Below, one piece after another: positions 1 to 64,000 of a stretch of 64,000 nucleotides of DNA. Below the pieces are notes generated by a model. The model saw nothing but the letters and a program-made list of their open reading frames with translations. It searched no databases and was not told the origin of the DNA. The position numbers and the translations under genes are program-made. The number at the start of each line of letters is the position of its first letter. Position 1 is the first letter of the stretch. Source of the stretch: an uncultured virus (IMG/VR IMGVR_UViG_3300001605_000024) (taxonomy: Duplodnaviria > Heunggongvirae > Uroviricota > Caudoviricetes); the IMG/VR virus record IMGVR_UViG_3300001605_000024, positions 1-64,000 of that record; one strand, given 5' to 3'.

Positions 1-396
1 TTCGCTACAAATTTTGCAGGAGAAATTCAAGGTAAAACCGCGGCTCATGGTAAAATAGGACAGGGTGCTATTAATGATATTTTAAAACAAAATAATCTTT
101 CTACATTAATGTCTGCTAAAGAAGTTCAAGATAACTTAAAAAATCAAGATACACAATTCATTAAAGATTATTTTAATATTTATTCTAAATTAGTCGAAGC
201 TATTAGTTTAGAAGAATTTAATAATATTCTTGATAAAAAAGATTTAAATTATTTAGTTAGTAAATACTTATCTCTAAAACTAACATCAATAATAAACAAT
301 CAAAATAAAACTATCCAAGATGAAGTTATATCTGATATAATTAGATATGCCTCATCATCAACCAAATCCAGTTCAGTATTTATAAAAATATCTTAA
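1..396 (+). CDS. Hypothetical phage protein, 5'-truncated by the window edge
   Basis: Frame is open from base 1 (FATNFAGEIQGKTAAHGKIG...) to the stop at 396, so the listed ATG at 109 is internal. Confidence 0.7.
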   Translation, partial: FATNFAGEIQGKTAAHGKIGQGAINDILKQNNLSTLMSAKEVQDNLKNQDTQFIKDYFNIYSKLVEAISLEEFNNILDKKDLNYLVSKYLSLKLTSIINNQNKTIQDEVISDIIRYASSSTKSSSVFIKIS

Positions 397-399
397 ATT

Positions 400-1023
400 A
401 TGTGCAGCTGCGGGTGTAATACGTGTGAAACCAAAGTTAGAGGTCCTTTACTTACCGAAGGTAAAATAAAATCTTTATTATCTGAAGGTTTACAATACCA
501 TATAAATAAAAAAATACCCTTATTTGAAACTGTATATCGTATAGGTTCAGAAAAACATTTAGCGTTAATTAAAGAAGCACGTAAAATGTATTCTAGAGGT
601 ATAATTAATTTATGTGAAGATGATGAACATATAATCAAAACCCATTTAGGTGAATTTGGAATATATGAAGATGAAACTGTACCTTTGGATTTACCAATGG
701 TAGAAAAAGATAACATTAATGAGGCTGAATATCAAGGTAAAGATGTTCAATTAGGTAAACCTAAACGTGGAGGAGCTAAAAAATTCTATGTTTATGTTAA
801 AGATCCTAAAACTAAGAAAGTAAAAAAAGTATCTTTTGGCGCCGCAGGTGGTGGTCAAAATTTAAGAGTTAAATTTAAAGATCCTAAAGCACGAAAAGCC
901 TTTGCTAGTCGTCAAAATTGTGATCAAAAGAAAGATAGAACTAAACCTGGATACTGGAGTTGTAATCTTCCTCGTTATGCCTCTATTTTGGGATTAGGTA
1001 GTAACATGAATACTTTCTGGTAA
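400..1023 (+). CDS. Modular basic/Cys-containing phage protein, probable head-internal protein
   Basis: 207 aa; modules separated by L/I-x-E sites (LLTE, LLSE, NINE); basic C-terminal module YVYVKDPK...CDQKKDRTKPGYWSC; GTATTTATA motif at 376. Confidence 0.55.
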   Translation: MCSCGCNTCETKVRGPLLTEGKIKSLLSEGLQYHINKKIPLFETVYRIGSEKHLALIKEARKMYSRGIINLCEDDEHIIKTHLGEFGIYEDETVPLDLPMVEKDNINEAEYQGKDVQLGKPKRGGAKKFYVYVKDPKTKKVKKVSFGAAGGGQNLRVKFKDPKARKAFASRQNCDQKKDRTKPGYWSCNLPRYASILGLGSNMNTFW

Positions 1024-1024
1024 A

Positions 1025-1717
1025 ATGTCATATAATAGAACATATCAAATATCAGGAGAAATGGGTATAAATACCAAAATCTCCTCTCAATCTGAAGTAA
1101 TGTCTAACATACGTTCAATTGAAGGAATTACTATTGTGTCCTTTTCTCCAAAAGATGAAGATGATTCTTCTACAGATAATAGAAACCATAGAGGGGTATT
1201 AAATGTTAAATTTGATACTTTCCCATTTACTGAATTTGATAAAGAAACACAAATAAAAAATTTAGTTGATCGAATTCGTGAAATGCCTGCTGTAAATTAT
1301 TTCCGCCCGGGTAAAGTATCATTATTAGAAAACACGAAATTTAGTTCTATAATTAAGGAAATATTAGAAGAAAAAAAAGTAAAACGTGATAGATGTTTAC
1401 GGATAGCGGATCGTAAATTTGATAAACCTTCTGCCTACAAATCCGGGGCAGTAGTTAGATGTCGTCAAGGAAAAATATGGAAAGATTTAAAGGAAGATGA
1501 GTCACTTCATAAATGGTTCAAACGTCAAGGAGCACCAGGTAAAGAAGGTGGATGGGTAGATTGTAATGCTCCTATTAGAAAAGATGGTAAAATAACTGGA
1601 TATAAACCTTGTGGTAGAAAAAAAGATGAAGATAGAGCCAAATATCCTTCATGCCGTCCAACTGCTTCTAAGTGTAAAGATCCTGGTAAAGGTAAAACAT
1701 GGGGTAAAACAAAATAA
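1025..1717 (+). CDS. Modular protein with a basic Cys/Trp-rich C-terminal domain (DUF5872-like by recollection)
   Basis: AYKSGAVVRCR...LHKWFK...WVDC...KPCGR...YPSCRP; linkers LLE, IIKEILEE and DLKE. Confidence 0.5.
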   Translation: MSYNRTYQISGEMGINTKISSQSEVMSNIRSIEGITIVSFSPKDEDDSSTDNRNHRGVLNVKFDTFPFTEFDKETQIKNLVDRIREMPAVNYFRPGKVSLLENTKFSSIIKEILEEKKVKRDRCLRIADRKFDKPSAYKSGAVVRCRQGKIWKDLKEDESLHKWFKRQGAPGKEGGWVDCNAPIRKDGKITGYKPCGRKKDEDRAKYPSCRPTASKCKDPGKGKTWGKTK

Positions 1718-1718
1718 T

Positions 1719-2156
1719 ATGGATACTTTTGATTTAAGAAAATATTTAGCTGAAGGTAAATTATATGAGACAGATATGTCTTGTCCTTTAGCTACTCAAG
1801 ACTTAGAACTTAATACTAAAAACCGAGATTCAGCTATTAAAGCCGATTATATTAAATATGGTCCTTTAAATGTTGATGAACCCGGAGATTATTGGGAAGA
1901 ATTAGCTGAACATTGGGATACAACCATTGATGCTGCTAAAAAATCATTATGTGGAAATTGCGCGGCTTTTGATATTTCTCCAAGAATGGAAGAATGCATG
2001 CCTGGGTCTTTACAAGATGAAGATGGTAAATTAGGATACTGTTGGATGCATAGTTTCAAATGTCATTCCGCTCGTACTTGCAGAACATGGGCTAAAGGTG
2101 GTCCTATCATAGATAATAAAATATCAAAAGACTGGCAAAAACGTAAAGGTGAATAA
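1719..2156 (+). CDS. Cys-rich, probably metal-binding protein with FDLRKYLAE leader
   Basis: ATG at 1719 follows the upstream stop and is preferred over 1611; contains CGNC...GYC...FKC...TCRTW. Confidence 0.6.
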   Translation: MDTFDLRKYLAEGKLYETDMSCPLATQDLELNTKNRDSAIKADYIKYGPLNVDEPGDYWEELAEHWDTTIDAAKKSLCGNCAAFDISPRMEECMPGSLQDEDGKLGYCWMHSFKCHSARTCRTWAKGGPIIDNKISKDWQKRKGE

Positions 2157-2157
2157 T

Positions 2158-2595
2158 ATGATAAAACTTTTAGACATATTAAATGAAATAAGTCAAGAAG
2201 AAATATATCCTTTTGAAGAAGTTGATCAAGGGTATGATGAAGATGATAATTCATTACTTTTTATAGAATATGAATTTTCTACACCCCAATATCCCTATAA
2301 AGTAGTATTTTATTCTGGTGAGTATAACCCTGAAGATAAAACATTTGATTTATCCTTTGGGATTAATAAAGGTATGTTTAGTAAAATTGATACCTTTCAA
2401 ATGACTGGAGAAGGGAATGCTAAAAAAATTCTTAAAACTGTAGCAGCTATTATAGAAGAATTTTTATACCAATATGACACTGATGGGGCAGAAAATATAA
2501 TAATAAAACCCACAAGTGAGAAACGTAAAAAAATATATAATTTACTGTTACCTTTACTCTCACAAAATATAACATCTCAAGTTAAAATAGTATGA
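2158..2595 (+). CDS. Hypothetical protein with MIKLLDILNE leader (paralogue of 57587)
   Basis: ATG at 2158 follows the upstream stop; shares its leader and a C-terminal R-x-K-[IL]-YN pattern with the 57587 ORF. Confidence 0.65.
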   Translation: MIKLLDILNEISQEEIYPFEEVDQGYDEDDNSLLFIEYEFSTPQYPYKVVFYSGEYNPEDKTFDLSFGINKGMFSKIDTFQMTGEGNAKKILKTVAAIIEEFLYQYDTDGAENIIIKPTSEKRKKIYNLLLPLLSQNITSQVKIV

Positions 2596-2855
2596 TTCCT
2601 TATATAAATACTTCAACCACCCCAACTTCAGTTATACGTGAGTTTAGTTCTGAAGTAGATCCAATGGAACTTATATGGCATCAGGATAAAGAAGACCGTA
2701 CAATTGAAATATTAGAAGGAGAGGGTTGGCAATTTCAAAGAGATAACGAATTACCTTTGGCGCTCCAAAAAGGAGATATTATATTTATACCGGAATTTCA
2801 AGTACATAGAGTAATAAAAGGTAATACTGATTTAAAAATTAAAATAACAAAATAA
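2592..2855 (+). CDS. Small cupin-like protein
   Basis: WHQD...LEGEGW...GDIIFIP...HRVIKG fits the two cupin motifs; ATGA overlap with the upstream gene. Confidence 0.6.
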   Translation: MIPYINTSTTPTSVIREFSSEVDPMELIWHQDKEDRTIEILEGEGWQFQRDNELPLALQKGDIIFIPEFQVHRVIKGNTDLKIKITK

Positions 2856-3242
2856 TGGCAAAAGAAATACTAAGTGAAGAATTCCAAAGAATGCAAAAAT
2901 TGGCGGGATTAATAAATGAGCAGCAACTTGAATTAGATTTTGATCCCAATGCTATCAAATTAACTCCAGAGCAGAAAGAAGAATTTGATGAAGAAATAAA
3001 TGATTTTATTTATACCACAAATTGGGATTTTGCTTATAAACAATCTGGAAATATTTTAGCTAAGATTCTCACAGATTATAAAGCTAAAAGCTGGAAAGAT
3101 GTTCAAGAATATGGGTATAATCCTAAAGAAGTTAGAGATTTGGGTAGAAAACTAGCTGAAGAATTTTATGACAGTTAATAACAAAATAATGGCAAAAGAA
3201 ATACTAAGTGAAGAATTCCAAAAAATGCAAAAATTAGCAGGA
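2843..3242 (+). repeat. 66-bp direct repeat (2843-2908 and 3177-3242) covering the translation-initiation region and 18 leader codons
   Basis: aataacaaaataATGGCAAAAGAAATACTAAGTGAAGAATTCCAAA(G/A)AATGCAAAAATT(G/A)GC(G/A)GGA, 3 mismatches. Confidence 0.95.
2855..3178 (+). CDS. Putative head-internal protein with EEFQRMQKLAGL leader
   Basis: Leader shared with 3189, 48367 and the scaffold C-terminus. Confidence 0.6.
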   Translation: MAKEILSEEFQRMQKLAGLINEQQLELDFDPNAIKLTPEQKEEFDEEINDFIYTTNWDFAYKQSGNILAKILTDYKAKSWKDVQEYGYNPKEVRDLGRKLAEEFYDS

Positions 3243-3422
3243 ATTCAATTAAACGAAAGAATAAGTTTTGAGGCTATTGAAAGAATGGAAGGTTTAGCAA
3301 ATACGCAAGACTTAGCTTCTCTACAAGTCAAACTTCGTATACTATCCTCAGATTGGATGCAAGAGGGATTTGAGAAAGAAGACATTATAGACTACTTAGC
3401 ATATTTAGTAGACAATATTTAA
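3189..3422 (+). CDS. Putative head-internal protein with EEFQKMQKLAGI leader
   Basis: Start at 3189 is supported by the duplicated initiation region. Confidence 0.6.
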   Translation: MAKEILSEEFQKMQKLAGIQLNERISFEAIERMEGLANTQDLASLQVKLRILSSDWMQEGFEKEDIIDYLAYLVDNI

Positions 3423-3479
3423 TACAAACATTCAGACCGATTCATAGCCAGTCGTCCTTAACCGGAAAAAACTTATCGG

Positions 3480-3518
3480 AGCTGTGGCCCATTTATTTGG
3501 AGCCGCAGCTTTCTTTTT
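3480..3518 (+). terminator. Intrinsic terminator overlapping a promoter-like element
   Basis: AGCTGTGGC (3480-3488) pairs with GCCGCAGCT (3502-3510) and is followed by TTCTTTTT; TTTG 3496-N20-TATATTCA 3520. Confidence 0.75.
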
Positions 3519-3546
3519 ATATATTCACTAAGTAATTTAATATAAT

Positions 3547-4845
3547 ATGGACAAAAAGAAAATAGTAGTGATCGGGGGAGGAGTAGCAGGAGCTCATGCC
3601 ATTACAAAATTAGTAGATAATGGTTATCCCGGAGAACTCATCACTGTAATTGATATGGGTAAAGATCCATATAATCGAAAACCAGATGAAGTAATGTCAG
3701 GATGGTTAGGATGTGGAGGTTTCTCTGATGGTAAATTAACCTACCATCATATGATTGGGGGTCAATTATCTAAATACTGCGGTGAAGAAAAAGCATACCA
3801 ATTGATGGGTGAAGTAATAGAAACATGGAAACGTTTCCACCCTGACCCATCCAAAATTATGTACTCCAACCCAACTGAAGAACCTGATTTTATCAAACCC
3901 TACTTTGGTCTTCGTCTGTTTGGAGTATACCACATTGGTACTGATTACCTGCATGAAATCGGAAAACGATGGTATGATTATTTAGTATCTAAAGGTGTCA
4001 ACTTCCATTGGGAGACTAAAGTTGACAATATTTACTTTAATACTAACCAAATAGTAATAGGGCATAATTATCTTAAATATGATAAACTTATATTTGCTGT
4101 GGGTAAAAGTGGTATTGATTTTGCCCAGCAACTAGCAAATCAATATGAACTGCCCGATGAACCTAAATCCGTACAAATTGGTGTTCGGTTTGAGGCACCA
4201 CAACGTCACTTTCAAAAATTAATAGATATATCCTATGATTTTAAATTATATCGCAAGTATGAAGATGAAGGTGTATCACTTCGCTCATTCTGTACAAATA
4301 ATAATGCAGCATATGTGGCTGTAGAGGAAACATATGGTGATGTCAGTTACAACGGACATGCAAAGAAAGATGAACGTTATAGAAATAACATGACTAATTT
4401 TGGCATTTTAATGGAAATTAAAGGTATTGAAGATCCATTTGAATGGTCTAGAAATTTAGTTGCTAATGTTAATGCTAGCGGAACTGGTTTATATTATTCA
4501 CCATCTAGACGTCCCTCTCTAACATCTGAAGGTGAGAGAGTATCAGCAGTTATGCTTAACTCTAAACAATTAGAAGACATAGTTAAACCTGCTTTTAAAG
4601 GATATTTTAGATATATTGAAGATTTTATTGAGGATATGAAAAAAATATTTCCAACATTAGAAGATGATTGGTCTATATATATTCCGGAAGTAAAATATTT
4701 ATCACCTGAACCGCTTGTAGATTACACTAACTTAGCCTTGACTAAATTTCCTAATGTACACTTTGTAGGTGATGCTTTAAGTGCAAGAGGTATAACAGTA
4801 AGTGGAGCGCATGGTGTTTATGTAGCCGAGAGTATTTTAAGGTAA
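3547..4845 (+). CDS. FAD-dependent oxidoreductase (uncharacterised flavoprotein dehydrogenase family)
   Basis: N-terminal VVIGGGVAG Rossmann motif, GGFSDGKL, FCTNN, and C-terminal HFVGD...ARGITVSG. Confidence 0.85.
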   Translation: MDKKKIVVIGGGVAGAHAITKLVDNGYPGELITVIDMGKDPYNRKPDEVMSGWLGCGGFSDGKLTYHHMIGGQLSKYCGEEKAYQLMGEVIETWKRFHPDPSKIMYSNPTEEPDFIKPYFGLRLFGVYHIGTDYLHEIGKRWYDYLVSKGVNFHWETKVDNIYFNTNQIVIGHNYLKYDKLIFAVGKSGIDFAQQLANQYELPDEPKSVQIGVRFEAPQRHFQKLIDISYDFKLYRKYEDEGVSLRSFCTNNNAAYVAVEETYGDVSYNGHAKKDERYRNNMTNFGILMEIKGIEDPFEWSRNLVANVNASGTGLYYSPSRRPSLTSEGERVSAVMLNSKQLEDIVKPAFKGYFRYIEDFIEDMKKIFPTLEDDWSIYIPEVKYLSPEPLVDYTNLALTKFPNVHFVGDALSARGITVSGAHGVYVAESILR

Positions 4846-4910
4846 ATATTAAAAAAACTTCTTTCCCTGCTAGTTTGGCCTCTCCGGAGGCCTTACTTAA
4901 TTTCATAAAT

Positions 4911-5204
4911 ATGAAATACGAAAAATTCCATTTAATAGATACAGAAAGATATAATACCTTAATGGATATGATTCAAGATCCTCTATCCATAGGTATTGCT
5001 AAAGAATTAATAATGAATTCTGACACTCAAGATCTTATAACTGCCTTCTATGTTTGGGACTTAGTTCATAGAATTTATGATCCTGATTTCGTATCCTACA
5101 CTAGACATTTCAGATCTAGCGATGATTATAAAAAACTACAAAGAGAAATAGACCGAATAACCGGGCAAAAAACACCATTATACTCAGAAAAAAATTACTC
5201 ATAA
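4911..5204 (+). CDS. Hypothetical protein
   Basis: ATG at 4911 lies downstream of cassette copy 1; the listed TTG at 4875 lies inside the promoter. Confidence 0.65.
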   Translation: MKYEKFHLIDTERYNTLMDMIQDPLSIGIAKELIMNSDTQDLITAFYVWDLVHRIYDPDFVSYTRHFRSSDDYKKLQREIDRITGQKTPLYSEKNYS

Positions 5205-5260
5205 GTTTGGCCTCTCCGGAGGCCTTACTTATCTTTAGGTATTAAATAAAAATAAATGTT

Positions 5261-6439
5261 ATGTCTAAAAAGCAAAATCTAGTTGCACTCAATGTTAATG
5301 AACTTAGAGAGTTCTTAACCCACATCATCGAGAATAATAGAGTGATCCAATCCCAAGGAAAATCACCGGTTTCAATTGAAGTAATTGGTGATTCCGGTAT
5401 TGGAAAAACATCTTCTATTATCCAATTGGCTAAGGAATTGGAATTGAGTTTTGTTAAGCTTAACTTATCTCAAATTGAAGAAATTGGAGATTTAGTAGGT
5501 TTCCCAATTCGCCAGTTTGAAATGAGTATGGATGATATCAAAACTTGGGTTGATGAACATGCGGTTGATGAATACAGAAAATTAGGATACAGATCCACAG
5601 GCAAAAATCAGATGAGTTATTGCCCACCAGAATGGATTAGTAATAAGGAAAATGGTGGGATATTGTTATTGGATGATTGGAATAGAGCTGATATCCGATT
5701 CATTCAAGCTGTTATGGAATTAATTGATAGACAACAGTATATTAGTTGGAGTCTGCCTAAAGATTGGCATATTATTTTAACTGCTAATCCTGATAATGGT
5801 GATTATTTAGTCTCTAGTATTGATAACGCCCAAAAAACACGATTTATCTCTATCCAACTGAAATATGATATTGACTGTTGGGCTAAATGGGCTGAAGAAA
5901 ATCAAATTGATGGTAGATGTATTAACTTTATGTTATTACATCCTGAACTAGTTACTAAGGAAGTTAACAGTAGAAGTGTATCAATGTTTTTTAATTCAAT
6001 TTCATCACTTAAGAGTTTTGAAACTTCACTTCCTCTTATTCAGATGATTGGAGAAGGGTCAGTAGGTCCTGAATTTAGTTCTATGTTTACTATGTTCATT
6101 AATAATAAACTAGACAAAATGATTTCTCCTCAAAATATTATGGAACAAGATGAGAAATATGTTTTAAATACTTTAAAATCAATTGTGGGTAAAGATGATA
6201 AGTATAGAGCAGATCTAGCCTCAACTTTATCAACCCGAATTATTAACTATTTGGATATTTTCTCTAAAAGTAATCCTGTTGAAAAATCTATTATTGATCG
6301 AATTTCAACCCTAGTTAATGAAAAAATATTTACCAATGATATTTGTTATAACATGATTAGATCCATTTATAATAATAATCCTAATAAATTTAAAACCATG
6401 ATGATGGATAAAAATTTAGTGGCGTATATTATGAAGTAA
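5261..6439 (+). CDS. MoxR-type AAA+ ATPase
   Basis: Walker A GDSGIGKT, GDLVGFP, Walker B variant LLLDDWNRA, sensor-1 TANP, and AQKTRF Arg finger. Confidence 0.85.
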   Translation: MSKKQNLVALNVNELREFLTHIIENNRVIQSQGKSPVSIEVIGDSGIGKTSSIIQLAKELELSFVKLNLSQIEEIGDLVGFPIRQFEMSMDDIKTWVDEHAVDEYRKLGYRSTGKNQMSYCPPEWISNKENGGILLLDDWNRADIRFIQAVMELIDRQQYISWSLPKDWHIILTANPDNGDYLVSSIDNAQKTRFISIQLKYDIDCWAKWAEENQIDGRCINFMLLHPELVTKEVNSRSVSMFFNSISSLKSFETSLPLIQMIGEGSVGPEFSSMFTMFINNKLDKMISPQNIMEQDEKYVLNTLKSIVGKDDKYRADLASTLSTRIINYLDIFSKSNPVEKSIIDRISTLVNEKIFTNDICYNMIRSIYNNNPNKFKTMMMDKNLVAYIMK

Positions 6440-6521
6440 AATCTTCAAATCTTCTCCTACCCTAAGTTTGGCCTCTCCGGAGGTCTTACTTATCTTTAGG
6501 TATTAAATAAAAATAAATGTT

Positions 6522-7622
6522 ATGAGCGTTATTAATAGTACTGTATTTCATCCTTATAGAAGTAGTTATCATCCACATGTTTCTCTATCCTTAGGTAGAA
6601 GTAAAGCTCGGATAGTTTTAACTCCTAAGGAACATCAAAAGATTATTTCATTCCTTAAAAATGCATTATCTACTTCCCATGAAATAAAATTTGGAAAAAA
6701 AGCATATTTAGGATCTTCTTCTAATCTCCCACGTCATAAAGTTAAAGAATATTTTACTAACAATAAAATCCATAAAACTTCTAGACTAGAACAAGCAAAT
6801 ACTATTATCATCAGTAAAAATAGTATTCAAGAACTTTATACATACTTAAAAAATTCCAAAGAAAATGATTATTTTATGCCATATGATAAAGTATATACTA
6901 TTAATGATAATAATGACAAAAAATATCTTCTTACTATTTGTAATTCCTCCTATATTTCACCTCCTTCATCTAATTTATCTTGGTATATAGCAATTAATCC
7001 CAATAACCAACCCCAAGTATCTTCAGAATTAGATAGATTTTTATCTAAATATCAATCTCAAACTTTATATTTAGATGTTAATTACTCTAAAAATTCTACA
7101 ATTATTGATACTTATAAAGTAATATGGGATCTACTTAAATATCCTAATATTAATATTATTTTTGATGAAGATATTCTTCCTATCTTTAACCAGAATGGGT
7201 TAGAATTTAATCAAGATTATATAACTACTTTAGATAGTATGTTTGAAAGTGAGGATCAAGAAAATATTAACCTTGCTTTGGAGATGTTGTCTAATATTGA
7301 TTTAGAAAAATATTCACTAGCTTTAGCTATGTTTTTAAATAAACATGCCGGTATATTTTATAAAGGTAGTGGTTTAAATATCTATCAAAATAGAAGTTTT
7401 AAAAGTTTTATAAAATATTTTGATTCTAAAAATATTAATTTTAGATCTCATTGGAAAAAATTCACTGTAGGATTATTACAAGAATATAAAGATGATCCTC
7501 AAAGTATAGAAATTATCCATAATTTTATTATTCAAAATATTAACACATATTTAAAATCTTCTAATGATATTAAGGCATCAAATTGGATTAAAATTGAAAA
7601 TTGTACTATAAAACTTAAATAA
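6522..7622 (+). CDS. Hypothetical protein in the MoxR/VWA cassette
   Basis: 366-aa ORF behind repeat copy 3; possible BRCT-like segment (weak). Confidence 0.6.
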   Translation: MSVINSTVFHPYRSSYHPHVSLSLGRSKARIVLTPKEHQKIISFLKNALSTSHEIKFGKKAYLGSSSNLPRHKVKEYFTNNKIHKTSRLEQANTIIISKNSIQELYTYLKNSKENDYFMPYDKVYTINDNNDKKYLLTICNSSYISPPSSNLSWYIAINPNNQPQVSSELDRFLSKYQSQTLYLDVNYSKNSTIIDTYKVIWDLLKYPNINIIFDEDILPIFNQNGLEFNQDYITTLDSMFESEDQENINLALEMLSNIDLEKYSLALAMFLNKHAGIFYKGSGLNIYQNRSFKSFIKYFDSKNINFRSHWKKFTVGLLQEYKDDPQSIEIIHNFIIQNINTYLKSSNDIKASNWIKIENCTIKLK

Positions 7623-7627
7623 AGGTT

Positions 7628-8800
7628 ATGGATAATATATATCAAGAAATAGCTAAGCAATCTAAATTATTGATGCTTAAAGAACCATTTTATGGTTTAG
7701 TTCTTATTTCTCTTAATAAAGAACTAACATCAGGAATTCAAACTGCTTGTGTTACACCTGATGGTATTAATGTTAAATTATGTGTTAATCCTCAATTTTG
7801 GTTAGAATTAGATGAAAAAACTAAATTGGCAGTTTTAAAACATGAATTGCTCCATATAGTATTTTTCCATCTATCTCATTTTGATAGATTTTCTAATAAA
7901 AAATTATACAATGTAGCCGCAGATTTAGAAATCAATCAATATATTGAATCTGAATATAAGGGAAAAAAATGGGAAGGATTAGAATATAATAAAGGTATAT
8001 TTGAAGAATTAAATCTTCTTCCAAAACAAGGAACTAAATATTACTATGATGCGCTTCAAACTGAAATGGATCAAAATCCTGATAGTGAAGTATCTCAATT
8101 TCTTAAAAATATAGAAAATGATTGTCATGATTTGTGGGATACTATGGAAGAAATGGGTGAAGCAGAACGTAAATTAATTCAAAAACAAATCGATCATCAA
8201 TTAAAAGAAATATCTTCTGAAGTATCTAAGAAAAATAGAGGACTAATCCCATCAGAATTAAGCCAATATATTAATTCTTTATTTGAAATAACTGAACCCT
8301 CATTAGATTGGAAATCATATTTAAGAAGATTTAGTTCCCAATCTATTAAAATTATAACCAAAAAAAGTAGACACAAACCTAATAAACGATTTTCAGATAA
8401 TCCTGCTCTAAAAATTAAACCTAAAAAAAATACTTTAGTTGCCATCGATACTTCAGGTTCCGTTTCTAACGAAGAATTAGTTGAATTTTTCAATGAAATA
8501 TACCATATTTACAAATCCGGTACCGATGTTACTATAATTGAATGTGACGCTAAAATACAGCGAATTTATGAATATAAAGGTAAATTAGAAGAATTATCAG
8601 TTAAAGGTAGAGGGGGAACTGATTTTGAACCTGTATTTAAATATTGGAGTGAGAATAACAAATACAATAATTTAATTTACCTTACAGATGGAGAATGTTC
8701 ATCTCCAGAAACAAAAATATTAAAACCTACTTTATGGGTTCATAGTTCCAAATCTGAAATAAACGAAACACTACCTGGTTCTAAAATAAAAATAAACTAA
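7628..8800 (+). CDS. Putative metallopeptidase plus VWA domain protein (DUF2201-type)
   Basis: HELLH (HExxH), NVAADLEINQ, MIDAS DTSGS, GRGGTDF, YLTDG. Confidence 0.85.
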   Translation: MDNIYQEIAKQSKLLMLKEPFYGLVLISLNKELTSGIQTACVTPDGINVKLCVNPQFWLELDEKTKLAVLKHELLHIVFFHLSHFDRFSNKKLYNVAADLEINQYIESEYKGKKWEGLEYNKGIFEELNLLPKQGTKYYYDALQTEMDQNPDSEVSQFLKNIENDCHDLWDTMEEMGEAERKLIQKQIDHQLKEISSEVSKKNRGLIPSELSQYINSLFEITEPSLDWKSYLRRFSSQSIKIITKKSRHKPNKRFSDNPALKIKPKKNTLVAIDTSGSVSNEELVEFFNEIYHIYKSGTDVTIIECDAKIQRIYEYKGKLEELSVKGRGGTDFEPVFKYWSENNKYNNLIYLTDGECSSPETKILKPTLWVHSSKSEINETLPGSKIKIN

Positions 8801-8802
8801 TC

Positions 8803-9492
8803 ATGTCAGAATTTAAAATTAATTTTCTTCCTGAAAAATATGAAGATGTTATTTTCCCCCTTATGCAAACTAATGGTAAATTTGTATTAGGGGGCAGTTT
8901 AGCATTGTATATATTAAATATAATGGAATATGATTTTACAAATCGCACACCTGACTTTGATATTTCTTTGTTAGAATCTTTAACTTTTAATGAATTAGAA
9001 ATCACAAAAGATTTTTTTGGGTTAGAATTTAAAATGAATAATGGAGATTATGATCTAGTAAAGGAAGAAGGAGAATATAAAATGAAATCTACCGAATATT
9101 TTCTAAAAAAAGATTTAATTCAATTATGTAAAACTTCAATGGGTGAAGATGGAGATTTAGGTTATGTTAGAACAGAATATATCATTGATTTCTTTAATTC
9201 TGCTCTTTTACCTCAAAAAGAAATAGTAATGGTAAATTATAAAGGATATGGTTTAAAACTAACTCATCCCTCTATTATCTTATCATATAAATCTAAATAT
9301 GCTTATGATAATCGAGTAGGCAAACAATACAAACACTTTGAAGATTTACAAAAAATAGATTGGAAGAAATATTTTAACATAATTAAAAATTTTATCGCAA
9401 AATATGAAGAAGAAAATGAATTTGGTTTAAGCAGTGGTAAAATTCTTTACTACAAGTATAATCCTATTACCACTGATTTACTTCCTTATTAA
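8803..9492 (+). CDS. Pol-beta-superfamily nucleotidyltransferase-like protein
   Basis: VLGGSLAL...PDFDI (GS plus DxD). Confidence 0.55.
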   Translation: MSEFKINFLPEKYEDVIFPLMQTNGKFVLGGSLALYILNIMEYDFTNRTPDFDISLLESLTFNELEITKDFFGLEFKMNNGDYDLVKEEGEYKMKSTEYFLKKDLIQLCKTSMGEDGDLGYVRTEYIIDFFNSALLPQKEIVMVNYKGYGLKLTHPSIILSYKSKYAYDNRVGKQYKHFEDLQKIDWKKYFNIIKNFIAKYEEENEFGLSSGKILYYKYNPITTDLLPY

Positions 9493-9531
9493 TTCATATT
9501 AAATACTCATATTTATCATAAAATAAATATA

Positions 9532-10014
9532 ATGGCTACAATCGTATTATTAAGCTGTTCAAAATCTAAATTAGATCATAAAGCCCCAGCTCAAGAGTTA
9601 TATTCACCTTCACCTACATTTCAAAAAACCTTAGCATATGGTAAATCTTTAAAACCGGATGCTATGTATATTTTATCTGCTAAACATTATCTAGTTCCTC
9701 TAGATAAAGAATTAGCACCCTATGATCAGACATTAAAAGAAATGCCTAAAGATCAAAAAGAAGCATGGGGTGAGGAAGTAATAAAGCAAATGAAAGCTAA
9801 AAATATAGATCCCGCTAAAACTAAATTTATATCTTTAATGGGAGTGGAATATATGAAACCCTTACTCAAATATATTCCTGAATCTAACATTGAAACTCCT
9901 TTAGAAGGAAAACGTATGGGAGAAAGAATGCAATGGCTTAATTCCCAAATTAGTAAACTAAATGAAATCTTTAAAAAACTTAAATCCTTGATATATGAAA
10001 GTATCCAAAGATAA
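9532..10014 (+). CDS. DUF6884-like protein
   Basis: IVLLSCSKSK...A.ELY...YILSAKH.LV...PYD.TL pattern. Confidence 0.65.
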   Translation: MATIVLLSCSKSKLDHKAPAQELYSPSPTFQKTLAYGKSLKPDAMYILSAKHYLVPLDKELAPYDQTLKEMPKDQKEAWGEEVIKQMKAKNIDPAKTKFISLMGVEYMKPLLKYIPESNIETPLEGKRMGERMQWLNSQISKLNEIFKKLKSLIYESIQR

Positions 10015-10228
10015 ATTACAAGAAATGTTAACTTTATATCTAAATGATATAGAAGATTACGGAACTCAAGAAGAATTTATATTAGCTGAATCTGTGTTAT
10101 TACCTTATAAACAGCTTCTTACCGAAAATAAAAAATCTAACAAACATCTAATCCAGGAAATGATTAACAATTCAAAACATCCTAATGTAATATCTGATTT
10201 TTTAATTTATATAAAAGAATCACAATAA
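9995..10228 (+). CDS. Hypothetical protein
   Basis: 77-aa ORF overlapping the upstream gene and followed by a terminator. Confidence 0.55.
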   Translation: MKVSKDKLQEMLTLYLNDIEDYGTQEEFILAESVLLPYKQLLTENKKSNKHLIQEMINNSKHPNVISDFLIYIKESQ

Positions 10229-10248
10229 ATTTTTTAAACTTAACGTAG

Positions 10249-10295
10249 AAAGGACTCAATTTGTTTGGATTGAGTCTTTTTTTTTCATATATTTA
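10249..10295 (+). terminator. Intrinsic terminator with an embedded -33/-7 promoter
   Basis: AAAGGACTCAAT / ATTGAGTCTTTT plus T-run; TTTG 10264-N20-TATATTTA 10288. Confidence 0.8.
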
Positions 10296-10316
10296 GTATA
10301 AATAAAAATAGGGATT

Positions 10317-10583
10317 ATGAAAAATACTGAAAAAAAACCCATAGTAGTTAAAAAACTTAAAACAGCTGATGGTACAATTGCTTATACTAAAGATGGAAAA
10401 TTGCATAACTGGGAAGGTCCAGCTTTAATACCTGAAGGAGATAAGAAACGAGCGGAATATTATATTCATGGGATTAAATATACTAAAGATGAATTTGAAC
10501 AAGCTCTAAAAGATCAAGAAGGCTTACCTTGGTATAAAAATCAATCTATGAAATCTAAATTAGAAGAGGGTTACCGAAATTAA
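10317..10583 (+). CDS. Hypothetical protein (LHNWEGPA...YYIHG motif)
   Basis: 88-aa ORF downstream of a promoter-like element. Confidence 0.6.
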   Translation: MKNTEKKPIVVKKLKTADGTIAYTKDGKLHNWEGPALIPEGDKKRAEYYIHGIKYTKDEFEQALKDQEGLPWYKNQSMKSKLEEGYRN

Positions 10584-10584
10584 T

Positions 10585-11007
10585 ATGAAAAAATTAGTTA
10601 TAGTAAGTGGTTATTTTAATCCTCTTCATCGTGGTCATCTTGAATTATTTCATAGGGCTAAAGATTTAGGTCATGAATTAATGGTGATAGTTAATTCTGA
10701 TTTACAGCGAGAATTAAAAGAATCAAAAGTATTCCAAGATGAGTTGGAGAGGCTAATGATAATTCGTAATTTAAGAGTTGTAGATAAAAGTGTAATATCT
10801 ATTGATAAAGATAAAACCCAATGTGCTACTCTAAAATGTTTATCAGATTGTTACTCCCATGAATATAAATTAATATTTGCTAATGGTGGTGATCAAACAA
10901 ATGATACTATCCCTGAAGCTCAAATATGTCTTGATAATGAAATACAGATGGTTGATGGTTTAGGTACCAAAATACAATCTTCAAGTTGGTTATTAAATAA
11001 AATATAA
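10585..11007 (+). CDS. Cytidylyltransferase-like HIGH nucleotidyltransferase (TagD/RfaE-II-like)
   Basis: VSGYFNPLHRGH, VIVNSD, FANGGD, KIQSSS. Confidence 0.8.
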   Translation: MKKLVIVSGYFNPLHRGHLELFHRAKDLGHELMVIVNSDLQRELKESKVFQDELERLMIIRNLRVVDKSVISIDKDKTQCATLKCLSDCYSHEYKLIFANGGDQTNDTIPEAQICLDNEIQMVDGLGTKIQSSSWLLNKI

Positions 11008-11264
11008 TGAAAAAATTAAGAGAAGAAATTCAATTCAAAAATAGTAGTGGGTTAGATGTTCTCTTTGATAACCAAGTTAAATCTGCTTATAATATAACTG
11101 ATGAAGAATATGATTATATTGCTGAAAATATGAGTGATGAAGAACTTTCTATCTTTTGTGATGGGTGTGGATTAGGTAATATGGGTAAAAATGTATCATT
11201 TTCAATTATTAAAAAAGCACTAGAAATTAAAAACAAATATTTAACATTAATAAACCAGCAATGA
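11007..11264 (+). CDS. Hypothetical protein
   Basis: 85 aa, translationally coupled at both ends. Confidence 0.55.
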   Translation: MKKLREEIQFKNSSGLDVLFDNQVKSAYNITDEEYDYIAENMSDEELSIFCDGCGLGNMGKNVSFSIIKKALEIKNKYLTLINQQ

Positions 11265-11791
11265 AAATAGGACTAACTTCTACAATGTCATGTGGAAAAA
11301 CTACTTTAGTAAATGCTTTGAAATATGTTCCTCAATTTCAAAATTATCATTTTGCTACTGAACGTTCAAAATATCTTAAAGATTTAGGTATTCCTTTAAA
11401 TACTGATTCTACATTAAAAGGTCAAACTATATTTTTAGCTGAACGTTGTGCTGAATTAATTCATGAAAATTTAATTACAGATAGAACTATTATTGATGTT
11501 ATTGCTTTTACTAAAAGTGCTAAATCCATAAATATTTTAGATAAAGATAAATTTGAAGAATATGCTTCTATTTTCTTAAAAGAGTATGATTATATATTTT
11601 ATATTTCTCCTGATGGCTTACCTATAGAGAACAATGGTGTAAGAGAAACTAATGCTAAATATAGAGATCTTATTGATTTTAGTATTAAACATATAATTAA
11701 TTCTCATAGACATCATATTAAAAATTTACACACTATATCAGGTAGTACTGAGGAACGAATTGAGCAAATTCTTAATATTACAAGTCTTTAA
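11261..11791 (+). CDS. P-loop kinase/ATPase (NadR-type AAA_28-like)
   Basis: MKIGLTSTMSCGKTT, ITDRTIID, YDYIFY, ENNGVR. Confidence 0.75.
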   Translation: MKIGLTSTMSCGKTTLVNALKYVPQFQNYHFATERSKYLKDLGIPLNTDSTLKGQTIFLAERCAELIHENLITDRTIIDVIAFTKSAKSINILDKDKFEEYASIFLKEYDYIFYISPDGLPIENNGVRETNAKYRDLIDFSIKHIINSHRHHIKNLHTISGSTEERIEQILNITSL

Positions 11792-11792
11792 T

Positions 11793-11821
11793 ATATTTAT
11801 AATAAACTGTAAATATTTATA
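11793..11821 (+). promoter_or_regulatory. Tandem putative late-promoter motifs ATATTTATA
   Basis: Copies at 11793 and 11813; the same motif precedes most structural genes (see findings). Confidence 0.6.
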
Positions 11822-11826
11822 CAATC

Positions 11827-12498
11827 ATGAAAAAATCTCAACTAAAAGACTACATCAAGGAAAATATTAAGGATATTTTAACTACTGAAGAGTCAAACGC
11901 TAAAGTAGGTAAAACTTATCTCTATACTAAAGGAGATGAAAGTATGGATATTGCTCCTGGAAAATATTTAATTTTGAAAAAATATAATCAAGATGGAGAA
12001 GATGTATATGATCTTAAATCTGAAACTGGAGATATCATATCTGTAACAAGTGATTATGTTCATGGGTCTGGCTACTGGAAAGGATCAGGATTAACTAATG
12101 AAGTAACAGTAGTAGATAAAAATACTAAACCTGAAGAAGTAAAAGATAAAGATCCTTTAACAGTTAAAACCGCAGTTGATTCCGCTAAAAAATCTAACAA
12201 ACCTGTTTCTATAGCTGAGGAAGATGATGAGGATGAGAAAGAGGATGATTGGTATAAATCAAAAGATGAAGATGGAGATAAAGACAAAGAACCATCCAAA
12301 TCTGAATTGAAAAAAGATGCTAAAGCCACAAAAAGTGTAGTTAAAGCTAAAGATGAACTAGCTATCCTTACTAGAGAAATGAAGTCTTTAGCTAAAAAAT
12401 ATAAAGAAGCTGAAGGTGCTGAAAAAGATAAAATTGTAGCTGATTTAAAAGCTAAAACCAAACTTAAAAAAGAACTAGAATCCATTCTAGACCGATAA
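11827..12498 (+). CDS. Lys/Glu-rich putative head-internal protein (MKKSQLKDYIKE leader)
   Basis: Charged, modular, with I/L-x-E sites; preceded by the late motif. Confidence 0.55.
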   Translation: MKKSQLKDYIKENIKDILTTEESNAKVGKTYLYTKGDESMDIAPGKYLILKKYNQDGEDVYDLKSETGDIISVTSDYVHGSGYWKGSGLTNEVTVVDKNTKPEEVKDKDPLTVKTAVDSAKKSNKPVSIAEEDDEDEKEDDWYKSKDEDGDKDKEPSKSELKKDAKATKSVVKAKDELAILTREMKSLAKKYKEAEGAEKDKIVADLKAKTKLKKELESILDR

Positions 12499-12523
12499 TA
12501 TTTTTTAGGGTTATATTTTTAAC

Positions 12524-14092
12524 ATGTCTGATTTAAAACAAATAATAAAGCAAGAATACCTAAAATGTACCCAAGATCCGGTACACTTTATGCGTAAGTA
12601 TACATACATACAGCATCCACAACGTGGTAGAATCCAATTTAATCTTTATCCATTCCAGGAAAAAGTACTTACATTATTTAAAAGGCATGATTACACTATT
12701 TTATTAAAATCCCGCCAATTAGGTATTTCTACTTTAGCTGCGGGTTATTCTTTATGGTTAATGTTATTTCATAAAGATAAAAACGTATTAGCTCTAGCTA
12801 CTACTCAGGCTACTGCCCGTAATTTAGTATCTAAAGTTCAATTTATGTGGGAAAATTTACCATCATGGTTGAAAGTAGAGGCTATAGAAAACAACAAACT
12901 ATCTTTAAGATTAGTTAATGGATCTAAAATACAAGCTAAATCTTCAAACTCCGACTCCGCTCGATCTGAAGCCGTATCTTTACTAATAATTGATGAAGCA
13001 GCCTTTATTGAAAATATAGCTGAGACATGGGCATCTGCCCAACAAACCTTAGCTACAGGTGGTGGTGCTATTGTATTGTCTACTCCTTACGGTACTGGTA
13101 ATTGGTTCCATCAAACCTGGGTGAAAGCTGAACAAAGTGAAAATGATTTTCTCCCTATTAAACTACCATGGAGTGTCCATCCTGAACGTGACCAAACTTG
13201 GCGTGATCGGCAAGATGAATTATTGGGTGATCCAAGATTAGCAGCTCAAGAATGTGATTGCGACTTTTCCACTTCAGGTGATACTGTATTCTATAATGAA
13301 TACTTAGAGTATTATGAGAAAACTTTTATTAAAGATCCTCTAGAAAAAAGAGGAGCAGACCAGAACTTATGGGTATGGGAATCTCCAGATTATACCCGCG
13401 ATTATATGGTAATAGCAGATGTGGCCCGAGGTGATGGTAAAGATTATTCAACTTTCCACATCATGGACATAGAATCAAACGTTCAAGTAGCAGAATATCG
13501 AGGTCAAATTGGTACTAAAGAATTTGGTCATTTGTTAGTAGGTATAGCTACTGAATATAATGAAGCACTTTTAGTAATTGAAAATGCTAATGTGGGTTGG
13601 GCTACAATACAAGTAGCTATAGATAGAAACTATTCTAATTTATATTACTCTCCTAGAACTGAATCTAATGTAGATTCTTATTTTGATAGATACATGGATA
13701 CCTCTAAAATGGTAGCTGGTTTTACTATGTCCGCTAGAACTAGACCTATGGTAATAGCTAAATTTCAAGAATATATTTCTGAAAAAAGTGTGACTATACA
13801 ATCTAGAAGGTTATTAGAAGAAATGAAAGTTTTTATCTGGAAGAATGGTAGGGCAGAAGCTCAACAAGGTTATAATGATGACTTAGTTATGGCTTTTGGA
13901 ATATCAATGTATATTAGAGATACAGCTCTTAAATTTAAACAACGTGGATTAGATTTAACTCGTAGTGTATTAAACAATATATCAGTTAATAGAACTTCTT
14001 ATCAAGGAGTATATCACGCTAACAAAAATGATAATCCATATTATATTGAAAACCCATACGGTGATAAAGAAGATATAAGTTGGTTACTATAA
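12524..14092 (+). CDS. terL: Terminase large subunit (T4 gp17-like)
   Basis: LYPFQ, KSRQLGIST (Walker A), LIIDEAAF (Walker B), STPYG, nuclease DVARG...D, DDLVMA. Confidence 0.95.
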   Translation: MSDLKQIIKQEYLKCTQDPVHFMRKYTYIQHPQRGRIQFNLYPFQEKVLTLFKRHDYTILLKSRQLGISTLAAGYSLWLMLFHKDKNVLALATTQATARNLVSKVQFMWENLPSWLKVEAIENNKLSLRLVNGSKIQAKSSNSDSARSEAVSLLIIDEAAFIENIAETWASAQQTLATGGGAIVLSTPYGTGNWFHQTWVKAEQSENDFLPIKLPWSVHPERDQTWRDRQDELLGDPRLAAQECDCDFSTSGDTVFYNEYLEYYEKTFIKDPLEKRGADQNLWVWESPDYTRDYMVIADVARGDGKDYSTFHIMDIESNVQVAEYRGQIGTKEFGHLLVGIATEYNEALLVIENANVGWATIQVAIDRNYSNLYYSPRTESNVDSYFDRYMDTSKMVAGFTMSARTRPMVIAKFQEYISEKSVTIQSRRLLEEMKVFIWKNGRAEAQQGYNDDLVMAFGISMYIRDTALKFKQRGLDLTRSVLNNISVNRTSYQGVYHANKNDNPYYIENPYGDKEDISWLL

Positions 14093-14119
14093 CAATATTT
14101 ATAACAATAAACATATAAT

Positions 14120-16021
14120 ATGGCAAATACCGGCTTATTTAGCAGATTGCAAAGATTATTCTCAACCGATGTAATCATCAGAAATGTTGGAGGGGATCAA
14201 ATAAGTATAATAGATACTAACAAAATCCAAACCAGCGGGGATATACAAACTAATTCCCTTATGGATAGATATAGTAGAATACACTCTACTAACCCCAGTT
14301 CATTATATGGTTCTCAATTTAATTTTAATTACAAATATCTAAGACCTCAACTATATTCTGAATATGATGTTATGGATCAGGATGCTATTATAGCATCTGC
14401 TCTTGATATTATAGCGGATGAATGTACTTTAAAGAACGATATGGGAGAAGTATTATCTATACGTTCTTCTAATGAAAATATACAAAAAATTCTATACAAT
14501 CTATTTTATGATGTGTTAAATATAGAATTTAATTTATGGGCTTGGATTAGACAAATGGCTAAATATGGAGATTTTTTTCTTAAACTAGAAATAGCCGAAA
14601 AGTATGGAGTATATAATGTCATACCTTATACTGCCTTTCATATTGAAAGATTAGAAGGTTTTAATCGAGAGAATCTATCTGAAGTAAAATTTAAATATTC
14701 TCCTGATGGTACCGCAAATACTAACTCTGGTATGTATTCAGTTACAGGGTTAGGAAATGATCAAACTGGGGGAATTATGTTTGACAATTATGAGATGGCT
14801 CATTTTAGATTATTAGGGGATACTAATTATCTTCCTTATGGTCGTTCTTATATTGAACCCGCTCGTAAATTGTTTAAACAATATACTTTAATGGAAGACG
14901 CAATGTTAATCCATAGAATAGCTAGAGCTCCTGAAAAACGTATATTTTATGTAAATGTGGGTTCTATTCCTCCAAATGAAGTAGATGCATTTATGCAAAA
15001 GACTATTTCAAATATGAAACGTACTCCTTATGTTGATAAACAAACTGGAGACTATAATTTGAAATATAACATGCAAAACATGATGGAGGATTTCTATATC
15101 CCTATTCGTGGTAATGATACTACAACTAAAATTGATACTACTAAAGGATTGGATTATGATGGTATTAAAGATGTTGAATATTTAAGAGATAAATTATTTG
15201 CAGCACTTAAAGTACCTAAAGCATTCTTAGGGTATGATGAAAATATAGAAGGTAAAGCAACATTAGCAGCCGAAGATATTAGATTTGCTCGTACTATTGA
15301 ACGTTTACAGCGAATAGTAGTATCAGAACTTAATAAAATTGCACTTGTACATTTATACTCCCAGGGTTATAGAGATGAGGGTTTAACTAATTTTGAGTTA
15401 TCAATGCAAACTCCTTCTATTATCTTTGAACAAGAGAAAATAGAATTAATGAAATCTAAAGCAGAATTAGCATCAACTCTAATAGAACAAAAACTATTAC
15501 CTACAGATTGGATTTATGATAACATATTTCATTTATCTGAAGATCAATATGATGAATATAGAGATCTAATTAAAGAGGATGCTAAACGTAATTTTAGAAT
15601 AGAACAAATAGAAAATGAAGGAAATGATCCAATAGAAACTGGTAAATCTTATGGTACTCCTCACGATTTAGCTTCTCTATATGGTACTGGAAGAACCCAT
15701 TCAAACCCCGCTAATGTTCCTGATGGTTATGATAGTGATAATCCTGTAGGAAGACCTAAAAAATCTATCACTAATATAAATAAACAAGGTGGTAATTTTG
15801 GAAAAGATCGTTTAGGTGTTAAAAGAATGAAAGACACTGATAAAAATGACTCTTCAAACAGTAGAACAGATACTAATAAAAGTGGTATGGCTCTTGAAAA
15901 TGCTCATGTAACTTTCATGAAGAATAAAGATATCTTTAATAAAATACCTACAAAGAAGTTAATATTTGAGGCTGATAGAGATAATACTTCATTACTAGAT
16001 GAAAAACAATTAAAAGAATAA
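14120..16021 (+). CDS. Portal protein (T4 gp20-like)
   Basis: LMEDAMLIHRIARAPEKRIFYVNVG, MMEDFYIP, DVEYLRDKLFAALKVP. Confidence 0.95.
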   Translation: MANTGLFSRLQRLFSTDVIIRNVGGDQISIIDTNKIQTSGDIQTNSLMDRYSRIHSTNPSSLYGSQFNFNYKYLRPQLYSEYDVMDQDAIIASALDIIADECTLKNDMGEVLSIRSSNENIQKILYNLFYDVLNIEFNLWAWIRQMAKYGDFFLKLEIAEKYGVYNVIPYTAFHIERLEGFNRENLSEVKFKYSPDGTANTNSGMYSVTGLGNDQTGGIMFDNYEMAHFRLLGDTNYLPYGRSYIEPARKLFKQYTLMEDAMLIHRIARAPEKRIFYVNVGSIPPNEVDAFMQKTISNMKRTPYVDKQTGDYNLKYNMQNMMEDFYIPIRGNDTTTKIDTTKGLDYDGIKDVEYLRDKLFAALKVPKAFLGYDENIEGKATLAAEDIRFARTIERLQRIVVSELNKIALVHLYSQGYRDEGLTNFELSMQTPSIIFEQEKIELMKSKAELASTLIEQKLLPTDWIYDNIFHLSEDQYDEYRDLIKEDAKRNFRIEQIENEGNDPIETGKSYGTPHDLASLYGTGRTHSNPANVPDGYDSDNPVGRPKKSITNINKQGGNFGKDRLGVKRMKDTDKNDSSNSRTDTNKSGMALENAHVTFMKNKDIFNKIPTKKLIFEADRDNTSLLDEKQLKE

Positions 16022-16058
16022 AATTTCCTTAATATTTATAAACAAATATACTTCTTTG

Positions 16059-16925
16059 ATGAAAATCAAACATAGCAAATTTCGTAATACTGGAATTCTA
16101 TTTGAATTGTTAGTACGTCAAGTAACTGTAGACACTCTAAAAGGAGTAGACTCTCCCGCTATCGATATCATGAAAAAATATTTTGTGAAATCTGAATTAG
16201 GGAAAGAATATAAATTATATGAATCTCTTTTAAAATCTAAAGTTTTAAATGAGGATAGAGCTAATACTATAGTTAGTACTATTTTAGAGTCTTCTAAGAA
16301 TTTGAATAAAAGTTCTTTAAAGCGACAAAAATATAATTTAATTAAAGAAATTAAAGATCATTATGATCTTGATATTTTCTTTGGTATTAAAATTAAAAAC
16401 TATAAAGAACTAGCTTCTATATATACTTTAATTGAAGGATACAATAGTACTTCTTACATCACACCTAGTCAAATGGTAGATTGTAAAATTACATTATTAG
16501 AATTTTTAACTAATCAAAATGTTGATTCTAGTGATAAGAGAGAAGATATATTAAAAGAATTCCAATCTTATGATAAAGATTTAAGAATTCTTACTTATAA
16601 AGTATTACTTGAAAAATTTAATGAGAAATATAATTCTATATCTCCTGAACAAAAACAAATACTTAAAGAATATATAAACTCCGTTGATTCTGCTCCTGAT
16701 TTAAGAAACTTTTATAATTCTAGAATACAAGAATTAAAACATACATTAAAATCAGAATCTAAAACCATCAAAAATCAAGCTACTCAAATTAAAATATCAG
16801 AAATCAGTAAATATTTAACTGAACTAGATAAAAATTCTAAAGTTGATGACTCTCATCTTATAGATTTATTACAATATCATGAGTTAATCCAAGAAATCAG
16901 ATTAGCAAATGGGGTATCGATATAA
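16059..16925 (+). CDS. Conserved head-module hypothetical protein
   Basis: KHSKFRNTGILFELLVRQ; lies between portal and protease; ATATTTATA at 16032. Confidence 0.65.
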   Translation: MKIKHSKFRNTGILFELLVRQVTVDTLKGVDSPAIDIMKKYFVKSELGKEYKLYESLLKSKVLNEDRANTIVSTILESSKNLNKSSLKRQKYNLIKEIKDHYDLDIFFGIKIKNYKELASIYTLIEGYNSTSYITPSQMVDCKITLLEFLTNQNVDSSDKREDILKEFQSYDKDLRILTYKVLLEKFNEKYNSISPEQKQILKEYINSVDSAPDLRNFYNSRIQELKHTLKSESKTIKNQATQIKISEISKYLTELDKNSKVDDSHLIDLLQYHELIQEIRLANGVSI

Positions 16926-17190
16926 ATTAAATTCTCCTAAAATAGAAGAAATATCAACCTCAGGGGGTGCTGGAGGATATTTAAGCAAATATGCTTTTAA
17001 ATTACCTAAAAAACAGAAAAAAATTAAAGAAAATATAGGAGCTACCTTAGGCCCAGGACCAAAAGCTGGACCCGAAGGTGTTAAGGATAATTACTATATT
17101 AAAAAATTTAAATATAAATTAGTTCCCAAAGATAAAAATGGAAACTACGTTCAAAAAAGATCGGGTTTAGAAGTAAAAAATCTATTTTAA
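16909..17190 (+). CDS. Small basic head-module protein
   Basis: MGYRYKL...KIEE leader; position in the head operon. Confidence 0.55.
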   Translation: MGYRYKLNSPKIEEISTSGGAGGYLSKYAFKLPKKQKKIKENIGATLGPGPKAGPEGVKDNYYIKKFKYKLVPKDKNGNYVQKRSGLEVKNLF

Positions 17191-17191
17191 T

Positions 17192-17437
17192 ATGTATAAG
17201 TATAGATTAAAAGAACAAGAAGATGAAAAAGCAAAAAAATTCCATGAGGAACGTATTATAGCTTTTGATTCTCTTGAATCCCAACTTGAAGATCTAAAAA
17301 AATTACTACGTCAAGGTAAAATTGAAACTATAAAATATTATAGAGAAAATCCTGATAGTTACGCGGTAGTAAAAGGAACAGATTTAATTAATGATTATAT
17401 AAAAGATATTAAAATTTTATTAAAAGGAGAAGAATGA
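17192..17437 (+). CDS. Small head-module protein
   Basis: MYKYRLKE leader; coupled to the next gene. Confidence 0.55.
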   Translation: MYKYRLKEQEDEKAKKFHEERIIAFDSLESQLEDLKKLLRQGKIETIKYYRENPDSYAVVKGTDLINDYIKDIKILLKGEE

Positions 17438-18939
17438 AGACTCTACAAGAACAATACAATCTAATTAAAGAAGGAAAAGGCCATAAAGGTATATTTCTTA
17501 CTGAAGCTAAGAAGCAATTCCCCGCTATGCTTACTAATCCTATGGGATTTGATGAAGCAACTAAAATATTAAAAACTAGAGGAGTTATTTCTGAAAACTA
17601 TGTTGACTTAAAACCTATCAACACAATTGAAGCTTCTTCAAAATCTCCTTGGGAAACTAAGTTTGCTAAATTTTTAGCTGAGGAAGTTAAAGTAGAAGAG
17701 AAAAAACCCGCTAAAGAAGTAGAGGAAATACAATCCCATAATTACGATTATAAAGACAAATCAAATCTAGATAACCAAATCGGTCAAGAAGTACTTAATG
17801 GTATTTATTTTGAAGCTAAAGAAAATCCAGATAAATCATTGGACGAAATTCGTAAAATGGTATCTAAAAACTTAGCTAAAGATGGGCAGCATTATATGAA
17901 AAATGCGGCTTTCGGTGTTAAAGGATTAGGATATAAAGAGACAGAAGTACAAGAAGTATCTGGAAAATATAAATCATCTGGTTATTCAGATAAACTAAAG
18001 AAAATGGTTAAAGAATCTTTAGTTAAAGAAGTTAACTCATTTAATGAAGATGAAATTTTCTTCTTATGGGATGATATTGTAGATGATAATAGAGAAGGAA
18101 TTTCACATAGTAATTTCTCTAGTAAGGGAAAAGATGGACATGCTTTTATATTTGATCCTGATTCTCCTAATTTCGATCATTTTATAGAAGTTGCAAAACG
18201 AATGATGAGTGACATGGGTATTAATTACCAATTCATGGGTAAAGAAAATTTACAGATTTATACTTCATCAATGAACGAAAATAGCTTTGAAGATAAAATG
18301 GCTCAACTTAGAGCAATGAAAGATCAAGCTAGAATGGGTCAAGCTCCATCTCCAAAAGTAGATGAGAAAAAACAAAGATTACAGCAAAAACTAAATGCTC
18401 TTAAAAGAGCCTACTTTGATTTAATTTCAGACATGGAAAAAGAATCAGATACAACATTTGCTTTTTCAGGTGATTGGTACCAAGAACAACTAGATGATCT
18501 AGAAAATTCAATTGGTGATATTGAGAAAAAAATTCAATCTATAAACGAAAACATTATTGAGGTTGAAACTGTAGTCACAAATGAGGCCGAAGAAATTGAA
18601 CCAAAACCTGAAAAGAAAAAAATTAAAAAAGAATCTTTAGATGCTGACTTGGCTGAAATTGACACCCAAGCTAACATTGTAGCTATGGAAGCTAAATTAG
18701 ATAAAATCAGCGAAATGATTTCCACTAAAATGGAACGTTTAAATATGATTGAAGAAGATTCTAATCTAGCTGAACTTGTAGATAAAGGTAAAATGAAATC
18801 CATGCAAAGAGAAATTAAAATCTTAGAAAAACGTAAAGCTAAGATGGATAAAATCTATGAAAAAGCAACAGGTAAAGCCTATACTAAAGAAATGGTAGAT
18901 GAGACCATGGAACAAGACTTAGATATGAACGATGAGTAA
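17434..18939 (+). CDS. Putative prohead core protein (coiled-coil, many x-x-E sites)
   Basis: Glu/Lys-rich; LIKE, FLTE, VISE, FLAE, LVKE, SINE; immediately upstream of the protease. Confidence 0.55.
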   Translation: MKTLQEQYNLIKEGKGHKGIFLTEAKKQFPAMLTNPMGFDEATKILKTRGVISENYVDLKPINTIEASSKSPWETKFAKFLAEEVKVEEKKPAKEVEEIQSHNYDYKDKSNLDNQIGQEVLNGIYFEAKENPDKSLDEIRKMVSKNLAKDGQHYMKNAAFGVKGLGYKETEVQEVSGKYKSSGYSDKLKKMVKESLVKEVNSFNEDEIFFLWDDIVDDNREGISHSNFSSKGKDGHAFIFDPDSPNFDHFIEVAKRMMSDMGINYQFMGKENLQIYTSSMNENSFEDKMAQLRAMKDQARMGQAPSPKVDEKKQRLQQKLNALKRAYFDLISDMEKESDTTFAFSGDWYQEQLDDLENSIGDIEKKIQSINENIIEVETVVTNEAEEIEPKPEKKKIKKESLDADLAEIDTQANIVAMEAKLDKISEMISTKMERLNMIEEDSNLAELVDKGKMKSMQREIKILEKRKAKMDKIYEKATGKAYTKEMVDETMEQDLDMNDE

Positions 18940-19552
18940 GCAACTACTTATAGAAACCTACCCCATTACAATATCTTCCTCCCTACTAACTGAAAATGTT
19001 GGTGGGGTAGGAAAACCTTTAATAGTGGAAGGTATATTAGCCACCGCCGAAATTAAAAACGGTAATGGTAGATACTATGCCCGAGATTTATGGGAAAGAG
19101 AAATGGCTAAATATACTGATACTATTAAACAAAGAAGAGCAATGGGTGAGTTAGATCACCCTGAATCTCAAGTTATTAACTTAAAAAATGTTTCCCACCT
19201 AATAACGGAATATAGATGGGATGGGGATAATATAATAGGTAAAATTGAAGTACTTCCTACCCCCTCAGGCCAAATATTAGAGGCCTTAATTAGAAGAAAT
19301 GTAACCTTAGGTGTATCTTCTCGAGGTATGGGTTCATTAGAACAAAGAGGTAATGTAATGGAAGTACAAGATGATTTCGAGTTACTAACCTTTGATTTTG
19401 TATCAACCCCATCTAATCCTGGTTCTTACATGTATCCAATTCGTGAAAATTTAAATGAAGGATTAAAACATTCTGACTATCGTGACTATTCTAAGGTAAA
19501 TAATATTATCTATGAAATATTATGTTCTAAAGGTAGTTGTCCTATTTTTTGA
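18932..19552 (+). CDS. Prohead protease (T4 gp21-like)
   Basis: NGNGRYY, GELDHP, NVSH, GVSSRGMGS, DFVSTPS. Confidence 0.95.
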   Translation: MSKQLLIETYPITISSSLLTENVGGVGKPLIVEGILATAEIKNGNGRYYARDLWEREMAKYTDTIKQRRAMGELDHPESQVINLKNVSHLITEYRWDGDNIIGKIEVLPTPSGQILEALIRRNVTLGVSSRGMGSLEQRGNVMEVQDDFELLTFDFVSTPSNPGSYMYPIRENLNEGLKHSDYRDYSKVNNIIYEILCSKGSCPIF

Positions 19553-19602
19553 TCCAACGTAACTATTCAAAATCTTTAGCATATTTATAATAAAATATAG
19601 AT

Positions 19603-20277
19603 ATGCTAAAATTTTGCCCCACATGCCATCAAGATAAAAATATAATAGATTTTAATCAAAATAAAACACGTAAAGATGGTTTGCAACGGCAATGTCGAAA
19701 ATGTGATCATAATTCCCATAATACCCATTATATTACTAAAAAATCTCCACGTTTAAAAGAAAATTTACAAGAAGGACATAAAATATGTACTATTTGTAAA
19801 TTAGAATTATCTTTAGACAAATTTAAACCTGGTAAAGGAAGATTTGGAGTAAGTTCAAACTGTAAAATATGCTTTAACATAAAATGGAATCAATATCAAA
19901 AACACACAGGACAAAATAAAAAACATAATAAACTAAAGCGTCAAACTGATGTACAATGGAAATTAAAAGCTGTTCTTAGAGGTAGATATTTAGATGCTCT
20001 TAAACGTCATACCTCTGGAGGTAAAGTAAATAAATATCATTCCGCTATTCAATTATTAGGCTGTAATATTGAATTTTATAAACAATATCTAGAACAACAA
20101 TTTAAACCTGATATGACCTGGAAAAATCATGGGACTTTATGGGAAATAGATCATATCAAACCCTGCGCTTTATTTGATTTAACCAACATAAATCAACAAC
20201 AAGAATGTTTCCATTATTCTAATACACAACCTCTATATTACTCAGATAATAGAAGTAAGGGATGTAAATACGTATAA
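19603..20277 (+). CDS. Free-standing HNH homing endonuclease with CxxC repeats
   Basis: CPTC, CRKC, CTIC, CKIC; WEIDHIKPC...HYSNTQPL...NRSKG. Confidence 0.85.
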   Translation: MLKFCPTCHQDKNIIDFNQNKTRKDGLQRQCRKCDHNSHNTHYITKKSPRLKENLQEGHKICTICKLELSLDKFKPGKGRFGVSSNCKICFNIKWNQYQKHTGQNKKHNKLKRQTDVQWKLKAVLRGRYLDALKRHTSGGKVNKYHSAIQLLGCNIEFYKQYLEQQFKPDMTWKNHGTLWEIDHIKPCALFDLTNINQQQECFHYSNTQPLYYSDNRSKGCKYV

Positions 20278-20330
20278 GTATAAAGAAATTTTGATACTTT
20301 CCTAACGGACGCTACCGAAGGATGTGCCCC

Positions 20331-20376
20331 TCCTAGAATAGTTTTCTAGGACTTAAGCCCTCTCTGGAGGGCTTTT
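20331..20376 (+). terminator. Two hairpins, the second terminator-like
   Basis: TCCTAGAA/TTCTAGGA, and AAGCCCTC-TCTG-GAGGGCTT-TT. Confidence 0.65.
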
Positions 20377-20509
20377 CGCATTTTGAAACTTCCCCACATA
20401 TGTATCATTGATCAATATGCTATCCCCGCTATATAGCATTTAATTTTTATAATAATTTATTACGTTACTATTTAATAAACGTATTTCACTAAACAAAATT
20501 TTAGGACAA

Positions 20510-21541
20510 ATGACAAACAGAGACTTGCTTAAAGAAGCAATTGCTGATGCTAAAGCTGTGAAAGAAACTGCTATCGCTAATGCCAAAGCTGCTTTAGAAG
20601 AAGCATTTACTCCACATCTAAAATCGATGTTGGCCGCTAAATTAGAAGAATTAGACAAAGACGAAGACGTTGAAGAAGCTATGTATTCTAAAGAAGAAGA
20701 AGACATGATGGAAGGATTTGAAGTAAATGAGGAAAAGGATGAAATCGAAGAAGAATTCGATCTAAATGAAATCCTTGCGGAACTTGAAGAAGGTGAAGAC
20801 AACGAAGAAATGTCTGAAGAAATTGAAGTATCTGAAGAAGAAACTATGGCTGAAGCTGATGAAGAAGCCGGTGAAATGGAAGATGAAGAAATTGATTTAG
20901 AAGATATGTCTGAAGATGATCTTAAATCTTTTATCGAGGATGTAATCGCGGACATGGTATCTTCAGGTGAATTAGAAGCTGGAGAAGAATTTGAATCCGA
21001 AATGGGTGGAGAAGAAATGGAAGCTGAAGAAGAAATGGGTGATATGGAAGAATTAGAAGAAATGGATGAAGTAAGTTGGAATGAAAAAACCAACCCAACA
21101 AGAGGAGCTACTATGGGAGAAAAAGATCCTAAAAAAGTAGGCCAAACTACTTCTTCTTACGCTATTAATGAGGATGAATTTAAAAATGCATTAACACAAA
21201 TTAAGGAACTTAAAAAAGAACTTTATGAAGTTAATCTTTTAAATGCAAGACTTCTTTATACTAATAAAATCTTCAAATCCAAAAATCTCAACGAAGAACA
21301 AAAAGTTAAAGTATTAAAAGCTTTTGACAAAGTAACAAGTGTAAAAGAAGCTAAATTAGTATTTGAGACTTTAAATGAGGGTATGGTAGCTAGATCTATT
21401 AAAACCCCATCGGTAAATACAATTAAAGGAAGTGCTTCTAAAGCTATGGGTGTTATTAAAGAAAATATACAACCTATTGTAGAAGTAGATCCAATGGTAG
21501 CTAGATGGCAAAAACTAGCAGGTATTAATAAAGAAATTTAA
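20510..21541 (+). CDS. Prohead scaffold protein (T4 gp22-like)
   Basis: Extremely acidic and coiled-coil; directly upstream of the major capsid gene; ends ARWQKLAGINKEI. Confidence 0.85.
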   Translation: MTNRDLLKEAIADAKAVKETAIANAKAALEEAFTPHLKSMLAAKLEELDKDEDVEEAMYSKEEEDMMEGFEVNEEKDEIEEEFDLNEILAELEEGEDNEEMSEEIEVSEEETMAEADEEAGEMEDEEIDLEDMSEDDLKSFIEDVIADMVSSGELEAGEEFESEMGGEEMEAEEEMGDMEELEEMDEVSWNEKTNPTRGATMGEKDPKKVGQTTSSYAINEDEFKNALTQIKELKKELYEVNLLNARLLYTNKIFKSKNLNEEQKVKVLKAFDKVTSVKEAKLVFETLNEGMVARSIKTPSVNTIKGSASKAMGVIKENIQPIVEVDPMVARWQKLAGINKEI

Positions 21542-21569
21542 CAATAATTAAAAACAACAATCGACAAAC

Positions 21570-23198
21570 ATGAGTTTACAATCTCTTTTAGAAAGCGCAA
21601 ACCCATACCACTCTTTACAGAGTGATGCCGCTAGATTAGCTAGCAAATGGGAAAAAACAGGATTGCTAGAAGGTTTGAAGGGTACGCATAAAAACAATAT
21701 GAGTATAATCCTTGAAAGCCAAGCTAAGCAATTAGTAGTAGAAGCATCTCAAACAGGTGGAGGTACTGCTTCAACAGGTACATTCACAGCTGGAGTAGGT
21801 GAACAATGGGNAGGAGTAGCTCTTCCATTAGTAAGAAAAGTATTTGGTCAAATTGCAGCGAAAGAATTCGTTTCAGTTCAACCAATGAATTTACCTTCTG
21901 GTCTAGTATTCTATCTTGACTTCCAGTACGGTAATGATAAGGCTCCATTTGCTGCTGGTAGTTCTTTATACGGAGCTGAAGGTGGAAATGCTCCATTTGG
22001 TAACACTAATTCTGGTGGTTTTTATGGTGCTGGAAGATTTGGATATTCTATAAACAATACTTCTTCAGCTGTAACTGCTACTCAAGCTACTGCCTCTTGG
22101 TCAGACTTGAATTTTGACTCTGACTTCTCTGCTTCTGCAGTTGCAGGTGAGTACAAAGTAGTAACTGTAGACTTGTCTGGTAAAAATGCTGACTTGGCTG
22201 GTGCTAGAGGATTTATCCTATCTGGTTCTAACTTGACAGTTGATGAAAACTTGCCTCAATTTACTTCTGTAAGTGGTAATAGTGTATCTTTTGTAATTAG
22301 CTCTTCTGATGCAACTTCTCAAGCTGCTACTGGAGTAGCCTATACTTTGGCTTTCCAATTACAGCCAACTGATAAAAACAGAGGTGATTTTGAAGATGGA
22401 AACACTGCTCTAAACAGCAATAACAACCCAATTTCAATCCCTGAAATCAACGTACAGATGAAATCATCTGCTATTGTTGCTAAAACAAGAAAATTGAAAG
22501 CAGTATGGACTCCTGAGTTTGCTCAAGATCTTAATGCTTATCATGCTCTTGATGCTGAGGCTGAATTAACTTCTATCCTTTCTGAGTATATTTCTCTTGA
22601 AATTGACCTAGAAATTCTAGACATGTTGATGGATGCTGCTTCTGCAGGTACTGAAGTATGGTCAGCAGTTAACAATAGATCTGTTGTTGACAATGGAGCT
22701 AATGGAGTAATTTCTGATCTTGGATTCTACAATAGTCAAGGACAGTGGTTCCAGACTCTTGGAACTAAAATCCAAAAATTAAGTAATATCATTCACCAGA
22801 AAACTCTTAGAGGTGGTGCAAATTTCATGGTATTATCTCCAACTGTTTCTACAATCATCGAATCAATCCCAGGATTTGCTGGTGATGTTGATGGTGATGT
22901 TGAAAAATCAACTTATGCTTTCGGAGTTCAGAAAGTTGGTGCTTTAGGTGGTGGTAAGATTAAGGTTTACAAAAACCCTTACATGTTAGAAAACCAAATT
23001 TTGTTAGGATTTAGAGGAACTCAATTCCTTGAGTCTGGTGCTGTATTTGCTCCATACATTCCTTTAATCATGACTCCATTAGTATACGATCCAGATACCT
23101 TTACTCCAAGAAAAGGTCTATTGACTCGTTACGCTAAGAAAATCGTAAGACCTGAGTTTTATGGTATTATTAAAGTTGAAGGATTAAATACCCTTTAA
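21570..23198 (+). CDS. Major capsid protein (T4 gp23-like)
   Basis: VSVQPMNLPSGLVFYL, AKTRKLKAVWTPEFAQDLNAYH, FAPYIPL, PRKGLLTRYA; one ambiguous base at 21811. Confidence 0.97.
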   Translation: MSLQSLLESANPYHSLQSDAARLASKWEKTGLLEGLKGTHKNNMSIILESQAKQLVVEASQTGGGTASTGTFTAGVGEQWXGVALPLVRKVFGQIAAKEFVSVQPMNLPSGLVFYLDFQYGNDKAPFAAGSSLYGAEGGNAPFGNTNSGGFYGAGRFGYSINNTSSAVTATQATASWSDLNFDSDFSASAVAGEYKVVTVDLSGKNADLAGARGFILSGSNLTVDENLPQFTSVSGNSVSFVISSSDATSQAATGVAYTLAFQLQPTDKNRGDFEDGNTALNSNNNPISIPEINVQMKSSAIVAKTRKLKAVWTPEFAQDLNAYHALDAEAELTSILSEYISLEIDLEILDMLMDAASAGTEVWSAVNNRSVVDNGANGVISDLGFYNSQGQWFQTLGTKIQKLSNIIHQKTLRGGANFMVLSPTVSTIIESIPGFAGDVDGDVEKSTYAFGVQKVGALGGGKIKVYKNPYMLENQILLGFRGTQFLESGAVFAPYIPLIMTPLVYDPDTFTPRKGLLTRYAKKIVRPEFYGIIKVEGLNTL

Positions 23199-23221
23199 TA
23201 TTTAATTAAATAAATTTAATT

Positions 23222-23263
23222 AGGCCCAATCCTTTGGATTGGGTCTTTTTTATTTTATATTTA
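23222..23263 (+). terminator. Terminator after the capsid gene with an embedded promoter
   Basis: AGGCCCAATCC-TTT-GGATTGGGTCT plus T-run; TTTG 23233-N19-TATATTTA 23256. Confidence 0.8.
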
Positions 23264-23287
23264 TGACTGAACCTAAAAGTTATCTAT

Positions 23288-23974
23288 ATGACATCCAACC
23301 ATCACAATGATGAGGTATTTACTCAAAAGCGTAAACCTAAATCTCCCATTAAATTTAACTTACAATTAAATGAAGAACAAAAACACGCTAAGGCTTTAAT
23401 TTTAAGTAATCCCATTACCTTAATAAAAGGAATGGCAGGCAGTGGTAAGACATTAGTAGCAGTTCAGTGTGCTCTTGATATGTTTTTTACGAAACAAGTC
23501 GAGAAAATTGTTATTACACGCCCCACTGTATCAAAAGAAGATATCGGGTTCTTACCGGGCGATATACGTGAAAAAATGGATCCATGGTTGGCACCGATAT
23601 ACCATAATTTATATACTCTATATTCTAAAGAGAAAATAGATAAACATATAGAAATGGGAGATATTGAGATTGTACCTTTTGCCTTTATGAGAGGTCGTAC
23701 TTTTGTAAATTCCTTTGTTATTGTAGATGAAGCTCAAAACGTAACCCATACTCAAATGGAAGCGGTAATAGGACGTTTAGGCAAACATTCTACAATGGTA
23801 GTATGTGGAGATATAGCCCAAATAGATCTTAAAGATAAAAAAGAATCTGGTCTTACTTTCTTATATAGAGTTGAAGAACAAGTTAAAGGATTTAAGATAG
23901 TTACTCTAGAACAAAATCACAGACATGAAATTGTAGCACCTATATTAGAGGTATATAGGACCTTTAGAGATTAA
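23288..23974 (+). CDS. phoH: PhoH family ATPase
   Basis: GMAGSGKT, ITRP, GFLPGD..EKM.PW, FMRGRTF, DEAQN, RLGK, GD..Q.D. Confidence 0.95.
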   Translation: MTSNHHNDEVFTQKRKPKSPIKFNLQLNEEQKHAKALILSNPITLIKGMAGSGKTLVAVQCALDMFFTKQVEKIVITRPTVSKEDIGFLPGDIREKMDPWLAPIYHNLYTLYSKEKIDKHIEMGDIEIVPFAFMRGRTFVNSFVIVDEAQNVTHTQMEAVIGRLGKHSTMVVCGDIAQIDLKDKKESGLTFLYRVEEQVKGFKIVTLEQNHRHEIVAPILEVYRTFRD

Positions 23975-24000
23975 TATTTATAATAAAATACAAGTAACCC

Positions 24001-25143
24001 ATGAATATTCCTATTTATCCCGGTTCTAGTAATTTTCAACCTGGATCTACTCCATTTGGATTTTATGATGATGATCCTCAATTTCAAGCAGATGCGGATA
24101 AAGTAGCTAGTTTTTGTGCTAGAAGGTTAGGGTATCCTTTAGTAGATATAGAATTACAAGATATAAACTTCTATACAGCTTTTGAAGAAGCAATTACTGT
24201 ATATGGTAATGAATTATATGCCTACCAAATAAGAGACAATCAACTTTCTCTAATAGGTGCTCCTGTATCTCAAAGTTTAAATAATAGTATCATTACTCCT
24301 AGTTTTGAACCTATTATTAGACTAACAGAGCAATACGGGGCAGAAGCAGGATCAGGAGGAAATATAACTTATTACAAAGGATCTATCCCATTAACTGAGT
24401 CAATACAAAATTATGATTTAAAACAGTGGGCAATTGAACAAGGTATAACTGGATCTATAGAAATAAAACGAGTATTCTATGAACCACCTCCCGCTATTGT
24501 AAGATATTTTGATCCTTATTCTGGTACGGGTTATGGATATCAATCATTATTTGATAGTTTTGGGTTTGGCTCATACTCCCCTGCTATTAATTTCTTGATG
24601 ATGCCTCTAAATTATGATTTACAGACATTACAAGCAATTGAATTAAATGATACTGTTCGTAGATCCAACTATAGTTTTGAAATCCGAAACAATAATTTAC
24701 GTATATTTCCTATACCTAATAACTCTACATCTAATATATTCTTTGAATACATTAAACGAGATGAAAGAATAGCTAGTAGTATAAATACAGATGCTTCTAA
24801 AATAAACAATGTATCAAATGCTCCTTATGATAATCCTACTTATTCGCAAATTAATAGTGTAGGCCGTCAATGGATATTTGAATATACTCTAGCTACTTCC
24901 AAAGAAATATTAGGTCTAATTCGAGGAAAATACAGTCAAATACCTATACCTAATTCTGAAGTAACACTTAACCAACAAGATTTACTAACCCAGGCTGCAA
25001 ACGATAAAACTCGATTAATTGAAAAATTAAGAACATATTTTGATGAAACTTCTCGTAAATCCTTACTTGAGAGACGAAAAGATGAATTAGACTACAAACA
25101 ACAAGAAATTATAGCTGTTCCTATGAGTATATATGTGGGTTAA
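24001..25143 (+). CDS. Neck/head-tail adaptor (T4 gp13-like)
   Basis: RRLGYPLVDIEL, WIFEYTLA..KEILG..RGKY..IP; synteny. Confidence 0.75.
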   Translation: MNIPIYPGSSNFQPGSTPFGFYDDDPQFQADADKVASFCARRLGYPLVDIELQDINFYTAFEEAITVYGNELYAYQIRDNQLSLIGAPVSQSLNNSIITPSFEPIIRLTEQYGAEAGSGGNITYYKGSIPLTESIQNYDLKQWAIEQGITGSIEIKRVFYEPPPAIVRYFDPYSGTGYGYQSLFDSFGFGSYSPAINFLMMPLNYDLQTLQAIELNDTVRRSNYSFEIRNNNLRIFPIPNNSTSNIFFEYIKRDERIASSINTDASKINNVSNAPYDNPTYSQINSVGRQWIFEYTLATSKEILGLIRGKYSQIPIPNSEVTLNQQDLLTQAANDKTRLIEKLRTYFDETSRKSLLERRKDELDYKQQEIIAVPMSIYVG

Positions 25144-25165
25144 GATAATAATTAAATAAAATAAT

Positions 25166-25696
25166 ATGGCTCTTTTTGGTGGCTCTCGTGATGTGAGTTT
25201 AGTAAGACATTTAAATCGTGAACTATTAGGTAATATAATCACCCAACAGGCGGCTTTCTATAAATTTAAATTAGGAGAAACTAAAGTAAATATATATGGG
25301 GAAGCATCTGGTGGGAAATATTATGATGGTCCCTTTTTATTTAACTGCCTAATTAATCGAGAAGATCAAGAATATACTGAAGATGTTGAAGGGGTAAATT
25401 ATATGCAAGGTATATCATTTGCTTTTTTTAAAGACGATTTAATAGAAGCACAAATTCTTCCTGAAGTAGGGGACATTATATTATATCAAGAAGGATATTA
25501 TGAAGTAGATAGTACAGTATCTAATCAATATTTCTTAGGTAAACATCCATCTTATCCTAATAATAATTCTAATGGAACTCCCAATCCTCTTAATCCAGGA
25601 TTAGAAGATTTTGGTTCAAGTATATCTGTGGTATGTAAAACTCATTATATACCTGCGGATAAAGTTGCTATTTCTCCAAATAAGGAAAGATTCTAA
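25166..25696 (+). CDS. Head closure/neck protein (T4 gp14-like)
   Basis: NIYGE, PEVGDII, YYEVD; synteny. Confidence 0.65.
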   Translation: MALFGGSRDVSLVRHLNRELLGNIITQQAAFYKFKLGETKVNIYGEASGGKYYDGPFLFNCLINREDQEYTEDVEGVNYMQGISFAFFKDDLIEAQILPEVGDIILYQEGYYEVDSTVSNQYFLGKHPSYPNNNSNGTPNPLNPGLEDFGSSISVVCKTHYIPADKVAISPNKERF

Positions 25697-26709
25697 TGGC
25701 TAAATATAAAAAACCAATACCTAAAACTCAACGGGAGTTAAGTACAGGATTACAAAAAGCCACAGATGTGACTAGGGGAAATCCTAATGCTAAATTAAAC
25801 CCTAATGAAAATGAAACCGGTATTGAGTTTAATAGATCTGAAAAACTTAGTTTTAAGGATGACAATACTAAACCTTTTTCTATAGGAATAAAAGACTTAG
25901 ATGAAGCTATATTCTACTATTTTACTAACATAATAAAACCTTCAGTATATCAAAATGGGCAATATTTAAGTGTTCCTGTAATCTATGGGTCTCCTGAAAA
26001 TTGGAAGTCATTCCAAAAAGATGGATATTATAGAGACAAGAATGGTGCTATTATGATGCCTATTATAGCTATAAAACGTGACTCTCTTGAAAAAGATAGA
26101 AGTGTAGCTAATAAACTTGATTCCAATCACCCTCATTTATATGTAAATCATCAAAAGACATATAATCCTAAGAATGCTTATAGTAATTTTGCTGCCTTAA
26201 ATAATAAGATACCAACTAGGCAATTTATAGCCAATGTTGTTCCGGATTATGTAACTTTAACTTACAATTGTACAGTTCAAACTTACTATATGGAGCAACT
26301 AAATAAAATAATTGAAGCTATAGAATACGCCTCTGATTCATATTGGGGAGATCCAAGTAGATATAAATTTAGAGCCTTTATAGATAATTTTACTACTACT
26401 ACAGAATTAGTAACAGGTCAAGACCGGTTTACTAAAGCTACATTTAGTATTAGATTAAGAGGATATATCATACCAGATGTACTGCAAAAAGATTTAAATT
26501 CAATTAAGAAATTTAACTCTAAATCTAAGATAATAATACAAGTAGAAACTACTTCAAACTCTGATATATTTGATCCAAATATTAAAAAACTTAGTGATGG
26601 TAGAACTAGAAAAGATAGAGATATTGAAGGTAGAATTGATAGTATTGGAGAAATAACTCCAGGTAGAGAAACACAATCCCCGGATCCCGGATCAGAACTA
26701 AGATCATAA
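25696..26709 (+). CDS. Tail terminator/sheath stabiliser (T4 gp15-like)
   Basis: VPVIYGSPE.W, MPIIAI; synteny. Confidence 0.65.
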   Translation: MAKYKKPIPKTQRELSTGLQKATDVTRGNPNAKLNPNENETGIEFNRSEKLSFKDDNTKPFSIGIKDLDEAIFYYFTNIIKPSVYQNGQYLSVPVIYGSPENWKSFQKDGYYRDKNGAIMMPIIAIKRDSLEKDRSVANKLDSNHPHLYVNHQKTYNPKNAYSNFAALNNKIPTRQFIANVVPDYVTLTYNCTVQTYYMEQLNKIIEAIEYASDSYWGDPSRYKFRAFIDNFTTTTELVTGQDRFTKATFSIRLRGYIIPDVLQKDLNSIKKFNSKSKIIIQVETTSNSDIFDPNIKKLSDGRTRKDRDIEGRIDSIGEITPGRETQSPDPGSELRS

Positions 26710-26710
26710 G

Positions 26711-28194
26711 ATGTCAGATATTAGATTTATAGATTCCTTAAAAGTAGGTGCTTATATTATAGAAGAAACTTACACTAATATCCGTAATAATGTTGATAAT
26801 TATGTTATTACGGCTACTGGAGATGTTGACACTTTCCAAGGTGAACCTGAATTACAATTTGATTCTGTAAATTTAGCTATAGGAGGTGCTCCTAGTGGAT
26901 TAGCTAGATTAGAAACACAGCTATAGGTAGCTATACACTTTCTTTCAACACTACTGGGTTTAATAATATAGCAGTAGGTTATGCAGCACTTACTACTAAC
27001 ACTACAGGGGGACAGCAAGTAGCAATAGGTAATGAAGCATTAAGAAATTCAGACTTTGCTTCAACATCTGCAAACGCAAACGTAGCCATAGGCTATAGAG
27101 CCTTAAGAGCTAATACAACAGGAACTTGTAATACTGCTTTAGGAACTAGAGCATTAGAGTCAAATATTGGAGGAGCTAGTAATACAGCCGTAGGTAGAGA
27201 TGCACTCCAATTTAACACTAATGGAACTCGTAACACAGCAGTAGGTGATAATGCACTCTCTACTAATACAGCAGGAGGTTATAACACAGCCATAGGTAGA
27301 GATGCACTTCGATTTAACACTACTGGAATACGTAATACCTCAATAGGACTCTCTTCACTCTATGCTAATACTACAGGTGGTCAACAAGTAGCAATAGGAA
27401 TGCAGGCCTTAAGTGCTTCAAACTTCGGTTCAACATCCGCAAACGCAAACGTAGCTGTAGGCTATAGAGCCTTAAGATGTAATCTAAATGGAGATCGTAA
27501 TACGGCTTTAGGCACTAGAGCATTAGAATTAAACACTACTGGAGTTGCTAATACCGCAATAGGATCATTTTCTTTAGTAGCAAACACTACCGGAGCTAAC
27601 AATACCGCTATAGGTAACAATTCAGGTTGTTTAATTACAACCGGAGCTAATAATGTTATATTAGGTTCATTTACAGGAACAGGATTTACTACCTCTAACT
27701 GTAATATTTTCTTATCTGATGGGGCTGGTAATGTAAGAATGTATATTACCGGCACTACCGGCAACGTTAATATAAACACAACAGTTGATCAAGGCTATAA
27801 ATTAGGTGTAGTAGGTAGCATAGGTACTACAGGTACTATTACTGCTGATTCTAATATTAGATCATTTGGTCAAATTGCATCTGATGTTACAGATAGGGGG
27901 AGTAGTGGATCTGGTAGTACTATTACTTGGGATTGGAATGAAGGTAATATCCAAAAGATATTGATGACTGGTAATTGTTTATTCATCTTCACAAATCCTT
28001 TAGCTGGTGCTTCTTATCAAATTATCATTACACAAGATGGGACAGGTGGTAGAACTATTACATGGCCTACCATCCACTGGGAAGGTAAGACAGTGCCGTC
28101 ATTAACAGGAACAGCTAACAGTGTTGATGTAGTTACGTTAACCTATGACGGAGTAAAATATTTAGGAGTTATGTCTAAAAATCACGGAGTATAA
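26711..28194 (+). CDS. Tail fibre with ~14-aa NTAxG beta-roll (YadA-head-like) repeats, split by a frame change near 26911
   Basis: N-terminal part is 26711-26926; the -1 frame is open 26908-28194 and reads RNTAIGSYTLSFNTTG..., but has no ATG until 27400. Confidence 0.7.
27001..27520 (+). repeat. Internal duplication in the fibre gene (units start 27001 and 27370) on top of 42-nt periodic repeats
   Basis: Both units encode TTGGQQVAIG..AL..S.F.STSANANVA.GYRALR.N..G..NTALGTRALE. Confidence 0.85.
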
Positions 28195-28196
28195 TT

Positions 28197-28907
28197 ATGA
28201 TACCATTTAGTTTTTGGGGTGGAGTTAATATAATAAAAGAAAATCTAATCCTTCATTGGGATGCTGGTAATCCTGCATCATATAATGGTACAGGTACTAC
28301 AATTGAAGATTTAACTGCTAGTGATTATGATGGTACTTTAGTCAATGGAGTTGGATATAGTAGTTCAAATGGTGGTATATTAACATTAGATGGTACTAAT
28401 GATTATATTAATAGATCAAGTTTTCCAAATTTTGGGATAATAAATAGAACAGTAGATATATGGTTTAATATAAATACTTTATCCCCTTCTGGAATTAGAA
28501 GAGTTCTAACATTTCCTGTTGATGATGGTGGTATTGATATACCAGCATTAACAATAGGTTATGGTACTACATCTAATAGTATGGAAGTTGGATTTGGTTC
28601 TGGTGGCGGTTCAGGTTATATTTTAGGTATTTCCTTTTCTACTAGTGTATGGATGAATATAGTATCAGTAATTAATGCTTCTACAGGTGATATAAGCGTT
28701 TATATTAATAATTCATTGATTGGTACTGGTAATTATACTGATGGTGGAATAACTACAAGTCCACCTTTAAATGTTGGTAGATATAATGCAAATTATGGAC
28801 AGTTTGGAGACTTTAGTTTTGGTAATTTGAAGATATATAATAGATTATTAAATTCAACAGAAGTAACACAGAATTTTAATGCAATAAAATCGAGATACGG
28901 ATTATGA
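28197..28907 (+). CDS. LamG/concanavalin-A-like lectin domain protein (fibre-associated)
   Basis: LILHWDAGN..SY.GTG, LDGTNDY, WMNIVSV, LKIYNR.L...EV.QNF. Confidence 0.8.
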   Translation: MIPFSFWGGVNIIKENLILHWDAGNPASYNGTGTTIEDLTASDYDGTLVNGVGYSSSNGGILTLDGTNDYINRSSFPNFGIINRTVDIWFNINTLSPSGIRRVLTFPVDDGGIDIPALTIGYGTTSNSMEVGFGSGGGSGYILGISFSTSVWMNIVSVINASTGDISVYINNSLIGTGNYTDGGITTSPPLNVGRYNANYGQFGDFSFGNLKIYNRLLNSTEVTQNFNAIKSRYGL

Positions 28908-29377
28908 GATATTTAAGAATAATAAACAATCAAATAATTTACCCATATAATTTAAATTCATTAAAGACTGAATTTAAAAACACATCTTTTCCTGAAAAAA
29001 TAGAAAATACAAACTTAGAAGAATATAGTATTTATCTAGTTAATGAGATTATAAAACCTTCTGATGAAAATTTTACTAAAATAATAAATGAATCCACACC
29101 AATATTAACTAATGGTAAATATTATCAAAATTGGATAGTTGAAGATGCCCCAATTGAATATACTGAAAGTATGATTCAAAATAAAATAGATAATAAATGG
29201 AATCAAATTAGATCTATAAGAAATCAATATCTATCTGACTGCGATTGGACTCAACTTTCTGATTCTCCTCTAACAACTGAACAAAAAACTGATTGGGCTG
29301 AATACAGACAAGAATTAAGAGATGTAACTTTACAAGAAGATCCTTTTAATATTGTATGGCCAATTAAACCCTCTTAA
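28904..29377 (+). CDS. Tail fibre assembly chaperone-like protein
   Basis: IR..RN..L..CDWTQL.DSP...W..YRQ.LRD...Q....I.WP.KP. Confidence 0.8.
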   Translation: MRYLRIINNQIIYPYNLNSLKTEFKNTSFPEKIENTNLEEYSIYLVNEIIKPSDENFTKIINESTPILTNGKYYQNWIVEDAPIEYTESMIQNKIDNKWNQIRSIRNQYLSDCDWTQLSDSPLTTEQKTDWAEYRQELRDVTLQEDPFNIVWPIKPS

Positions 29378-29386
29378 CAAAAATAG

Positions 29387-29418
29387 TTTGGATATTTCCC
29401 TATAAGTTATTATATTTA
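29387..29418 (+). promoter_or_regulatory. Bacteroidota-type -33/-7 promoter for the modification cluster
   Basis: TTTG 29387-N20-TATATTTA 29411. Confidence 0.7.
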
Positions 29419-29422
29419 AGTT

Positions 29423-30079
29423 ATGAGAAAAGTTTTAATAGGAACACCATCTTATGATGGTAGAATAGACACTTGGTTTGCTAATTCCTTAATACAAACC
29501 GTTAAACAATCCGAGAAGCATGAAGTTGAAGTTCATGCTATTTACCCCTCATATGACTCTCTAATACAACGTGCTCGTAATGACTTATTTCGAATGGTTC
29601 GAGAAAGTAATTATGACACATTATTCTTTATAGATTCAGATGTAGAATGGGAACCGGAATGGTTCTTTAGACTCTTATCTAGACCTGAACCTATAGTAGG
29701 GGCAGCTTTAGTTAAAAAATCAGACACTGAAGGATACACAGTTAAAATAACTAACAAAGAACTAAAACATTCAGAGGATAAGAAACTGCTAGAGGTAGAT
29801 GGTGTAGGTACTGGATTTCTGAAAGTAGACAGATTTGCCCTAGATCAATTGTGGGATATGAGTGAACCTTATCTACATGAGGGTAAAAACAATAGAATGG
29901 TATTTGACATTAAGATTGAAAATGGTGACTTGATTAGTGAAGACTATATTATGTGTAATAAATGGCGTTCATTAGGTTATAGAGTTTGGTTAGATCCAAC
30001 CATTACCTGTAATCATAATGGAGTAAAAAAATATAAAGGTAACTTACAGCAATTCCTAGACAAAAATGGATACATTTAA
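29423..30079 (+). CDS. GT-A fold (GT2-like) glycosyltransferase
   Basis: IGTPSY, RARN, FFIDSD (DxD), GTGF, SED, W.DP.I.C.H. Confidence 0.8.
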   Translation: MRKVLIGTPSYDGRIDTWFANSLIQTVKQSEKHEVEVHAIYPSYDSLIQRARNDLFRMVRESNYDTLFFIDSDVEWEPEWFFRLLSRPEPIVGAALVKKSDTEGYTVKITNKELKHSEDKKLLEVDGVGTGFLKVDRFALDQLWDMSEPYLHEGKNNRMVFDIKIENGDLISEDYIMCNKWRSLGYRVWLDPTITCNHNGVKKYKGNLQQFLDKNGYI

Positions 30080-30983
30080 ACAACCCCGAGGTGGTACAGA
30101 ACTAATGTTTGAGGAATTATATAAAAGATTACCATCAGAGTTAATAGATAAATTCTCTATCTTTAACTACTTACCTCAAGCCGACTTCACCAAACCTACC
30201 ATATTCTGGAACCAACTATCATACGATCAAGAAGCAATCCAATTCTTAAATAACCCAGAATATATACAAAAAATAGACCATTTTGTATTTGTCAGTCATT
30301 GGCAGTCTGAAATGTTCCGAAAAATATTTAATATACCTGGTTTTAAAACTCACGTTATTAAAAATGCTTGTATAGGTATAGAGACTGAAAAAACATCTTC
30401 TGATAAGATAAAGATATGTTACACCTCAACTCCCTGGCGAGGATTAGATGTTTTATTAAAAGCTTGGGAAATATTACAACCTGACAATTGTGAGTTACAT
30501 GTGTTTTCTTCGTGTAAAATATACGGGGAGATATTTGGAGAAAACGATAGTCAATATCAGACATTATATGACAAATGTCATGAACTCCCCGGTGTAATTT
30601 ACCGAGGATCAATAGCTAATGAACAATTACAAGAGGAGTTATCTAATTTTGATATATTAGCTTACCCATGTACATTTGAGGAAACATCTTGCATTGCTGT
30701 TATAGAGGCATTGTCTGCTGGCCTTAGAGTCATAACCTCTAATCTAGGAGCTTTACCTGAAACAACTGAAGGGTGGGCTAGAATGTATCCTTATCTAATG
30801 GATAAAGAAAAACATGCTAACCATTTTGCTAGTGTATTAGAGGATGAAATTAAGAGAATAGAAGATGGAAGTTTAGACTACCAATTAGATTTACAAAAAA
30901 GAGTATATGCTCCTCGTTGGAGTTGGGATACTAGAATTAAAGAATGGAAACAATTGCTGTATGAACTGGAACCTACTATTTAA
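30066..30983 (+). CDS. GT-B fold (GT4-like) glycosyltransferase
   Basis: GGTE, FVSHWQ, YTSTPWRGLD, ETSCIAVIEA (E-x7-E). Confidence 0.85.
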   Translation: MDTFKQPRGGTELMFEELYKRLPSELIDKFSIFNYLPQADFTKPTIFWNQLSYDQEAIQFLNNPEYIQKIDHFVFVSHWQSEMFRKIFNIPGFKTHVIKNACIGIETEKTSSDKIKICYTSTPWRGLDVLLKAWEILQPDNCELHVFSSCKIYGEIFGENDSQYQTLYDKCHELPGVIYRGSIANEQLQEELSNFDILAYPCTFEETSCIAVIEALSAGLRVITSNLGALPETTEGWARMYPYLMDKEKHANHFASVLEDEIKRIEDGSLDYQLDLQKRVYAPRWSWDTRIKEWKQLLYELEPTI

Positions 30984-31575
30984 CTATGTTAGACCCCAAT
31001 ATATAATAGATATAGGAGCCCATATTGGAAGTTTTTCACATACTCTAAAATATTATTATCCTGGATGTAATTGCTATATGATAGAAGCAAATCCCTATTG
31101 TGAAGAGCATCTATCTAAATTAAATATTCCTTATACAATAGCTGCTTTATCTTCTGAAGAAAAGACTACATCTTTATATTTAGAAAAAACAAATAATATA
31201 GGTACAGGTACTTCTTTATATAAAGAAAATACACAGTACTATGAAGAAGGCAAATATACGGTTCTAGATGTTCAATCTCGTATATTAGATAGCCTTAATA
31301 TATTCCCAAATATCACCATAGATTTAATAAAACTTGATACTCAAGGATCAGAGTTAGATATTTTAGAAGGAGGATATGAGACTATAAAAAGAACCCAATA
31401 TTTATTATTAGAAGTATCTTTACTAGAATATAACCAAAAAGCTCCTTTAGTAGATACTATAGTAGACAAACTAAGAAAACTTAACTTTAAAATAGAAGAT
31501 ATACTAGATTACCATTATATATCAGACAAACACATATTTCAATTAGACATCTTATTTAAAAATTTAAACATTTAA
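30961..31575 (+). CDS. FkbM-family SAM-dependent methyltransferase
   Basis: IIDIGAHIG, IEAN, LIKLDTQGSE.DILEG; start uncertain (30907 or 30961). Confidence 0.85.
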   Translation: MNWNLLFNYVRPQYIIDIGAHIGSFSHTLKYYYPGCNCYMIEANPYCEEHLSKLNIPYTIAALSSEEKTTSLYLEKTNNIGTGTSLYKENTQYYEEGKYTVLDVQSRILDSLNIFPNITIDLIKLDTQGSELDILEGGYETIKRTQYLLLEVSLLEYNQKAPLVDTIVDKLRKLNFKIEDILDYHYISDKHIFQLDILFKNLNI

Positions 31576-31586
31576 CTTACACAAAC

Positions 31587-31931
31587 ATGATTTTTGGAAA
31601 AATTAACCCAGTACTTAGTATGGTTACACAAGACAGCCTATTTAATCCTACCGCTGAATTTATTACAGGTTCTTATATTACAGCTATGGCCACTCCCTAT
31701 CCATTAGGCGCCAATCAAGTGAACTTTAGAGTATCATATGGTAATTGTGAATTTAAAGATGGAGAAGTAGTAAATTTCAAAGCAATTCATCAGGACAGCG
31801 TTACCTTATCTGGTGAAGATATCGAAAGCTGGGGAACAGATGATGCTGTTATCTTAGATATTATTACTGAAAAACAAGGTACTGAAATTGTAGAAGTAGT
31901 ATCGGGTAGTGTAGACGGATTTAGATTCTAA
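31587..31931 (+). CDS. Hypothetical protein
   Basis: 114-aa ORF inside the modification cluster. Confidence 0.6.
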   Translation: MIFGKINPVLSMVTQDSLFNPTAEFITGSYITAMATPYPLGANQVNFRVSYGNCEFKDGEVVNFKAIHQDSVTLSGEDIESWGTDDAVILDIITEKQGTEIVEVVSGSVDGFRF

Positions 31932-31970
31932 TTTGGAATTATAAAATTAATATGTTACATTATAATAGTT

Positions 31971-32795
31971 ATGCCAATAAAAAAAGTATTTTATAATAGT
32001 TCTATGCCCCGTGCAGGGTCAACTTTGATCCAAAATATATTAGGTCAAAATCCTGAAATTCATACTACCCCTACTTCTGGAGTGTTCGAGATGTTAACAT
32101 CATCTCGAACTATCTTCAGTGATAGTCTAGAGTTTAAAGCTCAAGATGAATCACAGATGATGTTAGGTTTTAAAGGATACTTAAAAAACGCCTTGTACGG
32201 ATTTTATGAACCTCTTACAGATAAACCTTATGTTATAGATAAATGTAGGGGATGGAATTCTGAATGGGAATTTGTCAATGCTTTTGATCCTAACCCTAAA
32301 ATGATATGCATGATCCGGGATATAAGATCAGTATATTCTTCTTTAGAGAAAAAATTTAGGAAAAACCCACTCATAGATCATCACTTAGCAAACTGGGGTA
32401 ATTTAACAGGAACAACTACTGATAAAAGAGTTCAAGTATGGTCTGCAAATCCTCCAATTGGGCCTTCAATGGATCGAATATATCAGGTTTTAGTGCAAGG
32501 ATTACATAAACATATACTGTTTATTAAATTTGAAGAATTATGTGCTGATCCTGAAACTCAACTAAAAAGAGTATATGAGTATTTGGAAATTCCATATTAT
32601 CAACACAACTTTAAAAATATTAAACAAGTCACATATGAGGACGATAAGTGGTATGGAATTTTTGGAGACCATATTATTAGACAGGAATTAAAACCTGTAA
32701 AAGAAGATTATCTAGAGGTATTAGGTCCTAATGCTTGTAAAATAATTGAAGAAAATTACGCGTGGTTTTTTAATGATTTCGGTTATAAAATATAA
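31971..32795 (+). CDS. PAPS-dependent sulfotransferase
   Basis: 5'-PSB SMPRAGSTL, 3'-PB IRD....YSS, KFEEL.ADP...L..VYEYL. Confidence 0.85.
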   Translation: MPIKKVFYNSSMPRAGSTLIQNILGQNPEIHTTPTSGVFEMLTSSRTIFSDSLEFKAQDESQMMLGFKGYLKNALYGFYEPLTDKPYVIDKCRGWNSEWEFVNAFDPNPKMICMIRDIRSVYSSLEKKFRKNPLIDHHLANWGNLTGTTTDKRVQVWSANPPIGPSMDRIYQVLVQGLHKHILFIKFEELCADPETQLKRVYEYLEIPYYQHNFKNIKQVTYEDDKWYGIFGDHIIRQELKPVKEDYLEVLGPNACKIIEENYAWFFNDFGYKI

Positions 32796-32802
32796 GTAAA
32801 TT

Positions 32803-33765
32803 ATGAATGTAGGTTATAAAACAAATACAGATTTGAAAAATAATGAAAAAGTTACAGTACTAGAAGACACTTCAAATCATAGTCAAAAATTCTTAGTATG
32901 GCATATTGAAGGAGGATTAGGTAAAAATATAGCAGCTACGGCTTTAATATCTCCTCTAAAAGAAAAATATAAAGATAGAAAACTAATCTTGGTAGTATCT
33001 TATCCTGAGGTATTTTTAAACCATCCTGATATTCATAGAGTATATAGAGTAGGCAGATTATCATATTTTTATGATGATTACATTAATGGTAAAGATACAA
33101 TAGTACATAGGCAGGAACCATATTTTCAATCTGACCATATAATGCGTAAAAAACATTTAATTGAAAACTGGTGTGAACTTTTAAATATTCCTTATAAAAA
33201 TTACCAGCCTATATTGCATCATAACATGATACAAAAGGATTTAAAATATAACTGGAAAAGAGATAAACCGGTAATGGTAATTCACACTAATGGAGGTCCA
33301 TTAGATCAACAATCATTATATTCATGGACCAGAGATATGCCTTATCCTGTAGCTCACTCTATAGTAGAACAATACAAAAACAAATACCACATAATTCAAA
33401 TAGGCAGAGATCCGGGACATGCTGTGCCAGGTATAGAATTTATAAATACTCCTATGAGTAATTTTGAATTGTTCTCTATACTATCTCAATCCTCAAAACG
33501 AGTACTAATAGATTCTAGTTTACAGCACGCCGCCGCTGCTATGAATCTAAAATCAACAGTATTATGGATTGGTACTTCACCTACAAATTTTGGATATAAG
33601 TCTCATTCTAATATTGTAGCTAAACCTCCTAAAGGTAATGTTAAACTAATTGATGCTTATTTATTTGATTATTCTTTTGATGGTGTAATACATGAATGTC
33701 CCTACAATGACATTAATGAAATATTTAATATAAATGATATTTTTAACTCCATAGATAAACAATGA
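32803..33765 (+). CDS. GT9-like (heptosyltransferase-fold) glycosyltransferase
   Basis: GGLGKNI, IDSSLQHAAAA...STVLW..T....FGY. Confidence 0.7.
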   Translation: MNVGYKTNTDLKNNEKVTVLEDTSNHSQKFLVWHIEGGLGKNIAATALISPLKEKYKDRKLILVVSYPEVFLNHPDIHRVYRVGRLSYFYDDYINGKDTIVHRQEPYFQSDHIMRKKHLIENWCELLNIPYKNYQPILHHNMIQKDLKYNWKRDKPVMVIHTNGGPLDQQSLYSWTRDMPYPVAHSIVEQYKNKYHIIQIGRDPGHAVPGIEFINTPMSNFELFSILSQSSKRVLIDSSLQHAAAAMNLKSTVLWIGTSPTNFGYKSHSNIVAKPPKGNVKLIDAYLFDYSFDGVIHECPYNDINEIFNINDIFNSIDKQ

Positions 33766-34208
33766 TTATAGTATTATTTGGTCAACCCCATTGTGGAAAA
33801 TCCACACTAGCTAAATCTTTAGGATATCACCTCTTTGCTGAAAACATTGATGGAGATAATTTAAGAGATATATTCCAAAATAAAGATTACAGTCGTGAAG
33901 GACGTATTAGAAATCTCAATAGAGCTAGTGATATCGCCCATTATATAAATCAACAAAATTTAGAAAATGTTATATTATCCTTAGTATACCCTTATAAAGA
34001 AACCAGAGAATATCTAAACCAACTAACCCCAGATGTACGTTGGGTATATTTAACTTATAAAGGAAAACGAGGTAGAGAAAAATTCCATGTAGAGGATTTT
34101 GAAGTTCCTGAAAATGAGCAATTTCTAGGTTTAGATACCTCAACATTATCAATAATAGAATGTACTAATAAAATTTTAAAATATGTGGGATACCAAGATT
34201 CACGTTAA
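33762..34208 (+). CDS. cysC: Adenylylsulfate (APS) kinase, compact
   Basis: GQPHCGKSTLA, IDGDNLR, YS.EGR.RN, VYPY...R, FE.PE. Confidence 0.8.
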   Translation: MIIVLFGQPHCGKSTLAKSLGYHLFAENIDGDNLRDIFQNKDYSREGRIRNLNRASDIAHYINQQNLENVILSLVYPYKETREYLNQLTPDVRWVYLTYKGKRGREKFHVEDFEVPENEQFLGLDTSTLSIIECTNKILKYVGYQDSR

Positions 34209-34563
34209 ATCATCATTACCTAAAAAAGACACACAGTGGTCTTTGTTTATAGGACGTTGGCAGCCCTTACATGAAGGACATAAAGCCTTATTTCGGCAAG
34301 TAATAAATGAGGGAGGAAAAGTTTGTGTCGCTATTAGAGATGTTGAAATAGACAAAAACAATCCCTATTCTCCACATGATATTATACTTAATATTTCTAA
34401 CCAAATGCAAGAGGAAATACAATCCGGTAAACTCAAAATTATTACCATTCCTGACATATGTTCTGTAGAATTTGGTAGAGGAGTAGGATATGACATTATA
34501 GAACATATTCCTCCCCAAGAGATAGCTGAAATATCTGCGACCAAAATACGTAATGGTAAATAA
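34183..34563 (+). CDS. Small HIGH-family nucleotidyltransferase
   Basis: FIGRWQPLHEGH, FGRGVGY, ISATKIR. Confidence 0.75.
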   Translation: MWDTKIHVKSSLPKKDTQWSLFIGRWQPLHEGHKALFRQVINEGGKVCVAIRDVEIDKNNPYSPHDIILNISNQMQEEIQSGKLKIITIPDICSVEFGRGVGYDIIEHIPPQEIAEISATKIRNGK

Positions 34564-34771
34564 TAAAAGACACATAGCTAAAACCATTAGTTATAGAATA
34601 ATAAGTACAACTATAGGTTTTTTAGCTATGTGGTTAATTACTGGTTCTATTCAAATTAGTTCTGCTTTTAGTATAGTAGAGCTAGTTTGGAAACCTCTAC
34701 AATATTACTGTCATGAGCGAATTTGGTATAAATGGATTAAGTATGGAATAAAAAATGACAATTCTGTATAA
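34553..34771 (+). CDS. DUF2061-like small membrane protein
   Basis: KTISYRII.T...K...YY.HERIW. Confidence 0.75.
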   Translation: MVNNKRHIAKTISYRIISTTIGFLAMWLITGSIQISSAFSIVELVWKPLQYYCHERIWYKWIKYGIKNDNSV

Positions 34772-34801
34772 AAACTTTATATTTATAATAAACTAACTGC
34801 C

Positions 34802-34990
34802 ATGATACTAGCTAAAGTAAGTACTTCAAAAGAAATCCTATATGTTGTAGGTGAGGATGAAAGTGATGTAAGAGATAAAGCTCAAAAACATCTTAAATCC
34901 CGGTATTTTTCAGAAACGGTGCAAATCAGAACCTTAGATATAATAGCATGTTCTAAAAAACGATACTCACAAACTACCTTAATAACATGA
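34802..34990 (+). CDS. Hypothetical protein
   Basis: 62 aa; ATATTTATA at 34779; ATGA coupling to the next gene. Confidence 0.55.
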   Translation: MILAKVSTSKEILYVVGEDESDVRDKAQKHLKSRYFSETVQIRTLDIIACSKKRYSQTTLIT

Positions 34991-35496
34991 AAAATATAAT
35001 ATGGAGATTGTTAATTTTTCTAACTTTAGGATGTAAAAGTAGTGAAAAAACCTTAAATACTTCATTTGAAGAAAATCAACAACAAACTGAATCTCTTGAA
35101 GAAAAAAAAGGTATCTCTGTATCTTTTAATACCTCTCAACTCTTTTCTAACCAGCTAAAAATCACTAGATTTGAACCTATATATCTCAATATAGAAGGAA
35201 AAGATACAATTATATTAAAGGAAGTAATTTATGAACAAACTTCAATCGCTCAAACTGCAGAAAAATCTTCAACTGTAGATACAACTGCTCTAACCTCTAA
35301 ATCCGAATCTAATTCTGAAGTATTAGAAACTAAAGATTTAAATCGTGAATTTAAAGGATATAATATTATCCAGTCTATTATAGGAGGAATAACTACAATT
35401 ATAATAGGACCATTTAAATGGATACTATGGATTGTAGCTTTACTCTTGATTATCCCAATTTTTAGATTTATTAAGAATAAACTAACCAAAAAATGA
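34987..35496 (+). CDS. Lipoprotein with a C-terminal transmembrane segment (candidate unimolecular spanin)
   Basis: Lipobox LIFLTLG-C16; hydrophobic C-terminus followed by a basic tail. Confidence 0.6.
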   Translation: MKNIIWRLLIFLTLGCKSSEKTLNTSFEENQQQTESLEEKKGISVSFNTSQLFSNQLKITRFEPIYLNIEGKDTIILKEVIYEQTSIAQTAEKSSTVDTTALTSKSESNSEVLETKDLNREFKGYNIIQSIIGGITTIIIGPFKWILWIVALLLIIPIFRFIKNKLTKK

Positions 35497-36014
35497 ACTT
35501 AAAATCAATCTTTCAATATTTATACGAGAAAACAACAAATTTTATAAAACATATGAAAAACTTATTTAAAAACCTTATTAGTAAAGTAGGTAATTTCCTT
35601 AGAAATCTATTAGATGATGTAGTAGATATCGTAGAAACCAAAGCTCCTAAAGCTGTACAAATTGTACAAAAAATAAAAGAAGCTATTGAGAAGCATAATA
35701 GTGATATTGAGTGGGTGTTAGAAAAAACAGCAACTGAACAAGATGATGAAGCTTTTATTATTATAAAAGAGAAATTACCTATGATAGCTAAAGAATTAGC
35801 GATAATTGAAGGACTTGTAGGTACTGAAGCTACTACTGAAGAAGCTTTAGCTATTTATCTAGATTATATTTCTAGTAAAACTAAAGCCGCCAGAGCTAAA
35901 GAATTTATTATATTATCTGCTATGATATTACAGGCTATAATTCAAAAGAAACTTCCATTAGAAATTTTAATTATTTCTACACAGAAGGCTTACCATCTGT
36001 TATTTAGAAAATAA
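35493..36014 (+). CDS. Hypothetical helical protein
   Basis: 173-aa ORF with an amphipathic N-terminus. Confidence 0.55.
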   Translation: MNLKSIFQYLYEKTTNFIKHMKNLFKNLISKVGNFLRNLLDDVVDIVETKAPKAVQIVQKIKEAIEKHNSDIEWVLEKTATEQDDEAFIIIKEKLPMIAKELAIIEGLVGTEATTEEALAIYLDYISSKTKAARAKEFIILSAMILQAIIQKKLPLEILIISTQKAYHLLFRK

Positions 36015-36046
36015 ATATTATTTCTTCAAATTTAATCTTAATAGCC

Positions 36047-36298
36047 ATGGAAAAAGTTATGCTTGCATCCGAAGAATTAAATCGTATTCAAACATTAAAT
36101 TCTCAAATTAGTAATATTGTTCTAACTTTGGGTCAAATTGAAATAAATAAATCTCTTTTAGAAGAAAACAAAAAAGGTTTACTACTTAATTATTCCCAAC
36201 TGCAAAAAGAACAAGATGAATTAGCATCTGAGCTTACTCAAAAGTACGGTGATGGGAATATTGATTTAGCTACTGGAGAACTTACTAAAACAGAATAG
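36047..36298 (+). CDS. Small coiled-coil protein
   Basis: L..KYG.G.I.L.TGE C-terminal pattern. Confidence 0.6.
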   Translation: MEKVMLASEELNRIQTLNSQISNIVLTLGQIEINKSLLEENKKGLLLNYSQLQKEQDELASELTQKYGDGNIDLATGELTKTE

Positions 36299-36354
36299 TT
36301 TTTTAAAAAGGTTTCTAATATTTATAACAAAACATATTAAATTGAATATATAAC

Positions 36355-38085
36355 ATGGCAGAAACTTTACTTTCACCCGGTGTATTAACACGAGAAAATG
36401 ACCAGTCTTTTATCCAAGGTCAGCCTCTTGAACGTGGTGCCGCTATAATCGGTCCCACCGCTAAAGGACCAGTTGAAATCCCAACTATAGTAAGCTCATT
36501 TGGAGAATTTACCAATGTGTTTGGTAATGCTATTGAGAGTGGATCGCAAATATACTCTTATCTTACTTCTATAGCTGCTAGCAATTATTTCCAAAATGGT
36601 GGTACTTCTTTATTAGTAACTAGAGTAACATCTGGTTCTTTTTCTCCCGCTATTAGCTCATTAATTCCTACAGGATCAGGTGGACCTACTACAGGTTTAT
36701 CACCTTTTGTATTAGAAACTATCTCTGAAGGTCTTATTATGAATAATACCGGCACTGAAATATCAGGCGCTTTAGAATCCGGTTCTTCAGATAATATTAG
36801 ATGGGAAATTGCAAGTGCTAACACTTCTTCTGGTACTTTTAGTCTATTAGTTAGAAGAGGAGATGATAATAACCAACAAAAAGTAGTATTAGAATCTTAC
36901 AATAACCTATCATTAGACCCATATGCTTCAAATTATATTTCTAAAGTAATTGGTGACACAGATTATAGTTTAAGAAATGATGGAAGCGAATACTATATTC
37001 AACAAACTGGTTCTTACACTAATGCTTCAAAATATATAAGAGTAAAACAAGTAAATTACAATACTCCAAAATATTTTGATAATAACGGTATAGCTAAGAA
37101 TGAATTTACAGGCTCTCTTCCAATTCCAAGTTCTGGTTCATTTGATGGGGCTATAGGATCTAATATACCTACAGGTAGAACTGCTAAATTCTATCAAGAT
37201 ATTAACTCTATAGATAGTCAAGGTCTAATAGGAACTGATTATACTAACGCTATAGCTTTATTAGCTAATACTGATGAATATAAATATAATTTAATAGTAG
37301 CACCAGGTCTAATAAAGTCTGAAGCTAACCATTCTTCTCAACTTACTTCATTAGTAAATAATACTATATTTAGAGGCGATTCTATAGCAATAGTAGATTT
37401 AGTTAAATACGGGTCAAATATCGCACCCGTACTAACACAAGCTGCTTCATTTGATTCTAGTTATGCTGCTACTTACTGGCCTTGGTTACAAACTATTGAT
37501 CCTAACACTAGTGAAACTGTATGGGTTCCCGCTTCTACTATGATTCCGGGGGTATATGCCTTTACAGATGCTTCAAGTGATCCATGGTTCGCTCCCGCAG
37601 GTATTACTAGAGGAGGATTAGGACAAGTAATTAGAGCTGAAAGAAAATTAACAACTGGAAATAGAGACACACTATATGAAGCTAATATTAACCCTATTGC
37701 TACATTCCCTGGAAATGGAGTAGTAGTATTTGGCCAAAAAACACTTCAGAAACGTGCTTCAGCTCTAGATAGAATAAACGTTAGAAGATTATTAATTGCT
37801 CTTAAGAGCTATATAGGTCAAATAGCAGATAATTTAGTATTTGAACAAAATACAGCAGCTACTAGAAATAACTTCTTAAGCCAAGTTAATCCATATCTAG
37901 AATCAGTACAACAAAGACAAGGACTATTTGCTTTCAAAGTAGTAATGGATGAAACTAACAATAGTCCAGATGTAGTGGATAGAAACGAGTTAGTAGGGCA
38001 AATATTCTTACAACCAACTCGTACTGCTGAATTCATTATATTGGATTTTAATGTTCTTCCAACTGGTGCAACTTTCCCGGCATAA
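36355..38085 (+). CDS. Tail sheath protein (T4 gp18-like)
   Basis: LSPGV..RE.D, WFAPAG..RG, NINPIATFPG, FGQKT, RINVRRL, FEQN, QPTRTAEFI. Confidence 0.95.
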   Translation: MAETLLSPGVLTRENDQSFIQGQPLERGAAIIGPTAKGPVEIPTIVSSFGEFTNVFGNAIESGSQIYSYLTSIAASNYFQNGGTSLLVTRVTSGSFSPAISSLIPTGSGGPTTGLSPFVLETISEGLIMNNTGTEISGALESGSSDNIRWEIASANTSSGTFSLLVRRGDDNNQQKVVLESYNNLSLDPYASNYISKVIGDTDYSLRNDGSEYYIQQTGSYTNASKYIRVKQVNYNTPKYFDNNGIAKNEFTGSLPIPSSGSFDGAIGSNIPTGRTAKFYQDINSIDSQGLIGTDYTNAIALLANTDEYKYNLIVAPGLIKSEANHSSQLTSLVNNTIFRGDSIAIVDLVKYGSNIAPVLTQAASFDSSYAATYWPWLQTIDPNTSETVWVPASTMIPGVYAFTDASSDPWFAPAGITRGGLGQVIRAERKLTTGNRDTLYEANINPIATFPGNGVVVFGQKTLQKRASALDRINVRRLLIALKSYIGQIADNLVFEQNTAATRNNFLSQVNPYLESVQQRQGLFAFKVVMDETNNSPDVVDRNELVGQIFLQPTRTAEFIILDFNVLPTGATFPA

Positions 38086-38130
38086 AAAGCTAAAGTTTAG
38101 ATATTTATAATAAAATAAAGCACATATAAA

Positions 38131-38619
38131 ATGGCAATATTAAACCCAAATGAAATATTCTTTACTGCTTTTGAGCCAAAGCAGGCGAATAGATTTATAA
38201 TGTATATAGATGGTATTCCTTCATATACTGTAAAAGGTATGAGTGCAATTACTCTAACTCAAGGAACTGTAGCCTTAAACCATATCAACGTTCAACGTTT
38301 TGTTAAAGGTAAAAGTACTTGGAACCCAATTACCTTTACTCTATTTGATCCAATCACTCCTTCGGGTGCTCAAGCCGTAATGGAATGGGTTAGATTGCAT
38401 CACGAATCTGTAACAGGTAGAGATGGATACTCTGATTTCTATAAGAAAGACTTAACATTCAATGTTATAGGACCTGTAGGAGATGTAGTATCTGAATGGA
38501 TTATTAAAGGTGCTCTAATTACTGAAGCTAATTTTGGTGAGTATGGGTGGGATACAGAAAATACAGCTGTAAACATTACAATGACTGTTCAACCTGATTA
38601 CGCTGTTTTAAATTTCTAA
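38131..38619 (+). CDS. Tail tube protein (T4 gp19-like)
   Basis: EPK..NRF, GK..W.PIT.TL.DP, YKKD; follows the sheath gene. Confidence 0.9.
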   Translation: MAILNPNEIFFTAFEPKQANRFIMYIDGIPSYTVKGMSAITLTQGTVALNHINVQRFVKGKSTWNPITFTLFDPITPSGAQAVMEWVRLHHESVTGRDGYSDFYKKDLTFNVIGPVGDVVSEWIIKGALITEANFGEYGWDTENTAVNITMTVQPDYAVLNF

Positions 38620-38673
38620 AGTACAACCTGGTCATTGTACTTTTAATTTAATTTTTTTTACATAAACTTTTAA

Positions 38674-38704
38674 AAAGAGCTTGGCTTTGGTCAAGCTTTT
38701 TTTT
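38674..38704 (+). terminator. Intrinsic terminator
   Basis: AAAGAGCTTGGC / GTCAAGCTTTTT plus T-run. Confidence 0.75.
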
Positions 38705-38751
38705 ATATTTAATATTTATCATAGAACACAAGTTACATCTAAAACAAGTAT

Positions 38752-39480
38752 ATGTCCGAATTTAAGTTACCTACCGAAACAATTGAATTACCCTCAAAAG
38801 GTTTACTATACTCCTCTGATAATCCTCTTTCTAGTGGTACTGTAGAAATGAAATACATGACTGCAAAAGAGGAAGATATTTTAACCAACCAATCTTATAT
38901 TCAAAACGGAACTGTTCTAGATAAATTACTCAAATCTTTAATTGTCACTAAAATTAATTATGATGATTTATTAATTGGGGATAAAAACGCTATAATGGTA
39001 GCCGCCCGAGTTTTAGGATATGGTGCTGAATATAAATTTATATACCGTGGAGAAGAAGAAATAGTAGATTTATCTAAAATAGAAAATTCACCCCTACATG
39101 AAGAAGTAACTAAAGCTAAATCTAATGAATTTACTTTCACTTTACCTAACTCAGGTAATATTGTTACTTTTAAATTAATGACCCATGGTGATGAGAAAAA
39201 AATAGAACAAGAATTAAAAGGTTTAAGTAAAATAAACAAAGATAATTCTTCTACAATCACCACCAGATTAAAACATCAAATTCTTTCGGTTAACGGGGAA
39301 ACAGAAAAATCTAAAATCCGAGAATTTATAGACAATTATCTCTTAGCTCAAGACTCAAGAGCATTAAGAGAAAGAATAAAAGAATTAAGTCCGGACGTAG
39401 ATTTAACTTTTTTTCCCGAAAATGGAGATAAACGAGTCGATATCCCAATTGGGCTTAACTTTTTTTGGCCTGACCTCTAA
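38752..39480 (+). CDS. Tail assembly chaperone / T4 gp26-like hub assembly protein
   Basis: IELPSKG, MTAKEEDIL, ends NFFWPDL; lies between tube and tape measure genes. Confidence 0.7.
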   Translation: MSEFKLPTETIELPSKGLLYSSDNPLSSGTVEMKYMTAKEEDILTNQSYIQNGTVLDKLLKSLIVTKINYDDLLIGDKNAIMVAARVLGYGAEYKFIYRGEEEIVDLSKIENSPLHEEVTKAKSNEFTFTLPNSGNIVTFKLMTHGDEKKIEQELKGLSKINKDNSSTITTRLKHQILSVNGETEKSKIREFIDNYLLAQDSRALRERIKELSPDVDLTFFPENGDKRVDIPIGLNFFWPDL

Positions 39481-39760
39481 TACTGCCCCCCAATTTAGAC
39501 TAGCAGTATTTAAACAGATTCATGAAATTGTGTTCCATGGTCAAGGTGGATATGATTGGGGTACAGTTTATAATATGCCGTTATGGCTCCGTAAATTTAC
39601 GTTTAATGAAATCCGTACATACTATGAACAACAAAATGAGACTGTTAAAAAACAACAGTCATCTAATGCCAAAAGCTTAGTTAGCCCTGATGGTACTGTA
39701 AACACTCCTGAATTTTTACAAGCTTCACAACCTTATAAAAATAAAACAAGTTATAAGTAA
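39422..39760 (+). CDS. Downstream (+1) frame of the tail chaperone, probably expressed by frameshift
   Basis: Overlaps the upstream gene across a T7 run; QIHEIVFHGQGGYDW..VYNMP.WLR.F. Confidence 0.65.
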   Translation: MEINESISQLGLTFFGLTSNTAPQFRLAVFKQIHEIVFHGQGGYDWGTVYNMPLWLRKFTFNEIRTYYEQQNETVKKQQSSNAKSLVSPDGTVNTPEFLQASQPYKNKTSYK

Positions 39761-39790
39761 TAATATTTATAACATATACCTTAATAATAT

Positions 39791-41866
39791 ATGGCAAGTC
39801 AGGAAGAATTAGATAATGCTAGAAATTTACGTCAAGAGTTAGATGAAATTTTATTTTTACAACGTAGTTTTGCTGATGAAGCTCTAAAATCCGCAAAGGC
39901 TCTTTTTGATAGTAGTACCCAATCCCGAGCTACTTCTCGAGCTTTTAGAGGTATTGCTAATATCTCTCGAGAAATTAATAGTCAATTAGAAGATTTAATC
40001 TCAGGAGAAAAAACTTATGAAGATTTAATCAAATCCCGAAATAAATTAAAAAAAGAAGAAAATTTTTTATATGTAGAACTCCAACAAGCTTTAAATGCTG
40101 TTACTGATAATCAAGAAGAAATACAAAAAATACTATCAGGCCAATTGACAGTATTAGATTTTGTAGCACAAACAAATAATACAATTAATAATTCTGCTTT
40201 TGATCTTCTTGCTTTATATGACGAACAACTTAAATCCCTTAAAGAACAAGAAGAAGAATTAAATGGGATTGAAACCTCAGTTAAAAATATACAAAAGGGA
40301 ACAGGATTAACTGGAATTATTTTTGAAGGACTTGAAGAAATATCTGATAAATTAGGAGGTTCTAAATTTACTAAAGCTTTAGGATTAGATGAAGCAGTAA
40401 AAGAAGGAAGAATGCTTTCTGCAACTTTAACAGGTGGTGGGTCAAAAGCCGCTTCCTTAGGAGATAAAGCCAAAATAGCAGGAAAAATGTTTGAGGTTGT
40501 AGGTAAAAACTTATTAAAAGCATTAGGTCCTATAACTTTAATAGTTGAATTAGTTAAGGGTATAATGCAAGCCGATAAGGAAACTACGGAATTGCAAAAA
40601 TCAATGGCTTTAACTAAAACTGAAGCTGCAGGATTTAGACTTAATATCGCCTCAGTAGCAGCAGATAGTGGTAATATTAATATTACAGCTTCTAAATTAT
40701 TAGAAACATTTAGTGCTTTAAATAAACAATTTGGTTTTATAACTAACTTTGCTACTGATACCTTAGTTACAATGACTAAATTAACTAAAGTAGTTGGAGT
40801 TAGTTCTGAATCCGCTGGAAATTTAGCCGCGGCTTCCGAACGTACAGGGACAAGCTTTGAGTCCAACTATAAAGATGTATTAGCTACTAGTTACCAACTC
40901 CAAAGGCAATCGGGAGTTCAAATGGATTTAAGAGATATTTTAGAACAAACCGGTAAAGTAACAGGTACTGTTAGAGCTAATTTAAGTGCTAATCCCTCTC
41001 AAATTGCTAAAGCAATAACTCAAGCTAAATTATTTGGTGCTTCTTTACAAGATGTAGCAAACGCTAGTAAGTCTTTACTTGACTTTGAATCCTCTATTAC
41101 CGCGGAATTAGAAGCAGAACTATTATTAGGTAAAAATATAAATCTCGAAAGAGCAAGAGCAGCAGCTTTAGCAGGAGATCAAGTCACATTAGCTCAAGAA
41201 TTACAAAAACAAGCTGGTAACTTCTCCGACTTTACCAAAATGAATGTTATCCAGCAAGAAGCATTAGCTAAAGCTATGGGAATGACTTCTGACCAATTAG
41301 CTGATATTTTGTTTCAACAAGAAGTACAAGGTAAATCTGCTAAAGAATTACGAGCATTAGGTAAAGAAGATTTAGCCCAAAGAGTAGAAGCTCAAGATCT
41401 CCAAACTAAATTTAATGCTACTGTAGAAAAATTACAAGCTATTTTTGCAGATGTAGGTACTGCTTTTATGCCGGTGTTGCAAGGTTTTGGAGCCGCTTTA
41501 TCTTTAGTGGGAGCAATAGTAGGATTATTAGGAGATCTTATTAATTTATTTAGAGGAGACTTTGATTTCTCTGGATTAACTAGTGGATTAAAAGGAGTAG
41601 CAGGATCTTTAGGTTTTTCTACCGCGGATGATGCTATAATGCCTGCAGGCTATGGTGATACTATAATTAGAAAAGGTAAAGATACTATAGCATTAAACAA
41701 CAATGATACCGTTATAGCCGGCACTAATTTAGGAGGAGATGGAAACCAAGAAACAAAACTCACCAACCAATTACTAGAAAGATTATTAAATCAACCCGCA
41801 GTATTTAAAATCGGAACCGATGAATTCTATACCGCTACCTCAAAATATAGCTATCAAATTCAGTAA
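39791..41866 (+). CDS. Tape measure protein
   Basis: 691 aa, Ala/Leu/Gln-rich and helical; LLDFESSI.AELEA.LL.G..INLERAR.AAL.GD; synteny. Confidence 0.85.
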   Translation: MASQEELDNARNLRQELDEILFLQRSFADEALKSAKALFDSSTQSRATSRAFRGIANISREINSQLEDLISGEKTYEDLIKSRNKLKKEENFLYVELQQALNAVTDNQEEIQKILSGQLTVLDFVAQTNNTINNSAFDLLALYDEQLKSLKEQEEELNGIETSVKNIQKGTGLTGIIFEGLEEISDKLGGSKFTKALGLDEAVKEGRMLSATLTGGGSKAASLGDKAKIAGKMFEVVGKNLLKALGPITLIVELVKGIMQADKETTELQKSMALTKTEAAGFRLNIASVAADSGNINITASKLLETFSALNKQFGFITNFATDTLVTMTKLTKVVGVSSESAGNLAAASERTGTSFESNYKDVLATSYQLQRQSGVQMDLRDILEQTGKVTGTVRANLSANPSQIAKAITQAKLFGASLQDVANASKSLLDFESSITAELEAELLLGKNINLERARAAALAGDQVTLAQELQKQAGNFSDFTKMNVIQQEALAKAMGMTSDQLADILFQQEVQGKSAKELRALGKEDLAQRVEAQDLQTKFNATVEKLQAIFADVGTAFMPVLQGFGAALSLVGAIVGLLGDLINLFRGDFDFSGLTSGLKGVAGSLGFSTADDAIMPAGYGDTIIRKGKDTIALNNNDTVIAGTNLGGDGNQETKLTNQLLERLLNQPAVFKIGTDEFYTATSKYSYQIQ

Positions 41867-41903
41867 TATTTAATATTTATAATAAAATCAAACCACATAT
41901 AAA

Positions 41904-42083
41904 ATGGCATTATTAGAAAAATTACAAAAAGAAGGTACTGTATTAACTCCATTAAGAGGTAATAAACCTAAATCTACTCTAGTTAAAGATGTAATCCAAG
42001 TAAATAAAACCTTCTCTAAAGGTACATATCAAGATTATGTCCTTAATACTGAAAGATCTAAGGATATTACTGGTAACGGATAA
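41904..42083 (+). CDS. Small tail-module protein (59 aa), absent from the ORF track
   Basis: MALLEKLQKEGTVLTPLRG...DITGNG*; preceded by ATATTTATA at 41873. Confidence 0.7.
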   Translation: MALLEKLQKEGTVLTPLRGNKPKSTLVKDVIQVNKTFSKGTYQDYVLNTERSKDITGNG

Positions 42084-42088
42084 TATAA

Positions 42089-44074
42089 ATGGCGTTAATA
42101 AGTCAAAGAACCAACCTTAAATCTTTACGATACGGAAAAGATAGAGTAGGTGGGGGGGATAGTAATCAACCTTACATTAAATCCCCAATTCCTGATAACT
42201 CTAAAAGTCTAGGTCGTGATGGAGGAACTGACTTCCTTTTACGAGGAGGTACCTTAACTCCTTCTAGATCTGCTCAAGACGTATCTAGATTAACTAAAAT
42301 GTTCTTTGATTTTAAATCTCCAAATGGAGTATTATTTACTGCTAAACAAAATTTATTATCTAGAACCGGAGTAAAAACTCAAGCTAGTGGTATTTTAAAT
42401 GAAGGGATATATTTACCTACTTCAACAATATTACAAGCAGGAGGTAATGCTTTTGGGACTCATTTATTAAAACAAGGAACAAATCCTTTTAGAAACACCT
42501 CTTCTGAAGATAACATAGGCAGTTTATTTGGATTACGTGATCCTTTAGGATCGCCGGTATACACCCAAACTGTTAAAAGTTCTCAATCTTTAAAATCTAA
42601 TAGATTAGTTCAATTAGCAAATAGAAAATTAGGGATATCACCTAATCCTCTCCCATCTTCGCAAGGTATTCTAGCTTCTCTTGGAGGAGTTGCTACTTCT
42701 CTTATAGGAGGATTAATATCTACAGTTTCTAACATCATACCCCTATCATCTAATTCTTCAATCTCTCCTAACTCTACTGAAATTTTAAAATATGGAGGAG
42801 GACCAGGTTCAGTTTTAGGTATAGGACAAACTATTATAAAAAGATATAGTGATACTAAACAAGGAGAAACTGATAGTAAAAATCCTGCTTATGATAAAAA
42901 ATATTATGGTATAACAAGTTTTTCAAAGATTACCCCTACATTAACTAGTGAAAAAGGTGTTTTTAATTTAAGAAATCCATATCAATATACTAATACCAAT
43001 GATGGTTTAGATTTTAATAAAGTAGGAAATGATATTTTTAAAGGTAAATATTATGTTTTAGATTCTAAAACTATTTTTAATAAAACAAAATCTGAACTCT
43101 CTTCAGAGAATACTCAAATATCTGATTTTAGAAAAAGTATTCTACCGCAACAAACTTCCGGCTTAAAGAAAAATATATTATCCAAATCTCCAGATTACTT
43201 CGCAAATAGAATTGAAACTCGAGTTAATTTAGGAGACCCAGGTAAGAGGAATAAAAATGTTTCTAGTTATCGTTTAGGATTAGGTGAACCCTTAGATAAA
43301 ATTACTTCATATCCTTTATATAAATCTTCTGATCCTAATATTACTAGTGATACTAATGATTTAGTTAAATTTAGAATTGGTATTATAAATAATGATAATC
43401 CTAATAAAAAAGTATACATTCATTTCCGTGCCTTTTTAGATGCTATGGATGATAATTACGCTGCTGAATGGAATGGGTTTAAGTACATGGGTAGAGGTGA
43501 AAATTTCTATAGATATAATGGGTTTACTCGTACTATAAATTTAGGTTGGACAGTAGCAGCCCAATCCAAAGACGAATTGATTCCTATGTATCAAAAATTA
43601 AACTATTTAGCATCTTCATTAACTCCTGATTATTCTTATTTTGGTTATATGAGAGGTAATTTAGCCACTTTAACCATAGGAGGTTATTTATATGAACAAC
43701 CTGGAATAATAACTTCCATAAATTATTCAGTTCCTCAGGAATCTCCATGGGAAATTGGGATAAGTGATAATCAAAAAGATAGAGTTATCAATGATACATC
43801 AGTCAAAGAATTGCCCCATATTATTAAGGTAACAGGATTTCAATTTATACCTATTCATAATTTTGTACCTAAATTACAACAAAATACTTATATGCCTGAA
43901 GTTGATACTATAAATACTGGAATTAGTAAAAATAAAGTAGGTGTAGATGTTTATGGAAATGAAAGGTATATAGCTTTGGCTAATGGTATTGGTACTTCTT
44001 TTAATAATTATGATGATGAATTATACAGAGGAGGAGGGAGTATTGAATTTGATCCTACTACAACTTTTAATTAA
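42089..44074 (+). CDS. Baseplate/tube-initiator-like structural protein
   Basis: C-terminal IHFRAFL...W...YMGRGE.FY.Y.GF.R...LTIGG...QPGII; synteny. Confidence 0.6.
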   Translation: MALISQRTNLKSLRYGKDRVGGGDSNQPYIKSPIPDNSKSLGRDGGTDFLLRGGTLTPSRSAQDVSRLTKMFFDFKSPNGVLFTAKQNLLSRTGVKTQASGILNEGIYLPTSTILQAGGNAFGTHLLKQGTNPFRNTSSEDNIGSLFGLRDPLGSPVYTQTVKSSQSLKSNRLVQLANRKLGISPNPLPSSQGILASLGGVATSLIGGLISTVSNIIPLSSNSSISPNSTEILKYGGGPGSVLGIGQTIIKRYSDTKQGETDSKNPAYDKKYYGITSFSKITPTLTSEKGVFNLRNPYQYTNTNDGLDFNKVGNDIFKGKYYVLDSKTIFNKTKSELSSENTQISDFRKSILPQQTSGLKKNILSKSPDYFANRIETRVNLGDPGKRNKNVSSYRLGLGEPLDKITSYPLYKSSDPNITSDTNDLVKFRIGIINNDNPNKKVYIHFRAFLDAMDDNYAAEWNGFKYMGRGENFYRYNGFTRTINLGWTVAAQSKDELIPMYQKLNYLASSLTPDYSYFGYMRGNLATLTIGGYLYEQPGIITSINYSVPQESPWEIGISDNQKDRVINDTSVKELPHIIKVTGFQFIPIHNFVPKLQQNTYMPEVDTINTGISKNKVGVDVYGNERYIALANGIGTSFNNYDDELYRGGGSIEFDPTTTFN

Positions 44075-44076
44075 AT

Positions 44077-44379
44077 ATGAATCGTTACAAAGATACACCT
44101 GTTTTTAAAAATACTGATGGAAAACGATATTACGGTACAACCAAATATCCTGATATTCCTTTGAGTTTTAATGATATTTACGTATATTCTACCATAGGTG
44201 ATAGATTTGATATATTAGCACAGCAATATTATAGTGATGCCTCTTTATGGTGGGTAATTTCAATAGCAAATACTAATTTGGTCCAAGGCTCATATTTTAT
44301 ACCTGAAGGATCTCAAATCCGCATACCCTCTAATATAGCTTCTATATTAAGTCAATATAATACATTAAACTCAATTTAA
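44077..44379 (+). CDS. LysM-like baseplate wedge protein (P2 X / gp53-like)
   Basis: GDRFDILA.QYY.D.SLWWVI..AN...G.QIRIP. Confidence 0.75.
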   Translation: MNRYKDTPVFKNTDGKRYYGTTKYPDIPLSFNDIYVYSTIGDRFDILAQQYYSDASLWWVISIANTNLVQGSYFIPEGSQIRIPSNIASILSQYNTLNSI

Positions 44380-44382
44380 GTT

Positions 44383-47300
44383 ATGACTGGGAATATAATA
44401 GGAGAAGAATTTGATGATTTCGTACGAGATCAAATTAATATAAGACAATCTAATCAATTTGGAGGATATAAAGATATTCTTCGCACTCCAGAACAATTAC
44501 AATATTTAAATAATAGAAATGCCTGGGTAAAATTAGCTTCTTCGGTTAGTGTGTTAGTAGATACTATAACCGGTGTTACACTTGAAGATTTTATCTCCTC
44601 TAAACTTAAAAAAATTAATATACCTAACCCAGAAAATTATCTGGGCACTCAACTAGCTGAAAAAGCTGTATTATTTAACTCTCTCTCTTCATATATTCCC
44701 TCAAGTGGTTCTTTTGGTGATTTCAGAGCAGGAATATCTAATGACTCAAGTTTATGGAATAATTCCGCTTATGGGCTAGGAGGAGTTAATTATGGACTCC
44801 AACCTCCCCCAGGTATAATAAATGTTCAAGTAGATTCACTTAATCGAGGTTCTATTCGAAAGGCTAATATTACTTTAAAAGCTCACAACAAATTCCAATT
44901 TGACATTATTGAATTACTTTATTTAAGATTAGGTTTTACAATGATGTTAGAGTGGGGATGGGGCAAGTATCTTGATAATATGGGCCAACTTCAAGATGTT
45001 AGAAATACTATAATAGAAGATAGATGGTTTAAAGATAGTAATACTTCTCAATTAGATATGCTTAAAATCATAGAAGAAATGAAACTAGCTTACGCCGGTA
45101 ACTATGATGGATTTTTTGGTAAAGTATCTAATTTTACTTGGAATTTTAACCCCGATGGATCTTATGATATTAGTATTGATTTAATAACTCTAGGAGATGT
45201 TATTGAATCTTTAAAAGTTAACTTATCTTCAGATTCTAGTTTTAGAGAAATTAAATCATCTCCAGAAATCCAAGAAACCCAAACTGTCAATCTTCCTGGT
45301 ATAAATGATACTAAGTTTAAGAATTTACTAGAAACTCCCATTATAAAGGCTGCTACTCTTAATTCATTAGGATTTTTCTTATATGAAAAAATAAGAAATT
45401 TTCCAGAAAATTCTAATTATTTTACATTTAAAAATATTCAAAGTTTAAAAGATACTTCAATCACTCTAGGAGGAGAAGGTTTTAATGTTCGGGGAGTAGC
45501 TTCTAAAGTTTCATATATCACTTCTATTTCAGATCAATACTCATATTATATCAGATTAGGAGAGTTATTATCTCAATTAGAGATATTTGTTATTCCTACT
45601 GTGAATAATGGTTCTACTTCTACTCTTCAATTGCAAATAGAAAAAGATATTGAGAATAATCTTATTTCATATTTTCCTAATCAAATCTCTTTAGATCCTA
45701 GAGTTTGTATATTTAAACCTTCGTTAAATACTTACGGAGATATAACAGGAATAAGAAATGATTTGGATTTATTATCTTTAGAAGATTATATTCAAACAGA
45801 AGATACTAATAATTATCAATATGGAAAGTTAATGAATATTTATATTAACTTTAATTTCATTTCTGAATTATTATTATCTAATGGTGGCCCCGATCAAACT
45901 TTATCCTTATATAAATTTTTACAAGATTTATGTAATAATATAAATAATTCTTTAGGAGGAGTAAATAAATTAGAACCGGTTGTAAAAGATGATTATTTAA
46001 TTACTATAATAGATCAAACTTTTTCAAAAATAAATATTAAACCTAAAGATATAACTACTTTAGAGATATATGGGTATAATCCAAATAATTCTACTTCTAA
46101 TTTTGTCAAAGATATAAGATTCCAATCAAAAATCACCCCACAATTAGCTTCTATGATCAGCATAGGAGCTACAGCTGCCGGCAGTTCTACTAGAACTACA
46201 GATGGAACTGCTTTTTCAAAATGGAGTGAAGGATTACAAGATAGATTTACTCAAAAAATAACTGACCCCCCAGGATATACACAATATCAAACTGAAAAAA
46301 CAAAACAAGAAACAGAAAATCAAAGAGATAAATTAACAAAAAAATTTTTTACATTCCTTGAACCTCTAGATAAATCTACCGGAGCAGGAGGAAGAGGAGG
46401 AGGTAGTGGACGACCCCCAATTAAAGGAACTCCAACATTAGNGCAGGTAATCAATTACCCGGGTTTAAAACAAGGTACAATAATGACTCTTGAAGAATTT
46501 ATCCCGGCTGCTATAGAAGCAGATAAAATTAGGATATCTAAAGGTGAATATTTTGAAGATGAATTAAAAGAACTAACTGACAGTAATTTTGCTGCTTATT
46601 TAATTTTTGCTTTTGGGGGAGTATCTAATAAAGTTAGTATTTTAGATAAAAATAATAAATCTAGACCTTTAGTAGTTCCGAGTTTACCCCAAACTCGTTA
46701 TTTAGAATTTGATGATACTTTCATATCCCAAGGAAAATATGCTTATAAAAATTACATAAATATATTAAATAATGAAAGATTTCAAGAAGAAAAAACTCCA
46801 TCAAGCGAAATAGGTTTCATCCCCTTATCTTTTGATTTAACCTTAGATGGTATATCCGGTATAAAAATCTATAATAAGCTTAATATTAATAATGAATTTT
46901 TACCTTCCAACTATCCTGAATCTTTAAAATTTATTATAACTAAAGTAAACCATACTATTTCAAATAATAGTTGGGATACTTCATTATCTACTATATCTAT
47001 ACCAGTTACAAAACCTTATAAATTTAATATATCACTTAACCAATCAATCTCCCCAACGTCATCTACTGTTGAATCTCTTACTCCTATTAAAGAACTTAAG
47101 GGGCAACTTCAACCTCTTAAAAATATAATAGGGGCATATGAAAGTAACAACAAATATGATATTGCTAATATTAATTCAAGTGGTATTCGTTCTAATACTA
47201 GGATTTTAAATTTATCATTTAGGGAACTAGAAAAATTTCAGAAACTCTCCTTAAATGATGGCAATAGGGTATTTGGTGCGGGTAAATATCAAATTACTCC

Positions 47301-47703
47301 CCCAATTATGAGTAAGGCCAAAACTGTTTTAAATCTAGGTCCTAATGACCTCTTTTCAGAAGAAATCCAAGAAAAAATGGCCGATTATATCCTTTTAGGT
47401 GAGCGTAAGGAACTAGGAAAATATTTAAAAGGAGCAAATAGTGGGAATATTTTTGAACTAGAACAAGCCATCCAAGAATTAGGACAAGAATTTGCCTCAA
47501 TGCCTATAATATATAATAAACAAAAACAAAAAATAGGAAATGTTGAAACCGGACAAGGGCAAAATGCTTATTATGGTGGAGAAGGAGCCAATCCTTATAA
47601 ATCTAAAATAAGTATAAAAGAAATAACCAGAATATTAGTTCAAACTCGTATAAACTATTCTAGCAAAGTTCCAATATTTATCCCCGCATATTATACCTCA
47701 TAA
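44383..47703 (+). CDS. Baseplate hub protein with a C-terminal lysozyme-like domain
   Basis: PPPGI, LRLGFTMMLEWGW, LDGISGI; C-terminal YES...GAGKYQ...F..E.QE; one N at 46442. Confidence 0.65.
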   Translation: MTGNIIGEEFDDFVRDQINIRQSNQFGGYKDILRTPEQLQYLNNRNAWVKLASSVSVLVDTITGVTLEDFISSKLKKINIPNPENYLGTQLAEKAVLFNSLSSYIPSSGSFGDFRAGISNDSSLWNNSAYGLGGVNYGLQPPPGIINVQVDSLNRGSIRKANITLKAHNKFQFDIIELLYLRLGFTMMLEWGWGKYLDNMGQLQDVRNTIIEDRWFKDSNTSQLDMLKIIEEMKLAYAGNYDGFFGKVSNFTWNFNPDGSYDISIDLITLGDVIESLKVNLSSDSSFREIKSSPEIQETQTVNLPGINDTKFKNLLETPIIKAATLNSLGFFLYEKIRNFPENSNYFTFKNIQSLKDTSITLGGEGFNVRGVASKVSYITSISDQYSYYIRLGELLSQLEIFVIPTVNNGSTSTLQLQIEKDIENNLISYFPNQISLDPRVCIFKPSLNTYGDITGIRNDLDLLSLEDYIQTEDTNNYQYGKLMNIYINFNFISELLLSNGGPDQTLSLYKFLQDLCNNINNSLGGVNKLEPVVKDDYLITIIDQTFSKINIKPKDITTLEIYGYNPNNSTSNFVKDIRFQSKITPQLASMISIGATAAGSSTRTTDGTAFSKWSEGLQDRFTQKITDPPGYTQYQTEKTKQETENQRDKLTKKFFTFLEPLDKSTGAGGRGGGSGRPPIKGTPTLXQVINYPGLKQGTIMTLEEFIPAAIEADKIRISKGEYFEDELKELTDSNFAAYLIFAFGGVSNKVSILDKNNKSRPLVVPSLPQTRYLEFDDTFISQGKYAYKNYINILNNERFQEEKTPSSEIGFIPLSFDLTLDGISGIKIYNKLNINNEFLPSNYPESLKFIITKVNHTISNNSWDTSLSTISIPVTKPYKFNISLNQSISPTSSTVESLTPIKELKGQLQPLKNIIGAYESNNKYDIANINSSGIRSNTRILNLSFRELEKFQKLSLNDGNRVFGAGKYQITPPIMSKAKTVLNLGPNDLFSEEIQEKMADYILLGERKELGKYLKGANSGNIFELEQAIQELGQEFASMPIIYNKQKQKIGNVETGQGQNAYYGGEGANPYKSKISIKEITRILVQTRINYSSKVPIFIPAYYTS

Positions 47704-47706
47704 TAA

Positions 47707-48306
47707 ATGTACTACCCAAAATCCCAAATAAAAACTAGTTTATATACCAATGGAGGAGAATTTGTTTTAAGAAGCAATTCTTCCTCCTATAAGGGATATT
47801 ATTATGAAACCTCTAATGAAAGATATTTTACAGGACAAAACCCCAACGAATCTCCTTCGTTTGAATTAATTAAAATAACTACTTCTTCTAATATTAATAT
47901 ACAATCAACTTCCTCAGAAAATAATTATTACCTGCTAGAAAAAGAATATACTAGGGCTGCACGTCTATCCTTCCCTCAATCTCCCCCTTCACCCCCTAAA
48001 CAATCCTATCCTCTACCTACTGAAAATGATTATAAATTAGGAGAATTTCAAAGATATTTTGTTAAAAAGGGTAATGAACCTAAATTTATAGAAATATCTA
48101 AAGAAGATTATCTTAAATACCTAAATCAAGACAGAGATGTAATGTTTGAGCTTTACACCCCAATTCAAATAAGTTGGATATTAACTGGAGATAAAGATCA
48201 AGTTTACAAAATAAACCAAAGCATAGTAGCTAGGATGGAACTTAAACAAAACCTACCAGGATTTACAAACTACTTTAAAAATAGATTTACCCAATTCTGC
48301 AAATAG
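47707..48306 (+). CDS. Conserved tail-module hypothetical protein
   Basis: MYYPKSQI...YT.GGEF...Y.GYY; GEFQRYF.KK; W.LTG. Confidence 0.6.
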   Translation: MYYPKSQIKTSLYTNGGEFVLRSNSSSYKGYYYETSNERYFTGQNPNESPSFELIKITTSSNINIQSTSSENNYYLLEKEYTRAARLSFPQSPPSPPKQSYPLPTENDYKLGEFQRYFVKKGNEPKFIEISKEDYLKYLNQDRDVMFELYTPIQISWILTGDKDQVYKINQSIVARMELKQNLPGFTNYFKNRFTQFCK

Positions 48307-48366
48307 GTTTGGCATTCCTAATCTTTTTTCTTATATTTATAACAAATATTTAACATTTACGCAAAC

Positions 48367-48897
48367 ATGGCAAAGCAAATATTAAATGAAGAATTCCTAA
48401 GAATGCGAAAATTAGCAGGATTGCTAAATGAAGAACAACTAGATTTTAATTCTGAACTAGATTCTTTCTTTAAAAGTAATCCGGTTAATGAAAAAAATAA
48501 ATATTATGTAGAGGATTTAGCTAAAAAACATATTGAAAATATAGCTAATCGTCCTTTAACTCCCCAAGAAAAATCCAAAATTACAAAAATATCAAACATT
48601 TATCGTAATAAGTATTATGATGAAAGATTTGAAACCAACTATAAAGAAGAAGAAGATTCAAGAAAAGCTCGTTACCAAAATAATTTTTTACCCCTAACAA
48701 CCGATAATGGGAGAGGAACTCCGGATAAAAAATATTATAAATATGCTATATCTTATAATGAATATGATAAAGATGGGGATTTAATAGGTACTTTTCATCA
48801 AGATCCTAAAAGTGGGTATACCAATTATAAATTAAAAGATGAATGGATTAACACCCCTGTTCCTAAAGATATTTTAGATAAATATTGGAGAAAATAA
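48367..48897 (+). CDS. Putative head-internal protein with EEFLRMRKLAGL leader
   Basis: Leader shared with 2855 and 3189; TTTG 48308-N20-TATATTTATA upstream. Confidence 0.6.
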   Translation: MAKQILNEEFLRMRKLAGLLNEEQLDFNSELDSFFKSNPVNEKNKYYVEDLAKKHIENIANRPLTPQEKSKITKISNIYRNKYYDERFETNYKEEEDSRKARYQNNFLPLTTDNGRGTPDKKYYKYAISYNEYDKDGDLIGTFHQDPKSGYTNYKLKDEWINTPVPKDILDKYWRK

Positions 48898-48911
48898 ATT
48901 CTACAAATAAC

Positions 48912-48935
48912 TAGGCTCTTCACAAGAGCCTTCTT
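48912..48935 (+). terminator. Hairpin/terminator before the polymerase gene
   Basis: AGGCTCTT-CAC-AAGAGCCT followed by TCTT and TATATTTA. Confidence 0.6.
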
Positions 48936-48961
48936 ATATTTACGACAAATAAAGGTTACAA

Positions 48962-50230
48962 ATGTATTACATAATTGAAACTCTAGACCAACTTAAAAGC
49001 TTTTACAGCTTAGGCTATAAAGAAGCTTTCATAGAAGTAATCTCATCCAACGATCACATCCACCCATCACAAAATACTGTATCTTTACTGTATATTCGTC
49101 CGTTTTTAGCAACTAAAGGTTTTATATTGGGCGTTGATCATAGCGAAACATTAAATGAAATATCGCAGCATCTTACCGCAATTCTTAAACAGTTTAATAA
49201 TCTATATTGTAGAGATAAAAAGGAAATATTACACTATTTTCCTATTAAGCATTTGTATGATACCACACCACCTCCTCATCCATATATACGCCCTACCACA
49301 ACAACACATGAATTATTTTATAGAAACCACGGTTTAAATCCGGATATAAACAAAATTATACCAGTTGTTAAGCATTATGAGGTATGCGAACAAATGTATA
49401 AAGATTTGTTACCAAACATTCCACAACCTCAAACAAAATATACTAATTTCTTTAACAATAAAGTTTCATTAGTATTTAATGCAATTGAAAGAAATGGAAT
49501 ACATATAAATAAAACAGAATTTGAAAAGCACTTTCATAAAATAGATTCGGATTTTGTTTATACTCAATATAATTTAAAAACAACAACAACACGACCATCA
49601 AACTCATTTAACGGAATTAATTATGCGGCTCTCAATAAAGAAAACGGATGTAGAAAAAGTTTTATACCTCGGAATGACATATTTGTTGAACTTGATATTT
49701 CTGCTTACCATCCCAATTTGGCTGCTCGCCTCATTGATTATAATTTTACCGCTGATGATATTCATGCTCATTTTGCTGCCCTATATAAGGTTGATTACGC
49801 AAAAGCAAAAGAATTTACCTTCAAACAGCTATATGGAGGAGTTTGGGAAACTTATAAAGATATTGATTTCTTTAAGAAAATTCAAGTATATATTGAAGAA
49901 AAATGGAAACAATTTGAAAACACGGGAAGTATAGAGGTACCAATTTCGGGATATAAAATTAAAAAAAATAATGTGGGAGACATGAATCCGCAAAAATTAT
50001 TCAATTACTTACTCCAGGGATACGAAACATCTCAAAATATTTTGATATTATGGGATATCTTAAGTATATTAAGAGGAAAAAATACAAAATTAGTTCTGTA
50101 CACTTATGATTCTTTTACTTTAGATGTAGATGAAACCGAGTTGCAAGTAATAGAGGAAATAAGGGAAATATTTAAAAAATATAAATTAAACACTAAAGAG
50201 AAAACAGGTTATGACTATGATTTTAAATAG
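48962..50230 (+). CDS. polA: Compact family A DNA polymerase
   Basis: TTTTRPS..F, motif A ELDISAYHP, motif B AKEFTFKQLYGG, NY..QG, motif C LYTYDSF. Confidence 0.8.
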   Translation: MYYIIETLDQLKSFYSLGYKEAFIEVISSNDHIHPSQNTVSLLYIRPFLATKGFILGVDHSETLNEISQHLTAILKQFNNLYCRDKKEILHYFPIKHLYDTTPPPHPYIRPTTTTHELFYRNHGLNPDINKIIPVVKHYEVCEQMYKDLLPNIPQPQTKYTNFFNNKVSLVFNAIERNGIHINKTEFEKHFHKIDSDFVYTQYNLKTTTTRPSNSFNGINYAALNKENGCRKSFIPRNDIFVELDISAYHPNLAARLIDYNFTADDIHAHFAALYKVDYAKAKEFTFKQLYGGVWETYKDIDFFKKIQVYIEEKWKQFENTGSIEVPISGYKIKKNNVGDMNPQKLFNYLLQGYETSQNILILWDILSILRGKNTKLVLYTYDSFTLDVDETELQVIEEIREIFKKYKLNTKEKTGYDYDFK

Positions 50231-50270
50231 TAGAAATAAATTTTTTTGCATTTGATATATTTATAATAAA

Positions 50271-50927
50271 ATGAAAATTTGCTGTGAATGTAAAATAAAT
50301 CAAGATTTAAATCAGTTTAATAAAAATAAAAACACTAAAGATGGATTAAATAATCGTTGTAAATTATGCTGTAGTAATAGAAATAAAAATAGATATAAAA
50401 ATAAAAAAGAATATATTAAAGATCAAACTCTTAAATATTATTACAATAACAGAGAAAAAATTCTATCAACATCAAAATCTAAACCTACATATCATAAATC
50501 TCATCCTGAATATTATAAAGAATATAGAGAAAATAATAATGAGAAACTTAAACAGTATTACAAAAAATGGAGACAAAATAATAAACCTTCATATTCTTTA
50601 CGGATACAAGTATGGTGGTGGATTAAAAAGCATGGTATATCTAAAACTAAAAAAACAGAAATATTACTTGGATATACTTTTGAAGAGTTTGAAAAACAAA
50701 TTGGAAAACCGGTTACTAATCAACATCTTGACCATAAAGTTCCTATAAGTTGGTTTAAATCTAATACTCCTATAAATTTAATATTTCATTTAGAAAATTT
50801 ACATTATATAGACTCAAATGAAAACCGATCAAAATCTAATACCTTTGCTCATCCTGTTTCTGAAGAATACAAAAGTAATATAAAAAAATATATAAAAACT
50901 AAATATAAATCAAGGTTATGGACTTAA
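50271..50927 (+). CDS. Free-standing HNH homing endonuclease
   Basis: CCEC and CKLC; HLDHKVP...HLENL...ENRSKSN; ATATTTATA at 50257. Confidence 0.8.
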   Translation: MKICCECKINQDLNQFNKNKNTKDGLNNRCKLCCSNRNKNRYKNKKEYIKDQTLKYYYNNREKILSTSKSKPTYHKSHPEYYKEYRENNNEKLKQYYKKWRQNNKPSYSLRIQVWWWIKKHGISKTKKTEILLGYTFEEFEKQIGKPVTNQHLDHKVPISWFKSNTPINLIFHLENLHYIDSNENRSKSNTFAHPVSEEYKSNIKKYIKTKYKSRLWT

Positions 50928-51388
50928 TTCTAAAAAATTCTATTAATATGTATAATCCGCAATACGATGTAATTACAGACCTAAATTTAATAGAATTGAA
51001 TACCAACAACAAATTATTTTGTACTTTTACAGACCCTGTAGGGTTAGAAGTACTAATTGAGGATATAAAAGCAAAATACAGTATTATATATAATAAGATG
51101 TTTGTTTTAGAGATTATGGGTAAAGATGAGTATGTCATTACTTATAATGTGGAACATGCTAATGTGAGTTATATACCGGATAATACTATATTAGTACATA
51201 GAAAGAAAGAGTCTAATACTCTATATACCATTAATGCTCTAAATGAGCTAATTAAAAAACTAAATGGTGGGGTAGTTGATACTAGATTTGCTATTAATTG
51301 GAATCATTATAAAAATTGTATCTTACTAACTCAGCATAATGAGTTAAACCAATTGAATACAAAAATATATAAAATTATAGAACTGTAA
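50918..51388 (+). CDS. Conserved hypothetical protein of the replication module
   Basis: KLFCTF, TYNV, HRKKESNTLYTINALN. Confidence 0.65.
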   Translation: MDLILKNSINMYNPQYDVITDLNLIELNTNNKLFCTFTDPVGLEVLIEDIKAKYSIIYNKMFVLEIMGKDEYVITYNVEHANVSYIPDNTILVHRKKESNTLYTINALNELIKKLNGGVVDTRFAINWNHYKNCILLTQHNELNQLNTKIYKIIEL

Positions 51389-51478
51389 TAAAATCCCTCG
51401 AAAGAGGGCTTATTTAAGTTTGTTTTCTCCCCATAAAATTATTATATTTAGGTTACAACTAATAAACAAAGTTATATT

Positions 51479-52315
51479 ATGGATTTATCATTATTGAAAC
51501 AAAAGTTGGATGGTCTCCAACAGAAAAATGCCCCTAAAGAAAAGACCGACTATGCTAAAATTAAATGGACTCCTAAAATAGGAAAACAGCAAATTCGCAT
51601 TGTTCCCTCGGCTTTTAATAAGTCAAACCCATTTACCGAACTTAAAATTTATTACGGTATTACAAATAAGGTAATGCTTTCTCCACAAAATTTTGGAGAG
51701 AAAGATCCAATTGCTTTGTTTGCCTCTAAACTTAGAGAAGACTACAATAAAGAAAATTTTGTTCTAGCTAAAAAATTAGATCCTAAAATTAGAGTTTTTG
51801 CACCCGTAATTGTAAGAGGTGAAGAAGAATTGGGTGTTAGACTATGGGAATTTGGAAAATCGGTTTATGAGGAATTGTTAAGTTTAGCTACTGATGAGGA
51901 AATCGGTGATTACACTGATATTGTAAATGGTAGAGATTTGACAATTGAAACTGTAGGTCCGGATGCAACCGGTACTAAATACAATAAGTCCTCAATCCGA
52001 GTTAAATTAAAAACTTCATCTCTAAGTGATGATAAGTCACAAGTAGAAAAATGGTTATCTGATCAACCCAATCCAACAAATTCATTCAAGAAATATAATT
52101 TTGAAGAAATGAAATCTGCTCTGGAGAAATGGTTAACTCCTGAAAATGAAGATGAAGGTGGAGAGGTTGAAGTGGAGGAAAATGTAAGTGAAGGAGGATT
52201 ACCATGGGATGATACATCAACTTCTAAAAAATCTTCTAATTATAAATTAGATGTTAAACCTAAACAATCTAAAAGCGATCAATTTGAATCATTATTTGAA
52301 GGAGACGAAGAATAA
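51479..52315 (+). CDS. Single-stranded DNA-binding protein (T4 gp32-like)
   Basis: IRIVP, DPI, VRGEE..GVRLWEFGK, D...GRD; acidic tail; TTTG 51419-N20-TATATTTA upstream. Confidence 0.85.
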   Translation: MDLSLLKQKLDGLQQKNAPKEKTDYAKIKWTPKIGKQQIRIVPSAFNKSNPFTELKIYYGITNKVMLSPQNFGEKDPIALFASKLREDYNKENFVLAKKLDPKIRVFAPVIVRGEEELGVRLWEFGKSVYEELLSLATDEEIGDYTDIVNGRDLTIETVGPDATGTKYNKSSIRVKLKTSSLSDDKSQVEKWLSDQPNPTNSFKKYNFEEMKSALEKWLTPENEDEGGEVEVEENVSEGGLPWDDTSTSKKSSNYKLDVKPKQSKSDQFESLFEGDEE

Positions 52316-52320
52316 GATTT

Positions 52321-53424
52321 ATGGCTAGAAAAAAAGATATAACACTTTCCGCGGCAGTGTCCGCGGAAATTAAATCTAATTTTAATTTAGATGCTTTTAA
52401 GAAATCTAAACATTTAACTTCTTCTACTAATTTTAAATCCCAAAAATGGATTCCATTCTCTCCAGCTATTAAAAGTGCACTCTCAATCCCAGGAATACCT
52501 ATGGGTCATATTACTATAGCTCGAGGAGGTTCAGATACTGGTAAAACTACATTGATGATTGAAGCCGCAGTAGCTGCTCAAAAAATGGGTATTTTACCTG
52601 TATTTATTATAACTGAAATGAAGTGGGATTTTGACCATGCTATTAAAATGGGATTCCAATGTGAGGCAGTAGCTGATGCTGAAACCGGAGAATTAATAAA
52701 TTATAGAGGAGATTTCTTATATATTGATAGGTCTAATCTTAATACTATTGAAGATGTAGCCTCATTCATGGTTGATTTATTTGAAGAACAGAAAAAAGGT
52801 AATCTGCCTTATGATTTGTTATTTTTATGGGATTCTGTAGGATCTATTCCATGTGATATGAGTATTAAACAAGGTACTAATAATCCTATGTGGAATGCAG
52901 GGGCTATGGCTACTCAATTCGGTAATTTTATTAACCAAAAAATACCGCTATCACGTAAAGAAAATTCACCATATACTAACACCTTATTTGTAATTAATAA
53001 AACAGGTGTTCAGCCGGCATTAACTCCTATGAGTCAACCTCGTATGACCAATAAAGGAGGAAATACAATGTATTGGGATGCTTCACTTGTTATTACCTTT
53101 GGTAACGTCACAAATAGTGGTACTAGTAAAATTCACGCTCAACATAAGGGTAAAAAAGTAGAATTTGCAAAACGTACTAAAATTTCCATTGATAAAATTC
53201 ACGCTGATTGTGGTATTGCCACTACTTCAACAGTAATTGTAACACCTCACGGATTTATCCCGGATGATAAAGATGATGAAAAAGCTTATAAAGCTGAACA
53301 TGCTCATGAGTGGTTTGGGGCTAATGTTAAACTAGAAGAAATTCAAATCACTGAAGATTCTAGTGAGTGGGAAGAAAGTATTAAAATATCACCTATGATT
53401 GAAATAGATGATAACAATAACTAA
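52321..53424 (+). CDS. uvsX: RecA/UvsX-like recombinase
   Basis: GIPMG, GGSDTGKTT, FIITE, WDSVGS, KGG. Confidence 0.85.
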   Translation: MARKKDITLSAAVSAEIKSNFNLDAFKKSKHLTSSTNFKSQKWIPFSPAIKSALSIPGIPMGHITIARGGSDTGKTTLMIEAAVAAQKMGILPVFIITEMKWDFDHAIKMGFQCEAVADAETGELINYRGDFLYIDRSNLNTIEDVASFMVDLFEEQKKGNLPYDLLFLWDSVGSIPCDMSIKQGTNNPMWNAGAMATQFGNFINQKIPLSRKENSPYTNTLFVINKTGVQPALTPMSQPRMTNKGGNTMYWDASLVITFGNVTNSGTSKIHAQHKGKKVEFAKRTKISIDKIHADCGIATTSTVIVTPHGFIPDDKDDEKAYKAEHAHEWFGANVKLEEIQITEDSSEWEESIKISPMIEIDDNNN

Positions 53425-53434
53425 TCAATAAAAT

Positions 53435-54475
53435 ATGAGCCATAAAGAACTATTTAAGCTCCTTGATGATATCAAGGAGGAAGGAAATGTATCCTTACCT
53501 AAGAATCACGATAGAGTACTATTAATAGATGGATTAAATCTGTTTTTTAGAAACTTTGCAATGCTAAATATGATCAACTCTGATGGGGTTCATATAGGAG
53601 GATTAGGAGGATTCTTACGTTCTTTAGGTGCTCTTATTAAACGAATTCAACCCACTTCTGTTTATGTTGTATTTGATGGGACAAGTTCTTCTAGTAACAG
53701 GAAGAATCTTGTCCCTGAATACAAATCTGAACGTAATACTCAAAGAATTACTAATTGGGAAATATTTGATAATTTAGATGAAGAACATGATTCTAAAATT
53801 GATCAAATTATACGTTTAATACAGTATCTAAAGCAATTGCCCGTTAAAACTATAGCAATTGATAAAACAGAGGCTGATGATATTATAGCGGTATTATCTA
53901 AACATTTAGTTGATAAATATAATTCTAATGTATTCATTGTCTCTTCAGATAAAGACTTTGTACAGTTAATTAATGATAGAGTTATAGTATATCGACCTAT
54001 TGAGAAAGAATATTATACTCCTCAAACTGTATTAGAAAAATTTGATGTTTTAGCTGAAAATTTTATTTTATATAAAACTCTACTTGGAGACAATTCAGAT
54101 AAAATACAAGGAATAAAAGGTTTAGGCAATAAAGGCATATTTAAAAAATTTCCGGAACTTAAAACTCAAAAATTAATCCTAGAAGATATATTTGACATCT
54201 GTACTAGGAAATATAAGGATCATGTTATATATTCACGGATATTATTTGAGCGTAAAAGATTAGAGACTAATTATAAAATTATGGATTTATCCAATCCTAT
54301 GGTTGAAACGCGCGATATAGTTCAAATTGATAATTTAATTGAATCTGATTTACCTGATTTAAATTCCAAAGACTTTATGATAATGTATGAGGAAGATAAA
54401 TTAGGAAATATAATAAAAAATGTAGAATATTGGTTAAAAGATAATTTCTTACATCTTAAAGGTTATAAACAATAA
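53435..54475 (+). CDS. 5'-3' exonuclease / flap endonuclease (T4 RNase H-like)
   Basis: LIDGLN, VFDG, YK..R, EADDII, SSDKDF.QL, GDNSD.IQGIKG.G. Confidence 0.9.
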   Translation: MSHKELFKLLDDIKEEGNVSLPKNHDRVLLIDGLNLFFRNFAMLNMINSDGVHIGGLGGFLRSLGALIKRIQPTSVYVVFDGTSSSSNRKNLVPEYKSERNTQRITNWEIFDNLDEEHDSKIDQIIRLIQYLKQLPVKTIAIDKTEADDIIAVLSKHLVDKYNSNVFIVSSDKDFVQLINDRVIVYRPIEKEYYTPQTVLEKFDVLAENFILYKTLLGDNSDKIQGIKGLGNKGIFKKFPELKTQKLILEDIFDICTRKYKDHVIYSRILFERKRLETNYKIMDLSNPMVETRDIVQIDNLIESDLPDLNSKDFMIMYEEDKLGNIIKNVEYWLKDNFLHLKGYKQ

Positions 54476-54478
54476 AAT

Positions 54479-55855
54479 ATGGTATTACTAAGTTTATCTC
54501 AATATGGTCATGATTTTCAAATTAAAGTTTTATCCTCACTTCTAACGCATAAAGAATTTCTAATTAATATTCATGATATAATTTCTGAAGAATATTTTGA
54601 TAATCAAGCGGTTAAGTGGTGTGTTGAAGAGATTTTAAAATATTTTGAAAAGTACCATACAGTACCCACTCTAGAAATATTAAAAATTGAATTACAGAAA
54701 GTTGAAAACGAAATACTACAAATATCAATTAAAGAACAACTTAAATTAGCATATATTTCTTCAGATAATGATCTAAAATACATCCAAGAAGAATTTACTA
54801 ATTTCTGTAAAAATCAACAACTAAAGAAAGCACTATTAACTTCTGTTGATTTGCTGAAAGCTGGTGATTTTGATGGTATTAGATATTTAGTAGATAATGC
54901 TTTAAAAGCAGGTAACGATAAAAATTTAGGCCATGAATATGTTAAAGATATTGAAGACAGATATAAAGAAGATTCTAGATCAGCGATACCTACTCCTTGG
55001 ACTCTTATCAACAATATATTGCAGGGAGGATTGGGAAATGGAGATTTCGGTCTTATTTTTGGTAATCCTGGAGGTGGTAAATCATGGTCATTAGTGGCAA
55101 TAGGAGGATATGCTGTAAAATTAGGATATAATGTATTACATTATACTCTAGAATTAGGAGAAAATTATGTAGGTAAAAGATATGATGCCTTCTTTACTAA
55201 TATCTCAGTTACTGAAATTGATAATTTTAAACATAAAGTTGAAGAAATGATACCTCAACTGCCTGGAAAACTTATTATAAAAGAATTTCCTACGGGTAAA
55301 GCCACAATTTCAACTATTGAATCCCATATAAATAAAAGTATAGATTTAGGTGTTAAACCTGATCTTATTTTAATAGATTATGTGGATTTATTAGCTTCTA
55401 AAAAGAAAAATCGTGAACGTAAAGAAGAAATTGATGATATTTATACAAGCACGAAAGGATTAGCTCGACAATTAAATATACCAATTTGGTCTGTTTCACA
55501 AGTCAACAGAGCGGGTGCCCAAGATAAAATTATAGAAGGAGATAAAGCTGCTGGATCTTATGATAAAATGATGATAACTGATTTTGCTATGTCTCTTTCT
55601 CGAAAAAAAGAAGATAAAGTAAATGGTACAGGCCGATATCACATTATGAAGAACCGATACGGAGCAGATGGGATTACTTTTGGAGTTAATGCTGATACTT
55701 CTACAGGTCACTTTGAAGTATATGAATATCAAGGTGATGAGGACGATGAAGAAAAATCATTAGTTAAACCTAAATTTAAATCTAATGCCTTTGATGATGT
55801 AGACAGTTATGATAAGGAATTACTAAGACAAAAGTTTTTTGAATTAAATGATTAA
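54479..55855 (+). CDS. dnaB: DnaB/gp41-like replicative helicase
   Basis: GNPGGGKS, HYTLE, LIDYVDL, SQVNR, KNRYG. Confidence 0.92.
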   Translation: MVLLSLSQYGHDFQIKVLSSLLTHKEFLINIHDIISEEYFDNQAVKWCVEEILKYFEKYHTVPTLEILKIELQKVENEILQISIKEQLKLAYISSDNDLKYIQEEFTNFCKNQQLKKALLTSVDLLKAGDFDGIRYLVDNALKAGNDKNLGHEYVKDIEDRYKEDSRSAIPTPWTLINNILQGGLGNGDFGLIFGNPGGGKSWSLVAIGGYAVKLGYNVLHYTLELGENYVGKRYDAFFTNISVTEIDNFKHKVEEMIPQLPGKLIIKEFPTGKATISTIESHINKSIDLGVKPDLILIDYVDLLASKKKNRERKEEIDDIYTSTKGLARQLNIPIWSVSQVNRAGAQDKIIEGDKAAGSYDKMMITDFAMSLSRKKEDKVNGTGRYHIMKNRYGADGITFGVNADTSTGHFEVYEYQGDEDDEEKSLVKPKFKSNAFDDVDSYDKELLRQKFFELND

Positions 55856-55858
55856 AAT

Positions 55859-56611
55859 ATGATAAAACTAATAGATATATTAAAAGGAGTTTTTCATGAT
55901 CCCTTTACTGGCGAACTTTCTGAAGGCTTAATTAAAACTGTGGAGGTTGATAAAGCTTTTGAAATTATTCATAAACAGTTTAGTAATCTACCCGAAGCAG
56001 ATATAGTTCAAGATAATAAAAATATTATTTTAGGATTTGCCCCTAATTATTTAAATACTGATTTAGAAAATTATGTCGGAACTTATCCTGATCCTAATAT
56101 ATCTAATATTTTAACTTTATTAAATAATCTAGGATACTTTCCCGCATCTGTTGAGTATGAATTAAATAATAGAGCAGAACAGTATAAAATGAAATATTCA
56201 CCCTCTATGTTTCGTGAATTAATTTCAGATAAACAGCCCACATATTTAATTTTTACTTTTGAAGCTAAATATGATCCCGTAATAGAAGTCCCGCGATATC
56301 TTTATCATATTACAGATAGTAAATATCTAGATAAAATTAAACAAATAGGTTTAAAACCACGAGCCTTAAATAAGAGATCAGCTCATGAATCTAGAATTTA
56401 TTTATCATTAGATAAAAAATCATCTGATTATTTATGGGATAAATTAAAATTGCATATGGGACCGGGTAAAGGAATATTATTAACTATAGATACAACTAAT
56501 CTAGAAGTCACATTCTATAATGATCCTAATTTTGATAAATTAGGAGTGTACACTTACTCTAACATTCCCCCCTCAAGTATTATAAAATATGAACCAATAA
56601 TTGAAAATTAA
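55859..56611 (+). CDS. Leader-bearing protein with a C-terminal ADP-ribosyltransferase-fold (Tpt1/KptA-like) domain
   Basis: MIKLIDILK leader; YLYHIT...I...GLKP...RIYLS...LLTID...DP...GVYT..NIPP. Confidence 0.6.
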   Translation: MIKLIDILKGVFHDPFTGELSEGLIKTVEVDKAFEIIHKQFSNLPEADIVQDNKNIILGFAPNYLNTDLENYVGTYPDPNISNILTLLNNLGYFPASVEYELNNRAEQYKMKYSPSMFRELISDKQPTYLIFTFEAKYDPVIEVPRYLYHITDSKYLDKIKQIGLKPRALNKRSAHESRIYLSLDKKSSDYLWDKLKLHMGPGKGILLTIDTTNLEVTFYNDPNFDKLGVYTYSNIPPSSIIKYEPIIEN

Positions 56612-56620
56612 AATATAAAT

Positions 56621-57577
56621 ATGAGCAAACTTACAGAACCTCGACATTATTACAAACCCTTTGAATATCAGCAAGCCTTTGATTTCTATAAAAATCAACA
56701 TAGAGCACACTGGTTAGCAGATGAAGTACCATTAGCTTCAGATTTAAATGATTGGAAACTAAATTTAAATGAATCCGAAAAAAATCTGATAGGTAATATT
56801 TTAAAAAGTTTCGCTCAAACTGAAGTTCATGTAAATGATTATTGGTCTAGCAAAATTTCACAATGGTTCCCTAAACCTGAAATTGTAGCAATGGCCGGAA
56901 CATTTGGGGCTTTTGAAGCGATTCATGCTGAAGCTTATGCTAGATTAAATGATGAATTAGGCTTAGATAACTTCCAGGCTTTTATGGAAGATGAAGCATC
57001 CCGTAATAAGATTGAAAGATTACTAGAAACACCATCTGAGTCACTTGAAGAAAAAGCATTAGCTTTAGCTATATTTTCAGCATTTACTGAAGGAGTTAAC
57101 TTATTTTCTTCATTCGCTATACTAATGTCTTTCCAATTAAGAAATTTACTTAAAGGAACTGCCCAAATTGTTGAATGGAGCGTAAGAGATGAATCATTAC
57201 ATTCACAAGCCGGCTGTTGGTTATTTCGCACATTAATACAGGAAAGTCCCGAATTAGATACTATAGAAATGCGGAATAATGTAACAGAAGCTTGTAATTT
57301 ATCAGTTAAATTAGAATATGATTTTATTGATAAAGCATTTGAAATGGGTGATATTGAGGGGTTAACTAAAGAACAACTAAAAAATTTCATTAAAGCTCGC
57401 GCTAATGATAAAATGGTTGAATTAGGATATAATCCGATATATAATGACATTGATCCCTCACTATTAAAACAAATGGAATGGTTCGGCCATTTAACATCAG
57501 GTAGAACACATCAAGATTTCTTTGCAAATAGAGTAACAGATTACTCTAAATCAACTGCGGATTGGTCTGATTTATAA
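56621..57577 (+). CDS. nrdB: Ribonucleotide reductase class I beta subunit
   Basis: HW..DEV, EAIH.EAY, EGV.LFSSF, RDESLH, DFF..RVT.Y. Confidence 0.95.
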   Translation: MSKLTEPRHYYKPFEYQQAFDFYKNQHRAHWLADEVPLASDLNDWKLNLNESEKNLIGNILKSFAQTEVHVNDYWSSKISQWFPKPEIVAMAGTFGAFEAIHAEAYARLNDELGLDNFQAFMEDEASRNKIERLLETPSESLEEKALALAIFSAFTEGVNLFSSFAILMSFQLRNLLKGTAQIVEWSVRDESLHSQAGCWLFRTLIQESPELDTIEMRNNVTEACNLSVKLEYDFIDKAFEMGDIEGLTKEQLKNFIKARANDKMVELGYNPIYNDIDPSLLKQMEWFGHLTSGRTHQDFFANRVTDYSKSTADWSDL

Positions 57578-57586
57578 TATATGATT

Positions 57587-58045
57587 ATGATAAAATTAAC
57601 AGATTTATTAAAAGAAATTATTGATTTGTATTCTCCTGAAGAATTAAAATCTAAGGATATTGAATATAGAATTGATAGAGATGCTCCAACTCGTTTTAGA
57701 GTTGAATTAAAATATAAAGATCAATATTATGTATTAACAATTCTTCCCGTATTTAATCCTAAAAGACCATCTGTAAATTTTGGTAGTTCTGATGAAAAAT
57801 ATGAAAATTTAAATTTAACCCAACTTCTTAATTCCCCATATTCCTCTAGGATTTTAGCTGCGGTTTTTGGGTTAATTAGATATTGGGTAGATAAACATAA
57901 TATCCAACAGTTTGAATATGGGGCTGAGGGAGAAATAAGAAATAAACTTTATAATTACTATCTAGATAAACATTTTTCTGATTTTGAAAATTCACAAGAA
58001 GGATTTGGAGATGAAACTATACAAATATGGAAGAAGAAAATATAA
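57587..58045 (+). CDS. Hypothetical protein with MIKLTDLLKE leader (paralogue of 2158)
   Basis: Leader plus RNKLYNYYL; start at 57581 or 57587. Confidence 0.65.
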   Translation: MIKLTDLLKEIIDLYSPEELKSKDIEYRIDRDAPTRFRVELKYKDQYYVLTILPVFNPKRPSVNFGSSDEKYENLNLTQLLNSPYSSRILAAVFGLIRYWVDKHNIQQFEYGAEGEIRNKLYNYYLDKHFSDFENSQEGFGDETIQIWKKKI

Positions 58046-58176
58046 TATATAAAATTGAAATACTTCAACTTATTGAATCTAAATATAATATTGAAATAAA
58101 AGATGAGGAAGTTGAAAATATAGTTACCCTTAATAATTTAATTGATTTAATAATTCTAAAACTTAAAAATAAATGA
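58027..58176 (+). CDS. Truncated acyl-carrier-protein-like mini protein (49 aa), absent from the ORF track
   Basis: MEEENIIYKIEILQLIESKYNIEIKDEEVENIVTLNNLIDLIILKLKNK*; stop overlaps the nrdA start (ATGA). Confidence 0.65.
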   Translation: MEEENIIYKIEILQLIESKYNIEIKDEEVENIVTLNNLIDLIILKLKNK

Positions 58177-59897
58177 GTACACAAGTAGACACCAGTAAAT
58201 GGGTTAGAGGCAAATCATACCCAAATTGGATGGACGATATCGCTCTTAATATTATTTCAAAAGGATATCTCTTACCACATGAAGATGTTTATAAAGCATT
58301 TTTACGCGTAAGTAAAGCAGCCGCTAAACGTCTTAGAAGAAGAGATTTACAACCTTATTTTTACGAGGCCATTGAAAAAAACTGGCTATGTTTAGCATCT
58401 CCGGTATTATCTAATTTAGGTACTGAACGTGGGATGCCTATTTCTTGTTTTGGGATTGACGTGGAAGACTCCATTGAAGGTATAGCTGACGCCAATTCTG
58501 AATTAATGCGATTATCTTCACAAGGTGGTGGGGTAGGTATTGGAGTTTCACGTATTAGAGGTAGAGGTAAAGCAATTAAAGATAATGGTATATCTGAGGG
58601 CATAGTTCCATGGACTAAAATATTTGATTCAACAATTTTAGCTACAAACCAGGGTTCAGTTAGAAGAGGAGCAGCATCTGTTAATTTATCTATTCATCAT
58701 CCTGATATTGAAGAATTTCTACAAATTAGAAGACCTAAAGGAGATGTTAATAGACAGTGTCTTAATTTACATCAATGTGTTGTAATTGATGACAAATTCA
58801 TGAATGATGTTGAAAATAAAGAACCTAGAGCATTAAAATTATGGGGTGAAATTTTAAAAACCCGTCTTGAAACAGGTGAGCCTTATATTATGTACGGAGA
58901 TAATATAAATAAAGCCAATCCTGAAGCTTATAAGAAAAATAATTTAAATGTAAGCATGACCAACATCTGTTCTGAAATTACACTTTATACAGATGAATTA
59001 CATTCCTTTATTTGTTGTTTATCTTCTCTAAATGCCGCTAGATGGGATGAATGGAAAGATTATAGATTTGAAAATGGTATGTCTTTACCTGAATTAAGTA
59101 CTTGGTTCTTAGATGGTGTTCTTCAAGAATTTATTGATAGAGCTAAAGGGATGAAATTTATGGAAAATACAGTTAGATCTGCAATTAAAGGTAGAGCAAT
59201 TGGTTTAGGATTACTAGGATGGCATACTCTTCTCCAAACTAAAGGATTACCATTTACATCTGTAGCTTCAACTACTTTACGTAAGCAAATTTCTAAATTT
59301 ATTTATGATGAAGCTATTAAAGCATCTAAAGATCAAGCTATTGAATTGGGAGAACCAGAATGGTGTAAAGGAACAGGAATGAGACATACTCATCATATTG
59401 CAATTGCTCCTACAGTAAGTAATGCTCATATTTCAGGTGGTGTTTCTCCTTCAATTGAACCTACTCCTGCTAATGTTTATAATTTAAAAACCGCCAAAGG
59501 GGTATTTATTAAGAAAAATAAAGTACTAGAAAATCTACTAGAAAGTAAGGGATACAATATTGATAGTGTATGGGATCAGATTCTAAAAGATCAAGGATCA
59601 GTATTAGGATTACCTGATTATATTTTATCTAAAGAAGAAAAAGAAATATTCTTAACTTTCAAAGAAATAAATCAGTTAGGCATTATACAACAAACTGCAG
59701 CTACTTATCCTTATGTAGATCAAGCGATATCACTTAATCTTAATTTTGATCCCAATTCCTCTCCTAAATTAATATCCGAAGTTCATAAAGAAGCTTGGAA
59801 ATTAGGAATAAAAACATTATATTATATGCGAACAGAATCAGTATTAAGAGGAGATACTTTATCTCGAATGGATGAATGCATCTCTTGCCATGGTTAA
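58173..59897 (+). CDS. nrdA: Ribonucleotide reductase class I alpha subunit, no ATP cone
   Basis: ISCF, GGGVG, RRGA, TNICSE, IAPT.S, KTLYY.R, C-terminal CISC. Confidence 0.95.
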   Translation: MSTQVDTSKWVRGKSYPNWMDDIALNIISKGYLLPHEDVYKAFLRVSKAAAKRLRRRDLQPYFYEAIEKNWLCLASPVLSNLGTERGMPISCFGIDVEDSIEGIADANSELMRLSSQGGGVGIGVSRIRGRGKAIKDNGISEGIVPWTKIFDSTILATNQGSVRRGAASVNLSIHHPDIEEFLQIRRPKGDVNRQCLNLHQCVVIDDKFMNDVENKEPRALKLWGEILKTRLETGEPYIMYGDNINKANPEAYKKNNLNVSMTNICSEITLYTDELHSFICCLSSLNAARWDEWKDYRFENGMSLPELSTWFLDGVLQEFIDRAKGMKFMENTVRSAIKGRAIGLGLLGWHTLLQTKGLPFTSVASTTLRKQISKFIYDEAIKASKDQAIELGEPEWCKGTGMRHTHHIAIAPTVSNAHISGGVSPSIEPTPANVYNLKTAKGVFIKKNKVLENLLESKGYNIDSVWDQILKDQGSVLGLPDYILSKEEKEIFLTFKEINQLGIIQQTAATYPYVDQAISLNLNFDPNSSPKLISEVHKEAWKLGIKTLYYMRTESVLRGDTLSRMDECISCHG

Positions 59898-59949
59898 ACA
59901 TTTAAAATACCCCCCATCAATTTATTAGATGGGGGATATTATTTTTATT

Positions 59950-60573
59950 ATGAGTAATATTATAAAAATTTATTATCTTCATAAAGGAAATAATATTCCT
60001 TTTTATGTAGGAGAAACTTCTCAATCTCTTAATGCAAGATTAAATAACCATAAAAGAAGATTAGGAAAAGAAATACAAATTGAGTTAATTGAAGAAGTAG
60101 AAAATGAAAATTGGAGATTTTGGGAAAAATATTGGATAAACCAATTCAAAGTTTGGGGATTTAATTTAATTAATAAGAATGAAGGGGGTGGAGGAGTTAA
60201 TAAAGGTACTCCTAAACATACTTTTGAATCTAGAAAAAAAATTAGTAATTCTCGAATTGGGATTAAATATAGTGAAGAATCTAAACAAAAAATAAGTAGA
60301 GCACTATTAGGTAAAAAACAATCTATAGAGACTTGCGAATTAAAACGAATTAAAAGATTAGGATTTAAACATTCAGAAATTAGTAAACATAATATTAAAA
60401 AAAATCTTTCCAAACCTATTTTACAATATTCTAAAAAAGGAGAATTGATCCAATCCTGGCCTAGTACCAAACTTGCAAGTGAATCCCTTAGAATTTACTC
60501 ATCTGATATATGTAAATGTCTAAAAAATAAAGGTAAATCTGCTGGGGGGTATATATGGAAATTTAAAGAATAA
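59950..60573 (+). CDS. GIY-YIG homing endonuclease with NUMOD3/NUMOD1-like DNA-binding repeats
   Basis: IYYL...FYVGET...RL..H; H..ESRKKIS repeats; KPILQY...W.S...A....I..C...SAGGY.W. Confidence 0.85.
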   Translation: MSNIIKIYYLHKGNNIPFYVGETSQSLNARLNNHKRRLGKEIQIELIEEVENENWRFWEKYWINQFKVWGFNLINKNEGGGGVNKGTPKHTFESRKKISNSRIGIKYSEESKQKISRALLGKKQSIETCELKRIKRLGFKHSEISKHNIKKNLSKPILQYSKKGELIQSWPSTKLASESLRIYSSDICKCLKNKGKSAGGYIWKFKE

Positions 60574-60686
60574 TTTTTTAAGTATTTTTAGAGGAACATT
60601 AATTGTTCCTCTTTTTTGCATATTTATGGATGATAATTTAGGGTTTTATATAATGGTTTTTTAAAAAATATTAAATTTAAAAAACT

Positions 60687-61301
60687 ATGAGTATAAAACT
60701 TCTGCAGGAAAAAATAGGAGCTAAATCTGATGGAGTATTTGGTCCCGGCACTATAAAGGCGGCTATGGCTCATTATAAAATGTCTCCTGAAAGAGCTGCT
60801 CATTTTTTCGGTCAAACTTCTCATGAAACTGGGGGATTTAAAACTTTTTCTGAAAATCTCAACTATAGAGTTAACGGTCTCACATCAATATTTAAAAAAT
60901 ATTTCCCAACAGAGGCTATAGCCTCAGAATATGCTTTAAAACCTGAAAAAATTGCCAATAGAGTTTACGCTAACCGAATGGGAAATGGTAATGAAGCTTC
61001 AGGAGATGGATGGAAATATAGAGGTAGAGGGGCATTACAATTAACCGGTAAAGATAATTATAAAGCTTTTGCAGATTACCTTAAAAAATCTGAAATATTA
61101 ACCAATCCAGATTTAGTAGCTACTTTATACGCCTTTGAATCCGCTCTATTCTTTTTTGACCAAAACAATCTTTGGAGCATTTGTGATAAAGGAGTTAATA
61201 AAGATACAATTCTTGCTTTAACTAAAAGAATTAATGGTGGTACCCACGGTCTTGAAGATCGAATTCAAAAAACTGGAGCGTATTACGAGCAAATCAAATA
61301 A
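60687..61301 (+). CDS. Endolysin: peptidoglycan-binding segment plus glycoside hydrolase family 19
   Basis: DGVFGPGT; F.GQ..HETGG, ENLNY, YRGRG.LQLTG..NY, INGG..G..DR. Confidence 0.92.
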   Translation: MSIKLLQEKIGAKSDGVFGPGTIKAAMAHYKMSPERAAHFFGQTSHETGGFKTFSENLNYRVNGLTSIFKKYFPTEAIASEYALKPEKIANRVYANRMGNGNEASGDGWKYRGRGALQLTGKDNYKAFADYLKKSEILTNPDLVATLYAFESALFFFDQNNLWSICDKGVNKDTILALTKRINGGTHGLEDRIQKTGAYYEQIK

Positions 61302-61309
61302 ATGTTAAT

Positions 61310-61777
61310 ATGAAAACCTCTTACATTATACCGGCCATTAGCATGCTGATAACTTTTATATGTTCTTATTTCATGGAATTAACTCTCCAATATGCTGAGC
61401 AGTATTTGGTGATGGCTACTTTAATATTTGCAGATGGATTCTTTGGAATCATATCTGGGATTAAAAGAGAAGGATTTAAAACTTATAAAGCTCTTAAAAT
61501 ATTAAAAACCTTAGTATTTTGGGTAATATTTTTAACTTTAGTTTTAGCTATAGAAAATAGTTTTAATGCTGTGTTTTGGCTTAGTGAAACTATTATAACT
61601 CCTTTTATAGTATTCCAACTAATTAGTATTTTAAAAAATGCTTCAATGGCCGGCATTATAAAAGCAGGTTTATTAAATGAGATTTTAGATAAAATTGACC
61701 AACATAAAGGTATTAGAGTTGAAGAAAATTCAACTCCTGAAGAAAATCCAACTCTTGAAGAAAATGAATTGGATTAG
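61310..61777 (+). CDS. Holin
   Basis: Three to four hydrophobic segments, D.F.GI, ISILKNA, acidic tail; adjacent to the endolysin. Confidence 0.75.
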   Translation: MKTSYIIPAISMLITFICSYFMELTLQYAEQYLVMATLIFADGFFGIISGIKREGFKTYKALKILKTLVFWVIFLTLVLAIENSFNAVFWLSETIITPFIVFQLISILKNASMAGIIKAGLLNEILDKIDQHKGIRVEENSTPEENPTLEENELD

Positions 61778-61822
61778 TTCTAATTTCTTTTTATATTTAG
61801 GACTAAACTCTAAATATTAAAT

Positions 61823-62914
61823 ATGAATAAGCGAATTTTACCTTGGTTGATAACATTTTGTGCTGTTGGGTTAGGAGGAACCGCCGGTTATTACAGTGTT
61901 ATAGGTCTTTCTAAGTTATTTGCCGGTGAGGCAACAGCTGTTATTATAATGGCTAGTTTTTTAGAAATCTCAAAATTAGTGTTAGCTACATTACTGCATT
62001 CATATTGGGGTAATCTTAATAAACTTCTTAAAACATATTATATATCTGCTTTAATTATACTTTCTCTTATTACTTCTGTAGGTATTTATGGAATGCTTAG
62101 TAGCGGTTACCAAAAAACATCCTCAGAATTGATTGTAGTAGAGAATCAAAAAGAATATTTAAACCAAAAAATTGATTTTTATCAAAAGGATTTAGATAGA
62201 TATAATACAGAACTAGAAAGAATATCTAATAATATTTCAATACTATCTAATGCTAAATCTGTCACCTCTCAAATAAGAGATAATACGGTAGAAGGAGGAG
62301 TGAGATCAGTAATTTCAACTACTGAACTTAAATTAGCCCAACAGAGAATATTAGTTGAAGAAGAAAACAAAAATAAAGTCCAATCCCAAAGACAAATCTC
62401 CTCAGACAGTATACAAAATCTCCAAATCCAGTTACTAGAATTAGACAATAACTCTGAAATTGCTGGAGAATTAGGTCCCCTTAAGTATCTAGCTAATTTA
62501 ACTGGAGTTTCTATGGATAGGATTATAAATTGGTTATTATTGGTTATAATATTTGTATTTGATCCTTTAGCGATTTCTTTAGTTATAGCCGCCAATTTTG
62601 CATTTGCTCAACTTCAATCTAAAACTTCTCCTCAATTAGAAGAAAAAGTTGAAAATATGCGAGGAGCAGTCCAAGCTTATGATGATTTACAAGAAGAAAT
62701 AGAAAACTACATTATTACTGATACTAACATAGATAAAAATAATGATGGTATTATTGATTTTAATGAAAAAACTTCAGCTATATCTAAAATAAAAGAATTA
62801 GAAATTTTACTACAAAATCCTAACATCTCCAGTTGGAAACGTACTCGACTCCAAAACCAGATAAACCAAATCAAATCCCAACTTGATGAGGAAGATATAA
62901 CAAAGATTTATTAA
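61823..62914 (+). CDS. Membrane protein with a long coiled coil and an EF-hand-like loop
   Basis: Three N-terminal TM segments, coiled coil, IFVFDPLAI TM, DKNNDGIIDFNE. Confidence 0.65.
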   Translation: MNKRILPWLITFCAVGLGGTAGYYSVIGLSKLFAGEATAVIIMASFLEISKLVLATLLHSYWGNLNKLLKTYYISALIILSLITSVGIYGMLSSGYQKTSSELIVVENQKEYLNQKIDFYQKDLDRYNTELERISNNISILSNAKSVTSQIRDNTVEGGVRSVISTTELKLAQQRILVEEENKNKVQSQRQISSDSIQNLQIQLLELDNNSEIAGELGPLKYLANLTGVSMDRIINWLLLVIIFVFDPLAISLVIAANFAFAQLQSKTSPQLEEKVENMRGAVQAYDDLQEEIENYIITDTNIDKNNDGIIDFNEKTSAISKIKELEILLQNPNISSWKRTRLQNQINQIKSQLDEEDITKIY

Positions 62915-62915
62915 G

Positions 62916-62947
62916 TTTGGCCTCTTAAGATTCTCTACATATATTTA
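62916..62947 (+). promoter_or_regulatory. Bacteroidota-type promoter sharing the AAGTTTGGCCTCT head of the 5-6.5 kb cassette
   Basis: TTTG 62916-N20-TATATTTA 62940. Confidence 0.7.
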
Positions 62948-62962
62948 TGTAAAATAAAAGTT

Positions 62963-63466
62963 ATGATTTACTCACCCACATTTCCTAAACCATACATTCA
63001 GGAGCAATTATCCAAGCTTAAAAAGCTAAACTATAATCAGTTTAGGTGGTGGAGGATGTATGATAATCTCACTCCTCCTCTGCCTAATAAATCTCCATTG
63101 ATTGATAAGATTCTGAATGGTGATTTTGATTATCCTCATTACAAATTGCAAGCAGAACTTGTAGAACATGAACTAAATGAGTTAGTTAAAAAATGTGGAG
63201 GTAACAATGAAAAGTTTGGAGAAAAAAGTTCATTATTGCGAACTAAACGTAAAAGATTACTTGATGACTTTGAAAAAGAAGAAAATGCTAAATTACGACA
63301 ATTAGTAATTGAATTTACTAAAAATTTTGAAGCTACTAAAGAACAAATAGAAGAAGAAATGCTTAGATTTGTTGGTAATTTAGGAGAATTTTATTATTAT
63401 ATGGGAGTTAGATTTCAAAAAATTCAAAATCCAAATAAACGAGGAAGAAAAACAAAAAATATATGA
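62963..63466 (+). CDS. Hypothetical protein
   Basis: 167 aa; YNQFRWWR, I.NGDFD. Confidence 0.65.
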   Translation: MIYSPTFPKPYIQEQLSKLKKLNYNQFRWWRMYDNLTPPLPNKSPLIDKILNGDFDYPHYKLQAELVEHELNELVKKCGGNNEKFGEKSSLLRTKRKRLLDDFEKEENAKLRQLVIEFTKNFEATKEQIEEEMLRFVGNLGEFYYYMGVRFQKIQNPNKRGRKTKNI

Positions 63467-64000
63467 TTAAAATATCACATGAAGTACCTAAATGTTTACT
63501 TAGAAAAAGTCTTGAATTCAATGACTATCAATATGCTTTAGTACATCTATTAGAGGAAGATGAAGTCTATAGAAAACATTTCCTACAGTGTAAAGATGAA
63601 GGAGTTCCTATTTATCTAGATAATAGCCTACATGAACTTGGAACAGCCATTGGTGGAGATATTCTTAAAAAATGGATTAAAATTCTTGAACCTCAACATG
63701 TATTTGTACCTGATGTTTGGCAAGATAGTAAAACTACTATTGAAAACGCTAAAGAATGGATTCAATATTCCTATCCTACAAATACAATCCCAATAGCGGT
63801 AGTACAAAGTAAAAATCTCCAGGAAGCGGAAGAATGTTATATAACGTTGAAAGACATGGGGTATAAGAAAATCGCATTCTCGTATGGCGCTGATTGGTAC
63901 GCTGAAGAATTCACGGAATTTCACATAGATAAAGCCAAAATGTATGGTAGAATATCAACAATTAAACAAATGTTTTATAATGGTACTATTAAAAATGATG
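63463..64000 (+). CDS. TGT/DpdA-like TIM-barrel protein, 3'-truncated and absent from the ORF track
   Basis: MIKISHEVP...IYLDNSLHELG...VPDVW...AVVQ...; open to the window end; ATGA coupling with the upstream gene. Confidence 0.5.
   Translation, partial: MIKISHEVPKCLLRKSLEFNDYQYALVHLLEEDEVYRKHFLQCKDEGVPIYLDNSLHELGTAIGGDILKKWIKILEPQHVFVPDVWQDSKTTIENAKEWIQYSYPTNTIPIAVVQSKNLQEAEECYITLKDMGYKKIAFSYGADWYAEEFTEFHIDKAKMYGRISTIKQMFYNGTIKND

What the first reader, a model, noticed from the sequence alone, without database searches (positions are those of the whole stretch)
2843..48897. Portable leader that copies the scaffold C-terminus: a candidate capsid-loading system
Seen: three unrelated proteins start MAKEILSEEFQRMQKLAGLINE (2855), MAKEILSEEFQKMQKLAGIQLNE (3189) and MAKQILNEEFLRMRKLAGLLNE (48367). 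The scaffold ends MVARWQKLAGINKEI (21494-21541). The first two leaders are a 66-bp DNA duplication that includes the initiation region, which indicates recent grafting onto new cargo. Each leader ends in an L/I-N-E site. Known: scaffold C-termini bind coat protein in several phages; T4 internal proteins use a cleavable capsid-targeting sequence; gp21 cuts after L/I-x-E. Inference: a mobile scaffold-mimic tag that docks arbitrary cargo on the capsid inner wall, from which the protease releases it for ejection.
Basis: partly seen in the sequence, partly recalled or inferred. Interest (0 to 1): 0.85.

Follow-up and report, generated by a model that had tools for sequence, protein, structure and literature searches.

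The report
Swappable capsid-loading tags on phage proteins
An uncultured distant relative of phage T4 starts three unrelated small proteins with a clip-off tag that resembles the tail of its head-scaffold protein; the tag most likely loads changeable cargo into the virus head, but no experiment has shown this yet.

Summary
Confirmed. In this Far-T4-like phage (closest cultured relative: Flavobacterium phage immuto_2-6A), ORFs 2855, 3189 and 48367 begin with a 22-residue leader resembling the conserved scaffold tail. A model trained only on scaffold tails finds all three, and nothing in shuffles. The leader sits on 1,267 protein clusters, is conserved as protein, and is followed by I/L-x-E in 106 of 119 cases (control 6%). 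Added here: (1) two of the three cargos carry other leader types in relatives, joined at the same L-x-E, so this is leader exchange, not tagging of bare cargo; (2) one independent contig lacks exactly the 334-bp cassette between the two 66-bp repeats; (3) cargo bodies avoid I/L-x-E (0.71 of expectation) while core proteins are enriched (2.05), as expected if cargo meets the head protease and survives. Best reading: a cleavable prohead-targeting leader working like T4's CTS (0.75). Docking on the capsid wall at the scaffold's site is unshown (about 0.45); tags keep Met where their own scaffold has Trp. Not found in my literature searches. This scan noted the same tag earlier on other genomes. 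New variant of a known kind, testable in a cultured phage.

The parts
2855..2920 (+). Class A leader (scaffold-tail type), residues 1-22 of ORF 2855-3178; I/L-x-E at 6-8 and 20-22
2921..3178 (+). Cargo 1, 85 aa, acidic, no known family; both other homologues found also carry the class A leader
2843..2908 (+). 66-bp repeat, copy 1 (initiation region plus 18 codons)
   Evidence: 63 of 66 identical to copy 2
3177..3242 (+). 66-bp repeat, copy 2; a contig of run X7 joins 2842 to 3177, skipping the 334-bp cassette
3189..3257 (+). Class A leader, residues 1-23 of ORF 3189-3422; predicted helix 2-16
3258..3422 (+). Cargo 2, 54-aa three-helix domain; 16 of 21 aligned homologues carry an FDLKKYL-type or related leader instead
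48333..48340 (+). ATATTTAT, candidate late-promoter motif 34 nt before ORF 48367 (also at 377 and 2781)
   Evidence: promoter function inferred from its place before structural genes
48367..48432 (+). Class A leader, residues 1-22 of ORF 48367-48897; predicted helix 2-16
48433..48897 (+). Cargo 3, 154 aa, no known family or fold; 16 of 24 aligned homologues carry an LKQLIKEEI-type leader instead
20510..21541 (+). Putative head scaffold (acidic, between protease and capsid genes)
21476..21538 (+). Scaffold tail: I-V-E site followed by the conserved R-W-Q-K-L-A-G-I segment
   Evidence: motif ends the gene before the capsid gene in 79 of 79 loci (29 distinct 12-mers)
18932..19552 (+). gp21-type prohead protease
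   Evidence: Pfam Peptidase_S77; PDB 5JBL, E 4e-13
21570..23198 (+). gp23-type major capsid protein (one N in the DNA)
14120..16021 (+). gp20-type portal
16059..16925 (+). Conserved 288-aa gene after the portal, I/L-x-E 2.66-fold enriched: probable core protein
   Evidence: role inferred
17434..18939 (+). 501-aa gene before the protease, KTLQE-type start, I/L-x-E 1.69-fold enriched: probable core protein
   Evidence: role inferred
1719..2156 (+). Gene with class C leader (FDLRKYL..E); homologues carry class D
2158..2595 (+). Gene with class D leader (IKLxDIL.E); Pfam DUF6934 body
11827..12498 (+). Gene with class B leader (LKxxIKE), just before the terminase
55859..56611 (+). Gene with class D-like leader inside the replication module
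57581..58045 (+). Gene with class D leader between nrdB and nrdA

Best explanation
The leader is a cleavable address that brings a protein into the assembling prohead. It descends from the last ~20 residues of the head scaffold and now spreads on its own as the 5' end of small gene cassettes. Tagged proteins are made late, the leader helix binds a head-assembly partner (most simply the site the scaffold tail uses, on the capsid protein's inner face or N-terminal arm), the gp21-type protease cuts after the flanking I/L-x-E, and the freed small cargo stays in the head and, by analogy with T4 IPI and Alt, is probably delivered with the DNA. It is one of at least four interchangeable leader types; homology between leaders lets cassettes be exchanged, inserted or lost. 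Shown by sequence: portability, likeness to the scaffold tail, protein-level conservation, flanking sites, exchange, site avoidance in cargo. Inferred: late expression, binding partner, packaging, cleavage, ejection.
For: Scaffold tail motif in 79 of 79 loci; a tail-only matrix finds the leaders, 0 in shuffles. 1,267 clusters at 50% identity match the leader profile; 117 tagged bodies form 78 families. Codons of the invariant L-A-G are degenerate. I/L-x-E within 6 residues after the motif in 106 of 119 vs 86 of 1,422 control windows. I/L-x-E is enriched in scaffold, protease, capsid and two core genes (1.5-2.7x), so the protease probably has T4's specificity (L/I-X-E in PMC9026906, passages read). 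One body per family: 89 sites vs 125 expected, 0 of 500 shuffles as low; reversed motif 1.21x; untagged small early ORFs 1.39x; window non-virion proteins 1.08x. Leader exchange at L-x-E: 8 A vs 16 B of 24; 2 A, 16 C-type, 3 none of 21; 8 of 31 multi-member families mix classes. Tags also occur at C-termini (12) and internally (18) of 153. TATTTAT upstream of 46 of 118 tags (shuffle mean 5.7), 112 of 287 structural and 22 of 182 early genes. No class A leader among 510 labelled core genes. All 5 LAFG-type scaffolds occur with an LAFG-type tag, and a LANIIK scaffold with a LANIIK tag.
Against: No virion, cleavage or binding data exist for this phage or, in my searches, its cultured relatives. 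Tags do not track the scaffold's Trp in 8 of 8 such genomes; 3 of 8 LAFG-tag genomes have LAG scaffolds, and within their 13-row clade the association is weak (about p 0.07, my arithmetic); no column in the first 420 capsid residues co-segregates with LAFG scaffolds. Mel-JY01 and LR756508 have the scaffold motif but no tag. Cargo is mostly acidic (82%), unlike the near-neutral or basic T4 IPs. Of 150 top hits, two join the tag to RecA or superoxide-dismutase fragments, unexplained. Most tags were collected with a pattern for the tag, so counts per genome are biased upward. Homologues are not independent.
Confidence: 0.75

Rival explanations
1. Sub-case A of the best explanation: the leader docks in the same pocket of the major capsid protein as the scaffold tail, a true coat-binding mimic.
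For: The tail is the most conserved end of the scaffold, out to RM378. Precedent: 80alpha scaffold and SaPI1 CpmB bind the capsid with the same C-terminal 16 residues (PMC5644958, passages read); P22 scaffold C-terminal fragments load fused cargo (PMC9962691, passages read). Rare tail variants co-occur in tag and scaffold.
Against: The partner of the tail is unknown in any T4-like phage; the T4 core structure is unresolved (PMC9958956, passages read). Three unlike leader types replace it freely. No co-varying capsid column.
Confidence: 0.45
2. Sub-case B: the leader is packaged by binding the scaffolding core (scaffold itself, the 288-aa or 501-aa core proteins, portal or protease), as T4's CTS is thought to, not the shell.
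For: [quoted passage not shown] Interchangeable unlike leaders suggest several core sites. Two conserved protease-site-rich genes lie in the head module.
Against: Scaffold tails bind the coat where this was solved; T4's CTS does not resemble the gp22 tail, so the T4 route need not apply.
Confidence: 0.3
3. Tagged proteins are minor core fillers or protease substrates that are degraded or stay in the head; the motif recruits the protease and nothing is ejected.
For: Cargo is small and acidic like T4 gp67; a conserved acidic family stacks several leaders and sites.
Against: Bodies avoid I/L-x-E while core proteins are enriched; 78 unrelated families fit an arms race better than a structural role.
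Confidence: 0.12
4. The leader is a by-product of a mobile expression unit (late promoter, initiation region, first codons) with no protein function.
For: The recent duplication includes the initiation region; a contig shows cassette loss or gain at the repeat; leaders on one locus share somewhat more synonymous bases (189 of 271 vs 0.61).
Against: Residues are fixed while codons vary; tags occur at C-termini and internally; the downstream site is conserved; bodies avoid the site.
Confidence: 0.07

Closest known systems
Capsid targeting sequence (CTS) of T4 internal proteins IPI-III and Alt, removed by gp21 (PMC9026906, PMC3012670, PMC9958956; passages read)
   Same: Short conserved N-terminal leader on otherwise unrelated small proteins, ending in I/L-x-E, in a phage with gp20/gp21/gp23 homologues; hypervariable cargo set.
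   Different: No sequence likeness: the profile finds nothing in T4. T4's CTS does not resemble the gp22 tail, whereas this leader matches the scaffold tail. It also occurs at C-termini, internally and on both ends; at least four exchangeable leader types; cargo mostly acidic.
80alpha scaffolding protein and SaPI1 CpmB, shared C-terminal helix-and-hook (PMC5644958; passages read)
   Same: A second protein carries a copy of the scaffold's terminal helix.
   Different: CpmB is one satellite protein that changes capsid size and keeps the motif C-terminal; here the phage's own genes carry it, mostly N-terminal, cleavable, on many families. Binding is solved there, untested here.
Engineered P22 scaffold-fragment fusions (PMC9962691; passages read)
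   Same: A scaffold C-terminal piece loads arbitrary cargo into a procapsid.
   Different: Artificial, 65-160 residues, not removed by a phage protease.
Encapsulin cargo-loading peptides (recalled, no call)
   Same: Short terminal peptide that brings cargo to the inside of an HK97-fold shell.
   Different: Cellular compartment, no scaffold origin, no maturation cleavage or ejection.

Membership tests
T4-type capsid targeting sequence | Short leader shared by unrelated small proteins | tested here: met
T4-type capsid targeting sequence | Ends in a gp21 site (L/I-x-E), with a gp21 homologue in the genome | tested here: met
   106 of 119; protease; actual cleavage not measured
T4-type capsid targeting sequence | Sequence homology to the T4 CTS | tested here: not met
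   Leader profile has no match in T4; side-by-side comparison
T4-type capsid targeting sequence | Late expression | tested here: inconclusive
   Same upstream motif frequency as structural genes; no RNA data
T4-type capsid targeting sequence | Sufficient for packaging of a foreign protein; cargo ejected | not testable with these tools
   Needs fusion and virion assays
Scaffold-tail mimic (CpmB type) | Sequence likeness to the conserved scaffold C-terminus | tested here: met
Scaffold-tail mimic (CpmB type) | Co-variation with the cognate scaffold | tested here: inconclusive
   LAFG 5 of 5 scaffolds with tag but 3 of 8 tags without; Trp not tracked in 8 of 8
Scaffold-tail mimic (CpmB type) | Binds the capsid protein at the scaffold's site | not testable with these tools
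   Needs structure or binding assay

The most novel reading that the evidence does not exclude
Immuto-like phages run a natural multi-address loading system: a ~20-residue coat-binding mimic taken from the scaffold, plus three other leaders, head gene cassettes that recombine at the leaders, so that more than a thousand unknown protein families are packed in virions, released by the head protease and injected. Tagged genes would then be a ready list of ejected anti-defence and host-takeover proteins against Bacteroidota, and the tag would reveal the unresolved scaffold-coat contact of T4-like heads.
Probability: 0.35. Interest if true: 0.82.

Novelty: new variant of a known kind. Interest (0 to 1): 0.6.

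Why it matters
How proteins are selected for T4-type heads is still open: the core structure and its contacts are unresolved (PMC9958956). A leader derived from the scaffold tail gives a direct handle on that contact. It also marks, from sequence alone, 1,267 clusters of almost wholly unannotated proteins as candidate virion-delivered effectors, and a 22-residue self-cleaving loading tag would be a useful tool. The cultured phage immuto_2-6A carries two tagged genes (gp41, gp188), so the test is cheap.

Tried and rejected
Complex prediction of a capsid protein with a leader (matched pair from relative G007, capsid 85% identical to the window's, alignments of 54 and 89 rows): verdict 'no answer', score 0.00; no evidence either way, and the scaffold tail itself was not folded with the capsid. 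Fold searches gave nothing usable: cargo 3 no Foldseek match at E 0.001 in PDB or BFVD, best Z 7.4; ORF 3189 best Z 7.2 to archaeal-virus coat domains, within the range for helical bundles. ESM Atlas: no hit at 0.9 for ORFs 3189 and 2855. The leader profile has no PDB match below E 0.1 and only weak PHROG hits. Tagged proteins: 0 of 114 and 4 of 150 reach a Pfam cut-off (window ORFs 30 of 79); PHROGs, NCBIfam and PADLOC on 147 gave scattered single hits. Capsid co-variation with LAFG: none. 'Copied from the present scaffold': rejected (16-19 of 24 bases, Met vs Trp). Restricting the site to I/L-[NSTK]-E shows no depletion in bodies (1.21x). Literature: searches listed no paper describing this motif; the Far-T4 paper PMC4360716 has no occurrence of scaffold, leader or motif (term search). 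Subscription papers, the immuto isolation paper and supplements were not seen.
Full report
Context. The window is the first 64 kb of a 77,267-bp virus record. It holds a T4-like head module (terminase, gp20 portal, gp21 protease, gp23 capsid), a contractile tail and a replication module. The closest cultured relatives are Flavobacterium phage immuto_2-6A (portal 59.7%, capsid 57.7%) and Mel-JY01, then RM378. ORF 2855 is also on record on a 163,066-bp contig.

Observation. The three leaders and the scaffold tail are as described and are the only 4 matches of [KRQE]LAG[ILV] in the record. The repeat is 2843-2908 vs 3177-3242, 63 of 66 bases. In 79 of 79 loci with a capsid N-terminus the upstream gene ends in the motif (redundant set, 29 distinct 12-mers). 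A matrix from scaffold tails alone gave 7 hits among 2,556 ORFs, including all three window leaders, and 0 in 3 shuffles. RM378's scaffold ends similarly.

Spread. From all loci I collected 153 distinct tags: 122 N-terminal, 18 internal, 12 C-terminal, 1 unplaced. A profile of 89 leaders matches 1,267 clusters at 50% identity. 117 tagged bodies form 78 families, 61 of them singletons; median 98 aa; 82% net acidic. Whole-record search: immuto 2 tags plus scaffold; Mel-JY01 and LR756508 scaffold only; T4 and RM378 none. Most genomes were chosen because they had a tag; of the 5 reached by scaffold or portal homology, 4 have one. Within 10 kb of the head genes tags are rare.

Protein-level signal. 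The invariant L-A-G uses all common codons. I/L-x-E follows within 6 residues in 106 of 119 N-terminal tags against 86 of 1,422 control windows; the search pattern did not fix this site, although 10 sites use the motif's last I/L. T4 gp21 cuts after L/I-X-E (PMC9026906, passages), and the window protease matches its structure. The site is enriched in scaffold (1.54x), the two genes after the portal (2.66x, 1.69x), protease (2.31x) and capsid (1.8x) across relatives. Cargo bodies, one per family and without their first 12 residues, hold 89 sites against 125 expected (0 of 500 shuffles as low), while the reversed motif is 1.21x, 35 untagged small early immuto ORFs 1.39x, 26 window non-virion proteins 1.08x and 4 window core proteins 2.05x. 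This is what proteins that meet the head protease and must survive it would show; it is indirect.

Leader exchange. Searching with bodies only: cargo 3 has this leader in 8 and an LKQLIKEEI-type leader in 16 of 24 aligned sequences, joined at I-L-x-E-E (P0001, identical in the body, left out). Cargo 2 has this leader in 2, an FDLKKYL type in 11, a related EDFKKYL type in 5 and none in 3 of 21, joined at L-N/G-E. Both other homologues of cargo 1 carry class A. So ORF 3189 most likely took the leader of its neighbour in place of another one. In 21 genomes, 8 of 31 multi-member families mix leader classes (classes B-D are my regular expressions, with 14 hits among 510 labelled core genes, none of class A). 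One contig (depth 4.4) of run X7, a study other than the best holder, joins 2842 to 3177 and so lacks ORF 2855: the repeat bounds a cassette that is gained or lost. Single contig, direction unknown.

Expression. TATTTAT lies within 70 nt upstream of 46 of 118 tags (shuffles 5.7), 112 of 287 structural and 22 of 182 early genes; in the window at 48333, 2781 and 377, and before immuto gp41, which sits among early genes. That it is the late promoter is inferred.

Does it mimic the scaffold functionally? For: all 5 LAFG-type scaffolds occur with an LAFG-type tag, and G028 has LANIIK in both. Against: 3 of 8 LAFG-tag genomes have LAG scaffolds; all lie in one 13-row clade (about p 0.07 within it; G029 and G016 not in the tree); no capsid column follows; Trp tails are never copied into tags (8 of 8). 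The tag therefore descends from a scaffold tail and now spreads by itself. Its partner is untested.

Mechanism. Late synthesis (inferred), binding of the leader helix (helix 2-16 predicted at pLDDT about 60) to a head-assembly site (inferred; capsid 0.45, core 0.3), cleavage after I/L-x-E (inferred from specificity and conservation), retention and probable ejection (by analogy with IPI, PMC3012670, passages). Overall 0.75. Cargo function is unknown: no family or fold for the three window cargos; among relatives there are sub-threshold hints of an ADP-ribosyltransferase and a PBECR nuclease.

Comparison. It works like T4's CTS but is not a member by sequence. It shares the scaffold-tail principle with CpmB (PMC5644958, passages). 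My ten literature searches listed no description of the motif; subscription papers and supplements were not seen. Earlier notes of this scan describe the same or like tags on other genomes (145 notes match the words); they are unchecked and add no support. Verdict: real, widespread, new variant of a known kind; interest 0.6.

Noticed in passing
L393 (T4 gp22 start) and window 20510-20540: T4's CTS resembles the N-terminus of gp22 (..EQLIAE vs ..QEFIAE), and here the class D leader resembles the scaffold's own start (DLLKE). Other leader types may copy other ends of core proteins.
   Followed up: no
window 377-3422: A probable late operon of leader-headed cassettes (400, 1025, 1719, 2158, 2855, 3189) with a small cupin gene at 2592; homologues of 400 and 1025 are in most relatives with changing leaders.
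   Followed up: partly
P0050, P0057, P0070, L325:14791-17532: 870-1,000-aa proteins with the tag near both ends and hydrophobic stretches, recalling T4 Alt's two propeptides; candidates for large ejection proteins.
   Followed up: no
L340-L387: A conserved acidic gene family with stacked leaders (LAFG tag, site, class B-like helix, site) and a conserved C-terminal helical domain; its leader differs by lineage. Not in the 77-kb record.
   Followed up: partly
P0088, P0107: Tag joined to a RecA fragment and to a superoxide-dismutase fragment; chimeric assemblies or real fusions.
   Followed up: no
window 29423-34771: Glycosyltransferase, FkbM methyltransferase, sulfotransferase, APS kinase and nucleotidyltransferase genes between tail-fibre and sheath genes: a possible virion or host-surface modification pathway.
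   Followed up: no
window 5261-8800: MoxR-like AAA ATPase, a 366-aa unknown and a VWA/metallopeptidase gene; the first two share identical upstream sequence.
   Followed up: no
window 19603-20277, 50271-50927, 59929-60573: Free-standing endonuclease genes, two with their own ATATTTAT motif; one splits the head operon between protease and scaffold.
   Followed up: no
window 55859-56611 and L193:205-672: Leader-bearing proteins whose bodies look like ADP-ribosyltransferase folds by eye; only a sub-threshold Pfam hit for L193, none for 55859.
   Followed up: no
window 26711-27400: ORF 26711 ends early and about 470 bp pass before ORF 27400; a tail-fibre gene may be broken or mis-assembled here.
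   Followed up: no

Follow-up and report, generated by a model that had tools for sequence, protein, structure and literature searches.

A conserved pseudoknot and terminator RNA ahead of a flavoenzyme gene in large aquatic T4-like phages: a candidate conditional terminator

Introduction

Some small pseudoknot riboswitches, among them fluoride/crcB and ZTP, activate genes by preventing an intrinsic terminator from forming. The preQ1-I riboswitch is an H-type pseudoknot with a 5-bp P1 topped by a G–C pair and an A-rich linker that ends in a conserved A; a conserved C lies just 5′ of the P1 3′ strand, and a U is the first loop base of the pocket. In type III toxin–antitoxin systems (ToxI, AbiQ) the antitoxin RNA consists of tandem pseudoknot repeats and is followed by a terminator and the gene of an endoribonuclease toxin. 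In phage T4, gene 32 has an autoregulatory pseudoknot (mentioned in PMC10690425).

Here we analyse an RNA element in the window, by which we mean the whole stretch of 64,000 nt at the start of a virus record that is 77,267 nt long and 48% complete. The major capsid protein shares 57.7% identity with its counterpart in a cultured relative, Flavobacterium phage immuto_2-6A, and the source is accordingly classed by sequence as a large T4-like phage; its host is probably a member of the Bacteroidota. An earlier note on this DNA had proposed a switch-like RNA in which a pseudoknot competes with a terminator upstream of an FAD oxidoreductase gene. Comparison with relatives indicates that the element is a real, conserved and unnamed RNA switch candidate, absent from Rfam 15. 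We think it likely that it acts as a conditional terminator (an ON-type attenuator) where a variable upstream operon meets the flavoenzyme gene in large aquatic T4-like phages.

Materials and methods

Viral loci of the enzyme were the best 80 of 596, and the gene start was present in 77 of them. The merged set comprises 143 distinct copies of the element: 45 anchored on the gene, 90 found by pattern, 7 variants and the window copy. Note that the pattern behind those 90 of the 143 copies fixed the pseudoknot bases. A chance match (L113) and a weak call (L019) were excluded before counting, and one copy in a shifted register (L030) was excluded from the P1 counts only. In the covariation scans a non-consensus loop base was forced and the partner base was left free. 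Alignment A3 consists of 60 hand-chosen rows and is enriched for variants. Copies having less than 150 aa of the enzyme or a duplicate protein were left out of the quick tree (105 rows).

Results

The element occupies a 124-nt gap between an upstream stop at 3422 and the enzyme gene that starts at 3547 (Table 1). The two ORFs before the gap are probably the tail of an upstream transcript, which we would place late in infection. These adjacent ORFs share near-identical starts of about 70 nt (window 2844–2915 and 3178–3249). Elsewhere in the record, the ORFs at window 63463–64000 and record 64665–65537 were left unannotated by the tools; we take them to resemble DpdA and QueC of 7-deazaguanine DNA modification. 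A link of the element to 7-deazaguanine DNA chemistry was considered and found unsupported: the accessible parts of 10.1101/2023.04.13.536721 name no FAD enzyme, and immuto_2-6A has neither an element match nor an enzyme match.

Table 1. Features of the element and its surroundings in the window
Feature	Position	Strand	Details and support
Two upstream ORFs, 107 aa and 84 aa (as listed)	2855..3422	+	stop TAA 3420–3422, 11 nt 5′ of the motif
Stem P1 and 9-nt loop	3434..3454	+	G3435–C3453, A3436–U3452, C3437–G3451, C3438·A3450 mismatch, G3439–C3449
Pseudoknot helix, 5′ strand UCAUAG	3442..3447	+	conservation and covariation
Variable A/U-rich linker, optional small hairpin	3455..3479	+	19–31 nt in relatives; here UCC 3455–3457 / GGA 3464–3466
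Conserved A3480, pseudoknot 3′ strand CUGUGG 3482–3487, C3488; doubles as terminator 5′ arm	3480..3488	+	conservation
Intrinsic-terminator-like hairpin 3479–3511 and U-run 3510–3518 (UUUCUUUUU)	3479..3518	+	folding z −5.2
Promoter-like box: TTTGG 3496–3500, 19 nt, TATATTCA 3520–3527	3496..3527	+	comparison; resembles Bacteroidota −33/−7 promoter
432-aa uncharacterised FAD-dependent oxidoreductase	3547..4845	+	FAD-binding start; closest solved relative VP0956 (3NLC)

The imperfect stem that the earlier note had drawn between GACCG (3435–3439) and CAGTC (3449–3453) is present; it carries one mismatch, is closed by a conserved A3434·G3454 pair and holds a 9-nt loop, AUUCAUAGC, at 3440–3448. The same note had paired UCAUAGC (3442–3448) with GCUGUGG (3481–3487) over 7 bp. 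These strands are complementary in the window, and the first six pairs recur in relatives; the seventh, C3448–G3481, is not conserved (C–G in 104 of 143 copies, C·U in 37), so that the conserved pseudoknot has 6 bp. Its 3′ strand also forms the 5′ arm of a terminator, as had been seen before: the hairpin at 3479–3511, which is followed by the U-run, takes up all six pseudoknot-arm bases in the window and folds at −22.5 kcal/mol, with none of 200 shuffles as good. A simple terminator scan did not list this hairpin. The upstream half (3433–3479) alone folds no better than shuffles (z −0.03), and support for it therefore comes from relatives. The small CCGG/TCGG hairpin placed by the earlier note between the two strands did not hold up: only 24 of 143 copies have a linker that reaches −1 kcal/mol or better, and most of these form a small hairpin right after P1 whose equivalent in the window is the UCC/GGA pairing of Table 1. 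The impression of a GC-rich island was correct (GC 0.49 vs 0.30 for the window).

The C·A mismatch at this point of P1 is found in the window copy alone among 142. In related lake contigs position 3450 is G and the pair is restored, while a contig from one sequencing run, possibly the source sample, has the letter of the window; the window copy itself could be a weakened variant. A pattern search for further copies in the window returned the element alone. In Rfam 15 no family reached its gathering score in a scan of the window, in keeping with the earlier failure to name one; the best weak match was Xoo2 (17.5 bits vs 45, E 0.18), driven by the terminator.

An element of about 55 nt lies upstream of the FAD oxidoreductase gene in 61 of the 77 phage homologs (from the best 80 of 596 loci); of the remaining loci, 9 have incomplete flanks and 7 have about 1.5 kb of upstream sequence without it. 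Each of the five P1 positions is paired in 141–142 of 142 copies, with up to seven pair types, and the closing position is A·G in 124 of 142. Each of the six positions of the knot UCAUAG/CUGUGG is paired in 142–143 of 143 copies, and in 45–46 of 46 when gene-anchored copies, which carry no pattern constraint, are counted. About 17 core bases are near-invariant, more than pairing requires: two U·G pairs are retained in 43 and 44 of the 46 gene-anchored copies, and C3448 is kept in 44 of them even though its partner is U in 8. One record, L006, has two full and different copies 1.1 kb apart (288–339 and 1386–1438), and L332 has an extra incomplete copy, P1 only, before an inserted gene (240–330).

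Covariation is seen in both helices. When loop G was changed to A, the partner was U in 14 of 14 genuine matches (16 matches, 2 by chance; 6 distinct cores), and when loop C was changed to U, the partner was A in both genuine matches, which are identical (5 matches, 3 by chance). The gene-anchored L006, L011, L026 and L070 contribute U–A at both positions. In alignment A3, with its enrichment for variants, 99.5% of the cells are paired, double changes occur in 7 of 11 pairs, and the covariation score is 0.439 vs 0.138 when shuffled and at most 0.110 when slid. All five P1 pairs show double changes; of the knot pairs, two change on both sides, two on one side and two never. According to the quick and rough tree the knot changes represent few independent events, the A–U form occurring in two separate places besides L006. 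Pattern scans point the same way: all four tested P1 pairs are found in 102 of the 120 viral matches listed and in all 119 parsed rows of 120 further metagenome rows, vs 0 of the 120 cellular matches listed. Judged by these comparisons, the RNA structure is real, conserved, covarying and shared by phages.

The overlap of knot and terminator is likewise a property of the family. In 130 of 143 copies four or more of the six pseudoknot-arm bases are paired in the hairpin, vs 309 of 715 arm-shuffled controls. An overlap of exactly 4 of 6 is commonest (81 of 141 hairpins), and some copies, like the window, lose all 6. At least 5 U in 8 nt follow 130 of the 141 called hairpins, and 4 U or fewer follow the other 11. 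Hairpin sequences differ widely, and in L006 and L026 the 3′ arm tracks the change of GUGG to GUAG. As the hairpin takes the knot arm, the two structures cannot both form, and the knot would be the read-through state. The proposal of mutually exclusive folds was thus exposed to the check on conservation and covariation that had been suggested for it, and this failed to refute it.

A feature missed by the earlier note is the promoter-like box at 3496–3527. In 133 of 143 copies there is a box of the form TTG-N19–21-TAHHWT, either within the loop of the hairpin or beyond the U-run; the spacing is 20 in 122. With the box in this position, a view of the RNA as a plain 5′ leader of the gene is not supported. 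In the record of the window, the strict TTGG-N19-TATATT type, written in full TTGG-N19-TA(T/C)(A/C)TT, has 24 plus-strand sites and a single minus-strand site, all with the same spacing (shuffled mean 0.58); it is often joined to a terminator hairpin and stands mostly in gaps before genes. Plus-strand sites include window 3497, 5207, 6468, 10265, 29388, 31933, 38681, 48309, 61769 and 62917. A degenerate third copy of the repeat at 5206 and 6467 lies at window 4875–4910 and has no second box. The Bacteroidota housekeeping promoter, as given in PMC6847099, has TTTG at −33 and TAHHTTTG at −7 with a near-invariant final G; compared with that consensus, the phage boxes have TTTG and TAHHTT at fixed spacing, and the final G is replaced by A. 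The enzyme gene probably has its own promoter, with a start near 3532, past the RNA, and with such a box of its own it would not need read-through. No dedicated promoter was evident directly upstream, where the exact word TATTTATA was found within 70 nt in only 6 of 142 copies. This word was rejected as an upstream late promoter, and it has no strand bias (23 plus, 20 minus). Since no upstream promoter is evident and the upstream gene varies, the RNA would be transcribed as the 3′ end of the upstream unit.

It is important to note that the element follows the downstream gene, whereas the upstream gene is unrelated from phage to phage. The enzyme gene is the first one downstream in 119 of 143 copies, comes after one or two inserted genes in 16, in which the element stays put, and is unseen in 8 short flanks. 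The distance from element to gene is 50–100 nt when they are adjacent and more than 500 nt with inserted genes. Among the 119 parsed metagenome rows, the enzyme is first in 88 and recognisably so in 3 more of 11 classed as other, 7 have one recurrent inserted gene and 13 have no room. A distant clade with about 39% protein identity has the element in 2 of its 4 records and lacks it in the other 2. A single strong copy was found in the phage's own record and in each of the four larger records searched, while five whole records of loci without the element gave a strong match in 1 only; in L072 terminator and promoter are present and the knot is absent. Cysteine-rich mini-ORFs of about 20 codons, metallothionein-like by eye, end just 5′ of the motif in L081, L086, L112, L128, L147, L155, L169, L187 and L192.

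Copies were found in large phages of lakes and the ocean. A scan of the cellular collection with a loose pattern gave at least 120 matches, but these were filled with chance ones and so cannot show absence. A stricter pattern found none in either of two overlapping samples of Bacteroidota genomes (0/401 and 0/401), and a model search found none in 5 cellular genomes with 150 candidates scored per genome. Most metabolite riboswitches, by contrast, occur in cellular genomes. A second, unrelated phage RNA motif was noticed, in which two small hairpins precede a terminator with the loop UCGCUAC (L340 1865–1960; L366–L399). It gave 34 pattern matches, about 20 of them genuine by eye, has no Rfam match and stands before diverse genes and tRNAs; only 2 matches lie before the distant-clade flavoenzyme.

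The closest solved relative of the enzyme matches by sequence (E 9e-6) and is the top Foldseek match (E 1e-13, TM 0.59). Many relatives are named 'uncharacterized FAD-dependent dehydrogenase' by a source. Structures of the RdsA fold family (2GQF and 3V76) are lower Foldseek matches (TM 0.42–0.43), and PF03486, the RdsA/HI0933 family, gave no match at E 0.001 for the window protein and is listed for 3 of 120 relatives. RdsA is an rRNA dihydrouridine synthase, and in PMC11317573 its family is called not isofunctional by the authors. Two relatives are about 820 aa long (P0126 and L345 2498–4954), and P0126 has an insertion of about 380 aa, intein-like in our own reading, at the conserved RSF/C site. 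In Campylobacter Fletchervirus phages an enzyme about 26% identical lies two genes from a dUTPase (L347 5908–7176), without the RNA motif; a literature search for Fletchervirus with deoxyinosine dehydrogenase found nothing. The insertion in P0126, the dUTPase neighbourhood and the kinship with RdsA in the wider fold family are indirect hints of nucleotide or nucleic-acid chemistry.

Discussion

Both folds, their overlap, the linkage to the gene and the promoter-like box are supported by comparison among relatives, and from these we infer switching, its direction, its timing and a trigger. The RNA probably sets how much transcription runs on into the flavin-enzyme gene. As the polymerase leaves the upstream gene, P1 would fold and expose UCAUAG; about 25 nt later CUGUGG would emerge and either pair back, giving an H-type pseudoknot, or be captured by the terminator hairpin. 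We favour an H-type knot over kissing loops because the arm lies outside any conserved second hairpin. Where the pseudoknot blocks the terminator, transcription would continue into the enzyme gene, and where the hairpin wins it would stop at the U-run. Of the two folds the terminator is the more stable, and read-through should therefore require a factor that stabilises the pseudoknot co-transcriptionally. Our first candidate for this factor is a small metabolite connected with the enzyme reaction; a protein or the polymerase comes next, not far behind. In this way the enzyme would receive a second supply, probably a late one, beside that from the gene's own promoter-like box. A counterpoint to an attenuator is that the element is dispensable, some enzyme loci being without it.

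We regard a small molecule on the one hand, and a protein, the polymerase or the ribosome on the other, as about evenly matched triggers. A metabolite riboswitch of a new class, in which a ligand would bind the P1/pseudoknot junction (A3440, C3448, A3480) and turn read-through on, is a tentative reading that we hold at somewhat less than even confidence. The compact H-type knot, the A-rich linker and the invariant junction bases argue for it, as do the overlapping terminator with a single metabolic gene context and the retention of C3448 despite a varying partner, as if this base were reading something else. Against this, no known aptamer in Rfam matches, the element is phage-only so far, it has no visible promoter of its own, and a single gene context gives no clue to the ligand; FAD, FMN, NAD or SAM, named earlier as ligands to assay, are not supported by the sequence comparison. 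A knot stabilised by a protein (the flavoenzyme, a phage antiterminator or RNA polymerase), or set without a ligand by ribosome position or folding kinetics, deserves the same tentative standing. The strict one-to-one association with a single phage gene is consistent with it, as is the failure to find the element in the sampled hosts, and RdsA, an RNA-reducing flavoenzyme (PMC11317573), belongs to the fold family. The phage enzyme is, however, structurally nearer to VP0956 than to the RdsA family, and as a knot binder it would give positive feedback. A ribosome would be within reach in many copies: in 42 of 136 the upstream stop precedes the motif by 5 nt (the mode), and in 7 it falls inside P1, but the distance varies widely, over at least 5–35 nt.

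The same stops raise the question of a signal for stop-codon readthrough or frameshifting in the upstream gene, for which an H-type knot close behind a stop would be suitable. We rejected this as highly improbable, since distances vary, all three reading frames occur, the upstream genes are unrelated and some stops lie within P1 itself; moreover, the stop is TAA in 127 of 136 copies and a terminator follows at once. Less improbable, though still unlikely, is that there is no switch at all: termination would be constitutive, the knot would act in the released upstream RNA, as 3′-end protection or as a processed small RNA partnering the enzyme, and the overlap would be compaction. The position of the RNA at the end of the upstream transcript, the promoter-like box of the enzyme and the usual overlap of 4 arm bases only are in line with this, and since terminators and promoters overlap at other junctions of the phage's own genome, where such fusions are common, the overlap here could indeed be compaction. 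Yet the terminator would dismantle the knot in the terminated RNA, with all 6 arm bases taken in the window, the element tracks the downstream gene while upstream genes change freely, and the genomes searched revealed no copy at their other junctions. Least credible of all is chance complementarity beside an ordinary terminator. The unremarkable folding of the 5′ half and the P1 mismatch of the window copy would allow it, but the P1 pairs in viral and metagenome matches and the compensatory changes refute it, on the comparative evidence, for the family. We therefore retain the conditional terminator as the preferred reading.

A more specific version is that a phage-specific riboswitch class senses a nucleotide-type metabolite that infection produces or uses up and couples late-operon read-through to an uncharacterised flavoenzyme of nucleotide or nucleic-acid metabolism, which is possible although rather unlikely in this precise form. 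If this is true, the identity of the ligand would also name the substrate of the enzyme. Whatever the trigger, it would point to the role of the enzyme, as the element is tied to one VP0956-like enzyme. New classes of riboswitches or attenuators are rare, and one confined to phages would be cheap to test, given its 55-nt core and the hundreds of variants found in nature. The layout, in which a switch ends one operon and overlaps the promoter of the next, would give one gene of a lytic phage a fixed and a conditional supply.

No description of the element was found in the literature on COG2509 or riboswitches that we searched, and the core sequence and FAD terms had no match in the text of PMC10690425, as far as accessible, or in four of its supplementary files. 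The motif may be among the candidate motifs of PMC10690425 or PMC5737381. Of what marks a transcriptional riboswitch, a conserved covarying domain and the overlap with a terminator are present and the 5′-leader position, to judge from the promoter-like box, is absent.

Type III antitoxin RNAs (ToxI, AbiQ) resemble the element in the order of pseudoknot RNA, terminator and protein gene. The element, however, is a single copy (two in L006, at a distance) and not a tandem repeat, its terminator overlaps the knot, and the protein downstream has an FAD-binding fold and is not an endoribonuclease. The knot of T4 gene 32 is, like ours, a phage H-type pseudoknot tied to one downstream gene; the T4 knot acts on translation, whereas the element lies upstream of a promoter-like box and has no fixed position relative to the start codon. 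With preQ1-I the element shares the H-type knot, the 5-bp P1 topped by G–C, the conserved C and the A-rich linker with its conserved A. It differs in that the first loop base is A and not U (135 of 137 copies, 91 of them fixed by the search pattern), the second helix has 6 bp, the linker has 19–31 nt, the predicted logic is ON, there is no Rfam match, and the gene that follows is a flavoenzyme and not one of queuosine synthesis or transport. Fluoride/crcB and ZTP differ from the element in sequence, and the element has no Rfam match, is phage-only so far, and closes an upstream operon while the promoter-like box of its target lies downstream. Nevertheless, it is with these two that it shares a pseudoknot 3′ strand serving as the 5′ arm of the terminator, a predicted ON logic and a covarying core.
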